NCBI GenBank assembly: GCA_904063045.1 | Contig: CAJFCJ010000001.1 | Span: forward strand, 3,038,001-3,102,000 | Length of the DNA stretch: 64,000 nt | Reading direction: 5' to 3' | Source of the DNA: Dimorphilus gyrociliatus | Lineage: Eukaryota; Animalia; Annelida | In this document: positions 1-64,000 of the stretch, piece after piece | How positions within the stretch are numbered: the first letter of the stretch is position 1 | Layout: the number at the start of each line of letters is the position of its first letter | Program-made: the position numbers and the translations under genes | The notes under the pieces: generated by a model | What the model saw: the letters and a program-made list of their open reading frames with translations, nothing else | What the model was told of the DNA's origin: nothing | Databases searched by the model: none

Positions 1-3000
1 ACAAATTGAGTATCTTTGCAAGTAGTTATACCGTATTACATTTTACTGTATGATATCTCAATCAAATTTCTTTAATTTTTAACATTTTCCTAGAAACAAT
101 GGTGTTAATTTGAAATTGATTGATCCTTGGGAAAATTCAATGTCCGTACCTGATCCAAGTCAAATTATTCAAACCAATCTGAATAAAATATCTGGTTCAC
201 GAATATTTATAGGGCTATACGGACAAGTATTGCACAGATATCATACAGTTGATCCGTTATAATGGTTAATTTAACTACAGGATATTTCCTCCACATATAA
301 CGAATCTAACGAACAAACTTTACAATCAGCTTTCGATAAGGCATTATCCGATTATCCTTGGATTGGACAGTTTAGAGATATAGATTTAATTGAACTTGAA
401 TTGATGCACGGTTTCTTGAATAATCCTGATAAAATTCCAACTTGTATTTGCTTTAGAGTTTGTACTTTTACTTGAAAAATATATGAAAGACTGTTCTTTC
501 AATTCTCTTCAAATCAGAGTAGTACTACTGAGAAAATTGAAACTATAAGTGAACAATCAAAATCTATATTCAATCGATTAAAACAAGACGTAGCAAAACA
601 TAAAAAAACTGTAAATATTATATTGAATTGAATGGCATTATTATTATTATTATTAATATTAATATTTTATAGGCTTTAGGCGTTAAAGTGGATTATGAAT
701 CTCCAAAAAAGGTTAGGATATGAAATTATCATTAAAAGGAATAATGTTTATATTTTAATACCAATAGGGCGCCGAATTCGTATTTAAATGTATTGAGAAA
801 CACTTGAAAGAATACTTTAATCACTCACATAAGAGATTTTCAGTGTTAACTTGCCACGAAGATTATTCTTTTATTCAATGTAAATTACATGTAAAGGAAC
901 AATTCAATCATGACGTTTTAAACAATTATATTCACAGTTTGTTCAATATTTAAATGTTAATATTACATTTAATATATCTATCAATCAATCATTTATATAA
1001 TCAGATTCATCTAGTGTTACACCTTTATGCTTCGTTGGACAATCTGGTTCGGGTAAATCAGCTTTATTAGCAAATTGGAAAAAGGATTTATTGAAATCCT
1101 GCGAAAATTATGATGTATTTCTATTTCACGTTGGTTGCGATAATGATACAACAAAAATTCGAAATATTTTAATTGCAATGTATTGTTTTCTTTGCAAAAT
1201 ACTTGAAACTGAAACTATATTTACTCTTTTCGAGAAGACATTTTCTAAAGCAGTTGATAATGTTGAAAATACTTTATTAGAGTATAAATCAAGATTAAAG
1301 AAGAAACCAATTATGATTATAGATGGTCTAAATAGAATAGAAGTTGGTTGTAATTTCAAACCTCTTTGTTGGTTAACTGATAGAATGTTAAATGGAGCAT
1401 ATTTTATTCTATCAACAACTCCTTCTGACGATAAACATATTAAGGTTTTATTTCAAAGAAAGTTTGAAATATGCGAAAACGAACCAATTTGTAGTTTTTC
1501 GATTGAGAAAACAAAGGAAGCAATCTATTCTGTAGAATAAATTTTAATACGAAAATGAAATATTCTTGACCTTTTCTTTATACTTTTAGATATTATTCAA
1601 GGACAATAAGACTTTAAGAATTGCTAAGACACGATTAATGTCTATTTTTGAGAAAGAGGAAACTAATAATCTTTTATTTTATAACCTATTCATGAGGGTT
1701 AGTATCCAATCAACTATTAACTACACTCCAAAAACTATAAATCCTAATTATTTCTCATAGGATATATGCGAGATTAGTAAAGCCTCAATTCTGAAAGAAA
1801 GGATAAATGAATTAATGAATGTAAAAACAATTACTGCGTTAATTGAACTCATCTTGAAGAGATTGGAGAGAATTTTAATCAACGATCCAGAAAGTTTTAG
1901 AAATGTGACCTAATTTTCTTTTAAAAAATAAATACAAGTATATATTCAATTTCCAATAGATTTTATCCTCACTTATTACTGTTAAAACTGGTCTACCAGA
2001 AAGTATTTTGAAGGATTATTCAAAATTAACTGAGAATTTATGGGAGAAATTCTTTTATTCATTAAAAATGTTTTTAATTTCAAGAAATGGATGTTGGCGG
2101 TAAATTGAAATTATACTTTTCCAACTGTTAATAATGAAATTCATGCATTCAATCAGAATTGAATATAAAGAATTGTATGATATTATTAAAACAAAGTATT
2201 TTTTGAATGAGAAAGAATTGTATGTAGTTTATTAGAATTGAATACTATTAAGTTTATATTTGTAATTCATTGAACAAATTGTCAAAGGTTGAGAAGCGAA
2301 AAGAAATTAGTTAATTATATTTGGTCTTTATACGAAGTATATTCATCATTTTTAATTAAAACTATCATTGTTTATATGTATTATTTTTCAACGTTTTTAC
2401 AGAAACATTATGTGAAACAGGAATGTTTACCCTATTTTCTATACGAATTTCCAGATTTGCTGTTTAGACTAAACGAAACGGATAAACTATTCGAAATTTT
2501 AAAGAATGAAAGTATTTTTAACTATTTCAAGTAAATTGACAATGTTTTTAATCTTCTTTCTTATTAAGTAAACCAATCAATCGTTAATATTTATTCTCTT
2601 TACTTTTATTATTAAAGATTAAATCCACGGCTGTTTTTTAAATATTTAACCGAAGGAGAAAAAGTTATGATTATGCAAATAACTAATTCAAGATTTCTAC
2701 GAATCACATTATATTTCATTGAAGAGATTATTAAAGATTATAGACTTGGTTATAGTTGTAAAGTTGAAGATGCTGTAGCGATTTGCTTAAAAATCAGTTT
2801 ATGCCTCGATAAACTTCTAGATGAAACACTTACTCCTGAACTTGCTCTCTGTTGGCTTGAATTATTCGCAAAGGCTACTGAATTCAATACGGAAGCTTAT
2901 TCAATTTTACATGTTTTTGAGAATGCTAATCTTAAAAATTCTTTAGAAGTATTAATAAATAATTTGCTTAAACTGGTATATCAATTAATACGATTATTTC

Positions 3001-3991
3001 GATTATTTTTAGCTCGATAATCATCTCAAGAAATATCTTTTATTCGTTGAAAAGAACAAGAATAGTCTATCTGCATTTGAAATTTCTCTTACTATTGCTG
3101 AAATTGCAAATTTCTATTTCAAAATGGATCAGTTAGATAAGACCGAAGAACTTTGTCTACAATCTTTAAAGGTTAGAATAATATCAATTAATTAAATTAA
3201 TTAGTCTGTAAATCCATTTAATAGATAATGCAAGATAGTACATTCGACGAGCCTAACATAAGAACTGCGCAATCATTTTTCTATTTGGCTAATTTAGTAT
3301 ACGAAAGAGAGAAACCAAACGAAGCAGATGAATACTTGTGCAAGTTAGTTTCGTATAAAATATGATTATATCTTATAATATAGAAAAGAATATAATTACT
3401 TTTAAGGAGCCTGGAGATATTTAAACTATTAGATACAGATAATTCTGAATATATAGGTGATATATATTATAAAATGCTTGAAATTGAAATGCACAAAAAG
3501 GATATAAACGAACAAAAAATCCTAAATCTATGTCAAAAGACTACGTCTATATACAGAGTAAGGAAGATTACTGTATAAAAGGATTAAGAGATTTTCTTTT
3601 AAATTAAAAATTGTTCGAACAGAATATCTATGATAATCTTGATGAAAAATTCATAATGATGATAAGTAGGATGGCTTATTGTTTCTTTAAAATTGATCAA
3701 ATGAATCTGGCAGAGAAATATATTTTAGAATTTTGTAAGAATAGAATATAAATAGTCTTTTCATTTTATTAATAAATTATAATAAGAGTTTTATGATTTT
3801 CAGTTAAATTAAAAGAAATAGCAATACCTGAAATTTTTTATCAAGAAGATTTTATCAAAAGATTTGTTGAAGTTGAAAAGTACGAAACAGCTAAAACATT
3901 AATTTTATATATAAGAAAATCCCATATTTATGGAGATTTTGATATTTATGATGAAATATTGGATTTATGCAACAAAAAACTTGGAAACTAG
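1..3991 (+). CDS. DUF4062-like / NACHT-like P-loop NTPase / TPR protein (NPHP3/TTC41-like architecture), paralog A; 5' end lies upstream of the window; multi-exon
   Basis: Spliced by eye: QIEYLCK|NNGVNLKLIDPWENSMSVPDPSQIIQTNLNKISGSRIFIGLYGQ|...YPWIGQFRDIDLIELELMHGFLNNP (DUF4062-like). Walker A PLCFVGQSGSGKSALLANWKK at ~1021-1085. Walker B IMIIDGLN in ORF 1091-1540. TPR-like helices (IAEIANFYFKMDQLDKTEELCLQSLK; RTAQSFFYLANLVYEREKPNEADEYL) at ~3090-3340. Stop TAG at 3989-3991. Confidence 0.75.
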
Positions 3992-4230
3992 CTAACGAAG
4001 CGCTTAGAATAACTGTTTAGCTTATTATGTTGTAGTATAGATCCTTTTGTTTAGTTTCTCTATTAACAATATAAGAATGAGATATACTGAATAACACTAG
4101 TCTCTTCTTTTCTTTTTATCATTTTGAACTTTTATCAATATTCAAAACTGGCCAACGTTCACACCTTTAAGAAGTTCAATTGAAATTAATTGATAATATC
4201 TGAAAGAGAAATCTATCAAAAGTAACTAAC

Positions 4231-7200
4231 TTACTTATTCATTGTTTGTGTGTAAACTGTGTCGGGGAATATACTTTTAAGGTTTCTAGTCATTTTCTGT
4301 TTAATGGCTAATGCTGCAACGTTTTTAGGTGTATGTTGATTTCCATTAGGCATTACCGTAAAAAGCCTACGAGCTTTAAAAACTTCTTTTCTCTTCCAAT
4401 AGTTATCAATTAAATCATCGTAATAAGCTGGAACGGATTCATAATATCTCATAGTAGTTCTGTTTTCAACTGGAAGAAATGATAATGAAACATTGGAAAT
4501 TTCAAACAAATAGCAACAAAACATTTTACCAGCTTGCCACAGATATTTTTCCATTAGTTGATATCGTTGCAATTTAAGTAGGCAGTAACCAAGTCCTTCG
4601 AATGCTTTAACAACTTTAATATTTCTATTGAAATTATTCAATTTTCGCTGTAAAAACAATTCAATACTTTTCATATATATCTATATTTTTCATCTAGAAA
4701 GAATCTTTAAACCTTAAATATGTCTAAACTTTTACTAAAGAAATCAAAAGATCTTTCATAGTTGGAATCTCCTTTTCTGTTTTCTATAATACCAATTTCT
4801 AAACAAGCATCAGCGAAGAGAAGACAATCTTTTCTTCCAATTTTTTTAAATAGATCAATAATTCTAAAAGTAATCTTGCGCTTGTAAAAAACAAAACAGT
4901 ATAAGAGATTAAATTCAATTCTTACTTTAGGTAATATCTTTCTGCACTTGTAAAATTCTTTCGATCTTTTTCAATTTTACTTAATTTGAACATTGTTTCA
5001 ATAATTTCCATTGGATTTTCATCAAATAGACGATCTTTTATATTCTGGTTATTTATTTATACTATAAGATGATTTGGACTAATTATAGAAATTGAATATT
5101 CTAACTTTTAAATATTTTTCAGTTAAGTTATAAGCTTCATCAAAGTCTCCTTCATCGTAGTATAATAAACTCAACTTTTTGTACATTATTGCTCTTTGAA
5201 CGATTAAAGATTTGAATGCTTCGTGTTTTATAATATCGCTAGCATTAGAAATCGACAATTTACACTTTAATGGTTATAGGGAAAAAAGGAAAATTGTTTA
5301 GATTAGAACTGGAAAATTTGAATGTTAAAGATGGTTTACCTTTTCTGAATCTTTTAAAATTTTAAACTGTTCAACACACTTGAATGCATTTTTTAAATCT
5401 TGAAAAAGATCAAAAATCTGATTTAAATCTTTAATTAATTTTTGAACTTTTTTACAAGGATTATTATAATTCATTAAGAATTTAATGAAATTTTTCACAG
5501 ATAAGTTTAAATTGCTAAGAATAAATTCTAGAACGTGTCCTGCTTGAACAAATTCATCCCTTTGATAGGTTTTAACAATCATTTCAAAGATAACTCTAGT
5601 AACATTTAAACCAAGTTGATTACATTTCTCAATTGGAAAATGTGGAATAACTTCTAGAAACAAATCGCATTTTAAACTGTAAGAAGAGTTGTTAATAGAC
5701 AATATACAAGATATTCTACTATATCATTACCTTATAAATTCAAAGAACCTCTCTGTATTTATAAGCTTTGATAGTTCGGTTTTATCTTTCATTTTCATTA
5801 ACGAAAAGGATAATTCGTTTAGAAAACTTAATGAAAATTCTTCATTCGATTTCTGTTCCTATATTTAAAAAGAGGAGTAGAAATGTTTTTGATAAAAATT
5901 ACAAACAAACAAAAATAATGAAATACGTTATAAAGTGATAAAAGATAGTTGGCCAATGCTCTCTCCTCGTGTAATCTATATAGAAGAATAGAATAAACAA
6001 TAGAGACGCTTGAAAAGTAAGCTTACAATTTATATTTCGTTGGAAAGTACTTCATTTCAATGGCTTTTCGAAATTTTCCATTTTCAATTCTATAATTAAT
6101 ATATACATGTGTATTAGATTATACTGAATATATATTAAATAAACATTATAACTTACTGCCAAACGTCATCCTTACATATTAGAAATTGTTTTAATGATTG
6201 AAAAAATGGCGTCCATACTTGTTTCTTTAATTTTGAATAGTTTCTTAATTGATTTTCTGTTAGACCATAATTAAGGAGGCTAAGAGCGCATAATGTCTTC
6301 AAGAGAGAAAAGTATGATAATCTATATTTACTTTCTCAATATTTTCAAATGTATAAAAGTAATAAAGTACCTTTCTAATAAATTCTTCAGCGTTAAACTC
6401 CTTTTCTAGTCTATCTAAAGATTGTTTGAATAGATCTTCAATAGATTTTGTTGAAAGAACAGACGAAGTCTTAAAGTTGATATCTTTTAATGCAGTTGAC
6501 TCCTATTTGTATTGATTATATGTAAAAAATTATTAGAAAATGGCTTATAATCTATATATAACAAACTGATAAGATTGATTTAAATATGGATAGATTATCG
6601 GCTTCTTTGATTTCTAGAATTAATTTACATGGAATTTTTGTTCTTTTTACTTTACCATCATCAAACATTTTCTGTAATTATTTCTATTGTAGTAAGATAC
6701 GTAGATAATTTTGAATAAAACATGTTATACTTACTTTATAGACGCCTTTCTTTAACTTTTCAGTAACAAATATTTCGTACATTTCAAAGCTTCTATTCTC
6801 CATAACATGCAAATGATAATTGTCCGAATATCTTGATGAAAATATAAAGCATCCAAGCTTTATCATTCTATCCGTTATCCAATAAAGGGCGGGTGACGAA
6901 GGGCTTTTTTCTAATCTATCAAGCCCGTCAAAGAGTAGAATTGGTTTCTTTTTAAATAATGTATTAAACTCTTCCATAAGTCTTTCTAAACTTTCTACAA
7001 TTGTTTGAAAGCCTAATTCGAATTGAATAAGAGGACTTGGCTTTCCAAGAATCTCGTAGAAGAATGCAATAGACGATAAAAGAATGTTTTTAACAGTTTT
7101 AGTTTCTTTTTTACATCCGATATGAAATAAAAGAAGTCCGTAATTTTTTTGAAAGTCTGTTTGAAATTTTTTCCAATTGGCTAATAAAGATGATTTTCCA

Positions 7201-8433
7201 CATCCCGCTTTTCCAATTATACACAATGGCATTGCTAAAGGATCTTATATAAGGAGAAATGTTAATAGATTATTATTACTGAACAGTCTACTATTGAAAT
7301 ATAAAAGTTATATTAACTATTAATATGATTATTCAGTCTATTGAATGCAGCTGAATCCTCAACGTAAGCTTGATGCCTGATAAAAGAATAATTTTCGTGA
7401 GGTTTCATAACTGACCATTGAATATTATCAAATTCCAATTTTATCCTATTAACTAAAAATCCATTTAAATGGGTTGAGATACATTTGAATAAGAATTCAG
7501 CTCCCTATCAATTAAAAACGTAAATGTTTACCGTTAGCTTTCTAAAAATACATACTATAATAATTTATTCTCTAATACCTTTTCAGGAGTTTCATAGTCC
7601 ATTTTGACTCCTAAAGTCTACCGAGATAGTATAATATAGTAGATAAATTGGGAAATTATTGTAAACATTTACCTTTTTTATAGTACTTTCGCTTTTGTTT
7701 ATTATTTGATTCATTTTAGTTAAAACTTCTTCACTTTCAAGTTTTATATCCTCTTCTGACGTATGATCAAATAGAGAATCTTCTGATTTATTTATCTTTT
7801 TACAACTCTATTATTTGGAAGGGAGTAACCAATGGATAAACAATTATATACTATATGATGTATATTAACCTTTTCTCCAAAACAAAAGCATGTTGGAATC
7901 TTTTCTACTTTGTTTAGTTGATCAAGACCTAAATCTTGGTCTAATATACTAAAATCTTTTAAGTTATCAGCTTGCGAATATTTTTGAACAGTTTCCTCAA
8001 AATTCTTTTGAAAGACGTTATTATTCTTAGCATACCACCAGTAACTCTGAAAGAGATTCTTTGTAATAATGAATTATCATATTTTGCTTAAAAGATTACC
8101 TTTCCATCGAATTCTATAAGCATATCGGCTTCTGATAGTTTATTAAGCTGCCTACTGATAATTTGAATAGGATCAGCTGACTCTTCTTTCTCCTCTAATA
8201 AGTCAATAAGACTTAAAGTAATATTGTTGGTTCTAATATGTTATAAATAATAAGTTATGCGTTCTGTTATGTAATATATCTAAATATATTTAAGTATACC
8301 TGCAGATAGATTCAATTTCGGGTAGATAGTTTCGTTTAAGTTCCTCTTTTTCTTTCTCCATTCCAAACGGCGATGAAGTTATATAAATATATATTACAGT
8401 CTCGTTTTCTCTATTATCATTCAAACTGTTCAT
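4231..8433 (-). CDS. DUF4062-like / NACHT-like P-loop NTPase / TPR protein, paralog B; complete, multi-exon
   Basis: ATG at 8433: MNSLNDNRENETVIYIYITSSPFGMEKEKEELKRNYLPEIESICR (resembles the DUF4062 start xFISSxFxDMxxER). Walker A PLCIIGKAGCGKSSLLANWKK and Walker B LLFDGLDRL in ORF 6684-7232. Helical TPR-like exons in ORFs 5325-5702 and 4231-4674 (ALKAFEGLGYCLLKLQRYQLMEKYLWQA-like segment). First intron has the same position and phase as in paralog A. Confidence 0.8.
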
Positions 8434-8712
8434 TTTCTTATTATTATATATATATTTCTTTTAAAAAAGTTCATAAACAAACGCCGCAAAGCTTAAGCTT
8501 GTCTGCCTCAGAGCTTCGCGAAAGATTTAAACATTTTGTTTAACAACCTACTTTTATATGGAAGACTATTTACGTACGATTTTTACATTATTTAATGTTT
8601 ACTTTCGTTTAGTTTTTTCTTACTGATATTACTATGATCCGAGAGTATTTGCGGTGTTTTTTAGTTTTCATATAATAAAGAGAATTTCCCCTTTTGCTTA
8701 AAATAGTAAGGC

Positions 8713-8735
8713 AGAGAGAGAGAGAGAGAGAGAGA
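8713..8735. repeat. (AG)n microsatellite
   Basis: agagagag run read directly, between paralog B and the F-box gene. Confidence 0.85.
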
Positions 8736-9394
8736 CAAAATAATCTATTTTGAACTTTTATTCAACCTGGTTTGTTCAATCTTCAAAAGTAGCATTACCA
8801 TACTGTTAAGAGTATTTTAAACTGATTTTGTTTTTTTAAGAAACTTACTTAAACTAACCGAAAATAGATTAATATTTAAACAATAAAAAAAGACAATTTT
8901 CAATGAAAAAACCAGCTTAATAAGTTTATTCAAAATTGCATGAAAATTAATAAAAACAAATTAATAAAATCAACATTTTCTTTATTCATAAACCGGAAAA
9001 TATTTGTATGAGATATTTTTCTTCTCTCCACTATGATATTTATATATCTAGTGATTGCTTAGTAATTTTTATATTTACCCTATGGATCTACTAACATTAT
9101 ACACCTTTGATAGCCTACTTTTCGCACTTTAAAAGACAAAATTTCCTTAAAAATATTAATAAGTTTATGCATAAATATCAATTTTAATATTGTAAATTTA
9201 AATAATAATCTATTTTAAACTGTTTCATGTATGTAGTACAAACGAACGATATTGCGTAATTCATCTCCTATCGCTTTATAATTAATATTTATTCAATTCA
9301 TAATTGAATGGGTAATCATCAAAAAGTTTAAACACATACATATGTATTGAAAAATTGAATTTTGTAAAATTCATAAAGCTATTCAAGTAAGTTA

Positions 9395-11100
9395 TCATTT
9401 CCAATAATCTATTATAGCTAAACTACCGGGACTACTTGGAGACGCAGTAATAATGCGTGTATCGGAAACGCACATACAATGTAATTGTATAGGCTGTCTG
9501 TGAACAACATGTAGACAACGTTCTGTTCTCCATTCCCAAACAACAATTTTCTTTCCATGGCCAGCGCTGATAAGAATGTTATTACTTAGATTAAGTATAG
9601 AAACAATTCCTAAATGATGACCCTTCAATATTTTACAAGAATAGAAATGTTCGTCAATATACCACAATCTAATAGTAGTATCTTCGGAAGCCGATGCTAT
9701 TAATTCATCATTCATTGTAACGGCATGCTGTATTATTTCAATACGAAAATGCTTCAATTACAAAAAGACTTAGTTATACTTACAATATCACCAAAATGAC
9801 CAATTAACTTTCGAAAGAGATTTCCAGTTGAAATAGACCAAACAAATAATTCTCCATCAGATCCACCGGACACTACCAATTCGTTGTCACAGCATATACA
9901 AGAAACAATATCTTTATGACCGATAAGTTGATGATTTAACTGTATTTTGAAAGATTATATATACAGATAGCGTATTTTAGTTATCTTCTATACTTTGGGA
10001 TTCTTTAGATCGTATATACAAAGAGATCCATCAAAAGATGATGATACTAGATTAAATCCAAATTTTGCAATATCTGTTATATCATCTTGGTGATTGGAAA
10101 AGCAATGAATACATTTTTTTCCTTCTAAATCCCAAAGTCTTATTGAACTTTTCAAGTTTTAAATAATAGTTTAATAGTAATAATAAATATTTTATAATTT
10201 CTTAACCTACTGATCTAAACAGGCAGTTATTAGATAGACAGCATATATCAATTTAATAACTGAGCCCCTATGTCCCATTAACGTTGATAATATTTTACCA
10301 GTTTTGTAGCAAATAAGTAAAATATTGCCATTATCGCATCCAGCTATTAGTTGATTGTTCTAAAAAGATGAAAGAATAGACAATTGATATAGATAAACAG
10401 TAAATCTCTTGAATAAACTTAATTGAACATTACATGGAATAATAATGAATATATTTCTGAATTAGTATGAATAGTTGTTTCGCATTGTTTTGATCTTAAA
10501 TTCCATAATTTAATTATTCTATCTAAACCACCACTTGCTAATAAATTATCTGTTTAGAAAAACAAAGGATATATCGTATTACTTTCTTAATAACTCTTTA
10601 CCTTTACAATCAATACATAAAACTTTATCAGAATGAGCTGTATATATTGGATAAGGTGTATATCTTCCATTTTTCCAGTTTTCATTTAAATGATGTACCT
10701 TTAGAAATATTATTTTCCAATAACATATTTTTGATATTGTGTCACTATCTATAATCGAATATAAAGAAAGTTAACTTTATAGTAACAAATATCATATAAA
10801 AGCATCATATAAAATATCATTCTTACAAAATGGTACTTGAAATTTTGGATGACTTATTTTATTCGAATTACTTCCTTCAACATCATTTTCAACTGGTAAT
10901 AATTCCTGTTGCTCACCAAATTTTAACCAACCTCTAATTTTACAATGATACCTCCATAGAGCATTTGAATTAGCTATTTCTCTCCATGATTTTGCAGTCA
11001 ATGAACAATTTGATAAATCTTTGGCACTTAAAAATGAAAATATCTCATGATTTATTATTGAAGGTAAAATGTTTACAAAATCATCGCAAGTACTTTGCAT
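9395..11100 (-). CDS. F-box/WD40-repeat protein (FBXW-type SCF substrate receptor); multi-exon
   Basis: F-box DFVNILPSIINHEIFSFLSAKDLSNCSLTAKSWREIANSNALWRYHC (ORF 10792-11130). WD40 repeats (GHRGSVIK..., GHKDIVSC..., IASASEDTTIRLW, GHHLGIVS...ISAGHGKKIVVWEW) down to the stop at 9395. The ATG at 11100 follows an acceptor-like TTCCTAG, so an upstream exon is possible. Confidence 0.85.
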
Positions 11101-11371
11101 ATCTAGGAAAGATATGGTAAAACATAACAAATTAAATCTGAAAACTGGTAAAATATCTTATTTTTACTACTGTAGTTTAACATAAAAAGAATATTGTTGA
11201 AGATCAATAAAACAATTATGATGGATTGAAGTTCAAAGATAATAAAGGGATTAGCACTATATATTCATTTTGTATATATTTATACAGTATACTGTCTATA
11301 CTGTATATATCGAGCATCTATGTCCAAATTCTAATGATTTTATTACGACTTTATTTTCAATAAGTAACTTT

Positions 11372-11780
11372 TCAGTTAGTAATCTGATAGTGAAGATAGC
11401 CATTACGTGAATCCTTTATATGTGCTCCAGGGAATGAAGCAACGATATGCTGCATCAGCTTATTAGTCATTTCCCCAAACGGTTTAAGCATGACCCACAG
11501 AAATTCCAACTTTCCATAAAAGATCACATCCTTTCCCAAAATTGGATTTTTTGAATTGGTCATTTACCATTATAACAATCTGTGTACATAGAGCTTCGCA
11601 TACTTCCATACTATGACAAGTTAATACCAAAGTTATACTCTTTGCTCTTATTACTTTCAGACAGAAGATAAATCTCTTCTTCAATATGGTCTCTTAAAAA
11701 GCAATCTTCTATTAGGTTGTTGAAGACCGATTCCATATTAGTTAGTTTATCAGTTAGATCTTCGAAATAAGGGCAACAAT
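11372..11780 (-). pseudogene. Degenerate ABCA-family transporter fragment (second nucleotide-binding domain / C-terminal region)
   Basis: KRFIFCLKVIRAKSITLVLTCHSMEVCEALCTQIVIMVNDQFK matches the ABCA motif SVVLTSHSMEECEALCTRxAIMVNGxFxC. CCPYFEDLTDKLTNMESV (~11725-11778) matches GYCPQFDAxxxxLTGREH. HIVASFPGAHIKDSRNGYLHYQI matches the ABCA C-terminal domain. The pieces lie in different frames and large parts are missing. Confidence 0.65.
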
Positions 11781-13374
11781 CAACAAATTGTTGTTCTCTT
11801 GATTAGCCTATAATGACAGAAATGACCGCTAACCGGAACATTACATGATTCATCACTGAAATATTTAGGCGCAGTAATGTTTACAATAGCTATTTAATTA
11901 ATTAAAGAAACTTTACACAAGATTAAAACTACGGCCACTATATACATATGTCAAATTTTATAAAGTGTTACACTATATTAATAACCAATAGATCCTGGAG
12001 TGGGCAAGCAAAGAAATTAACCATCTAATTGAATTTAAACTGATCTCAAATTATGATTTATAATCTATTTGTATAGGAAATAACTATGTAAACCTAAATA
12101 TAATACCTCCTTAGGTTGCTCAAATCATATTCCTCTAAAATGTCGAATCACTTGATTGCTCTTTGTTATTGGAAATATAAATTATTATATGATATTAACA
12201 TTTTTGTATAAATGTAAAGTTATAAACTAAAACATGAAGTCTGTTTAAAGTGCTGTTTTGATGGAATTACGGCATGATTTTGTGTTGAGAACCTCGCAAC
12301 TGTAAAGTATGTTTATACAAAAAGAATTTTCACTAAAGTATGCTACAAGTTCTTGATAGATATACAATATTTTATCATTTAAGACATACTGACGTAACCA
12401 TGAAGCCATAGATGATGGTACCAACCTTACATATACATCAATAAAGCACAAAATCTAATACGGAAGAAGGTGAACATTGAGTACGTATTTACCTACAAGG
12501 CTTGGCAATTACTTGCCCAAGTAGACTGAGTAGTATCTTTGAAACCTTTAGTACAAGAAAGCACTAGCAATGTAGGATGCGAAAGAGTGAAAAAATTTGA
12601 AACCTATTAAATTATATAATTGCGATAGGGTCGAAAATTGAAGAGCAATTTCAGCTTTTCTGTATGTCATTCAAAGAGGGATACACTCCAGCCTTAGGTA
12701 TGTTTAGAGATGGCTATTGCTGTACTAAAATGGATAATTTTAGCAGTGACAGAATGTGGTTATAGTAGAACAGAAGAAAGTAATTAGAGAACGCTTCTGC
12801 GTTGATAATCGAGCCCTCAATAGCAACAAGTTTGCGCTCTCAAACTTACAATCCAAACACTTTTTAAACATCTGAAGACTTATTTCAATCTAGCAAAGCA
12901 AAACTCCAAATAATCACGTAGGAGTAGATACCGTAAATAATGGCATAAGATTGAATATCTATATTCATTTAAAGTCATTGGCATTCTGCGGAGTTCTAGG
13001 GGCTTGGTGAGTTCTGATTAGCAAACAGGTGTCAAAATCCATTGGTACTAAGTAAGATTTGTAAATAATTAGGATTTTTCAACAAATTGAACTAAGAGTG
13101 AGAATTGGCTCCTCTAAGCTAAGAGAGAGAGAAAAGAAACGAAAGGATTGGAATAGCGATCGTAAAATTCCCGTCACATCCACATCATTACCTCTAATGT
13201 AATGATTACGGCGTTGATGACTTATGAAATACACAAAAATACTGTTTTCCTTAATAAGAAAACTTACAGTAAATTTATTATTTAAAGAAAGCAAACTGTT
13301 TAGATAATTAGAGAGTTTTATATTTGAAGAACAATATCAATACCAGTAATTTCATTTCTTTCTTTAGTTTTCCT

Positions 13375-16319
13375 TCAAGACATTTCAAAATGCATAAAAT
13401 TCTGCAATATACACAAATACTCTATTATTCAATTGAAGATATTTACAGCATTAAATTTCTATACGCTGTATTTTCTTATATACTTACAACCAAGAAAGCA
13501 GTTCCAAGCATTGAAGCTTTTTGATGATTAGTCAAGTTGTTGGGCACTGAAATGAAGTAATTTATATATTAGGTACGATCTGAAAGTATATGACGTTTTG
13601 TATTTTTATTTATAATAGTTAAGTTATTTTAATAATTTCTTTTTTATATTATAGCCTATAGTCTACTCTAGAAAAATTAACTATTTTATTCTTTAATAGT
13701 CCCCCCCCATTGTTTGTACATGTCTGCCATTTGGATGGAAGTAGATCTATCCCTTTCCGATAAAAAGAGGATGGCTTTCTCCTCAAAAATTCCCTGATGT
13801 CTTTTTTTAGCTCATCCAAATTTTCGTAATCAACTTCCATGATATGATCTTTCAGTCGGCCAAATAGGTAAAAATCAGATGGAGCCAAATCAAGGCTGTA
13901 TGGGGGATATGGATAAAATCAGTTGTGTGCTGACTTGTATGGGGTCTTGCACTGTCATGTTGTAAATAATCTGTTTTTCAGGCCTTATCCTATGCAGTCT
14001 CCTTCTTGATCTCTTTAGGGTCTCCACTTAGGCTATTGGGTTGATTGTTTCACAGTAATCCATAAATTCAAGATGGATTAATCCTGAACAGTCCCTGAAA
14101 ACTGTACACATCAGTTTTTCAACTGATTTAGTCATTTTTAGCTTTTTTTCAGGTGGAGATGATGTATGTTTGTAGGTTAGGGAAGCCCTCTTTGATTCAG
14201 GATCATGGAGATAAACCTCAGATTCATCTCCAATTACTATTTTTTTCAAAAATGATTCTTTTTTTGCCATGTGTCTATCAAGTAGTTCCATGCAATGACT
14301 CACCCTTACCTCTTTTTGATCCTGATTAAGATTATTATAGGGGATCCATTTACCACAAATTTTTCTGTACCCCAGCTCCTTAATCATCTTCCCAACAGCC
14401 TCTTGACCATTATCCAAATTTTTGGCAATTGCTCTCTGAGATGTGGTTTGATCTTCCCTGATAAGCCTGTCAACTGCTTCTTTATTTTGATCTGTTAGAG
14501 CTGTCTTTGGACGACCAGATCTTGGCAAGTCTTCAAGATTTTTTCTTGCTTTTTTTATTTTGATAGCCCACCTTCTTATTGAAGCTTCACTCAGAGTTTC
14601 ATCTCCAAAATAGCTTTTTAACCTTGTGTGAATATTCTTTGAAGAGGTCTCCTCATGGACTAAGAATGCAATAATTTGTCGCTGATCGGAACATATAGAC
14701 ATGACTTGCTGTTGTTTGCACCGAAGTAATTTTGTAATGGCTTGACAGAACCGGATGAAAGTTTTCACAATGAAAGTTTACAGATTAAGTAATATATTTA
14801 GAAAGTATCGATAGTATTAGATAGGCCGTTTTAAAATTAGAGCGAAACGTGTAATACTTTCAGATCGCACGTATTATTTATATATACTTTATATATACAG
14901 TATATATATACTGTATATACTGTATATACAGTATATAATGTAAATATGGTTAATTTTAAGTATTTAGGGAAGGCATAAATTGAGTGATAAACTTACTATA
15001 CATCTCGCAATATTCATGACTGACGTTTATCCTTCTCTTTCCTTCCTTTACTTCTTTTGCAAGATATTTTTTACTGATGTAACCTACTTCTTTTACTCCT
15101 GTATCATTTATTATCTAAATCAACAAAATAAATTATAATTTTCATTTTAGATAGAAGGAAATTAAAACAAACATCAAAGTGCATATCGGTACAACATCGG
15201 CAAGCGCAGCAACTACCTCTAACTCGCATAAAGATCTCCTCTTCAGGATCTTCAACCGTAAGTTTCAAGTTGAAAATATGAAATCTTTCAACAAAAAGAA
15301 TAGCTTATAATGAAAATATCTGTAATAGAAATAATATTCTAACCTCTCTCTTACTCTTCCCAAAATCCAACCATGAGTATCTCTTATCTCCAAGCTATGC
15401 TGACAAAGGCAACAATTAAAGCAGCAGCACCAGTCGCATCTAAAATACGATATTTTGATTTTTATGATTATCATGTTAGTATTAAAATGCCTGTATCGTT
15501 ATACCTGCAACAAGATCTATCAAAATGAAGTACCGGAGTATCGTCCGGCAAATAAACAGTAATATGAAACATTCTGTGAGGACCACATGTCCATCTACAG
15601 AAGCAATTTGCATCTTAATAGTGTTGAAAAAGAAGAAAGTATTATAAAGTTGGATTTTGTAAGTATATACTGTATATATATAGATATTACCTTCAACAGC
15701 GTAGAGTATCCTTTCATGATTTCTATCATAAATATTATAAGTATTTCCAGCTCCACATCCAGCTGTATATCAATTTAATAACATTTTAAATTTCTCTATT
15801 AATCTAATTATTATATAATATGTGTAATATATTTTCTCTCTTATCAAATAGAATAATTTATTCATTTAATCTCTTTTTGTAGTTTCTTTATTCTTTTAAT
15901 AGCCTTTTGCTAGGAGATAGCTATTGCGACTCCAAGAATTTTTTCTATATTTATTAAAAAGGCCTATTATCCTTTGTTATTTAGTTTCCGGTATAAATAA
16001 AAATTTCTCTTTATTGTTTATCTTTTTTATGCTTAGAGTTAAAAGTGTTTAAAAGTATCCTTTTTACTTGTTTAAAGTAAAGTATATTATACAGAAAATG
16101 TAATTGTTAATCTTTAATTAATACATATACTTTACCTTTTAAATCAAAGGGCATTTGCTGTTCAATACGAACCAAATCTACATCTTGAAGGAAAGCTAAT
16201 TCTGACAAACCAGGCAATATAAATTCTTTCATATTTTGATCATTTAAAGAAAGTTTGTCATCTTCTTTCTTTGGTTGAACACTTATAATCGTAGGCGTTC
16301 TATTCATTCCTCTTGACAT
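13375..16319 (-). CDS. Phospholipid scramblase (PLSCR family); multi-exon, with a mariner element in one intron
   Basis: Spliced by eye: MSRGMNRTP...PGLSELAFLQDVDLVRIEQQMPFDLK|AGCGAGNTYNIYDRNHERILYAVE|DANCFCRWTCGPHRMFHITVYLPDDTPVLHFDRSCCR|CDWCCCFNCCLCQHSLEIRDTHGWILGRVRER|FHIFNLKLTVEDPEEEIFMRVRGSCCACRCCTDMHFD|...EMY|MPNNLTNHQKASMLGTAFLV|NFMHFEMS*. Colinear with the PLSCR scramblase domain, ending in the equivalent of AVMIGACFLIDFMFFE. TGA at 13375-13377. Confidence 0.85.
13572..13600. repeat. Mariner terminal inverted repeat (left)
   Basis: GGTACGATCTGAAAGTATATGACGTTTTG; 23/29 identical to the reverse complement of 14843-14871. Confidence 0.85.
13649..14702 (-). pseudogene. Mariner transposase, disrupted
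   Basis: ATG at 14702 (MSICSDQRQIIAFL...), HTH region with DLPRSGRP, WIPY motif (WVPHEL-like), IVIGDESEVY, LQHDSARPHTS and YPPYSLDLAPSDFYLF. Premature stop at 14028-14030, plus a frameshift and short deletion between the second and third catalytic Asp motifs. Confidence 0.9.
14843..14871. repeat. Mariner terminal inverted repeat (right)
   Basis: Reverse complement is CGTGCGATCTGAAAGTATTACACGTTTCG, followed by TA at 14872-14873. Confidence 0.85.
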
Positions 16320-17646
16320 ATTTTATAATTCAAATGTTGTCTGTATCTTTCGTCCAAAACAAAGTATTTTCTATTTGTATCTGACACTGAAAAAAAAATA
16401 CTAAATATTTTTGCAACGGAGTATTAACTGCAGCGCCACCTTGTAAATTAATTTAGAAATATATTTTTCTTATTTGATCGTTCAGTCTCTTATGAATATT
16501 CAATCAATACGAGTATTGAAGCAAAAAGGTAAAAAGAAAAAAGTGACATTCTTGGTTGCCTAAAAATATAAATAAACAAAGGAATTGCACAATTTAACTT
16601 TTTTTTCTCTTATACAATTCAATGATTCATTTCAAATGTATAGATTGAATTAACTAGTAATACAAATAAGTAGTGTTTATTCGTTTTATAGACCTTATTT
16701 CAACTCCTTGCTGATCAGAATATTAGAACTACGAATCTCTATTTGTTTTCTATATACATATAGTTAATTTCATCCTTTCTTCTTATCTTATTATGAATGT
16801 ATTATTCTCTTATAAAGAGAAACCTTCGTTTATATTCTCTATATATTGAATTTTTTAAGGTCCGTTAATATCTGGACCAAAAAGATCATTTTTCTCTTAT
16901 TTGTAATATGTTGAATAGAAAATATATAGGATAAATTGGTTTTTTTCTCTCTAAGTAGGTCTATATTTTCGATAAAATATCTCTTTTTTACAAAATCGCT
17001 AATGTAAACTATTGAATGTTGATTATATAGGAAAAAATTCGAAGAAAGCATATTGAATGGTCGCAAAGAGAAAAAAAAAGTAGATTTAAATGTTGAAAAA
17101 GAATAGAAAAAGGGAAGATTTTGGTCAAAAAAAAAATGTCTTTATTTACTTTAATACGTTTGAAGAAGAGACAATTTGTATAAGAGTAAGAAAGAATAGA
17201 GGAAAAGATAGAGAAACAGACGAAAGTGATTAATAATTATTTATTTAAAATAAGTAATATTTCAATTGTTTCTAAAGGGATAGATTTTTTAATTTCAACA
17301 AAATGGAAAAGAACTTTAAGAGATTTAATCTTCTTCTTTTTGTATGAAATTGAAAACTTTAACTCAAGAATATATCAATCAACAATCACTTTGTATAAAA
17401 TTATATAAGCACTTGCCATACAAAAAGGATGAAACAATCAAAGAGAATATGTTATTATTGACAAGAATACTATGAATAATATGGATGGGATAGCACCACC
17501 TGTTTGCTCGTCCCTACTTAGTTGTCAATAGAAAACCACTCAATTTATCTTCACAATTTGTTGTCTTCGTTTTCTGTTTTTTTTTCATTCTCTTTAAGAT
17601 ACAATTGCTTCCGGCAGTTTAGATGAGAACCTTGCAATGGTGAGAA

Positions 17647-19447
17647 ATGGCTCAACATACAAGCAACAGTACTGTTATACTTGAAGAAGTAAATGAATCT
17701 GGTAGTTCTATATCTGTTATTTCCAATCATACAACATATATTCATCAATCTATGAGAGCCTCTAAAGAATTTAAAAAGTTTAATACAAGTATGAAAGCCA
17801 ATGACGAAGATGATACGGAAAGTGATAAAACTGAAATGACTACCATGAGTAGAGTGGAAAGTAAAGAAGTTTTGGAAGTAGATCCAATGACCAGTACGGA
17901 AAATTTACCTAAGCTATCTAAAACTACTTCTATGCCAAAGATCGCTAAAATGGTAATGATGCCAGGTTTGAATAAGACTAAATCTTATAAAAGACCCCAC
18001 GCTTCATACGATGCGTTTATACTATATAAAGTGATTAAACCTGTATTATATGTTCTACAAAGTTGCGGTATGCTACCTATGAAAATTAAAACTGGTAAAT
18101 CAACAGTTTCACCTGAATTGGAATCTAGGAGAGAGTTCATTTCCGTTCCTCTGCTTATATATTCAGGGATTATTGTTGTTGTCATGACTGCCAATTGTAT
18201 TAGATCGTTTCTTGCTTTTAATAGCACTGATAATTTTGGTAGTAACCTATTTTTTAAGATAAAGATAACGTTATTCTGGTACGAAGCAGCTTCGAGAGCT
18301 ATTTTAGCTAATATGGTGTGTATTAGAGATAAAAAGAATGTTCATAACGTTTTCAAGACATTCGCACAAATATGTTTTAATGATGGTATTATATCTTACG
18401 AAGCCGCTTTGAAAAAGTCTATGGTTTATTCTCTTTTGGTGGTTGTTTTTATGATTATCTTAAACGCCGCAACGCTATTCTATGGTCTATTTATTGCTCC
18501 TAAAGAAGTCCAAGTTCTATTTGGATTTATAGTTGCTCCTCTAGACCCCGAGTCTATTACTGCAAAAATAATTATCTGGTTGCTACTCACCTGGGCTGGA
18601 GTAGTCGCCCTAAGTAGTTTATGCCTATTTACGACTATCTGTTACATATTCTACAAGGAATTTGAAGTTGTTACAAAAGCGTTTGCTTCAAAGATAAAGG
18701 AAGATGGCGTCTTTTTGGATGATTTAGAAAAATATAGGCTAATGCACCAGAAAAGGTATCCTACACTTTTCTTTTCTATAATATAAGTAGCTTATTCAAT
18801 TTCAATGGAAATGTTGACATTCGCTTCTTTTTAGGTGTAAAATATTGGACGAAGCTGATCAGATATTTAAATATTACATTGCTAACACCTACGGTACTAA
18901 TATTCCTCTTCTTTGTTTACTTTTATATGGATTGGTCTTTTCCGAACACCAGGCCGCTGGTCGTTTAACGGACGCCTGTTTTCTATTAGGCGTTCTTTTT
19001 CACGTTACAGTTATTACAATATCAGCAGTCATCGTAAACGGCATGGTAATATCATATATTTTATTTAAATAACTTGAATATATAGTACATATTTATATAT
19101 TTATATAATATTTATTTGTGTAAAAGGCTATCGACTTGTATAATTTAATCTTTGTTTATTAGGCACACGCACCCTTGAATGATATTTACAGTATTCGGGT
19201 TAAAAATACAACTAGCGAGAGGCAATTAATTGTTAGTATGTTTTTGAATAAATTAACGGCAACATCAATTGGAATGACTGCCTGGGATATGTTTGTCATA
19301 AACAAACCAACAATTTTAACTGTTATTGGAATGTTTACAACATATTTCTTTCTATTGGTTCAATTCAAGAATCCAGGAGCCCAAGCTCCAAAATGTCTAT
19401 GTACAATAGATGGAAATCAAATGTTTAATGGTTCGATTATTAATTAA
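17647..19447 (+). CDS. Gustatory receptor-like (7tm_7 / GRL) chemoreceptor, ~534 aa, 3 exons (17647-18755, 18835-19045, 19163-19447)
   Basis: Multiple hydrophobic helices and the C-terminal family signature FLNKLTATSIGMTAWDMFVINKPTILTVIGMFTTYFFLLVQF (GxFxIxxxxxxxxxGxxxTYxxxLxQF). Canonical GT-AG introns keep the frame. Confidence 0.85.
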
Positions 19448-20702
19448 ATAAAGGATTATTAAAATATACTGATTTTCTTCATATACCTAAAAACCAAATA
19501 AACAAACAAACAAACAAAAATAATGATATAATCCTACTATTTGAATACAAGATGTTTACTAATCTCTATGAACAATTAATGGGAAAAATGAATGTTTCTC
19601 TGTTCTTCTTTTGCATTATATGACAGTGTCTTTTTCTAATCCTGTATACTGTTTACTTTATACGTATCAGTTAAAATATTGCTACTTTTACTTCAAACTT
19701 TAAGATCTATGCCCTCTTTCCTCTCTACCCATCCTTTCAATTATCGTTAATTTAAGGTATTAATTAAGCCCAATTATCTCTTATTTATGCCTTTTCTCTT
19801 ATTGAAATTTAGTATAAATGATGAAATTAAAAAATATATGAAGGAATATAATTGTGAAATAAAAAAAACCAATAACTAAGTTGACGGAGTGAATAAAAGA
19901 AAGTATCCATGTCATTCGCCTCCTTTCATTTCCATGAACATACAAGCTTTCATAAGAAAGATTGAAATTGATAGAAAATCAAAGAATAGGTAAAGAATAT
20001 GAGAGAGAGAGGGAGGGAAGGAGGGAGAAAGAGAGAAAAGAGAATGTAAATGAGTTGATTAAGAACGCGAAAATAATCAATTCTTTATTACTTCTCTTCT
20101 ATTTTACTATTTCTTTCCCTCATTCTTTTTCACAGAACTATATTGAGTCGCAAGAGAACTTAAATAAGAAATAAATGGTTTTTTTTATTTAAAAAATAAT
20201 ACTAAAAAGAACTATTTCACTAGGTCAAAGGTTTCTTTTTAATTTAAGTTCGAATTAAAACTTTCAGAAATAAGAACAACTCATTTCTTTTTTTTGCCAA
20301 GATATTGAAATTTTTAAAGGTCGTAGCCTATTTGTTTCCGTATTAACAAAAGGTAAAAATTGAATAGAAAGAAAATAATAAAAGAGACTATATTGCCCTC
20401 AAACTAAACTTTGATTGGTTAATCTCGCTTGGTGTAAGTCACACAAAAATAAATTAATCAATAACGTTCTTCGTTGCCTATTTATTTCATTGAATACTGT
20501 TTGTTGGGAGTGCAGAGAAAAAAAGAAATAGAAGCCAAATACGAAGAATTAGCGTTCTTTTTTTAATTTCTTTTGATTATATTTGTGCATTTCTTTTTTA
20601 CTTTTATTAAAAAGGAAAATCTTACTTGAATATTAATTATTGATAAATTGATTAAACCAACTGATAAAACTGGAAAATTGCTTGAAAATTCATGAAATTA
20701 CA

Positions 20703-23700
20703 ATGTTAAATAAGCGCTGGTCGCTTTTGTACCTGTGCATTTTAATCTTTAATTCACTTGAAACAACCGAAGGTTTGTTTATTATATTAATTTAAATCTT
20801 TCAATAAAATTTATTAAATAGACCTCATAGTTTAATTTGAATAAACTATTTAATTAATGAATATCTTAGCGGCCTGTAATTGCGTATCGGATTGCGTAGC
20901 ATCATGTTCAGCTGGACAATACTTTGATAGCAGCACTGGAAATTGCGTGCAATGCGAAGCTGGATACTAGTAAGTAGAGAGAGAGAGAGAGAAAGAGAAA
21001 GAGAGAAATATACATATTTTAAAGAGTCTCAAATCAATTTTGAATCTGAAAGTACAATTTAACATAGGACAAAGAAAGTTTAAAGTAGTAAACTCATGTT
21101 ACTTTAATAAACAGAGGTAGAATAATCAATAATGACAAATTCTCTTTAACTGATATAATTAATGGGATCAGATCAATAAGTCCATTATTTACTGTATAAA
21201 AATCAACTCTGAGAAAATTGACTTTAGAAAGGTAAGACTAAATTTTTGATGGAATAAGAGAATTTCCTTTTCTTTCAATTGAAAAAGACAATTTTCTTTT
21301 GATAAGATTTATTTCAAAACTTTCTTCATTAAGAATAGGATTAATTCAGTATATAAATGATTATAAATATCATATTAAGTGTATGCTGCATACGATGTAT
21401 ACTGTATAGCTTATATGTAAAAAATATTTATCAAGGAAATCAATTTAACATTATATCTGATAATAAAGGTTTTCCCTAGATTATATGCAAACTTTATGGG
21501 AATATAAGTAAAATGGTATGGCTATTATGCATCTTCAAATTAATTATTAATGAATACTCTATTATTTATTCATTAATAGTCCCTTTTTACAACAAAATAA
21601 CACTTAAACTTACTTCAATCGATATTCAAACGATTCATTGCTATAAGACTACATAATATTGGTGTTAATTTATAGATTTAGATAAAGATATAGAGATAAT
21701 GATAGAAAAGGGAAACAAAAAGTTAGGGTAAGGGAAATGGAGTAGAGAAAATGAAAGAAAGAAAAAAGACTGAGTCGAGTAAATTTGTACTTAATTAAGA
21801 AGATTTCTTTTTGTACAATATGAGAAAATGTACTTGTTTATATCGTAACTATGACATAGAAGTATTGCAAATATAACTTGCATAGAACTATTAGCTGGCT
21901 TAAAGCCATAAAATTCATATTGGCTATTGTTATATTAAGTTTGCTTTTCTGTTCTTACTAAAATATTTTACCGTTTACTGACAGATTACAGACGAATAGC
22001 AATCTATAAGTTGTATTTGATTTCGCTTTTAGTATCGGATTAGGATTAAAATTAGGTCATTGTCTAGGAAAGTATTTGGTTATGTCATTCTCCTATGCCT
22101 ATTGCGTAATTAACTTGACCTGTTGAATATACTAAGACAATTCAACAGTAAAGAGTTTATTCAAGATAAATTTCTATTTATAGGAAAAATTTAAAGCTTT
22201 TTTTATCAAATAAATAATAAAGTAATCCTATTGAAAACCTTAATAATGGAAAAAATAACGATTTGTCGTCTATTATAGCTGCGCCGGTGGAAGTACAGCA
22301 AAGCAAGCATGTCCTGGAGGAACCAAAAATTCGGCTACTGGTCAATCGCTTGTAAGCGCTTGTGTTGATTGTGGAACTGGTTATTATAGTGCTACTGGGT
22401 CATCTAGTTGTACATTGTGTCCTGCTGGACAGTCTTGTCCATCAACTCAGACAACAACTCCTCAAGATTGTCCTGCTGGCCAATTTTCTCCTGATGGAGC
22501 AGCAACATGCACAGATTGCAGTTCCGGACACTTTTGTCCTACTGTAAACAGTAAAACCCAAACTGCATGTCCTGATGGCTATTATCAAACTGCTTCAGGA
22601 CAAGCAAATTGCAATAATCAATGCCCAGCTGGTCACGAATGTCCAGGAAAAAGTACCGCTGTTCAATGTGCCAAAGGATTTTATAGTCCCGCTGCAGAAG
22701 GTGGATGTAAGCCTTGCGCAAGCGGCTCCTATTCTTCTTCACCAGGTTAGATCATTTATTTAATTATTGTTGTACTTAGAAAATTAATTTTAGGGGCCGC
22801 AAGTTGTACTCAATGCCCCGCTGGATACAAGTGTGCAGACCCAACATCAACTGCTGTAAAATGCCCAAAGGGATGGATATCTGCTGCTGGAAAAATTGCT
22901 TGTACAAAATGTGCGGCTGGACAACAATCGGATTTAGATAATGAAAACTGTGTTGACTGTACTGCTGGATACAAATGCCCAGACCCTGAAGCCAATCCTG
23001 TAGCTTGTTCAACTGGTGAATACTCACTATCTGGAGCAAGTTCGTGTAGTCCCTGCCCTGCTGGAAGCCAATGTCCAAGTAAAAATAGTGCATCCGCATG
23101 TCCACTAGGAACTTATTCTACAGGCGGATGGGCCACTTGTAAAGATTGTCCTGGAGGATACAGTTGCACGTCTTCAACAAGTCCTGTGCAGTGTGTTGGT
23201 GGAAAATATTCTGCATCACAATGTAACTAATTCTTTTTCTTAATCTTTAATTTTTTCTTTTATTAATTCATTTTATTCTCAAATTTGATTTTTCAGCTAT
23301 GACATGCTCTACCTGCCAGGCAGGAAATTATTGTCCACTTGGAGCCGATAGGGAATATGCTTGTCCAACTGGTACTTATAGTGCAGCAGGAGCAACTGCT
23401 TGCACTGATTGTCCAGCTGGTAAAAGTTGTCCATCGCCTGGTAATACCGCTACTGACTGTGAAGCCGGACAATATTCTTTTGCTGGAGAAACAACTTGCA
23501 CTGATTGTCCAGCTGGTCATTCCTGTCCAAGTAAAGATCAAGTGCCAGCTCCTTGTGCCTCTGGATATTATCAAACATCACAAAAGCAAACATCGTGCAC
23601 CCAGTGTCCTGCTGGAAGCTATTGTGATTCGGCCACAGCATCTCCAAAGCCTTGCCCAGGAGGATATCAGAGTTTGGCTGGAGCAACAAGTTGTGAGGCA

Positions 23701-26700
23701 TGTCCCTCTGGATATAGCTGCAGTGGCAATGATCTAGCTACACCGAATGCAGCTTGCCCAGCAGGTCACTACTCCTCAACTGGAGACGTGGACTGTCACG
23801 AATGCCCTGCAGGGAAATATTGTCCAACAACACAGTAATAACATAGTCAAGTTTTAAAAACGTTTAATGTGTCTTTACGCATTTTTAGGATAACAGCACC
23901 AATTGACTGCGCTCCAGGAACTTACTCCTCTGCTGCCGCTACAGCCTGCACAAACTGTTCACCAGGAAAAGCATGCCCAAATCTGGATGGTTCTGGAATA
24001 TTAGATTGTACCCCCGGACAATATTCATTGAGCAGTAAGCAAAGATTTGTAACTAAAAATAGTGTAGTAACAATTACTTTTCACTAGATGCTATTGCATG
24101 CACAACTTGCTCACCTGGATATGCCTGTCCAAACACTACAAGGCCAATTGTTATCAAATGCTCTCCTGGATTCTATTCCATTGGAGGTCAAGACGAGTGT
24201 ACACCATGTACACCAGGAAATGCGTGTCCTGACATAGAAAAAGCGACTATTAATCCATGTCCAATAGGAACATATGCAGTAGCAAATCAGTCTACATGTA
24301 CTACATGCCCAGCAGGTTTTGAATGTCCGGATATCGATCAAGATACAAAGTAAGAACTATAGAGAAATGAAAAAGATATATTTAAACTTGTTATTTTACT
24401 TAATTCACTAGGAAACCTTGTGAAGAGGGATATTATTCATTTGGAAATCAGGAAAAATGTACCTACTGTCCAGAAGGATATAGCTGCCCCCACAAACATA
24501 AAGGACCTCAGCTATGTGATCAAGGTTTTTATAGCGAAGCAAAATCCGTTAATTGCACCGGTTGCGAACCCGGCTTTGCTTGTCCTGAACCTCAAGCGAC
24601 AAAGAAAAGCGAATGTGCACCTGGAACTTACTCTTCAGGAGGAGCTATTGTATGTTCTCAATGTGACCCTGGGTTCAGATGCAAAATGGGTTCAACCTCT
24701 CCTAGACCTGATGATGGTATTTGTGAGAAGGGTGGATGGTGCGATGGGAAAGCCTTTTACGCCTGCCCATCAGGAACTTACAACCCTTTAAATGGTTCCT
24801 CCAGCGAAACTGACTGTAAACCGTGTCCTCCAGGATTCTTTTGTACTGGACCAGGAGAAATAGATTATTCTGATAAACACTGTCCACCTGGACACTACTG
24901 TTTGCAAGGAACTACAATTAGCACAAATTTTCCATGTCCAGGAGGAACATTCTTTGACAAGGTAAATGCTACAAGTAAAAACGATTGCCTACCTTGTCCA
25001 GAAGGTTTTTACTGTCCACCTGGAAATTCAGTTCCAATAATCTGTCCTGCTGGCTTCTGGTGTACTGCATCTCAAAGTACAGGAGTCCAGAATGCTTGCC
25101 CTCTAGGAACATTTAGCAGTCTAACAGGCCTTAAAAGTAATTAATTATTAATATTAAAGATCAAATTTTTTTCTAATATGAATAATTTTTGCAGATTGGA
25201 CTCAGTGTACAGACTGCACCGTTGGTCATTATTGTCCGTTTGGAACTGAAACAGAACCAAGAATTTCACCATTGCCTTGTCCATCTGGAACTTATAATCC
25301 TAATGATAGAACTGGAGATATTTTAAATTGTAGAAGATGCGATGCAGGATATTCTTGCCCAAGAATTGGCCAACATAACGTAACTGACCCATGCGAGGAA
25401 GGATATTACTGTCCTAACGGCACAATTACACCTGGTGAATTTCCTTGTCTGCCTGGAACTTACACGGATCAAATACATTTGAGATCAGCAGATGAATGTT
25501 CGCCTTGTCCCGAAGGACACTACTGTGATTGGGGAACAGCAAATTTCAGCAGCTCGAAGCCGCCAAGACCTTGTAAACAAGGTCATTATTGCCCTGCACA
25601 AACAACAGCTCCAGATAGATTTCCATGTCCAGCGGGAACATATACAAGTCAGTCAGATTTAGCAAGAGCTGATCAATGCACACCATGTACTGAAGGAAAC
25701 TATTGTCTTGGAGGTGAATCCAGTCCAAGTGACATTTGTCTTCCTGGGCATTATTGCCCCACAGGATCAAGATTTGCTACTGAATTTGCATGTCCGAATG
25801 GAACTTATAATAAAAATTATGGAATGAAAAGTCTTGCCGATTGCTTAAATTGTACTCAAGGACACTATTGTGAGGAAGCATACGAATTACCAAAAGATTG
25901 TCCAGAAGGAACATACATGCCGTACGGAACAGAAGTTGCAACCGGTGACTTCAAAGGTCCTGGAGGGCCAGCACAAAGAGAATTTGCTTGTCTTGACTGC
26001 CTTGCTGGCTACTTTTGTGGCGTTGCAGAAGTTACACCACAACCATGTGGTAAAGGGAAGTATTCAAAAAAAGGACAAAAGCAATGCGTTATATGCGAAA
26101 TTGGGTAAGATCATTTCCGTTCCTACATATATATATATATAAATACTCAGTAATTTCTACTCTTTAGTCATTATTGCGATGAGGATGCTACGTCAGAAGA
26201 AGCTATGCTTAAGAATAAGAGGTGCCCAGCAGGACAGTTCTGTCAAGCTGGATTACAAGCTTTAGGGGATGCTGTTGATTGCTCTCTTGCTAAATATTGT
26301 CCAGAAGGTTTATATTTAAATTTAAAATTAGAATACAAACATAATTTTGTTTTTTATCTTTCCAGCAACTAAGGAAATGATTAATTGTCCAGTGGGAACA
26401 TTTAACCCTACAACGGGAAAGGGTAACAAAACAACCGATTGTCTTCCATGTACCGAAGGATATTATTGTCTGGAAGGAAGTTCAAGTGCAACTGGTGCTT
26501 GTGAAAAAGGCTTTTACTGTCCAAGTCCAATACCAAACCCTTATAGTAATGATCCACCTGAAATTGGCTCTTACGGTCCAAAACAAGAACAATGTCCAGA
26601 AAAAACCTACACTGATGTCACAGCTACTAAGAAACTGGGTGACTGTAAAATTTGTCCTGCTGGTTATTATTGTACTAGAGCAAGTTCAGCACCAATAGAT

Positions 26701-29700
26701 TGTCCAAGAGGATATTTTTGCGTTGAAGGAGTAGAAAAACCTGCTCCTTGTCCAATTGGCCGATACGGCAACGAATCTAATGCCGACGCTTTAGAGAAAT
26801 GTCCGCTTTGTGATAAGGGATGGTACTGCGATGCTCCAGGTTTGTTACAACCAAGAGCCCCTTGCGATCCCGGTTATTTATGTCACGAAGGCGCCAAAGA
26901 ATCTGGTCCCACAGATGGCGTAACTGGTGAAATTTGTCCAGCTGGAGGATATTGTACCCTTGGTTCTTATGTGGCTAAGAATTGTCCATTGGGTACATAT
27001 TCGAACGTCACTGGTGCTGTGAACGAATATGATTGTTTTGATTGTGATCCTGGATATTACTGTTCTGCAGTATCTGGAGGAGAACCTACTGGATTGTGCT
27101 GGGGAGGATACTATTGTACCGGAAGAGCGAAAACTCCCAGACAAAACTATACTTTGCCAGGTTATTACTCACCAAATGGCTCGGTTGCTCCCAGAGAATG
27201 TGAAATAGGCTCATATCAACCGTACGAGGCTCAGCCCGATTGTATAACATGCGAACCAGGATTCTACTGTCCTGAAAAGAAGATGGATCACAACATTGCT
27301 TGTCCAGCAGGTAAATTCTGTGGAAATGGTAGCTATGTACCTCAAGATTGTCCACCAGGAACGTTTTCAAATAGAACTCATATGACACACGTAGAAAATT
27401 GTACAGATTGTCCACAAGGATACTATTGCCAAGATAGAGGTATAACAGAACCAACAGGAAAATGCAAAGCGGGTCATATATGCTTCCAAAATGCTCTGAA
27501 CGACGACCCTGTCTTCAATGATGATGTGTCTAGTAACAAAACTATTGTTACTTACGGTGATGTTTGCGCACCAGGCCATTATTGTCCAGCTGGAACCGCT
27601 TTGATGATTCCTTGTCCGAGAGGGACTTATAATCCAGACAGGGGAGGTATCTCAGAAGCGTCAGCTTGTAAACCCTGTCCCGCTGGCAGCTACTGTAATG
27701 GAACCGGTCTCTCAGGTGTTTCAGGAGCATGTGATAAGGGATACTATTGTGTAGGCAGAGCTTTTCTACCAAATCCAAATGACAATACTACAGGATTTAT
27801 TTGTCCACAAAATCATTTTTGCGTAGAAGGAAGCCAAGTACCTAAAACATGTCCTCTTGGTTATAGTGCAAATTTTACAGGTTTATCAGAGTGCACATTG
27901 TGCCTAGCCGGGTATTGGTGTTTGCCAGGAGAATACCCAAGATTATGTCCCAAGGGATCTTATTGTCCAGCTAGTACAAATTCCATTCCTCTTACGATAC
28001 CAAAAGCTTGCCCAGAAGGTACGTATGGAGGACGAGATGGCCTAGAGAAGTCAGATGACTGTAGCAGTTGCGATCCTGGACATTATTGTGTAGGAACTGG
28101 ACAAACTAACTCTACAGGATTAATTCAAGCTGGACATTGGTCAACAACAGGCTCAACAACATCAACTCCTGCTGAAGATGACTCTGTAATTAGAGGATTA
28201 TGTCCAAAAGGTTACTACTGTCCAGAAGGTAGTAGTAGACCAGTTTCTTGTCCATCAGGTACTTTTGGTTTTGGATGGATGTATAAGACTGTCGACGATT
28301 GTAATCCTTGCGAAGGCGGTAAATACTGTCCCGAAACGAATATGACAACAAGCGGTCCAGACTGTTATGCTGGTCATTATTGCTCATCTAAATCACCAGT
28401 TCCTGATCCTGTTAATCAAACATATGGTAGCGAATGTCCAACAGGTTTCTTCTGTCCTCTTGGCTCAGCGACACCTGAGCCTTGTCCAGCTGGAAAATTC
28501 CAAAATGAAACGAGACAGAGCGTGTGTAAAGATTGTCCTCAAGGATTTTATTGCCCGTTAAATACAAGCAATCCATTCTCTTGTCCCTCTGGTTACTGGT
28601 GCATTGCCAATCAACAAGAAGCATTTTTAAATCCATGTCCAATCGGAACCTACAACAATCTTACAGAAAGGCGAACAGTTGCAACATGTCGATCATGTCT
28701 TCCGGGTCATTATTGTGCCATTCCAGGTTTAAGTGAACCTACTGATGAATGTGATCCTGGATGGTATTGTCTAACTCGATCAACTGCAGCTCAACCAGCT
28801 GTCGCCGCTGAAGGAGGAAGATGTACTGCTGGTAATTTCTGTCCAAAGGGAAGCTCACAACAAATACCTTGCACTCCTGGAATGTATTGTAATAATGCAG
28901 AATTAGCAGAACCAGCTGGTAATTGTTCGGCCGGCTACTATTGCTCTGCCGCATCGACAACACCAACTCCAACAGATGGTGTTATGGGTAATTTGTGCCC
29001 AAAAGGATTCTATTGTCCCAGTGGTAGCGAAAGTGGTATAGGATGTCCACCTGGTTCAATGCTTAACGTTACTGGAGGCAAATCAATAGATGAGTGTTTT
29101 AACTGTACTAAAGGATATTATTGCAGTGGTTATGGAAATGATGATCCAACAGGACCTTGTGATCCTGGTTATTATTGTCCAACAGGAATATCTCTTCAAA
29201 ATCCATCTGAATACATTTGCCCTATTGGTCACTTTTGCGTAGGGAATAATCACGAACCAGTAAGATGTGTTTCAGGAACTTACCAAGATCAAACAGGACA
29301 AAGCCAATGTAAAGAGTGTCCGAAAGGATTCTTCTGTGATAACACAATTGCGCCAGTCGTTCTCTTCAGTAGTTCAAAATGTCCAGAAGGTCATTACTGT
29401 CCACCTGGTACGAAACATTCAACGGAATTTAGATGTCCATCTGGAACATATAGCAATTTCACCGGATTAGAAAATGTAACAGACTGTCTTCCATGTCCAG
29501 GAGGTTTCTACTGCGATGCTGAAGCCCAGATATCATATTCCAAAATTTGCCAAGAAGGGTATTTATTACAATGTTACGGTTTTACTTGTTTTAATTTTTA
29601 ACTCTACGGAATTTTATTTTTAGATACTTCTGCAAACAATACGCCAAAACAGCTACACCAACCCAAAATACAGATGCAAACGTATGCCCTATAGGTCATT

Positions 29701-32700
29701 TCTGTCCTTCAGGCACAAGTCAACCAAAGAAATGCCCTATCGGAACTTTTTCGAGTGCAACCCTTTTAACCAAAGAATTAGACTGTCTTAATTGTACAGC
29801 TGTACGTTAAAATTGTCTATTATCTAAAGTTCATTTCTAATTTTGATAATTCTTTGCAGGGATACTACTGTGCTGATTTAGGTAGAACAGAACCAAATGA
29901 TCCTTGTTCAGCAGGATACTATTGTCCTGTGGGATCGAGTAGTCCCACGCAAATTGATTGTCCCATGGGATACTATTGCGTTAATGGCAGTGCAGATCCA
30001 ACAAAGTGCCCTATAGGAACTTTCTCAAACAGAACGATTGTTAAGGCTAAAGACGACTGCCTTAAATGTCTTGGTGGATGGTATTGCGACACTGAAGGAT
30101 TGATCACACCAACAGGTCTTTGCAGTGAAGGATATTTCTGTCCTGAAGGATCAAGTTCAAGACAACCAGCTGCTACTCCATGCCCAGTTGGAAATTATTG
30201 CCCAGAAGGATCAGCAGCTCCATTACCTTGTCGAAACAATACCCACGTCAATCATACACATGCAGTACAGTGCTATAATTGTCCTGCTGGTTTCTATTGT
30301 GTTAAACAAGGGTCCTCTGAAATATGTCCAAAAGGCTACTATTGTCCAGCTGGCACTGGCTTAGACTGGAAAGCCTGTCCAAGAGGATCATATAGTGATG
30401 TTGAAGGATTATATGAAAGATCTCAATGCAAACAGTGCCCGCCCGGAAAATACTGTGACGGAGAACATCTCGCGACACCATCAGGAGATTGTGGTGAGGG
30501 GCACTTTTGTACTTATGGAGTAGATCAGAAATACCCAACGGGAATAAATCAAACTGGACCATTTAATAATACTTGCTATGACGACAGAGAAATTGGATCA
30601 GGAGGAATATGTCCAGTCGGCCATTACTGTAGTCAAGGTAGTTTTGAACCCACGCCTTGTGCCAACGGAACCTACGCCAATAAACCAGGTTCTGCTTCAT
30701 GCAACATATGTCCTCAAGGTTATTGGTGTCCACTTGGCAGTGTCAACTTTACAGATTATCCATGTCCTAAAGGATACTATTGCCCAGTTGGAACCAAGTG
30801 GATCAATGATAATCCATGCCCAGCAGGAACGTTTAATAATAGGACAATGAGATTCAAATTAGATCATTGTTTAGCTTGTCCAGGAGGAGAATATTGTAAG
30901 GACGAAGCATTGTCTGAAACATCAGGACTCTGTGATGCAGGATATTATTGTAATATAAACTCAACCACAGCTACACCGTCAGGAGGTTATATGGGAGATA
31001 TTTGTAAAGCCGGGTACTACTGTCCAGCAGGATCTGATCATCCTTATCCTTGCAAGCCTGGACACTTCTGTTCAGGTGACGGACTTAATTATACTTCTGG
31101 CCTATGCTCACCTGGTTACTTCTGTACAATTAAAGCAACAATTGCTAATCCAACCGATGGTAACATAACTGGAGATATATGTCCAACGGGTGCGTACTGT
31201 CCTCAAGGAAGTTATGCTCCTCTACTCTGTCAAGTTGGCACATACTTGAATGGAACTGGAAATGATGAAGCAGCCGATTGCCTGCCCTGCACACCAGGAT
31301 CTTTCTGTCGTGGAAGCGGTAAGTATTAAAAAATTCATACTAGAATAGATAAAAGACTAATTTAATTAATATGAACAGGTAATGCTATACCAGACGGACC
31401 TTGTGCTGCTGGTTGGTATTGTCCTCCAAGCCAGAGTGATCCTAGACCTGTAGGATATAATTGTACTTTGGGACATTATTGTCCTGAAGGAAGTGCCCAA
31501 CCAGTCAGATGCTCAAGTGGAAAATATCAAGATGAACTTGGATCAACAACATGTAAAACATGCCCGGCTGGTTATTACTGCGATTCAACTTTCGACCCAG
31601 TGGTACTCTACAACAGCTCTTATTGTCCTAAAGGTAAGGTTATATAAAAATATAGTTACCGAAATATCAATTTTTCTTCACATATCAGGCTACTACTGCC
31701 CAATTGAAACTAAGTATGCAAAGGAATTCCCGTGTCCTATATCTACTTTCTTGAATGTTACTCACAAAACAAGTGAAAGTGATTGCTTCCCTTGTAGAGG
31801 AGGATACTACTGTGATCAAACGGGACTTGCGGAGCCGACTGGACCATGTGACGCAGGTTATTACTGTCACCATAGCTCAAACAGCTCTTCGCCAAATCTA
31901 GGAGAACTCGGAGACGAATGTCCACCTGGTTTCTATTGTCCGGAAAATTCGGTTGCTCCTCAAGCTTGTCCACCAGGGACATACAGTTCAGCTATGAAAT
32001 TGAAATCCATTTTAGAATGTACCAACTGTACTGGTGGTAAATACTGCTCTAAATGGAACATGACAGTCATAGAAGGAGATTGTCAAGCCGGCTATTATTG
32101 TCCTAGTGGAGCTGATAAAGCAGACTTTATAAGTTGTCCGGCAGGATCATACTGTCCAACAGGAAGCATAAATCCAACATTCTGCCCAAGAGGAACATAT
32201 TCAAACTCTTTAACTCTAACTGCAGTAGAATTATGTAACAACTGTACAACTGGTTTCTACTGTCCACAAGAGGGACAGACTGATGCAACTCTCACTTGCT
32301 GGGGAGGATTTTATTGTCCTCCTGGTCAATTTGATCCTAATCCAGCAGAGTTCATATGTCCTGTTGGTCTTCATTGTCCAAATGGAAGTAGCACTTACAA
32401 GCAATGCCTACCAGGATACTTTACAAATAGCACTGGAAATAGTGAATGTCAAATATGTCCAGCTGGCTACTACTGCTTACCAGTTCTTCCACAAAATGCT
32501 TCTCTCAATGCTCAGTTGTGTCCAAAAGGCTATTATTGCCCTGAAGGAACGGAACTGAACTGGAACAGCTGTCCAAGAGGTACATTCAGCAATGTTGAAG
32601 GTCTAAAAACGGTTACTGAGTGTACTCCTTGCACCGGAGGAAAGTACTGTGACGGTATCCATCTTGTCGATGTAAGTGGCGATTGCAAAGCTGGTCACTA

Positions 32701-35700
32701 CTGTGAATCTGGTTTAGATAGATTAAATCCAATCATTAATAATAATTCAGGAATAGCAACAGATTGTCCAACAAACGCATTCTATACTGGCATAGGAGGA
32801 TTATGTCCAAAGGGACATTATTGTCCAACCGCATCAGACAAACCTCTGCCATGTGAACCGGGTACTTATGCTGATAATGAAGGACAAGCTTTGTGTACGT
32901 TATGTCCTGAAGGATACTACTGTTTGGCCAACTCAACAGATTTTGTAAATAACCGCTGTCCAGCTGGCTATTATTGCAAGAATGGAACAAAACATGCCTT
33001 CGAATTTCCCTGTCCAGCTGGAACATATAATCCTTCCGAGTTAGGAACTTCAGAAAATAATTGTCTAGAATGTACAGGAGGATTGTATTGTCAAGGAACT
33101 GGAAATCCACAACCAACTGGAAACTGTAGCGCAGGCTGGTATTGCACAAAAGGTTCTGACGATCCAAAAACAACTACCAAAGGAGGAAAGTGTCAACCAG
33201 GATATTATTGTCCGCTTGGTTCTAAGAGTCCTAGTCCATGTCCCCCTGGTGAATACTGCGAAACTGAAGAGCTAGCTGCACCAACAGGTAATTGTAGTGC
33301 AGGTTATTATTGTACTGGAGCCAGTGAAAAGAGAGATCCTGTAAACGAAAGTTATGGAAACAAATGCCCAGCAGGATTCTACTGTCTTGAAAAATCTGAA
33401 GTCCCTACTCCCTGTTCTCCTGGGACATATAGTCCAACTGAGGGAAATACACTTGAAGCTGACTGTCAACCTTGTTCTTTTGGAGATTATTGTCAAGGAT
33501 ATAATCTAACTCAAACAAGTGGAAATTGCACAAGAGGATATTACTGTCCTCAAGGACAACAAGTAAATAACCCTTTCATATGTACAGTAGGTCACTACTG
33601 TCCAGAAAGTTCTGCTAACCCAATCTTATGTCCAAGTGGGTATTATCAAGATCAGACGGGACAGTGGACATGCAAACTATGTCCATCAGGATACTATTGT
33701 GACAATTCAACAGGCGTTGTTGTGATTAATGACAATATCAAATGTCCGAAAGGTTATTATTGTCCTCCTGGTACAAGACACTCTCAGCAATGGCCTTGTC
33801 CTGTTGGAACATTCGGTAACTTAACAGCTTTTAACTCAAGTATGGATTGTACTCCTTGTTCACCTGGAAAGTATTGTAGTAGCGTTGGACTAACAGAACC
33901 AACTGATTTCTGCGCTGAAGGATATTATTGTAGACTCTACGCTGAAACTTCAACACCGAACCAAGCAAGCAATGCCAATATATGTCCACAGGGATCCTAC
34001 TGTCCAAAAGGCAGTGAACAACCCATACCCTGCATACCAGGTACTTACGGAGCATCAACAGGTTTAGCAAACGTGACTGGCTGTACGCAATGTACCCCTG
34101 GAAAGTATTGTGAATCAAGTGGACTATTGGCTGTTGAAGGTGATTGTCACCAAGGTTACTATTGTCCTCTAGGTTCTAAATTGAGACGAGAAATAATTTG
34201 CCCAGTTGGTCATTATTGTCCTACTGGTTCGGCAACTCCTGAAAGATGTCCATTGGCTACTTTCAATCCATACCTTGGCTTAAATAGCTCAGATCAATGT
34301 ACCAGTTGTACTGCTGGAGATTATTGTGGCACGCAAGGATTAAATGCAACAACAGGACCTTGCGAAAGTGGTTATTATTGTCCTACCGGTCAGCAATCGT
34401 CTAAAGCTATTGTTTGTCCAGTAAGACATTACTGTCCGATTCAATCGTCCATCCCACTACCATGTCAGAATGGAACTTACATGAATCATACTCAAGCTGC
34501 GGTATGCGACATTTGCCCTGCAGGATTTTACTGCTTGGGTGGAGAATTGACTGATCGATGTCCGGAAGGTTACTATTGTCCAGAAGCCACTGGCAATAAC
34601 TGGCAATCTTGTCCACTAGGAACCTATAACAACGATACAGGTTTGAAAATGATAAGTGAATGTAAACCATGTCCAGGCGGTCAATACTGCAACGATTATC
34701 CTCCTGTGAATCCCAGTGGTTTGTGTGCACCAGGCTACTTCTGTGAATATGGAGAAGATAGATCAAAACCAACAGGTGGAAATATAACTTACGGTATAAA
34801 CGGAAGCTGCCTACTATCTGGAATAGAAACAGGCAAAGGAGGAATATGTACACCAGGTCATTATTGTCCCGAAGGAACAATAGTTCCACTACCATGCGGA
34901 GCTGGTACTTATAGTAACAGAACTGGACTTCATCAATGTCTACAGTGTCCTGCCGGCTACTATTGCGAAGCAGGTAATTATATCGCAAAGTTTCTACCAA
35001 ATCAATTTTAAATGACATAAATAATTTCCTCAGAGGCTGAAACTTATCTCGATACACCATGCCCAACTGGAAGGTACTGTCCACCTGGAACTAAAATGGC
35101 CAATGAATTCTTATGTCCAAGTAAGTTGCTATTATCAAAGTTATACTAATCTATTCTAATGTCCACATTTCAACAAATTAGTCGGTACCTTTTATAATCA
35201 AACGCATGGCAAAGAATTATCTGATTGTCTTGCTTGTACCCCTGGAATGTATTGCGAAACTACTGGCCTTCCAGCTCCAACTGGAAAATGTGCTCCAGGT
35301 AACAACTTATAAAGCTTATAATGAATAGCTTTTGTATAATTTTAAATTTCTTCCTGATAGGCTGGTACTGTACAATCAATGCTACACAAAGAATGGAAAC
35401 TGTACAAGGAGGCCAGTGTCAACCAGGATTCTATTGTCCTGAAGGAACCCATAAACCTCTGGATTGCGATCCTGGAACATACTGTGAAACTGCTGGTCTT
35501 GATTCACCAACTGCTAATTGTTCAGCAGGATATTACTGTACTCTGAGAGCAATTATTCAAAATCCAACAGATGCTACCACAGGAGATATATGCCCTGTTG
35601 GACACTTCTGTCCGATAGGATCTTCAGTTGCCACCCCATGTCCAACAGGAACATTCTTGAATGCTACTGGACAGGTAAAATTTTAATTAATCGTTAAGTG

Positions 35701-38700
35701 CCATCTAATAATTTCATTTATATTACTTTCTTCAAAGGATGATGTCGGTGATTGTGTAGATTGTACTTTAGGAAAATACTGCCCTGGTACTGGTCGTCAA
35801 CTACCAATGGATGACTGCGATCAAGGTTTCTACTGTCCTGGAAAACAAAATGTTTCCTCTCCACAAAGCTATATTTGTCCTGTTGGACATTATTGCCCAA
35901 GAGGTTCACCTGAACCAATTCGATGTCAGAACGGAACATATGAAGACAGATTTGGATCTTGGATGTGCAAGATTTGTCCTACTGGCTACTTCTGTGATAA
36001 CACAATGAATATTGTTATTTTAGATAATACAACCACAATATGTCCAATGGGAAGTTACTGCCCGGACGGAACGAGTTATAAAAATGAATTCTTGTGCCCA
36101 ATTGGCACATTTAACAATAGAACAGGATTAAGAGAAGAATCCGCCTGTACCCCATGTATTGGCGGCTACTATTGTCCAACGCCTGGAATGGTGACAGTAA
36201 CAGATCTTTGTGATGCAGGATATTTCTGTAAACAAGGAGCCAGAATCTCCGCTCCCAATCAAGGTTTAGATGCTAACATCTGTCCAGTAGGATTCTATTG
36301 TCCTCAAGGAACTGCTGACCCTGAACCATGTCCCAAGGGAACTTATAATAATAGAACAGGTTTACAGAAACTCCAAGACTGCATCGACTGTCCATCGGGA
36401 GAATATTGTCAAGAAATTTCCATGATACAAACCAGCGGATTGTGCTCGGCAGGTTATTATTGCGAAATCAATTCAAACAGTTCTCACAGAACAATATGCC
36501 CTGCCGGTTATTATTGTCCGGAAGGTAGTCCATCTCCAACTGCCTGTCCTAGAGGAACATTTTCTACTAGTTTAGGACTTGCAAATAGTAGTCAGTGTAC
36601 TCCTTGTATTCCTGGCTCTTATTGTAACGGTACAGGCTTAAACGGACCAACATCTATCTGTGATGAAGGATATTACTGTCCAGGCGGTAACTCTGAGCCA
36701 AACCCTATTGCTACACCATGTCCAATCGGTTTACATTGTCCTTCTGGATCATCAACACCCGTGCCATGCCTACCAGGAACATTTGCTAACTTCTCCCAAG
36801 CAGCTAGCTGTGCTGAATGTCCAGGTGGATTTTATTGCGTTCCCGAAGAAGTTATTCAAGGAAATTCATCAAGCGGTCATCGGCTGTGTCCGAGAGGATT
36901 TTATTGTCCCGCTGGAACTGGAAGAAACTGGACTGCTTGTCCACCTGGAACTTTCTCCAATGAGCTCGGATTAGAAGATGTGGGTCAATGTACACAATGC
37001 ACAGGAGGATTCTATTGTGATACAACCAACTTAACTTCTCCAACTGGACCTTGCTCTCCTGGTTACTACTGCACTTCAGGAGTTAATGTTCCAACGCCAT
37101 CTACTGGTCACCTGGGCATAGGAGGCGAATGCCCGACTGGTAATCAATGTCCTGGTACGACAGTTGTTCCAGAAAATTGTCAAGCTGGATATTATCAAGA
37201 CATTACAACGCAAAGTTCATGCAAGATTTGTCCAGAAGGTTATTTCTGTGTTGCCAACTCTACAACTTATACTCATCAAATTTGTCCTTCTGGTTATTAT
37301 TGTCCAACTGGTACAAGATTTAACATTCAATATCCATGCCCTCCTGGTACTTTCAATAACTTAACTGGCCAAAACAACGAAAGCGCTTGTTCACCATGCA
37401 CACCTGGACACTATTGCGAAAATAACGGACAGTCGGAGGTTACTGGAAAGTGCCATGCTGGATTTTATTGCACTATAAGATCTCATCTAGCAGAACCTTC
37501 ACTATCTAGTATAGGTGGCCGATGCTCTGCAGGAGAGTACTGTCCAATCGGTAGTTCAGCTCCAATTGGCTGTGATCCTGGTAAATATTGCGATGTAGCT
37601 CAAATGGAAGCACCCAGAGGACCTTGCTCACCTGGATATTATTGTATTGCTAATTCGACAACATCACAACCGACAGGCGTTAATGGCGATCAATGCTCAC
37701 CGGGCAATTATTGTCCAGAGGGCAGCTTTATGGAAACTCCATGTGATCCTGGCTTCTATTTGCCAAGTTCTGGAGCGTGGAATATTTCTTTCTGCATAAA
37801 ATGTACATCTGGAAAATTCTGTAATGAAAGTGGATTAGCAGCTCCAAAAGCAGATTGCAATAGAGGTTTCTTTTGCCCCGAAGAACAAAAAGTCAAAAAT
37901 CCGAGTTCTTATCCATGCCCGAAAGGATATTATTGTCCAACCGGGTCTTCCACTCCAGTTATCTGTCCATCAGGATACTATCAAGATGAGGAAAATCAAT
38001 GGACTTGTAAAGATTGCCCCGCAGGATATTTCTGTGACAACTCCTTGGAACCGGTGGTCAACTACACCGCATACGAATGTCCAAGAGGATTCTACTGTCC
38101 AGCAAATACAAACTCTTCCAACGAATATCCTTGCCCTGAAGGTACTTTTAATAATATAACAACTCTAGGATCTGAAAGCGAATGTCTACCTTGTATTGGC
38201 GGTTTCTATTGTCCTGGTGGAGCTATAACTTATCCATCAACTCCATGTAGTCACGGCTATTTCTGTAAGAGTGGAGCGAAAACATCAACACCAACAGAGG
38301 GATTAAATGCCAATATTTGTCCTGTAGGACATTACTGTCCCGAACAGACCGCTGAACCGATTAAATGTCCCGTTGGAACAATGAGTAATGCAGCTGGAAA
38401 TAAGAACGTAACAGACTGCCAACCATGCACCAAAGGTTATTACTGCGAAGAACTTGGACAAACAGTAGTCACTGGCCCATGCTTACCAGGACATTATTGT
38501 CTAGAAGCATCAACCGTTAACAACTCAATTATCTGTCCAATAGGAAAATATTGCCCAATAGCGACTCATACTCCAATCAACTGTCCAAACGGAACTTGGT
38601 CTAACGTTACAAATCTTGAGGCTGAAAGCGATTGTACTCCATGTCCAGCCGGTTATTATTGTCAAGCAAACGGTCTAATCGAGCCAGAAGGTCTTTGCCA

Positions 38701-41700
38701 ACAGGGATATTATTGTCCAATCGGTTCTAATGTTCCCAACCCAATCACATGTCCAATTGGTTTGCACTGTCCTGTAGGATCTCCTGAGCCAAGGTCTTGT
38801 TTGTCTGGTTATTATACAAATACAACTGGTATGAGTGTTTGTTTGGATTGCCCCCCAGGATTTTACTGTTTACCAGAAAACGTTACAGCCACAAACCCAG
38901 TTCCTGGATATCATGATTGCCCAATGGGCTACTACTGCCCGAATACCACTGGCTTAAATTGGATGCCATGTCCAAAAGGAACTTTCTCTAGACAAACAAA
39001 CCTCTTTAGGGTTGAGCAATGTCAAGATTGTGCACCTGGAGTTTACTGCGACAAGGAAGCAGCTGTTAACTACACAGGCCAATGCTCTCCTGGCCACTAT
39101 TGTGAAGGTGGAGTTGATAGACCTAACCCAAATAATGCTGAAGTAAATAGCACTTATCCTGCTTCATGTCCTCTCCTAGGAGGTCACACTGGTGTTGGTG
39201 ATGTTTGTCCTAAGGGTTTCCATTGTCCTTTGGGCAGTGCCCTTCCTACACCCTGTCCAAGTGGGTACTATCAAGATGAAGAAGGCAAGGCAACGTGTAA
39301 AAACTGCCCTCAAGGATATTATTGTACAGTCAACAGCACAGACTTTTCCGATAAAATATGTCCATCAGGTCATTTCTGCCCTCTGAACACTAATAGTGCC
39401 TTCGAGTTCCCTTGCCCTGAAGGAACTTTCAATAGCCTAGAAAATCAAAAAAACATATCAGCCTGCAAAAATTGTACTCAAGGAAATTACTGTATGGGAA
39501 CAGGATTAAGTGCACCTACAGCAAATTGCAGTGAAGGCTGGTACTGCAGAGAAAGATCGACGAAACCAATGCCAGTAGATGCAGATGAAGGAGGTGAATG
39601 TCCAACAGGTACATTCTGTCCTGGAGGATCATATGTACCAACACCCTGTACTCCTGGAAATTACTGTCATATTGCAGGACTTCACGAACCTTCAGGTCCA
39701 TGTACACAAGGATATTATTGTACCTTGGGAGCATCTTTACCCAATCCAACAGATAATATCACAGGAAATATTTGTCCAATGGGCCATTATTGTAATATTG
39801 GATCCCCAGCACCAGCTCCATGTGAAATCGGATACTATTTAGACAGTACAGGAAATGATGTCGTTAGTGATTGTAAGATCTGTACTGAAGGCAAATATTG
39901 CGGAAGTGATGGTCTGTCAAACCCGACTGGAAATTGCTCCAGAGGTTTTTACTGTCCACCTGGTCAAAAAGTTAATACACCAGGTAACTACACCTGCCCA
40001 GAAGGGCATTACTGTTTAGAGGGAGTTTCTGAACCTTCTCCTTGTGCCAGTGGATATTATCAGGTAGGAAAGTAGGTTAGTCCTCATATAAGCATTACCC
40101 TTTAATTTTTTTAAAGGATCAACCAGGAAAATGGGATTGTAAAGATTGCCCACCAGGATTCTACTGCAACGCAACACTAGGTCCAGTTGTTTTTTATGGA
40201 GCATACCAGTGTCCAGAAGGTTTCTATTGTCCAAGCAGAACCGAATATGACAAGCAATACCCTTGTCCATATGGAACATTTAACAACAGAACAGGTAATA
40301 ATATAGACAAGAAAGTGCTTGATTAATGTTGTATTATTAACCAAAATTTTTTCATAGGCCTAAGTCAAAAGAGTCAATGTACACCATGTATTGGAGGATA
40401 TTCTTGCGACGAAGAAGGCATGGCATATCCTGAAAGACTCTGCTCATCTGCTTACTACTGTAGAACTGGCTCCAACTCAACAACACCAAATATGGGCTCT
40501 ACTGCAGACTTATGTCCAGCCGGTTCTTACTGTATTGAAGGAACTGATGCTCCAGTACCCTGTCCCGAGGGAACTTATAGTCCTAATGAAGGGTTACACT
40601 CAGAGAATGAATGCTTAAACTGTACTGGAGGTTATTTCTGCAATTCAACTGGTTTAACAATGGTCAGTGGCAAATGTGAAAGTGGATTTTATTGTACCGA
40701 AAGAGCTCACCTATCAACTCAAGAGCTATGCCCAATGGGCTCCTATTGTCCCCTTGGATCTCAATATCCAACCGACTGTCCCAATGGTACATATAGTAAT
40801 GCAACTGGATTGAAATCACAAGTCCAATGTACAGATTGTACCGAAGGTTATTATTGCAATGGAGTTGGTCTTGTTACTCCAAGTGGACTTTGCAAGCCTG
40901 GATACTACTGCCCTACAGGATCAGAAGTTGAGACACAAATAATATGTCCAATTGGAATGCATTGTCCTGAAGGAAGTTCAGAGCCAAAGAAATGTCTACC
41001 TGGATCATATACCGACTATAAAGGAGCAGCTACCTGCATAGAATGCCCCGAAGGATATTATTGTATTCCTGAGTTAGTTATTGCAGCTAATCTGGCATCA
41101 GTCAAACATCCTTGCCCAGAAGGCTTTTATTGTCCTAATGGAACAAGTTATAATTGGAAACCATGTCCAAGTGGAACATATAGTAATGTACAACTTCTAA
41201 GGAACGCTAAAGAATGCACACCATGCGATGCTGGCTACTATTGTGGTGGAACCAACCTTACTCAGCCAACGGATAAATGTTCAGCTGGCTACTACTGCGT
41301 TTCTGGCATAGATAGACCAAACCCAAGAATGCTAAATGAAAGCCATTGTCCAGAAGGAACTGCACATCCCATGATAGGCCATATTTGTCCAACTGGTCAC
41401 CGCTGTCCAATTGGATCAATTACACCTTTGGGTTGTGCACCAGGAAAATATCAAGTAAATTTTCTTGTTATAAATATACTTTTAAGTGCTAATTAATTAT
41501 AATACTATACAGAATTTGGAAGGACAAGATACCTGTTTAGACTGCCCGAAGGGTTATTACTGTTTGGCTAACACATCGCATTACCTAAATAATTCATGTC
41601 CATCGGGTAAGAAGATAAGATTAAAACATTTGGTTATTTTACCATTTTCTGCTACAAATTATATTAATTTTTTTTAGGTCACTACTGTCCCCTTAATACA

Positions 41701-44700
41701 CCTGATCAATTTTCTAACCCATGTCCTGCGGGAACATTCAACAATAAGACAAATCAATATTCTTCATCATCTTGTTTGGCTTGCACTCCTGGATACTACT
41801 GTCAAGGAACTGGAAATACAGATCCATCTGGTAAATGTAATCCCGGTTGGTATTGTATCAATGCTTCGTCATCAGCTCAACCAGCAGACAATACTGGAGG
41901 AGAGTGTACACCAGGAAATTATTGCCCTGAGGGTTCATACGAACAGACCCCATGTACAGAAGGAAAATATTGTAACTCTTCTGGATTATCTGCACCTGTT
42001 GATTGGTGTGACGGCGGGTGGTATTGTCCCAATGGTTCTAGTTCCCCAAGAGAAATTATCTGTCCCATGGGTAGCTTCTGTCCAAGAGGAAGTAAACTGC
42101 CTGATCCATGTAGAAATGGAACATATGGAAATGCTACAGCTCTTAAAGACCAAGAAGAATGCAGAGAATGCGACCCAGGCTTTTACTGTAATGAGATTGG
42201 AGCGATAGCAGTTTCTGGTCAATGCGATAGAGGCTTTTATTGTCCACCTGGTCAAAAGACACCAACCCCATACATTTATAGATGTCCTGCAGGTCACATG
42301 TGTCAAGTAGGAACCTATATTCCACAAAGATGTCCAAATGGAGAATATCAACCTGTTGAAGGCAAATGGAGTTGTATTTCTTGTCAAGCAGGCTATTATT
42401 GCGATAATGGTCCAGCACCTATTTCATCATTAGCTAACTATACTTGTCCAGAAGGACATTATTGTCCAACAGGTACTAAAACAGCAAGACAGTATCCATG
42501 TCCTCCAGGTACATTTAACAACTTGACCAAATTGGAAAATGAGGGACAATGTCAGCCATGCTTACCAGGAAAATATTGTCAAAATAGTGGATTGTCAATG
42601 CCAGAGGGAGATTGTTTCGCAGGGTAAGCAGACATTAACTTTAGTTAAACAAATTTACATTTGGCAATATCTCAAACTTAATTTCTTAATCACAGATTCT
42701 ACTGTAATGGAAGCACCATTGAACCAAATCCACCCTATGCAATCTGTCCTATAGGAAACTACTGTCCAACTGGAGTCTATGAACCAATACCTTGTCCACC
42801 AGGTTCATTAGCTCCGTCTACAGGAAATAAAAATGTTTCAGCTTGCGAGCCATGCGCTCCTGGCCATTACTGTACACCTGAAAGTAATAAAGTTGGAAAA
42901 GCTGAAGAATGTGATCCAGGATATGTCTGTATACGCAGTGCCGAAGTTCCAAAACCAACTGACGGTGTGACAGGCTACGTATGCCCAACCGGAAATTTCT
43001 GTCCAAAAGGTTCTGGTAAAGAACAACCATGTGGATTGGGAACATTTGCAGATGTTGTAGGCCTAGGTAAATATAAAAAAAACTGATACAACAAAAAAAA
43101 AGCTTAATTGTATTTAACACATATTGCATATTAATTAATGATAACAATGCACTCCACAGCAAGTTATAGTAAGTTTATCAGCTGCATCCTCAGTAACTAA
43201 TTGTTTTGTAAAAACCCAAACATTTACTCTCATTCCTTAATGTTTAATTAGTAGTCGTTCGTGCAATTTATAAGAATTTTTTTTATAAAAAAAATAGTAA
43301 TGGAATTATTATTTCATTGACTTTTAGGTGAATGTAAAGTTTGCTTGGCTGGAAGAACTTGCCCAGAAATGGGAATGAATATCACAAATCCCTGCCCAAC
43401 CGGTCATTATTGTCCGAATGGTACTTACGATTCTGGTGTTCCATGTCCTATCGGATCTTATAATCCCCATGAGGGAATTGCCGAATCTTCCCAATGTCTA
43501 GACTGTCCTAGTGGATTATTCTGTAATCAAACTGGTATTGATACACCTTCTGGAAATTGTTCAGCTGGTTATTGGTGTGTATCTGGTGCTGAACATCCCG
43601 GACCTAATGACGGAACCAATGGACTTTGTCCAGTTGGTCATTATTGTGAAGAGGGTACTAGAAATGCAACTGCTTGTCCTCCAGGAACTCTTAATCCACA
43701 AGAAGGTGGTAAGAGCTTGTCGGATTGTAGACCATGCACAGGAGGTTACTATTGTGCCGATTATGGTATGACTATACCTTCAGGACCATGCGATAGAAGA
43801 TATTACTGCCCAGCAATTGCCAACATTTCTAACCCAACACCAGTTGATTTCAAATGTATACCTGGTCACTTCTGTCTAAATGGAACAGTTCATCCCATAC
43901 CATGTCCACCTGGAACTTATCAACCGAATGAACTTATGGATGCTTGTATACCTTGTCCTGCTGGAACCTATTGTTTGGCAAACACAAGCGTTCCTTTAGA
44001 ATGTCCAGCATACCACTTTTGCCCAGCAGGAACAATTGAACCTCAAATATGTCCTAATGGAACATTTACAAAATCAACTATTCGCAGCCTTACTAGTGAC
44101 ACGCAATGTGAAATGTGCGAAACTGGAAAATATTGTGTCGATGGTAGAGAAACTGGCGATTGTGCAGCTGGATTCTGGTGTAAGAAAGGAAATTGGCAAC
44201 CAACTCCCTTCTCAAATGAAACAGATTTAGCCATCGGAGAACCTTGTCCATATGGCTATTATTGCCCAACGGGAACTCTGAAACCAGTACAATGCCCAGA
44301 TAATCGTTTCATAGACAAGAGCGGAGCATCACACATTGGAGAATGCGGCTACTGTCCTGCAGGAAAAATCTGCGCCATTGGTGGTATTCCAAAACCATGC
44401 TGGCCGGGCCACTTCTGCCCATATAACGATACTATTTATAAATGCAACAAAACAACATACTTGGATGAATTTGGAGGAAAGAGTCCAATGGATTGCAAAG
44501 TATGCCCAGCTGGATATTACTGCTTTAAAGAGGGAATGACCAACTATTCTGTCAGCCCTTGCCCACCAGGATTTTATTGTTACGAAGCAACATCAAGCCC
44601 AATTCCATGTCCAGCTGGAACTTACAGATCTGAAGCTGGCGCCGAAAATATAACTGAATGTACTTTATGTCCTGCCGGTTATTTCTGTCCCAATGTTAAT

Positions 44701-47700
44701 ATGACCGTAAACGGTACACAATGTGATAGAGGAATGTTCTGCCCTCCAGGAAGCAAATTACAAACGATCTGTCAAGCAGGATATTATTGTAATAGAAGTA
44801 AAACTCAACAGCCTTGTCCGCAGGGATATTATTGTGAAGCCGGATCTGAAACACCAACGAGATGCCCATACGGTCACTACTGTCCAAGAAGCTACTCATC
44901 TAATGGAAACTTAAGAGGAGCGATGACACCAATCAAGTGCCCTCTTGGATACAAGATGTATGAGGGTTCTAACAGGACCACTTTTAGCGAGACTTGTGAA
45001 CCTTGCATGAAAGGATGGTATGGTAATCATCCTGAAAGAAGAGACTGCTATCCATGCAGACCAGGTGTTGTATGTAAGGAAAGGGCAATCAGTGACGTTC
45101 CTTTGAGTAACAATTCAGCATCCTTCGGAGTTAACGTTACTAGATCATATCCATGTCCAGTAGGACATTACTGTCCAAGGAATAGTTCACTACCTACTCC
45201 CTGCCCAGTTGGAACTGCTAATAAGAAACAATACCAAGGTTCTATTGATAACTGTATACCTTGTTCAAAGAATCATTTCCAACCCTATGAGGGACGTAAA
45301 GCTTGCTATTCATGCGGATCTAAAGCCACACAACCAAAGACAGGACAGCCAACTTGCATATGTAATGGAGTAGGAAGAGATTTCCAATTTTCCGACAGAG
45401 ACTGCCCTTGTAAAGTTGGATATAGAGTTATGCTCGGAAGAGAAACTGACTGTGTCAAACACGTCTATGACAATTGCGTTGAAGGAGAAACAAGAACTCA
45501 AGATGGTCTGTGTTACACAGCTAAACAATGGGAAACTCATTGCACAAACAACGTATGTGGAGGAGTAGAAAAATATGCAGGTGTAGAGAAATTGATTGGC
45601 TTATGCAAATGTATTACAGAAGATATTGATGATATATGTGATCTTAATTGTCGATTGAAACAAAGAAATTCTATACAATTACATTGTCCAGAAAACTTGG
45701 CGCCATTTATTTCAGTAAAAAATCAAAATGGACAACCTCTTGCCGAGTTCAAAGTGGAAAATCTCGGAAAAGTTATTAACAGTCAAGATGCTTTTGGAGC
45801 TGATACTTGTACTAAGAAGGGAGCTGAACCGGAACCTATGCATTTACTAGAATGTTCAAGCGATGGTTTCTTCGGTATTTATGAACCTGAAGGCGAACAA
45901 TTGAAGAGCTTATTCTTAAACAATTACAAGGGCATAGTTAGCTTGAATCAAACTCAAGGAGGTAAACACGGCTATACTTATTCGAGAAGAAAAAGAGATC
46001 TTATACACTCTAGGCGTAGAAGAGCGGCATCAACCCTACCTGGGTCGGTCAATTCTGGAGTTTCAAACCCAACTGTTTGCTTGAAATATGGAGAAAGAAT
46101 GCTTTGGACAATCACTAAAGATCATTACCCAGTTTACGACAGAAATAATCTATTCAATACCAATGAGAAATTCGATTTCGGAGGCTTTAGAAAGTTAATA
46201 GAAAAGAAGAGTCAACTATCCTCTTCGGCTACCTTGTTTGCCTACAGATTCGTTGATCCTGGAGCGTATGCTTTCTACTTAAGTTCGAATGTCTATAAGA
46301 AAATGTACATCCGAGTTATGGCTGAAGATGCTCAGTGCACAGAAGATGGTCCATTCTTCCCTACAACACCACGATATGTTATTCAGAATGGCTTATCTAT
46401 TGATCAAGATATTCTCAGAGCACCAGATTGGGTTGTCATTGTGGTTCTTTTGGCTCTGATGATAGCCGCTTTCATTATTCTTATTATTGCGCTTATCTTA
46501 TTTAGGAAATATGGATGGAATAAGTCTATGTTTATTAACCCTAAATACAGAAGAGTTACGAGGAAATATAATATGGAAGACTATTCTAGTAAGGGAGCAG
46601 CTGTCAGCGCTGCTAAGAAGTATCATAGACTGGGTCTTGCTCAGGAGGATGATGACGATGATACTACTTTGGCAATTGCCGGAAAAACAACTGGTGACGA
46701 ATACTGGGATTATGACAAACAAGTTGACTTGGAGGCTTTCTCATCACCTAAATTATACGAAATTCTGTCTGGTCAAAGTAGGGCAGTTACAAGAGATCTT
46801 AGCAAACAAAAGGAAGAAGCTAAGAATATGTATCAAAAGGTTAATAATCAAGTTGATTCACTTAAAGGACTGTGGTTGGCTAAATTCAATTTGGATCCAG
46901 TTAGAGCTGGTTTGGCCACACATGAAGATGTAGCTGCATACGAACTGAAATTGCATGAACTTGAAAGAGAATTAGAACGACGTAAGGATCTAGGTTCTAA
47001 ATACGAAAATGTTCTCGAAAGAATTCGTGAATTACAAGATACTGATGAAGAATTAAGACTCAAACATCAAGTTGCCTTTGATAGTCTAACTAGGGAAGCC
47101 ATAAGACAGATTGATCAACATGTAGAAAGACTCCAAAGAGGAAAGGTTATCAAGAGTAACGGTGAATTTGATATGAATCAGCATCAGAGCATTTTAGGCA
47201 GAATCCAATTATTAATTAGCAAAGCTGATGATGAAATAACTACTGAGTGTACCAGACTCGGAGTTAGTGGAATATTAGGTGATGGAACTGGAGCACCATT
47301 AATCGGACCAAATTCTGAACCTCTCAAGAAAAATCAATTGCTAACAGAAGAAGGATCAGTAAGAGCAAAGGATATATTATTCGAGGATCCTATAACAGGT
47401 TTGATTAAGATCAGAAAAGGTTCTAAAATGCTTACAGCCGATGGTGATATTGTTAATGTTCCAAGTAATTATGTACTTAATACGCACACTGGTAAAGTTC
47501 TTCCAATTGAAGTTGCCGCTTCATTCGACCCCGTTGCTTACAAATTGGTAGTTACAGTGGATAACATAAGCTGTGATACTCGTCACTCAGAACCACTTTT
47601 ACCGTATATACCAATAACCTCTTCAACTCCTATTAAATTTAAACAACCAGAAAACCGAAGGAACTTAAGACTTGGCGAGCCAATAGAAGATCCCGAGAGC

Positions 47701-50700
47701 GGTCTTAACGTACCCATACTAGGCGTGACTATCCATCCAACAACTGGAGCTGTAATCCCAGTTGGTGGTGCCTTTATTGATCCTGTGACAAGATTACTAA
47801 CACCAATTGAAATTGGAGCAATGATGGAAGATCCTGATAATTCAGAATCCCCAGTTCCAATTTTGGGTATAACAATTGACCAAGAGACTGGTAAAGTCTT
47901 ACCTGTTGGTGGATCCCGAACCTCATCTAAGGGAATTGTACCCATTATTCCTTTCGATAATTGTATAGAAAACCTCAGCGGAAAAACAGTAAAAGTAAAC
48001 GGAGCTTATGTAAGAGGAGCTCATGTTAACCCATCTCATGGTGGCATGCAAAGTCTGTACGATTCCATCTCACTTTTCTGTGAAGCTAAACTTTCTCATG
48101 CAACTGGTTCACTTGTTGATGCTCTCCAGAAAGTATCTAATATCTCTACAGGTTCCACTTTAAATATTCGTCACGAAACATCTAATTTGAAAACAATCAG
48201 TGATGATCTTGAAAAGGGAAGGAAAACTATGAAAAATTCTCTTATACGTACTTGTCTCGATTATGAAAGACGATTGGAAAAGACTCATGCCTTGGCAACT
48301 ACTGGAGGTTGTCCAGGCATGTACGAACACTCCCAAACAGGTCAACTTCTCCCGATACTCGTTGGAACAAACATCAGAGATACAGGAACTGAAATGGATG
48401 TACCTATCCTTGGAATTAGACGAGAAAAAACAACTGGTAAACTGAAACCACTAGGCGGTACTCATGAAGATCCAGAGGGATCTGGCTTGGTGCCAATCCT
48501 TCTTGGACATCATGCAATAGATCCTATTAACGGAAAGCTATCAACAATATCAGGAGTTAGATTTGAAAATAAAACAAATACAGTTGTACCGGTAACAGTA
48601 TCAAGTTCGAATAGGAAGCATAGAAAACCACCTCTAGGAGCACTCTCCGCCTTAGAAGATGAAATAGTGGCAAGAAAGAGCTTCTGGAGAAGACAAAGAC
48701 AAAGGGAGCAAGAATTAACTGTTCAAGAACATAAACTACAAACCGAGATTATGTTCCATATACAAACCTTGAAAATCGACCAAATAGAAGGTGCACTGAA
48801 TGCATTTGAAGAAAAGGCACATGATCTTTCCGAAGCTTGGAAGAGAGAGCAGAGAAGAAGAGGAGATGCCCATGGTGAAATTTCAGCTATTGTTCCACCC
48901 AATATTGTTTCTGTTTTAACTCTTAACGATGAAGAAGAACAAAAATCAGAGGAAGAACATCACAATGCTCATAAAAAGTATACCGAAACAATTAAGAAGT
49001 TATGCAGCAAATTAAGAGCCGAACACAATAAACTTAAGACTAAACTATCAGAATTAGAAGGAGCAATGAATCCACAAGCTGAACAGACTGCTCACTCGCG
49101 ATTTGAACAGGCAGTTAGTAGATTACAAGGAGAATTGAAAATGCATTTATTGCAGAAAATGGAAAATTTAGACAAGAAACAATCATCTGAAGAATATTCA
49201 AGACAAAGAAGTGAAATTTTGATGAACGAAGCTAAAGCAATATTGAATGGAGATATTTTAGTCGCTGGTGAGTTTGATTGGAGTTCAGCTGGTATCTTCT
49301 CAGAAGGAGAGGGAGAAAACTCCAACGAACTACTGCCATTATTGAAACAACTATTACAAATGCTTCAAAGCGGACAACCATTCTACTTATCGTCAGATTT
49401 ACTTACAACTTTGCAAGGCGGCGATGTTACTATTTACCAAGGCAATAACTTACAGGTTAATGGACAATCCGGTCATGCTACTTCGTCCAGTTCATCTGCT
49501 GCTCAAGGAACAGTCGATGGTCCTGGTAGAAGCAACGTAGTACATGCTACTCATGTACAAAGAGCTGAACAGGTTACAGGAACAGTTGATGTAAGTGCTA
49601 ATACATCAGCTTTAGTCGGAACAAAAGACTTGGAAGAAGGCTCAGGAGAATCGAAAGCAAGACAAATGTTTACAAAACAATCTTACGAGGCTGCTAAATT
49701 AGAAAATGACCTCAAGAGTGACGAAATCAGAAGAATAAATGAAACTGTTCATGAATATGAGAATAAAAAGAAAGGAGCAATGACAGAAGTAGCAAGAGAT
49801 CTCCAAGATAAATTACTTAAGGCTAATAGTGAGAGTGATAGAGAAAGAATTGTAGCTGAATACGGAAGACAACTTCAGAAATTGACAGATGCTCTTGAAA
49901 AACAAAAGCAAAAACAATTAGAAAAATTAAGAAGAGAATTGATAGAAAAGAGGAAGGCTGAAAAGAAACACCTTCATAGAAAACACATCGGTATGTTATT
50001 TAATTTATTTTTTTATTTAATTATAGATGACCTAATTTAAAAAAAAAAAAACACAATACTTTCTATTCTAGGTGAAGCTCAAAACTTGGGTATTCCCTTG
50101 GAATTTGTACCTCAAATATCAATGCCTCCTCATGCTCAATTGGAAGCTGATATTCAACATCTAACATACGAACAACAGAAATATCTCGCGGAACAAGAGC
50201 ACGCCAATGCACAGAGCAACGAAATGACAGGTACTGAAGGATTAGGAGTTTCCAGTGCAGAAATAGACGCTTATGTCGCAACATTAGATCTAGATCCAAC
50301 TCAACAGGCTCAAATGGCAGAAACATTGAAAACGATGAACGAAAGAGCTCAGGAAAGAGGAACTAAATTGAAATCTTTACTCAAATCTAGAAAGGGAAGA
50401 AACAAGGAAAGACCAGTAGACGTTGATGGCTTATCGGACGATGACAAGAAAAATCTTCTCACAGCTACTTCAGCCCAAGTTGGTGCTGATAGAATTAATG
50501 AAGATAATGCTCTATTAAACGGATTGAGAGGAGCTCACTTAGAAGAACAAAGAAAGGCCGAAGAAGAAACTTTACGTAAAACAATGAAAGGTGTATCAGA
50601 AAGTGATATAAGAAAGATCTTGGAAGAATTAGATAGGCATAGAGTACAAGCTAAGGTTCTAGCTGATAGAAATCAAGTAAGCCAGAGAGATGCCCTCTTG

Positions 50701-53678
50701 GCAAGATTGGAAGCTAAGAGAAGGATAAAGGAAGAACTATTGAAAGAGGGATCTGTCTCTGAGGAATTAGACCATATCGTTAAGAAACAAGCTGAGAAAT
50801 ACGATCAAGAAACTGAAGAAATCGTTACTGATGTTGTCGGAAATCTTAAAAACGCCTATGATAGTAAAGATAGAAAAAATCTTCATCTCGAACAAGAACA
50901 ATTACAAGCTGAAATGGATGTCAAATATAGACAAAAAGTGAGGGAAATGGAGGAAAATCTAGAAGAAGAGGAAGCTAAAGAAGCGAGAGAAACTGAAAAC
51001 CAACTGGAAGATCAAAAGAGATTGGCAATAGACGCCAAAAAGAGTACCTTTGATAGGGAAATGTTGCTACACGGAAAGGGATTGAGCGACGAAGAATTCC
51101 AGAAAATGATGAAAAAACACGAAAAGGAATTAAATCGCTTGAAAAATCTATTTGACTGCGAAAAAGTTCGTCAGAGGAAAGCTTTGGAGAGGAAGATTGC
51201 TGAAAGAAAGAAGACAAGAGGTGAGAGGCTGAAAGAGGATTATAAACTATCTCTTAGCAAGGAACTTAGCGCCCAACAAACAGAAAGAGACAAAGCACAT
51301 AATGATGCTGCAAAGGCTATCGAAGAAAAACTTCTCAAGGAAAAACTAAAAGATAATGACGATGCCGAAAACCTCGTTTACACTGTACTAAGACAGAGAC
51401 ATATGAGAGATGCTGTTCATCTCGAGGAGAGACTAGCTAGAGAGAAAGAAGCAGCAATTGCCGAAGCTAAAGCTCTTGTTGCTCAGCGTAGAGCAGAAGA
51501 TCGTGAAAAGCTTGAAAATGCACATGAAAAGGAACTGACAGAACTTGTTGCAAATAACATTTCAATGTCTGGCGCCGAACTCCAGCAAAAGATTGATGAA
51601 TTGAACAAAAAGTACAAACAACAAATGAGAGAATACGATTCCTTAACCGACAAAATGGTATTAACAGCTGGAAGTGATGTTGAACCTCAAATTGAAATAG
51701 ACCAAACTAATGCTAGGTTGGCTCTAAAAGAAAAACACTTGAGAGAAATTGCCAATGCTATGAAAAAGATTGATTTGGAAGCAAATATCAGAGCAGAATA
51801 TGAAGCAGCTGCCAGAGAAGCTGAGGAAGAGGCAAAACGTTTCAGAGAAAGTACTTTTGTTAAATTACAAAAGGAATTAGAACAACAAAAAGCAGAAGCT
51901 AGAAGAAAGGATGAAGAAAAACGATTAGAGATTGAAAAACAGATGAAGGACATCGAAAGTCAATTGGCTCTTGAGTTACAGAAGGAAGCTGAAGAAATAA
52001 TGAAGAGAGAAGCTGAAAGAGAAGAAACTAGAAGGAGACAACTCGAAGAAAAAGCCATGCAAGAACGTCAAGCAATTATATCGGCTAATGTTAGTGAAGA
52101 TGAACGTAAAAAGCTACTTGAAGACCATGATAAGAATTTGGAAAGATTGAATTCCACTCTTCTAACAGAGAAGGAGAAGGTTGCTTCGGCTCTGAATGGT
52201 AAGTTACTGAAATTATAATCCTATATTTAATACAAAAATTAAAATTCATTTTTTCAATATTAGCCAAACTGGAAGCAAGAAGAAAGGCAAAAGAAGAACT
52301 TGAAAAGGCTAAAGTTGAAAAGAATGCCATATTAGGAGAGGAAAATCAAAATTATCAGAATCTACAAACTTCCCTGCAACGACAAACAGAAATCAACCAA
52401 CAGAAAGACGCAAAGGCTAAAACTGCAGGAACACAACAATCTATGCCAATACCAAAATCATCCGGTATGGAACAAGATTGGATGAACATGTTACTCGCTT
52501 CTCCTCTATTCCAACAAATTAGCGAATTAGAACAAATTCTTGACAAGAATTCTGGTAATGCTGCAAACTTTGTCCAAGGAGGTGATTATTCACAGGCCTA
52601 TATTGACGTTAAAGATGCCCAATGGACTTGTGGAGGAAAACTTAAAACAACTGATATTTCTAACATTTCTCCTGCTCATTTCGTTCTTTATCGTTTCGGA
52701 GTTTTCGTCGTTAAACTACTCAATCATACTATTCAGACACCTCAAGTTACACTCATGTTGGCGTCTAACCTACCAAAGAACAATTACGATCAGAACTGCT
52801 TCAGAAATTCATTCTTCTACGAAAGGGCTAATAACATCCTCTACGTAAGACAAGAACGTCTTGAGTCAGTAGGAGATTTTGTTCTCCTATTGGTGCATGC
52901 ACTGGCTCACATAAATTGCGATGAATTGAGCAGCGACAACAATCCTCTATTCTTGAGAACTTTCTACAGAGGTTTGAGAGTCGTTTGTCAAGATATGTTC
53001 TTCTCTCGATCGCGTACATCCGAAACTTCGCTAAGAATGATGACATCAACCGGACCAGGAGGAAGAGCAGCTTTGGAACACGCCTTTAAACTAACGAATA
53101 TCGCTCCATTGAAGGTTAACGTTACAGAAGAATTAATTGAACAGAGAATCATCGAGGGATCTAACTCAACCGACTTGGAGAAGGAAGCCGATATATTGAA
53201 GATGAAGATGTTAATTCAGTCTTCAAGCGGAGATTCTCAAACAAACATTATTGAAGCTAAAATGGCCTCCTTAAAGGGACAAGAACCACCGAAAGTCCTA
53301 TCTGGATCAGATTCGAAGAAGAGCGTCCAACAAATTAATTCTAGCGCAGAATTCCTTCAGAGTCAGATAACCGATCTACAAGGCAAAATTGATACAATTA
53401 ATGAACAGATGGCTGAGGTGAGAATTCTATACAATACGTGTTTAATGACAAACAATTAATGAATATTTATATTATTATTCTAGCAAATGTCGCAAGAAAT
53501 CCAATACAGAGAAGGCGTAAAAGTTGCTAAATCAGGCAGCGATAAAGACCAACTAAACGAAATAGAGAAACAATTGAATGAATGTATAGGCAGAAGAGAA
53601 GGAACTCAACAGCAATTGAAAATACTTGAAACCCAATTGCAAGAGAAATTTTCTCAGCTGAAAAAATTTGGAAAATGA
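20703..53678 (+). CDS. Giant (~9,900 aa) type I membrane protein: signal peptide, Cys-rich CPxGxYC (GCC2_GCC3 / ephrin-receptor-like) repeat ectodomain, one TM helix, cytosolic hairpin repeats, coiled coil and C-terminal globular domain; ~28 exons
   Basis: Exon 1 (20703-20772) encodes MLNKRWSLLYLCILIFNSLETTE(G). Exon 2 is 20870-20969 and a 1.3-kb intron follows (20970-22278). All long + strand ORFs from 22279 to 53678 then join in frame through about 25 GT-AG introns, mostly 48-81 nt (one of 261 nt), each checked by eye. Stop TGA at 53676-53678 after FSQLKKFGK. Confidence 0.88.
22279..45650 (+). repeat. Cys-rich tandem protein repeat array of the giant gene (CPxGxYC / CxxCxxGxYC units), with a ~2.05-kb higher-order period between ~29,270 and ~42,600
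   Basis: Well over a hundred CPxG[YFH][YF]C-type motifs in the translated ORFs. Landmark W-x-x-C-P codons at 30367, 32561, 34601, 36929, 38960 and 41155. Confidence 0.9.
46429..46503 (+). other. Single transmembrane helix of the giant protein
   Basis: WVVIVVLLALMIAAFIILIIALILF followed by basic RKYGWNK (positive-inside rule). Confidence 0.85.
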
Positions 53679-54261
53679 ACTTTGACCTTTCCCCGGAATT
53701 ATTAATTTAATCTTTGTGTGACTATCTTTCCCTTCCAAAACATAATCCTTGTCTTCCAAAACAGAAATCAAAAGAATTACGTTTTTATAACTCTTTTTAA
53801 ACATTTTCTAAAGTATGTTTATCTTGTATCTTTTGTCTATCTTATAGTTTTTTCCTCAATAGTTTCGGCAGGACCGAAGACAGTCCTATTTTTTATTTAA
53901 ATAAAAGTGTGATATCTATCATAAAACTGCATAAAAAACAGAGTTCAGACCTATATTTTTGATAGCAAGAAACATAGATTAACCTTGTCGCAGAAGTTTA
54001 TATTCTATATAGGCTTTAATCAATAATATATATAAGCCAAAAATGTGTTAAAAACAATATTTCTATTTGATACTGAATCATAATGAAACAATAGAAATCT
54101 AGATGGCAATACTGGTACCAAGAGAAATCTAAAAAAAAAGTCTTGGACGTAATTGAATATTGCTCAATTTCTTTTAAGAGGACTTGTATATACTGATTAC
54201 CAGTTTGCAACAATTCTAAGACGTTAGCGAAGGTTCTATTTAATTATTAAATTTAAAAAAG

Positions 54262-55332
54262 ATGAATAGAGAAGAGAAAGTTGAGCGAAATTTGGGTAAA
54301 AATAGAAAATTGCCCGATTGGATGGTAAAATCAATTGTAAATAGAATTTATATAAATTTCTTTTTCCCTTTTTATCATTCCCTTCTCAGTGTTTTAACGG
54401 TTTCATCATTTCAATATAAATATATAACAAAATCTTTCTTCCAACCCTTCACGCCTCTCCGACCTAACCGTTTCTCCTCAATAAAAGAATACGAGTGATA
54501 AAATTGTCTTATCGCCTATGAAGCTTCCTTGTTCGCCAGTTTACTCTTTTGACAGTAGCGATTGTTCGAATATTTGTGAACACTTGTTAGAAAGGACAGA
54601 AGCTTGTAAAAACAAAACAATTGCCGGATTTGATATAGAATGGGTTGTTAACTACAAACCAGGTCAACAATGTAAAGTTGCAACTATTCAGCTATGTTTT
54701 GAATTAGAAGATTCTAAAATAGACTGTTACGTCTTTCAAATTACTCCAATGCAGGGTATACTGTATATATTATATATATATATATATAATAGTATATGCA
54801 TCTTTGCAATCTGTTCTAATCTTAAATGCTATTTAAAACAGATCTTCCTATTCTGCTCTGGAAGCTCATAAAAAGTAATAATTTACAGTTAGTAGGCTTA
54901 GGTATTAACAAGTAAGCGTTATATATACTATATATATATATATTCATACTTGAATGATAAGAAAAAACACGATTTTTCAGTGATTTTATGAAACTATGTA
55001 GAGATTATGCAAAAGAATACTCAAGAGAATTTTCCCTAAAACTTATAGATTTAAGTGAATTTGCCAATCAGAAATTAAATTGCCATGAACGCTGGAGTCT
55101 GCAGAGTCTTTGCCTTAATTTATTTCAAAAGAACTTGGTTAAGGATGACAAAATTCGAATGAGCAATTGGTCTAATTGTCCTTTAACTAAACAGCAAATT
55201 GACTACGCAGCTCTTGATTCTTATGTTAGTATATAAATAATCATTGCCTAATATTTATTGTATTTTTTAACTATTTTGCTATTTTTTTAGGTTAGTTTAT
55301 TAATGTTTAAGAAACTGTATAACTTAAAATAG
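54262..55332 (+). CDS. Stand-alone WRN-type 3'-5' exonuclease (WRNexo-like, DEDDy DnaQ family) with an N-terminal Ku-binding motif; multi-exon
   Basis: Exon 1 MNREEKVERNLGKNRKLPDWM. ExoI GFDIEW...KVATIQLC. ExoII LVGLGINNDFMKLCRDY across two small exons. ExoIII RMSNWSNCPLTKQQIDYAALDSY|VSLLMFKKLYNLK* with TAG at 55330-55332. Confidence 0.85.
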
Positions 55333-55833
55333 AGGGTAAATAGAATGGAAAATTACAGATTCTTTTTATTGTGACGTGACGATACTGTACTGTACTGGTT
55401 TTATGAATTGTACTTTGTATAACTACCTTATCTGATTTCTCTCAATTATAAATAAACACAAAAGTCACATAGTACTAATAATAATAATAATAAAAAAGCC
55501 AGTAAAATTTTCATTAATTCATATTAATAACAAAATATTAAACAGATTTTTGATATTCCTGGCTTTTTATCATTGAAATTTAAATAATTTATTATTTTCT
55601 CCTTAAAAAACAAAGATGAAGAGAGAAGAAGTGGAAGAACAGTAGGTTTAATGATTATATGGATAGTGATAAAGAGGTAATGAATATTTATGATTCAATG
55701 GAAGAGTTTCAATAAGTTTATATACTTGTATATTATATATATATATATTCACTATATATTGAATGAATCAGATATCACCTTTTTCAAATTTGTATACATT
55801 TATATATATATATATATACAACTTTTGAGGATT

Positions 55834-58800
55834 ATGACTGAAATACATCCTGCTTCATCTCTTCCTAGGCAAGATGAAAAAGATATATCGGTAACTATAG
55901 TATATGTACAACATAAAGTGAGTGTTCTTCTAATATTCTTTTCATATTCAATATACTCTTTAGATTATTAGTGACCATGGAAGTGTAACGAAATCGGCAG
56001 AGAAGCCGGAACAAGACGAAGATAGTAGAGATAATTGGACAGGTAGATTTGATTTTCTACTGTCATGTTTAGGATATGCTGTTGGACTTGGCAACGTTTG
56101 GCGTTTTCCCTATAAATGTTATGAAAATGGTGGAGGTTCTGTGTGAAATATGAAATAGGTTTCAGATTGAATTTTATCAATACAATGATCATTTTTTAGG
56201 CGCTTTCTTTATTCCTTACTTGATAATGATGGTTTTTGTCGGTATGCCACTATTCTTTTTGGAACTCGGTTTGGGTCAATTTACTAGTAGTGGACCCACT
56301 ACGTGTTGGAAATATTGTCCCATTTTTGGGGGAATTGGATTAGGAATGGTAGCAGTATCAGCGATGATTGGAATTTACTATAATATGATAATAGCTTGGG
56401 CAGGCTACTATTTGGTTATGTCATTTACAAAAATACCAAATTTACCTTGGGATAACTGCGATAATTCCTGGAATAGTGACGGTATGTGAATATTTTACAA
56501 GATATTTTCAGAAATGACTACCAATACATTGATATAAAAGAATAATAAATACCGTTTCATAAATTGATGTTTATAGAATGTTTTGACCGAATAAATCCGT
56601 GTATAAACCTAACAAAGAATGATAACGGACGATGCGAAACGCTGAATGGAGTGAAAGTAGGTTTTTGGAATATTTCATTAGCCAAAAAAGCGGGAATTAA
56701 TTTGAAATTTGCAAGCGAAGAATATTATTAGTAAGGCTATATTGTATCTCGACCGTCTCTCTTTCTTTCGAATACTCAGATATCCTCCTTTCTTCTTTCT
56801 TTCTCTATTTTCGTTATCTATTTAAATACATTTCACGTTTGTTTTAGTGGGAATATCTTGGAAATGTCTTCAGGAATAGACTCTTTAGGAAAATTAAAAT
56901 GGCAATTAGTACTAAGTTTATTTCTTGCATGGGTTTTAGTATTTTTTTGTCTATGTAAGGGCGTTAAATCTTCTGGAAAAGTTGTATATGTCACAGCAAT
57001 AGCACCATATATTGTTTTAATAATACTTTTTGGCAAGGGAATGACTTTAGATGGTATGGGAAATGGCGTAAAATTCTATGTAACACCCAAATGGGAGAAA
57101 TTAAAAGAGGCTAAAGTTTGGTACGATGCTGCGAGTCAAATATTCTTTTCTCTGGCTACATGTTGGGGTGGTTTAATAACACTATCAAGTTATAATAAAT
57201 TTAAAAATAACGTATTATCCGATACGTTAGTTGTAACTATTGGAAATAGTTTAACAAGTATATTCGCAGGTTTCTAAATAGCTTTCTAGTTCTATATGTT
57301 TAACTATTAATATGAACATCTAGTTAACTGTAGTATCTTTTCTTTAGGGTTTGTTATATTTGCTTATCTCGGTCACATGGCTCATAGAATAGACAGGCCA
57401 GTTGACGAAGTTGTCGATGGAGGTTTGTATTATAAGACAAATCAGCTAAATACACGATATATATATATGTACGAATGCAGGAACTGGATTGGCTTTTATT
57501 GTTTATCCGTTTGCTGTAACCGAATTGCCAGGCTCTGTTTTTTGGGCCATTGCCTTTTTCTTTATGCTTATCCTTTTAGGATTAGATTCACAGGTATATC
57601 TGCCTATTTCTCCTATCATTTAACACTAATATTATTTTATATGGTTACTGTCAACCTAATGCCTATAAATTACTATTACGTAACACATCTGCATAATGAA
57701 TACACTTACGGGTGTAACATGTAGTATAGGATAGTATAGTTTACGTATAATATCTAATATTTTATAATTCCTATTAGTTTGCTCTGTTGGAGACAATAAC
57801 TACATCGATTCAAGATCAGCTTCCAAACTTCTTCAAAGGAAAGAAGAAAACATTTCTTATCATGTTTATATCGCTTTTGCTCTTCCTAGTTGGCCTATTT
57901 TTGTGTACTCAGGTAAAAATTGATTAGGAAAAAGGTTTGATTAGCGCAATAAAATAAAATAAAATATTCTCTTTGAAGGGAGGACCTTATATATTGGAAC
58001 TATTGAATACCTATGTAGGTGGGTGGTCAATTATTACTTTAGGTATTTGTGAAACATCATCTTTAATGTATATATACAAATGGAAAAAATTCTCGAACGA
58101 CTTACACGTCATGTTGGGGAAAAAACCTTGGATATGGTGGAGAATAATGTGGAGTTTTGTCACTCCTGCAATTATGTTGGTAAGTAATATATGAAAAAAA
58201 AGATTATTAGGATTTTTATACCATTTATAGCTTGTATAATATCGGCAGTTTGTTATGATTTTCTCGTTTATCGACTATTCTGGAGCTAAATTTGGCAGTT
58301 ATATTTATCCTAATTGGGCGAATGGTGTTGGTTGGTGCCTTACAGCTATAGTTGTTGTACTAGTGCCAGCTTACGCCATCTACTTTTTAGTAAGATTGGA
58401 TGAAAGGAATCTTTTAGAGGTAGATTAAAACAATGTTTACTGAAATTTAAAGTCACATGAATAGCTAATAACTAACCAATTAATTAATTAATTAATTAAT
58501 TAATTAATTACTATCTCCCAGCAGCTATTGTTTTGTTTTTTTTTAAAGTCTATTAATTGTTTACTACTCATTTCTCTAGAAATTGAAAGTGTCCATCAGA
58601 CCAACTAAAGACTGGGGTCCACGTTTGAACGAGAACAGACGTGCAGCAGGTTATGATCCCATCGAAGTAAATGATACAGTTTTATCGTCTCCCACAGAAG
58701 ATAATTATCAAGAAGCGGTAATTGACTATTTAATAATCTATCATTAAACACTTATAATATAGTTTAACTATGTTTATACTATAAGTATAAATATAACGAT

Positions 58801-59010
58801 ACAAGGCATATTATTAAACATGGGATATTCTATATTTATCTTAATGAAAAAGCAAATTATTCTTCTCTATTAATATAAATGTTTATAAAAATAATTTAAC
58901 AAGAATAAAATGCTCTGCCATTTTTTTTTTATCAGAATGAAGACGTAAGAGAATCGAAAATTGGACCATCATTCACAAATCCAAGTTATATCAATGAAAC
59001 TTATTTATAA
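55834..59010 (+). CDS. SLC6 sodium/chloride-dependent transporter, amino-acid (glycine/proline transporter-like) subfamily; multi-exon
   Basis: [37 protein letters not shown] signature; [26 protein letters not shown]; [29 protein letters not shown]; last exon [24 protein letters not shown] with stop at 59008-59010. Confidence 0.92.
58478..58510. repeat. (AATT)n microsatellite in an SLC6 intron
   Basis: Run of aattaattaatt read directly. Confidence 0.8.
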
Positions 59011-60866
59011 TGTGTACTTGAAGTATTTTATTATATATAATATATTGTATATCAATTGAAAATTGAAATATTCAAGTAAATTCATTTCTTTATCTTCTAT
59101 TTTTAGTTCTAAATATCATATCATTAGTTTTGTATGATTAATGAACACGAAATATTATTAATGATGTATTTTATGTACCTGTTAAATTAACTGGTATGCT
59201 TTAATAAAGTTTATACAGATTAAATTGCCTACAGCTGCAAATTTCTACGTTGGTATATAGTTTCTAATAAAATAGACATTCCTAAAAATCTTTATATATT
59301 TTCATTTCAACTTTGCATTTATCTTAGTACAAATCAATTTTGTTTCTCATATAATAAATATACATTTTACGTTGATGATAAATTTATGATGTTTAAAAAA
59401 GAAACATCATTTTTCTTTTTCCTTCCTTGACTGTTTTCTCTTCTTTTCTCTTTTAATCCTTTCATCGTTTATCCTAAGTAATTAGTAACGATGTTATCGA
59501 TAGTAATAACTTAACGAGATAGATGTTATTCATTATTTTTATTAGTAGCGTAACGCGTACTCTCCTCCTCTACTTCTCTCTCTCTCTCTGCCTCCGTCTC
59601 TTTTGATTAACAATCCAAAGAAATAGTTTATTGGATTAGAAGAGAAATTTACTTGGTACAATTACTACATAATGTTAAAATTCTTACTAAAATGTACATT
59701 AAGAGTTTGGAGACTGCACTCAGATATAGCAATTCCAGCTCTTTCTATTCCTAGATAATAGCATAAGTGATTTTATAAGTAGAAATATGATAATTACTAT
59801 TACTTAATTAATATTTTTAATTATCTATGTCATTAGTTTTTCACTGTTGTGATTATCATATTTAATATACTGTGTACTAATACATAAATGTGAATTGCTG
59901 CTTAAGATTTGTATCTCTTATGTAGGTCTTAATCTTTTCTTCTTTCAAATCCTAAGTGGAAGAAGGAGAAAAATCATAAGATTACATTGATTTATTATAA
60001 AACTGTTTGGTTATGTTTGTTTCTTTTTCTATTGTCTATCCATTTCTTTTATACATTAGTCTACCTAAGTGTTTTAACATATTTCTTCTTTTTCAACAAC
60101 CGTTAACCAATCCAAATGAAAATCTTTTCTTTTCTAGTAAAATAATAATAGTTCAATATTAAATATCGTTTGTCTAGCATTTAATTTATCGATATAATTA
60201 TTATTTAATCCGATAACAGGAAGAAGTTTATTACAACAACACCATACAATGTAAAGCTTCTTATTTAATACTCTATATTATTTTTTGGTAGTTTACTAGT
60301 TCAAATTGGACACATTAACTAAAAAAATAAACTATTTAAATTATATATACAGTGTATTAAGTATCTAACTTTGCAGGAACTTTCGCTTTTTCGGACACAA
60401 TAGGCTTAAATAAATACTATATGTTAGTATTATGTTATAATTGTAAGAAATCTAATCTACACTCTTTTATACTTACTAATTAATTTTTTATATTAAATTT
60501 TAAGGAATAAGGGAGAAAATACCGAAAAAAAGAAAATACGTTTTGTTCCTATAAAACAAAAATATTTGTCTCTTTATTCAAATAAGAGAATTAGAATAAT
60601 GTAATAATTATTAATTAAACCTATATTATAATTGTTATATAATTATTCTAACAATATTAATGATTATTAATCATTTTTAAGTACTAATAAACTATTGACA
60701 TTTGACGCTAGAAATTCCTTTCTCTTTTTAATGTACAGGTGGTGTTTTAGCTCTATAATCAACTCGGCTTCCATGCAACCCGAATAATCAATAATACTTT
60801 TATTGATCGTATACGCGCAGATGCAGGGTTCTGTTTATTCATTCATCATCGTAACTTCTAACTAGA

Positions 60867-61490
60867 ATGAACTTGACTAGGTTGGTATCTATGATTTGTT
60901 CTTTAGGGTAAACAAAATATTATCAATTTTCTAAATAAATAAACAGTTGTAATGTTTAAATATTGTGCATATTTGAAATAATATAATAATATATAGAGAT
61001 ATATACTGTAATAACTTTTCTCTATTTGATAAACAGCGCAGCTACCCTGTTAAATACGACATTGAAAACAACAACGAACGCTCCCATTCAAACAACATTG
61101 CCATATTACACTTACGCAAATGCCGAATTTGAAGTATTGTTACCTTGTATTTTCGGAATATTCGTTGTTATGTCTTTAAGTAAGGTCTAAGATCTAATAA
61201 GTAGTATTCATAAACTATCTTCCTGGTATTTTTTAATAGCACTTATGATGTTTTACTCGAAAGAAATGAAAGGAATAGTTTTTATATCAAAGAAGGAAGA
61301 AGAGATGGATGGAAATATAAACGAAAATGAAACGGTTGACTATGATGGGTAATGGAGTAATGTTAAATCTTTTAGTAAGCTAAAGAAAAAAAATTTTCAT
61401 CATCTTTTCAGAGCGGTAAAAGTCAAACCAAAGAAATGGCAGCTACCCTTCCATCTGTTTCACGCTAAGAAAAGAGATAATTTATATTAG
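60867..61490 (+). CDS. Small (~125 aa) single-pass membrane protein with short Thr-rich ectodomain; orphan, C-terminus uncertain
   Basis: Four small exons join in frame: MNLTRLVSMICSLG|AATLLNTTLKTTTNAPIQTTLPYYTYANAEFEVLLPCIFGIFVVMSL|TLMMFYSKEMKGIVFISKKEEEMDGNINENETVDYDG|AVKVKPKKWQLPFHLFHAKKRDNLY*. An alternative splice could end it at 61559. Confidence 0.55.
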
Positions 61491-62221
61491 AAATGATGAA
61501 ATATTTAATATTTTCTTTTCGCAAGTCAAAAACCTTTAAACAAGCCACAAAACGAATAAAGGAGGAGTTTCTATTTGGCACAAACGAATTGATAAGCACG
61601 AAATATAGAATATTATTATCAATTATCTTTATTTTTTTTCATTATTGCTTAAAAAGCCTTTGACTTTAAAAGTATTCTATTGTTGAGAACTTGCGCAGAC
61701 GGACAGGTAAAGTTTAAAGATGTATTATGCCTCTCTAATTTGAATGTCATCCAGGTTACTGTAAACTATTAACGATTACATAACTTAACATTTTTTATAA
61801 AAGAAACTTCAACGTCATTAGTGTTTTAAATAGATTTTATTTATTATTAAACGAAAAAATAGAGAAATATCTCAGTATTGAAAAATCATTACAAAATATG
61901 TCAAGTTTTACATTTGAAACATGATACCTTGGTTTAATTATTAATATGTTCATGTTTCCATTCAATACTATCTTTAACTTGCTTTCTTTTCGTAAATTAA
62001 TAAACTATTCATATGCAGAGATATATGTATATACTGTATATAGTATGTATCATATCTATCTTCTTCGTATATTCATTTAACTCATTAAAAAATAGTTTGC
62101 ACGCCAAAGAATACAGAAAAAGATATAAAAAATAGATTAGATTGTGTGTTTGCGAAATGTGTATAAGTTATATAATTTAAAAACGCTTGAGAAAGATTTG
62201 TTTATTCTAGGAGGATATCCT

Positions 62222-63215
62222 TTATTGTAAAGATGAGTAGGAATTAGCTCTGAAAGTATCAAAATAACGATATATAATATGTAATCTAAATTATTATGTA
62301 ACAAACTTACTCTCTTAATTTTTTTACCATCATCAAAATGACAATAACTAGTATAACTATAACTATTCCCATTGGAATTGCAATTGCAGCAGCAACAGTT
62401 TTAACTGAGTGATGGAGATAAAAGATAAATCAATAAAAATTTCATCTTTTCTTGGTATTTTTAACAGTAGAATTTATTCTAAATACTTACCAGATACTCC
62501 AGCTTTTGTTGGTTCTGGTTTTTTTGTTGATTTTCCTGTGTATGGATGTCCAGTGCTTGTTTTTGATCCACTAGTGGTTTTCGGGACCGTAGTTGTTTCT
62601 GGTACTTTAGTCGTGGTTTTCGGTACTTTAGTTGTAGTTTTCGGTACTTTAGTCGTAGTTTTCGATCCCGTAGTTGTTTCTGGTGCTTTAGTCGTGGTTT
62701 TCGGTACTTTAGTCGTAGTTTTCGATCCCGTAGTTGTTTCTGGTGCTTTAGTCGTGGTTTTCGGTACTTTAGTCGTAGTTTTCGATCCCGTAGTTGTTTC
62801 TGGTGCTTTAGTCGTGGTTTTCGGTACTTTAGTCGTAGTTTTCGATCCTGTAGTTGTTTCTGGTGCTTCAGTCGTGGTTTTCGGTGTTGTGATCGACGAC
62901 TTTGGTGCATTACTAGTGTTGCCTATTTGGAAAATTCCCGGTTCAAATTAAATGATCTTTAAATACATATATATATAAATTTATATATACTAATATATAT
63001 ATATTATTAGCTTACCAGTTGTAATGGTGACAAGCAAAAGTAGAGCTGAAATGGAAAAGACAACATTATAATTAGAAAAATTGTCCGTCTACTCTTTAAC
63101 AGCTTCATCTATTTTTTACAGATTTCAAGTAATATATATATATTTTAACAAATTTGAAGATATTTAATAATAATTGTAACTAATCCATACAACAAATTAT
63201 CACAAGAGATTTCAT
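62222..63215 (-). CDS. Small transmembrane mucin (~200 aa; endolyn/CD164- or porimin-like architecture) with C-terminal YSSL motif; 5 exons
   Basis: Exons 63191-63215, 63016-63045, 62491-62922, ~62310-62404 and 62222-~62249 give MKSLVIICSLLLLVTITTG|NTSNAPKSSITTPK(TTTKAPETTTGSKTTTKVPK)n...PEPTKAGVS|VKTVAAAIAIPMGIVIVILVIVILMMVKKLR|EANSYSSLQ*. All junctions are GT-AG and phase-compatible. Confidence 0.8.
62573..62886. repeat. Coding 60-bp tandem repeat (21+21+18 bp sub-units), 4 near-perfect copies at 62641-62880 plus degenerate flanks
   Basis: Four consecutive 60-nt lines are almost identical (TCGGTACTTTAGTCGTAGTTTTCGATCCCGTAGTTGTTTCTGGTGCTTTAGTCGTGGTTT). Encodes KTTTKAPETTTGSKTTTKVP on the minus strand. 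Confidence 0.95.
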
Positions 63216-63270
63216 GGTTTTTCACGTAGTCTCTGTTAGCTATAATGTCTACAAAATGTCGGTAGGGAAA

Positions 63271-63289
63271 TCACGTGATGTCATGTGAC
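63271..63289. promoter_or_regulatory. Tandem E-boxes of CLEAR / M-box type (TCACGTGA and GTCATGTGAC) just upstream of the mucin gene
   Basis: TCACGTGATGTCATGTGAC lies 56-74 nt upstream of the minus-strand ATG at 63215 and matches MiT/TFE (TFEB/MITF) binding consensus. Confidence 0.6.
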
Positions 63290-63678
63290 CGTAGACAGAC
63301 ACCCTATCTAGGTTATGATAGAATACAGATCAATACTTTATTTTACCTTAACATTGATAGCCTATTGTCAAATGACTTTGTTAATGATGATAAAAATTGA
63401 GAAAATATTTGCCTAATTGAATATGTAATGCATGTTTTAAAGATTCAAGTGGACTTTGATAAGCAATTGTAGCCTATTACGCAACACACCCCTCTTTTTA
63501 CGCAAAGATACGCCCCCTATCTATATATAGAATGATTAGAATTTATTGTACTCTTTATATAGGCTTTAAAAAATAGCCTAATATGCTTTTTCATGTAAGA
63601 CTTTGCCAATTAAAAAAAAGAAATTTAATATGTAAAAGCAGCTAGTAATGCAGGTTTTGAAAAGATATATATATACAT

Positions 63679-63718
<40 letters not shown>

Positions 63719-63725
63719 AAGAGAG
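63679..63725. repeat. Compound (TA)n(GA)n microsatellite
   Basis: tatatata run followed by gagagaga run, read directly. Confidence 0.85.
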
Positions 63726-64000
63726 TTTAGAAAAGGGATTTATAAGATTGCGCAAAGAATTGAACATATTTATTCGTTAACCTCTTCTTAGTTTGTTTTA
63801 TTTAATATATGAGTAAAAAAACAAAAATATGCTCTAATTCAAGTCCTAATTGATTCGTTTTTTCTATATATCATATTAAAAGAAAGCTGAAATCAATGAT
63901 TCTTTGCATGTCATCTTATTGAAATATGAAAGCCTCTTTTAAAGGGAATTAAAGTCAAATATATATATATATAAAATGAGAGAGAGACAGAGAGAAGTGC

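What the first reader, a model, noticed from the sequence alone, without database searches (positions are those of the whole stretch)
20703..53678. Megadalton single-pass receptor/tether (~9,900 aa) with a ~7,500-aa Cys-rich ectodomain and ~2,300-aa cytosolic machine
Seen: one continuous spliced frame over 33 kb giving signal peptide, Cys-repeat rod rich in N-x-S/T sequons, paired furin sites, a Cys-poor juxtamembrane domain, one TM helix, DPxTG hairpin repeats, a long coiled coil and a terminal globular domain. Known: CPxGxYC (GCC2_GCC3 / ephrin-receptor-like) arrays occur in the cysteine-repeat modular proteins of apicomplexans and ciliates, which are linked to regulated organelle discharge, but those are multi-pass. 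From memory (not verified here), uncharacterised single-pass proteins of this design are predicted in fish, marine invertebrates, oomycetes and ciliates. Inference: an ancient, functionally undescribed system whose ectodomain could span several hundred nm and couple contact or tension to a cytosolic scaffold, e.g. on cilia, sensory cells, gametes or secretory granules. I recognise no characterised animal gene with this architecture.
Basis: partly seen in the sequence, partly recalled or inferred. Interest (0 to 1): 0.9.

Follow-up and report, generated by a model that had tools for sequence, protein, structure and literature searches.

The report
Giant ancient single-pass surface protein
This is one real, transcribed gene for a protein of about 9,940 amino acids that crosses the membrane once; it belongs to an unstudied family found across eukaryotes, including fish, birds and some mammals, so it marks a conserved piece of cell biology that nobody has examined.

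Summary
Window 20703-53678 (+) holds one gene of 28 exons and 9,941 aa with no internal stop. A 21-kb spliced transcript contig starts in the 5'UTR and matches every junction I could check. The protein has these parts, in order:
- a signal peptide;
- about 7,200 aa of CxxGxYC (Ephrin_rec_like) repeats, including six super-repeats of about 687 aa;
- a folded membrane-proximal module whose flexible loop carries RRKR and RRRR;
- one TM helix;
- a cytosolic four-helix bundle with beta-hairpin (DPxTG) domains;
- a charged helical rod of about 700 aa;
- a zincin-fold end domain that keeps HxxxH but has lost the catalytic Glu.

The membrane-proximal, cytosolic and end blocks are conserved in vertebrates (zebrafish si:dkey-103g5.4, mouse-type Gm32742), molluscs, a tunicate, a choanoflagellate, an ichthyosporean, metamonads, discobids, CRuMs, an ancyromonad and an oomycete. 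The family tree roughly follows the species tree. Pfam covers only the Cys repeats. I found no solved relative and no paper on the family. Vertebrate members have only about 450 aa outside the cell, so the giant rod is a lineage-variable add-on and not the conserved core. Function is inferred: a glycosylated surface filament or tether docked to the cell cortex. Earlier scan notes cover this same stretch only.

The parts
20572..20702 (+). 5' untranslated region
   Evidence: The spliced transcript contig of run X2 begins at 20572.
20703..20772 (+). Exon 1: start codon and signal peptide (aa 1-24)
   Evidence: Read from the sequence. The exon 1 to exon 2 joint is seen in the X2 contig.
20870..45327 (+). 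Cys-repeat ectodomain rod, exons 2-25 (part): 234 CxxGx[YFWH]C motifs and most of the ectodomain's 164 N-glycosylation sequons
   Evidence: Pfam Ephrin_rec_like PF07699 scores 25-29 bits against a cut-off of 23.1.
29257..42337 (+). Six in-register super-repeats of about 687 aa (aa 2227-6344) within the rod
   Evidence: Self-BLAST gives copies starting at aa 2227, 2914, 3601, 4285, 4965 and 5658, with 43-46% identity.
45331..45930 (+). Membrane-proximal ectodomain module, N-terminal lobe (Cys-containing alpha/beta part)
   Evidence: AlphaFold model residues 1-200 have pLDDT mostly 82-95. The block is conserved in all family members.
45949..46035 (+). Flexible loop carrying RRKR (45985-45996) and RRRR (46012-46023), which are convertase-type sites
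   Evidence: Model residues 207-235 have pLDDT below 50. These are the only two R-x-[KR]-R motifs in the protein. 14 of 67 relatives, none of them a named vertebrate, have such a motif in this loop.
46048..46335 (+). Cupredoxin-like beta-sandwich next to the membrane
   Evidence: Foldseek and Atlas match plastocyanin and other cupredoxins with TM about 0.5-0.58 normalised on the hit. I saw no type-1 copper ligand pattern in the sequence; this was read by eye, not tested.
46429..46503 (+). Single transmembrane helix (aa 7597-7621), with basic residues after it
   Evidence: Kyte-Doolittle mean of 3.64 over 19 aa, the only strong segment. The model shows a helix at residues 367-393.
46513..46713 (+). 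Disordered acidic cytosolic linker that runs into the conserved EFWDYE-type motif
   Evidence: pLDDT below 50. The consensus motif is in alignment A1.
46744..48891 (+). Conserved cytosolic core: a helical bundle (46744-47259 and 48046-48303), two beta-hairpin DPxTG repeat domains (47377-48036 and 48319-48597) and a helical hairpin (48640-48891)
   Evidence: The AlphaFold model has pLDDT mostly 85-97. VIA-align places helices 554-640 and 906-990 on four-helix bundles with Z 14, which is a generic score. Nearly invariant residues (G812, G813, P818 and others) are listed. No solved relative was found.
49375..49398 (+). QPFYLSSD motif at the end of the conserved cytosolic block
   Evidence: Homologue alignments stop near first-model aa 8500-8512, about aa 8580-8592 in the final model.
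50485..52430 (+). E/K/R-rich helical rod (40-50% charged residues, 1-4% Gly+Pro); its length varies between lineages
   Evidence: Composition scan. Translation of the exon. The block is shorter or missing in vertebrate orthologues.
52647..53009 (+). Zincin-fold end domain, with HALAH at 52896-52910 in place of HExxH
   Evidence: AlphaFold pLDDT of 95-98 over the core. VIA-align gives Wss1 Z 9.0 and abylysin Z 8.0, and ranks 1-21 are all zinc-dependent hydrolases. Both His and one Asp are conserved in at least 90% of 65 relatives.
53187..53678 (+). C-terminal helical tail, last intron (53418-53483) and stop codon (53676-53678)
   Evidence: The mollusc orthologue aligns to within a few residues of the end. 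Sequence read.
53900..53905 (+). AATAAA, the likely polyadenylation signal
   Evidence: The first AATAAA lies 222 nt after the stop.

Best explanation
This is a type I membrane glycoprotein and a full-length member of an uncharacterised family that goes back to early eukaryotes.

Shown:
- It is one transcribed gene.
- It has an N-terminal signal peptide and a disulfide-rich, sequon-rich repeat rod outside the cell.
- It has a folded membrane-proximal module (an N-lobe and a cupredoxin-like sandwich) split by a flexible polybasic loop, and one TM helix.
- Inside, it has a well-folded core (a helical bundle with beta-hairpin repeat domains), a long charged helical spacer and a zincin-fold end domain without the catalytic glutamate.
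- The membrane-proximal module, the core and the end domain are conserved from vertebrates to metamonads.

Inferred:
- The rod is a stiff surface filament. If it is built like furin-type Cys-rich domains, its length would be of order 300 nm. Its length was tuned lineage by lineage, from about 100 aa of repeats in vertebrates to about 7,200 aa here.
- A furin-type convertase cuts the loop about 150 aa above the membrane. The mature protein would then be two chains, or the rod could be shed.
- The cytosolic helices pair the molecule.
- The dead zincin domain, possibly still binding metal through His-His-Asp, acts as a peptide-docking module at the end of a helical spacer of up to about 100 nm. 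That would tie the surface filament to a cortical or cytoskeletal structure.

The most likely role is therefore a surface tether, or an adhesion or mechanical link, rather than an enzyme or a channel.
For: - One gene: the exon chain has no internal stop, a spliced 21-kb contig runs from the 5'UTR, and a single exon spans the ectodomain, the TM helix and the cytosolic part.
- Topology: a signal peptide, 164 sequons outside against 58 expected and 15 inside against 13 expected, 791 Cys outside against 13 inside, and one TM helix followed by basic residues.
- Folded modules: AlphaFold mean pLDDT of 83 and 84.
- Zincin fold with conserved HxxxH and Asp but no Glu.
- Polybasic sites lie in the only disordered ectodomain loop, and 14 of 67 relatives share such a motif there.
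- Family: 1,189 cluster representatives at E<=1e-3 and 108 at E<=1e-30. Named members come from vertebrates, molluscs, an orthonectid, a tunicate, a choanoflagellate, an ichthyosporean, Fabomonas, Diphylleia, Kipferlia, Chilomastix, Barthelona, Andalucia, Percolomonas, Entosiphon, Diplonema and Achlya.
- All three conserved blocks are collinear in these members.
- The tree roughly follows the species tree.
Against: - No experiment or localisation exists for any member, so the function rests on architecture alone.
- Vertebrate members lack both the long rod and the polybasic loop. Neither a long filament nor cleavage can therefore be essential to the conserved function.
- No partner or cytoskeleton-binding motif was recognised.
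- The beta-hairpin domains have no structural relative to borrow a function from.
- The charged rod could be a coiled coil or a single alpha-helix; pairing is assumed.
- Rod length is extrapolated from other Cys-rich domains from memory. It was not computed from a model of this rod.
Confidence: 0.55

Rival explanations
1. It is a signalling receptor. Ligand or contact at the ectodomain changes the pairing or conformation of the cytosolic helical bundle and beta-hairpin core, which recruits effectors. The zincin-like domain would be a regulated docking site.
For: The most conserved parts are the membrane-proximal ectodomain module, the TM helix and the cytosolic core, which is the layout of a transducer. 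Vertebrate members keep a small ectodomain that could still bind a ligand. The bundle superposes on chemoreceptor ligand-binding four-helix bundles with Z 13-14.
Against: Those Z-scores are in the range the tool calls generic for helical bundles. No kinase, phosphatase, GTPase, death-fold or other signalling domain was found by Pfam. A helical rod of 700 aa or more and a 7,000-aa repeat array are typical of structural proteins.
Confidence: 0.2
2. It is a secretory-organelle or extracellular-matrix scaffold. The Cys-rich rod would sit in the lumen of a granule or be released after convertase cleavage as a matrix or coat filament, and the membrane stub with its cytosolic part would serve in sorting or docking of the organelle.
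For: Polybasic convertase-type sites lie just above the membrane in long-rod members. GCC2_GCC3 / ephrin-receptor-like repeats occur in the apicomplexan CRMP complex needed for rhoptry discharge (PMC9815656). A tunicate member is annotated with a chitin-binding domain.
Against: CRMPs are nine-pass proteins and the partner MIC15 has a short tail, so there is no homology beyond the repeat type. Vertebrate members have neither a rod nor the polybasic loop. Nothing in the cytosolic part resembles known sorting or SNARE-related domains.
Confidence: 0.12
3. It is the orthologue of an already characterised protein that my searches failed to connect by name.
For: Named hits cover only about a quarter of database proteins. 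I saw names for about 90 of the 1,189 relatives. The paper library lacks most subscription journals.
Against: - All informative names are 'uncharacterized' or 'hypothetical', or are spurious coiled-coil names.
- Pfam has no model for about 1,700 conserved residues.
- Sequence profiles of the core and the end domain find nothing significant in the PDB.
- AlphaFold DB cluster neighbours are unnamed family members.
- No paper mentions dkey-103g5.4, and Gm32742 appears once in an expression table.
Confidence: 0.08
4. It is two or more adjacent genes, or an assembly artefact of a repeat array, wrongly read as one frame.
For: The rod is highly repetitive, and the transcript assembly shows repeat-induced branch points (non-GT..AG 'joints' 23378-25505 and 25023-25789, and loose ends). 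I could lay reads on only 5.9 kb.
Against: - The frame is kept across 27 introns.
- A 21-kb contig is collinear over the part checked.
- A single exon joins the rod, the TM helix and the cytosolic part.
- Full-length relatives of 5,000-7,500 aa with the same order of parts come from independent genome and transcriptome projects.
Confidence: 0.03

Closest known systems
Vertebrate predicted proteins si:dkey-103g5.4 (zebrafish and other fish), 'predicted gene 32742' (rodent) and LOC entries in birds, reptiles, amphibians, sturgeon and coelacanth
   Same: They are orthologous over the membrane-proximal ectodomain module, the TM helix, the cytosolic helical-bundle and beta-hairpin core, and the zincin-like end domain. 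Identity is 31-38% over about 1,300 aa, with E down to 1e-213.
   Different: They are 1,500-2,400 aa long with only about 450 aa outside the cell (one or two Cys repeats), no polybasic loop and a much shorter charged rod. None has been studied.
Long protist and invertebrate members: Chromosphaera 7,076 aa, Fabomonas 7,499 aa, Intoshia 6,337 aa, Kipferlia 6,264 aa, Barroeca 6,260 aa
   Same: They have the same overall design: thousands of residues of Ephrin_rec_like-type repeats, then the membrane-proximal module, the TM helix, the cytosolic core and the end domain, in the same order.
   Different: Identity is 22-31%. The window's protein is the longest one seen here and has its own six-fold super-repeat of about 687 aa.
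Apicomplexan cysteine repeat modular proteins (CRMPA/B) and MIC15
   Same: They have large Cys-rich extracellular parts that include ephrin-receptor-like repeats (PMC9815656).
   Different: CRMPs have nine TM helices, and MIC15 has TSP1 domains and a 179-aa tail. Neither has the cytosolic core or a zincin-like end domain.
Minimal zincin metalloproteases (Wss1/SPRTN, abylysin, selecase)
   Same: The end domain has the same fold. Wss1 gives Z 9.0 with rmsd 3.2 A over 108 residues, and the HxxxH motif sits on the active-site helix.
   Different: The catalytic Glu is replaced by Ala here, and by Ser or Cys in most of the relatives shown. Sequence identity is about 10%.
Cupredoxins (plastocyanin, amicyanin)
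   Same: The beta-sandwich next to the membrane superposes on them, with TM 0.5-0.58 normalised on the hit.
   Different: I saw no His/Cys/His/Met copper site in the sequence (not formally tested), and the setting is extracellular in a eukaryotic receptor. This is a shared fold only.

Membership tests
Uncharacterised si:dkey-103g5.4 / Gm32742 family (no Pfam model) | Membrane-proximal ectodomain module (N-lobe plus beta-sandwich) directly before a single TM helix | tested here: met
   phmmer hits to 1,189 cluster representatives cover this block. It is collinear in vertebrate and protist members and folds with high confidence.
Uncharacterised si:dkey-103g5.4 / Gm32742 family (no Pfam model) | Conserved cytosolic core: helical bundle plus beta-hairpin DPxTG repeat domains | tested here: met
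   Alignment A1 of 81 sequences has nearly invariant Gly and Pro positions. The model has pLDDT of 85-97.
Uncharacterised si:dkey-103g5.4 / Gm32742 family (no Pfam model) | C-terminal zincin-like domain with HxxxH and a downstream Asp | tested here: met
   Found in 90 of the fetched relatives. H155, H159 and D168 are conserved in at least 90% of sequences in A2.
Ephrin_rec_like / GCC2_GCC3 repeat proteins (Pfam PF07699) | Match to the Pfam model above its gathering score | tested here: met
   25.0 and 29.2 bits against a cut-off of 23.1 on two exons. There are 234 CxxGx[YFWH]C motifs.
Cysteine repeat modular proteins (CRMP) | Conserved core with nine transmembrane helices | tested here: not met
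   Only one hydrophobic segment qualifies as a TM helix. The CRMP definition is from PMC9815656.
Zincin metalloproteases (Wss1/SprT-like minimal zincins) | Zincin fold: a beta-sheet followed by the active-site helix | tested here: met
   VIA-align gives Z 9.0 for Wss1. Ranks 1-21 are all zinc-dependent hydrolases, mostly zincin peptidases. Foldseek gives the same set at weak E-values.
Zincin metalloproteases (Wss1/SprT-like minimal zincins) | Catalytic HExxH with the general-base Glu | tested here: not met
   The motif is HALAH here, and HC.AH or HS.AH in most of the relatives shown. No sequence shown in A2 has Glu at that position.
Zincin metalloproteases (Wss1/SprT-like minimal zincins) | Zinc binding and peptidase activity | not testable with these tools
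   This needs metal analysis and an activity assay on the recombinant domain.
Cupredoxins | Type-1 copper site (His, Cys, His, Met) | tested here: inconclusive
   There is fold similarity only. I saw no ligand pattern by eye in the translated sequence, but I made no residue-level superposition.

The most novel reading that the evidence does not exclude
The family is a system as old as the last common ancestor of eukaryotes, and no one has described it. A surface filament of adjustable length would be coupled through one TM helix to a conserved cytosolic module of new fold and a dead-protease docking domain. It would serve a basic function such as surface-to-cortex attachment or mechanosensing at cilia, feeding structures or cell contacts. 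The function would be retained, with a shortened ectodomain, in fish, birds and some mammals.
Probability: 0.25. Interest if true: 0.85.

Novelty: new variant of a known kind. Interest (0 to 1): 0.62.

Why it matters
About 1,700 residues of well-folded, strongly conserved sequence are shared from vertebrates to metamonads. They have no Pfam model, no solved relative and no paper. Such 'conserved unknowns' are rare among proteins this large and this widely kept. The family has an orthologue in zebrafish, where it can be manipulated genetically, so the function can be tested directly. The contrast between rods of about 7,000 aa in invertebrates and protists and stubs of about 450 aa in vertebrates is a natural experiment on what the rod is for. 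The dead zincin end domain is a further example of a protease fold turned into a non-catalytic module.

Tried and rejected
- Pfam on all non-repeat parts and on four relatives found only Ephrin_rec_like; everything else was below threshold.
- PDB sequence searches found nothing significant. I tried the single end domain, profiles of the end domain and of the core, and one rod exon.
- ESM Atlas searches by features were uninformative.
- Foldseek and VIA-align on the 1,190-residue model returned only unnamed family members, cupredoxins for one small domain, and generic helical bundles. Weak beta-propeller matches (probability below 0.1) were not accepted.
- I considered a link to the apicomplexan CRMP/MIC15 rhoptry-discharge complex and rejected homology.
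- Literature searches for the vertebrate gene names and for the architecture found nothing relevant.
- A word-based search with the 7,076-aa Chromosphaera protein added only one tunicate member.
- My first splice model had three errors, all corrected: the end of exon 3, a missed 87-nt exon at 35034-35120, and a truncated exon at 40117-40294.
- The source organism was not identified. Signs point to a small marine protostome, possibly a rotifer: non-coding GC of 27%, introns of about 60 nt, a sister position to molluscs in the tree, and 95-99% identical transcripts in a coral metatranscriptome. This is a guess.
Full report
**1. Is it there?**

The window is AT-rich (GC about 0.27) except for 22-54 kb, where GC is about 0.41 and long + strand ORFs follow one another. 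I joined neighbouring ORFs through the best GT..AG pairs that keep the frame. This gave a continuous reading frame from the ATG at 20703 to the TGA at 53676-53678.

Two public runs hold this sequence. X2 is from the coded source organism. X1 is a coral metatranscriptome.

Reads laid on 20500-26400 show a 21,021-nt spliced contig in X2:
- It begins at 20572, in the 5'UTR.
- It uses exon 1 (the signal peptide), the 100-nt exon 2 and the 1,309-nt intron.
- It uses every further junction I had predicted, with one correction: exon 3 ends at 22745, giving a 48-nt intron.
- Its record position at 26103 is 3777, exactly what the model predicts.
- If the contig stays collinear, it ends near 44530, inside the giant exon.

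I found two more corrections by comparing the sequence with the repeat pattern: an 87-nt exon at 35034-35120, and an exon that starts at 40117.

The final model has 28 exons and 9,941 aa. Introns are mostly 48-97 nt, apart from one of 1,309 nt and one of 261 nt. Exon 43328-49990 alone encodes the last Cys repeats, the membrane-proximal domain, the TM helix and 1,180 aa of cytosolic sequence. The outside and inside halves therefore cannot be separate genes.

**2. Anatomy**

- Residues 1-24 are a signal peptide.
- The next 7,200 or so residues contain 234 CxxGx[YFWH]C motifs and 10.4% Cys. Pfam recognises them as Ephrin_rec_like.
- Six in-register super-repeats of about 687 aa, 43-46% identical, fill aa 2227-6344. 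This agrees with scan note s1-081710.
- N-x-S/T sequons number 164 outside against 58 expected from composition, but 15 against 13 expected inside. Together with the 791 to 13 split in Cys, this fixes the topology.
- One segment, aa 7597-7621, is strongly hydrophobic and is followed by basic residues.

An AlphaFold model of window:45331-48900, built on an alignment of 81 relatives, has mean pLDDT of 83. It shows, in order:
- a folded N-lobe;
- a disordered loop that holds the only two R-x-[KR]-R motifs of the protein, RRKR and RRRR;
- a beta-sandwich that matches cupredoxins;
- the TM helix;
- a disordered acidic linker;
- a compact cytosolic core.

In that core, long helices pack as a four-helix bundle, and two domains of short beta-hairpins, the DPxTG repeats, are inserted into it.

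Downstream of the core lie a conserved QPFYLSSD motif, a Ser/Gly-rich stretch and about 700 aa with 40-50% charged residues and almost no Gly or Pro.

The end domain was modelled from 65 relatives with pLDDT of 84, and 95-98 in its core. It has a zincin fold: Wss1 gives Z 9.0 and abylysin Z 8.0, and ranks 1-21 are all zinc-dependent hydrolases (the weaker Foldseek results agree). The two His of HxxxH and a downstream Asp are conserved in at least 90% of relatives. The catalytic Glu is Ala here and Ser or Cys in most of the relatives shown. This agrees with scan note s1-084513.

**3. Relatives**

A full HMMER scan with the membrane-proximal and cytosolic part found 1,189 cluster representatives at E<=1e-3 and 108 at E<=1e-30. 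Names could be recovered for a subset:
- Vertebrates: many fish (si:dkey-103g5.4), sturgeon, coelacanth, frogs, turtles, lizards, crocodilians, birds, a jerboa ('predicted gene 32742'), sheep and goat.
- Invertebrates: two molluscs, the orthonectid Intoshia and the tunicate Clavelina.
- Close relatives of animals: the choanoflagellate Barroeca and the ichthyosporean Chromosphaera (two paralogues).
- Other protists: Fabomonas, Diphylleia, Kipferlia, Chilomastix, Barthelona, Andalucia, Percolomonas, Entosiphon, Diplonema and the oomycete Achlya.

The three conserved blocks occur in the same order in all of them.

A maximum-likelihood tree of the core recovers the following:
- vertebrates with a sensible internal order;
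- the window's protein with its 85%-identical relative, next to molluscs;
- the choanoflagellate and the ichthyosporean branching next;
- the two fornicates together, and Heterolobosea with Euglenozoa;
- a second paralogue clade of Chromosphaera-2 and Clavelina.

This pattern fits vertical descent from an early eukaryote. The tree is unrooted, several rows are long or partial, and absence in other groups was not tested.

Vertebrate proteins have a signal peptide, one or two Cys repeats and the TM helix at about residue 390-495. The giant rod is therefore not a conserved feature. A polybasic motif in the loop is present in 14 of 67 relatives, none of them a named vertebrate.

**4. Is it known?**

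- Pfam has no model for the conserved blocks, either in this protein or in four relatives.
- Sequence profiles find nothing in the PDB.
- Structural neighbours in the AlphaFold DB clusters are unnamed family members.
- No paper in the library mentions dkey-103g5.4. Gm32742 appears once, in an expression table.
They share only the repeat type.

**5. How it probably works**

Shown: a type I glycoprotein with the domain order given above.

Inferred:
- The disulfide-locked repeats form a stiff filament. Its length of order 300 nm is extrapolated from furin-type Cys-rich domains from memory; it was not modelled here.
- The polybasic loop is cut by a convertase in the secretory pathway.
- The cytosolic helices pair the molecule.
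- The charged rod acts as a spacer.
- The dead zincin domain docks onto a partner.

I favour a surface tether or mechanical link (0.55, including the shown parts). The rivals are a signalling receptor (0.2), a granule or matrix scaffold (0.12), an overlooked known orthologue (0.08) and an artefact or several genes (0.03).

**6. Surroundings**

The flanks hold unrelated genes:
- a NACHT gene piece, on the - strand at 6684-7232;
- a mariner-type transposase fragment, on the - strand at 14028-14768;
- a 3'-5' exonuclease domain, on the + strand at 54961-55233;
- an SNF-family transporter, on the + strand at 56858-57277.

**7. Verdict**

It is a full-length member of an unstudied family found across eukaryotes. 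I file it as a new variant of a known kind (giant single-pass surface proteins with Cys-rich repeats), with a cytosolic part that has no known relative. Interest is 0.62.

Noticed in passing
window 20975-21010: There is an (AG)n-rich microsatellite directly after the donor site of exon 2. The read-laying tool skipped it as a repeat.
   Followed up: no
window 6684-7232 (-): An ORF matches the Pfam NACHT domain (27.5 bits against a cut-off of 26.7). It probably belongs to the STAND/NLR-like genes that the scan noted upstream.
   Followed up: partly
window 14028-14768 (-): An ORF matches HTH_32 and a partial mariner-type Transposase_1 domain. It looks like a transposon remnant between genes.
   Followed up: partly
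window 54961-55233 (+) and 56858-57277 (+): The downstream neighbours are a 3'-5' exonuclease domain (DNA_pol_A_exo1, E 2.5e-10) and a sodium:neurotransmitter symporter exon (SNF, E 1.9e-56).
   Followed up: partly
relatives P0197 and P0005 (bird and metaclust gene models): Two gene models fuse this family to ankyrin repeats and are named NF-kappa-B inhibitor zeta-like. In birds the gene probably lies next to NFKBIZ, which gives a place to look for a human remnant.
   Followed up: no
relatives P0106 (Chromosphaera) and P0224 (Clavelina, 7,082 aa): A second paralogue clade with 100/99 support groups an ichthyosporean copy with a tunicate protein annotated as chitin-binding. The family may have duplicated before animals arose.
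   Followed up: partly
window 22589-26086, run X1: A coral metatranscriptome holds spliced transcript pieces 95-99% identical to this gene, with scattered single-base differences. A close strain or species of the source animal therefore lives in, or was fed to, that coral sample.
   Followed up: partly
window 17647-18786 (+): A 379-aa ORF upstream of the giant gene has no Pfam match. I did not examine it further.
   Followed up: no

What the first reader, a model, noticed from the sequence alone, without database searches (positions are those of the whole stretch)
29267..42630. Titin-like super-repeat: ~680-690 aa period repeated six times plus a partial seventh
Seen: two independent landmarks recur with constant spacing. 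The first is 'C..G.YQD..G...CK.CP.G..CD.....VV' at ~29267, 31505, 33627, 35920, 37963, 40045 and 42325. The second is 'W..CP.GT.S....L.....C' at 30367, 32561, 34601, 36929, 38960 and 41155. After subtracting introns, spacings are all about 2,030-2,080 nt (677-694 aa). The copies are highly diverged in DNA and mostly differ in intron positions, although the introns at 29560 and 42624 fall at the same phase-2 Gly codon of the unit. Inference: an ancient block duplication kept at fixed length, suggesting a molecular ruler or periodic binding to a partner lattice.
Basis: seen in the sequence. Interest (0 to 1): 0.75.

Follow-up and report, generated by a model that had tools for sequence, protein, structure and literature searches.

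The report
Six-fold 685-residue super-repeat, giant surface protein
A roughly 9,900-residue membrane protein of a small marine worm carries six complete, in-register copies of an ancient 685-residue cassette of disulfide hairpins. The pattern is real and old, but the number of copies differs between species, so it looks like a length-adjustable rod rather than a proven molecular ruler.

Summary
One intron-bearing gene (window 22259-53678, + strand, about 9,890 aa in my 26-exon model) encodes a cysteine-rich ectodomain of about 7,550 aa, one membrane span and a tail of about 2,320 aa.

Model residues 2180-6290 are six full units of 680-693 aa. Each has 72-73 Cys, and the units are 41-48% identical to each other. 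They are flanked by a half unit upstream and a 239-aa partial unit downstream. In-register self-matches reach 42-47% identity, against 28-40% out of register. Synonymous sites between units are saturated.

A species about 85% identical keeps exons 9, 13, 17 and 23 gap-free, one for one.

The cassette belongs to the family, not only to this gene:
- 2 copies in the ichthyosporean Chromosphaera
- about 3 in Intoshia
- about 5 in a second paralogue of this genome (contig C9)
- about 8 in that paralogue's orthologue P0024

The predicted fold is a hairpin rod. Its closest solved structure is the Chlamydomonas mastigoneme protein MST1.

The "ruler or lattice" reading has no support. Copy number varies, and the invariant residues are almost all scaffold (Cys, Gly, Pro, Tyr).

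The scan had already noted a giant gene of this family on another piece of this genome (s1-080330), but not the super-repeat.

The parts
22259..53678 (+). One giant gene: 26 exons in my model, about 9,890 aa. The 5' end is not found; exon 1 begins at or just after a splice acceptor and no signal-peptide exon was located.
   Evidence: All exon frames are open with GT-AG introns of 48-81 nt, plus one of 261 nt. Coding GC is about 41% against 27% outside. Homologues of 5,000-7,800 aa have the same order of parts.
28195..29265 (+). Partial unit ahead of the array (unit profile positions 317-694; model residues 1822-2179)
   Evidence: hmmsearch domain, score 353. The same kind of half-unit precedes the array in Chromosphaera, Intoshia, Lineus and P0024.
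29266..31509 (+). Unit 1 (687 aa, 73 Cys), with introns at 29559-29623, 29802-29859 and 31319-31378
   Evidence: It pairs with the first unit of the Lineus longissimus protein P0036 (SH-aLRT 98-99).
31510..33628 (+). Unit 2 (688 aa, 73 Cys), with one intron at 31634-31688
33629..35923 (+). Unit 3 (683 aa, 73 Cys), with introns at 34974-35033, 35121-35181, 35299-35360 and 35675-35737
35924..37963 (+). Unit 4 (680 aa, 72 Cys), without introns, inside the 4,326-nt exon 17
   Evidence: Structure model: pLDDT 88.5, a rod of short beta-hairpins.
37964..40042 (+). Unit 5 (693 aa, 73 Cys), without introns, inside exon 17
   Evidence: Sister to unit 4 in the tree (SH-aLRT 94).
40043..42330 (+). Unit 6 (681 aa, 73 Cys), with introns at 40064-40116, 40295-40357, 41455-41512 and 41607-41677
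42331..43380 (+). Partial seventh unit (profile positions 1-239), with introns at 42624-42695 and 43067-43327
   Evidence: hmmsearch domain, score 182. The intron at 42624 is in the same column and phase as the one at 29559.
43381..46428 (+). Rest of the ectodomain: a segment matching profile positions 116-519, further hairpins out of the 685-aa register, then a membrane-proximal region poorer in Cys
   Evidence: The same segment follows the array in Chromosphaera, Anneissia japonica and P0024.
46429..46503 (+). Single membrane span (WVVIVVLLALMIAAFIILIIALILF)
   Evidence: The only long hydrophobic run in the model. It is conserved in P0001, P0002 and P0019.
46504..53678 (+). Cytoplasmic tail of about 2,320 aa: a conserved DE[FY]WDY motif just inside the membrane, repeated VPILG...PVGG motifs, long coiled-coil-like charged stretches, and a C-terminal globular domain with an H-A-L-A-H motif (exon 25, 52264-53417)
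   Evidence: The tail search finds Dreissena (39-43% identity over about 2,500 aa) and many vertebrate proteins labelled uncharacterized. Pfam finds nothing.

Best explanation
The region is the central part of the ectodomain of one giant single-pass membrane protein.

What is shown:
- The ectodomain is a chain of about 360 small disulfide hairpins of the Ephrin_rec_like (GCC2_GCC3, TNFR-like) kind.
- A fixed order of 37 hairpins, in two related halves of about 415 and 270 aa, forms a cassette of about 685 aa.
- This cassette is present six times in full and in register, with a partial copy on each side.
- The cassette predates animals.
- Its copy number has changed by gain and loss of whole cassettes in different lineages and paralogues.
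- Individual copies then persist for very long times, without homogenisation and almost without indels.

What is inferred:
- The cassettes arose by in-register unequal crossing-over.
- Cassette length is held constant by the indel intolerance of the disulfide ladder.
- The ectodomain is a stiff, N-glycosylated rod. By analogy with the roughly 11 Angstrom disulfide spacing in MST1, each cassette would add about 40 nm and the whole ectodomain would reach about 0.4 micrometres.
- Copy number therefore sets how far the rod reaches from the membrane.
- The long coiled-coil tail ties the rod to something inside the cell.

My confidence figure covers the structural and evolutionary account. For the reading as a length-tunable, membrane-anchored extracellular filament I would give about 0.3.
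For: - Pfam Ephrin_rec_like scores above its cut-off in the three largest Cys-rich exons (exons 9, 17 and 23).
- Self-BLAST lags and identities show the register, as do the sliding-window peaks.
- The unit profile finds six full copies and two partial flanks.
- Each unit has 72-73 Cys, and 72 Cys columns are invariant.
- Synonymous sites between units are saturated.
- The 85-86% identical relative has gap-free orthologues of exons 9, 13, 17 and 23 on one contig.
- Full collinear units with the same flanks occur in Chromosphaera P0025 and P0026, Intoshia P0028, Lineus P0036, Anneissia P0051 and P0024, in different numbers.
- A second paralogue on contig C9 has about 5 units, and three of them pair with single units of P0024 (SH-aLRT 90-98).
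- The AlphaFold2 model has pLDDT 88.5 and pTM 0.44 and consists only of short strands.
- The best Foldseek match is the mastigoneme protein MST1 at E 3e-21, followed by ELAPOR1, TNF receptors and the ephrin-receptor cysteine-rich domain.
- The 11 Angstrom disulfide ladder of MST1 is described in PMC10602792.
Against: - No expression, localisation or partner data were available here.
- I could not read coordinates from the model, so the rod lengths are only an analogy. The low pTM means the overall shape (straight, curved or folded back) is unknown.
- The unit tree has long terminal and short internal branches. An AU test does not reject a single origin of all six window units (p 0.19), so the timing of the duplications is uncertain.
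- The N-terminus and signal peptide are missing from my model.
- Copy numbers in other species come from gene models that may be truncated or mis-joined.
Confidence: 0.8

Rival explanations
1. Molecular ruler or lattice binder. The 685-aa period is selected because each unit matches the repeat of a periodic partner, or because the whole protein measures a fixed distance, as titin and nebulin super-repeats do.
For: Unit length is tightly kept at 680-693 aa here and about 654-716 aa in other species. There are no indels in 3,452 aa against the 85%-identical relative. A few position-specific non-scaffold residues are invariant: D7, K15, V30, N64, W335, L349 and Q671.
Against: Copy number ranges from 2 to about 8 among homologues and differs between the two paralogues of the same genome. 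Of 166 invariant columns, 149 are Cys, Gly, Pro or Tyr. Glycosylation sites are mostly not position-conserved. No partner is known. Unit-length constancy is explained by the fold and by in-register recombination.
Confidence: 0.1
2. Neutral by-product. The array is real, but neither its copy number nor its total length is under selection. Whole-cassette gains and losses drift, and only the folding of each hairpin is selected.
For: Copy number varies widely across lineages. The invariant residues are scaffold residues.
Against: All six units are intact, with every Cys column kept after synonymous saturation. The array is unchanged, gap-free, in the 85%-identical relative. Units stay positionally orthologous between P0024 and the C9 paralogue at about 48% identity. 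Long retention of every copy argues that each copy is needed.
Confidence: 0.25
3. Artefact. The periodicity comes from assembly duplication, or from my having joined several neighbouring genes into one model.
For: The gene model is mine and was not checked against transcripts. The 5' end is missing.
Against: Units are only 51-55% identical in DNA, so there is nothing for an assembler to collapse or duplicate. Units 4 and 5 lie in one uninterrupted 4,326-nt exon. All 25 introns keep the frame. An independent assembly of a relative has the same exons. Homologues of 6,000-7,800 aa exist in other species.
Confidence: 0.02

Closest known systems
Titin and nebulin super-repeats
   Same: A hierarchical repeat: small modules in a fixed order form a larger unit, which is itself repeated in tandem at near-constant length, in a giant elongated protein.
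   Different: Those proteins are intracellular, are built from Ig/Fn3 domains or 35-residue helical modules, and have periods matched to known filament lattices. Here the modules are extracellular disulfide hairpins, no lattice partner is known, and unit number varies between homologues.
Chlamydomonas mastigoneme protein MST1 (PDB 8WA2, 9B4H, 8TX1)
   Same: It is the best structural match to the unit model (Foldseek E 3e-21). It has a ladder of disulfide-bonded, ephrin-receptor-like cysteine-rich modules forming a stiff extracellular filament on a cell surface (PMC10602792).
   Different: According to that paper, MST1 has nine Ig-like domains and a polyproline-II tail and polymerises. It reached no E<=0.01 sequence match in the PDB search. 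The worm protein has a membrane span, a 2,320-aa cytoplasmic tail and no Pfam match other than Ephrin_rec_like.
Pfam PF07699 Ephrin_rec_like (GCC2_GCC3) repeat proteins: SVEP1, SCUBE, ELAPOR1/2, thyroglobulin type-2 repeats, ephrin-receptor cysteine-rich domain
   Same: The same hairpin module, matched by the Pfam model above its cut-off and by fold matches to ELAPOR1, EphA2/EphA4 and thyroglobulin.
   Different: Those proteins carry a handful of such modules among other domains. Here about 360 modules make up nearly the whole ectodomain, organised in a 37-module cassette.
Unnamed pan-eukaryotic family of giant cysteine-rod membrane proteins (Dreissena DPMN_185080, Intoshia A3Q56_00182, Chromosphaera Nk52_evm8s371 and evm45s621, Fabomonas, Diphylleia, Kipferlia, Chilomastix, Barthelona). 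Vertebrate models of the same family are machine-labelled "uncharacterized", "zonadhesin-like" or "MEGF6".
   Same: The same order of parts: hairpin rod, membrane-proximal region, one membrane span and the conserved DE[FY]WDY motif. Where the tail is present in the model it also has VPILG...PVGG repeats and a C-terminal H-x-x-A-H domain. The window gene is a member.
   Different: The number of full cassettes differs. Deep protist members (Fabomonas, Diphylleia, Barthelona, Kipferlia) show only parts of the cassette in other arrangements. I found no functional study of the family.

Membership tests
Ephrin_rec_like / GCC2_GCC3 repeat proteins (PF07699) | Match to the Pfam model above its gathering score | tested here: met
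   25.0, 31.4 and 29.2 bits against a cut-off of 23.1 in exons 9, 17 and 23. The best matches lie on the landmark-1 hairpins.
Ephrin_rec_like / GCC2_GCC3 repeat proteins (PF07699) | TNFR-like disulfide-hairpin fold | tested here: met
   The AlphaFold2 model has pLDDT 88.5 and only short strands. Foldseek matches MST1, ELAPOR1, TNF receptors, EphA2/A4 and thyroglobulin.
Titin-type super-repeat acting as a ruler | Higher-order unit of several modules in fixed order, repeated in tandem in register | tested here: met
   Six full units, 41-48% identical in register against 28-40% out of register.
Titin-type super-repeat acting as a ruler | Period matched to a periodic partner structure | not testable with these tools
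   No partner is known. The invariant residues are almost all scaffold.
Titin-type super-repeat acting as a ruler | Number of units, and so total length, conserved among orthologues | tested here: inconclusive
   The exons compared with the 85%-identical relative are unchanged. More distant homologues and the genome's own paralogue have 2 to about 8 units. Some of those gene models may be incomplete.
Mastigoneme protein MST1 | N-terminal Ig-like domains, C-terminal polyproline-II helix, secreted polymerising subunit | tested here: not met
   Pfam finds nothing but Ephrin_rec_like. There is no sequence match to any PDB chain. The protein has a membrane span and a long cytoplasmic tail. Only the cysteine-rich rod is shared.
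Unnamed pan-eukaryotic giant cysteine-rod membrane protein family | Hairpin rod, then one membrane span, then the conserved DE[FY]WDY juxtamembrane motif and a long tail ending in the H-x-x-A-H domain | tested here: met
   The tail search gives Dreissena at 43% identity and 100% coverage, and vertebrate proteins at 26-34%. The motifs are visible in P0001, P0002, P0019 and P0020. Juxtamembrane matches occur in Chromosphaera, Fabomonas, Kipferlia, Chilomastix, Diphylleia and Barthelona.

The most novel reading that the evidence does not exclude
The family is an ancient eukaryotic, membrane-anchored extracellular filament (a surface or ciliary "hair" or spacer). Its reach is set in steps of about 40 nm by the number of 685-aa cassettes, and its coiled-coil tail couples it to the cytoskeleton. 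This would be an integral-membrane counterpart of the mastigoneme that has escaped study because gene models break it up. All named homologues come from organisms with cilia or flagella, but I did not test whether the family is absent from lineages without cilia.
Probability: 0.15. Interest if true: 0.75.

Novelty: new member of a known kind. Interest (0 to 1): 0.45.

Why it matters
Super-repeats are usually discussed for muscle proteins. Here the same hierarchical design appears in an extracellular disulfide-hairpin rod of a giant membrane protein family. The family spans ichthyosporeans, metamonads, ancyromonads and animals including vertebrates, and I found no functional study of it. The cassette gives a simple handle for work on the family: a profile that counts units, places homologues and exposes truncated gene models. 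It also leads to a clear experiment: measure the length of one unit, then change the number of units. If the rod reading is right, the family would be a natural example of length set by cassette number on the cell surface.

Tried and rejected
I could not fetch the relative's 33.6-kb contig or the Dreissena locus, so I could not compare intron positions or full unit counts there.
- No database tool was given the joined spliced protein. Exons were searched one at a time by reference. The joined translation existed only inside local scripts, for coordinates, self-comparison, the unit alignment and the unit profile. That profile was also run locally against proteins already fetched.
- The sequence search of the Protein Data Bank found nothing at E<=0.01.
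- The ESM Atlas search with the C-terminal domain gave only weak, unrelated hits.
- Pfam finds nothing in the tail or in P0002 and P0035 beyond Ephrin_rec_like.
- Literature searches for the family gave nothing relevant.
The one I opened only lists it in a table. I did not test whether the mouse gene is a member.
- A first self-BLAST of the homologues returned nothing because of my own set-up; I repeated it with chunks. Lags near 1,000 aa in that run are partly an effect of the chunk size and were not used.
- Rejected as explanations: assembly artefact, recent duplication or gene conversion (DNA identity 51-55%), and membership in the MST1 family.
- The window is not human. It has about 27% GC outside genes and introns of about 60 nt. 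The genome is 77.9 Mb in 349 contigs. That fits the earlier notes' Dimorphilus gyrociliatus and the published median intron of 66 bp (PMC7854359), but I did not prove the species.
Full report
**The gene.** The window has about 27% GC outside genes, and about 41% GC between 22 and 54 kb. On the + strand this stretch is a chain of long open frames with about 10% cysteine. I joined them with GT-AG introns of 48-81 nt, plus one of 261 nt. All 25 junctions keep the frame and none leaves a stop. The model has 26 exons (22259-53678) and about 9,890 residues. Its 5' end is missing, because exon 1 starts at or just after an acceptor.

The protein has three parts:
- an ectodomain of about 7,546 aa with 783 Cys and 164 N-x-S/T sites
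- one hydrophobic span at 46429-46503
- a tail of about 2,320 aa with coiled-coil-like stretches and a C-terminal globular domain

Pfam recognises only Ephrin_rec_like (PF07699), above its cut-off.

**How the spliced model was handled.** The joined protein was never sent to a database tool. Exons were searched one by one by reference. The sequence is not human.

**The observation.** BLAST of the exon translations against each other, mapped to cumulative coding coordinates, gives 42-47% identity at lags of 680-690, 1371-1377, 2053-2057, 2738-2742 and 4123 aa. The best match is 1,105 aa at 44% identity (1,078 bits, lag 1371.5). Matches at other lags give 28-40%. For matches of 200 aa or more, bits per residue are 0.81 in register and 0.54 out of register. 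Sliding unit 4 along the ectodomain gives peaks at 2184, 2872, 3552, 4928 and 5608, and a weaker one at 6288.

A profile of the units finds six full copies at residues 2180-6290, of 687, 688, 683, 680, 693 and 681 aa. It also finds a partial copy before them (profile 317-694) and one after them (profile 1-239). The rest of the ectodomain matches only in pieces, out of register. The six units are 41-48% identical in all pairs. Each has 72-73 Cys, and 72 Cys columns are invariant. The array as a whole spans about 6.9 unit lengths (28195-43380).

**Inside the unit.** A unit is 37 hairpins of four recurring kinds in a fixed order. It has two related halves. The lag taken modulo 686 shows secondary peaks near 270 and 412 aa, and a landmark-1-like motif recurs 418-430 aa into units 4-6.

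**Introns.** The introns at 29559 and 42624 share alignment column 99 and phase 2. The other 12 introns of the array are at 12 further positions, several of them at the Gly of a C..G|xYC hairpin. Units 4 and 5 have no introns.

**Age.** DNA identity between units is 51-55%. Fourfold third positions are 33-46% identical, against 36% expected from base composition. Synonymous sites are therefore saturated, and there is no sign of recent gene conversion.

A species whose proteins are 85-86% identical keeps orthologues of exon 9 (P0233), exon 13 (P0206) and exon 17 (P0183), all listed on a 33,663-nt contig along with P0001. These align without a single gap over 1,063, 970 and 1,419 residues. The orthologue of exon 23 (P0001) has only a few gaps. 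Each relative protein matches its own unit at about 85% and the other units at about 45%. The array was therefore fixed before that split, and its units evolve independently.

**The cassette in other genomes.** A full-library search with unit 4 found 11,701 proteins at E<=0.001, many of them 5,000-7,800 aa long. Running the unit profile on them locally gave the following:
- two collinear full units in each of two Chromosphaera perkinsii proteins
- about three shortened units in Intoshia linei
- one full unit plus parts in the crinoid Anneissia
- about one unit, in pieces, in the frog Discoglossus
- at least one and a half units in a truncated Lineus model
- three or more units in P0027
- seven to eight units of about 705 aa in P0024

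These arrays sit between the same flanks as here: a half unit before, then profile 1-240 and profile 119-518 after. Fabomonas, Diphylleia, Barthelona and Kipferlia have pieces of the cassette in other arrangements. Independent self-BLAST of P0024, P0025, P0026 and P0027 shows their own periods of 668-705 aa.

The worm's own genome (77.9 Mb; the window is C1:3038001-3102000) has a second paralogue on contig C9, at about 110,000-148,350 on the minus strand. It has about five units and is most similar to P0024, at 38-54% identity over the exons where P0024 is the best match.

**The unit tree.** In the tree, C9 units pair one to one with P0024 units: a with u2 (SH-aLRT 98), b with u3 (94), c with u6 (90). 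P0024 u4 and u5 are a pair of their own. Window unit 1 pairs with the first Lineus unit (98-99). Window unit 3 groups with two P0027 units (90-91). Window units 2 and 6, with the pair of units 4 and 5, form one clade (94). An AU test does not reject a single origin of all six window units (p 0.19), so the order of events stays open. The pattern is still clear: whole cassettes are gained and lost now and then, and then kept for a very long time.

**Fold.** AlphaFold2 on unit 4, using an alignment of the window's units and short homologues, gives pLDDT 88.5 and pTM 0.44, with nothing but short strands. This is what a locally well-defined, globally flexible or elongated rod looks like. Foldseek against the PDB puts the Chlamydomonas mastigoneme protein MST1 first (8WA2, 9B4H, 8TX1; E about 3e-21). 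ELAPOR1, TNF receptors, the EphA2/A4 cysteine-rich domain and thyroglobulin follow. The sequence search of the PDB found nothing.

In MST1 the cysteine-rich modules form a disulfide ladder with about 11 Angstrom spacing (PMC10602792). By that analogy, about 36 disulfides per unit would give roughly 40 nm per cassette and about 0.4 micrometres for the whole ectodomain. This is an inference, not a measurement.

**Interpretation.** Three things are shown:
- a real, ancient, in-register super-repeat
- a cassette older than animals
- variable copy number, with long-lived individual copies

Three things are inferred:
- The cassettes arose by unequal crossing-over.
- Their length is constant because a disulfide ladder tolerates no indels.
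- The rod's reach depends on cassette number.

The ruler or lattice idea has nothing for it beyond the constant period. Of 166 invariant columns, 149 are Cys, Gly, Pro or Tyr. Glycosylation sites are mostly not position-conserved. Copy number differs even between the two paralogues of one genome.

**What is known.** The family is named only by machine labels: "uncharacterized", "zonadhesin-like", "MEGF6", "notch-like". I found no study of it. It reached the same view of the family, but it did not mention the super-repeat.

**Verdict.** The functional reading is unsupported. This is a new example of a known kind of architecture, in an unstudied but widespread protein family.

Noticed in passing
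G000:C9:110000-148350 (minus strand; loci L007-L012): A second giant paralogue of the same family in this genome. It has about five cassettes of the same kind and is orthologous to the unnamed 7,808-aa protein P0024.
   Followed up: partly
window 52264-53417 (+), exon 25: C-terminal globular domain with an H-A-L-A-H motif. The motif is conserved as H-[AS]-[LM]-A-H in Dreissena P0002 and in the GC-rich unnamed proteins P0019 and P0020. There is no Pfam match and no useful Atlas hit.
   Followed up: partly
window about 47900-49000 (+), inside exon 23: The cytoplasmic tail carries several copies of a short motif (VPILG..I....G.V.PVGG). The motif is also present in the Dreissena and unnamed protist-like homologues. 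Its function is unknown.
   Followed up: no
window 43067-43327 (+): This is the only long intron of the gene: 261 nt against a median of about 62 nt. It lies just after the partial seventh unit. I did not check it for a missed small exon.
   Followed up: no
vertebrate homologues P0014, P0016, P0022: Some bird and turtle gene models fuse the tail of this family to NF-kappa-B inhibitor zeta ankyrin repeats. This suggests that the vertebrate gene lies next to NFKBIZ and is mis-joined there.
   Followed up: no
window 14031-14768 (-): Open frame with mariner/Mos1-type transposase HTH and partial DDE matches, all just below the Pfam cut-offs. It is probably a decayed transposon.
   Followed up: no
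window 6687-7232 (-) and 56858-57274 (+): Neighbouring genes: a NACHT-domain exon upstream (27.7 bits against a cut-off of 26.7) and a sodium:neurotransmitter symporter (SNF) exon downstream (E 2e-56).
   Followed up: no
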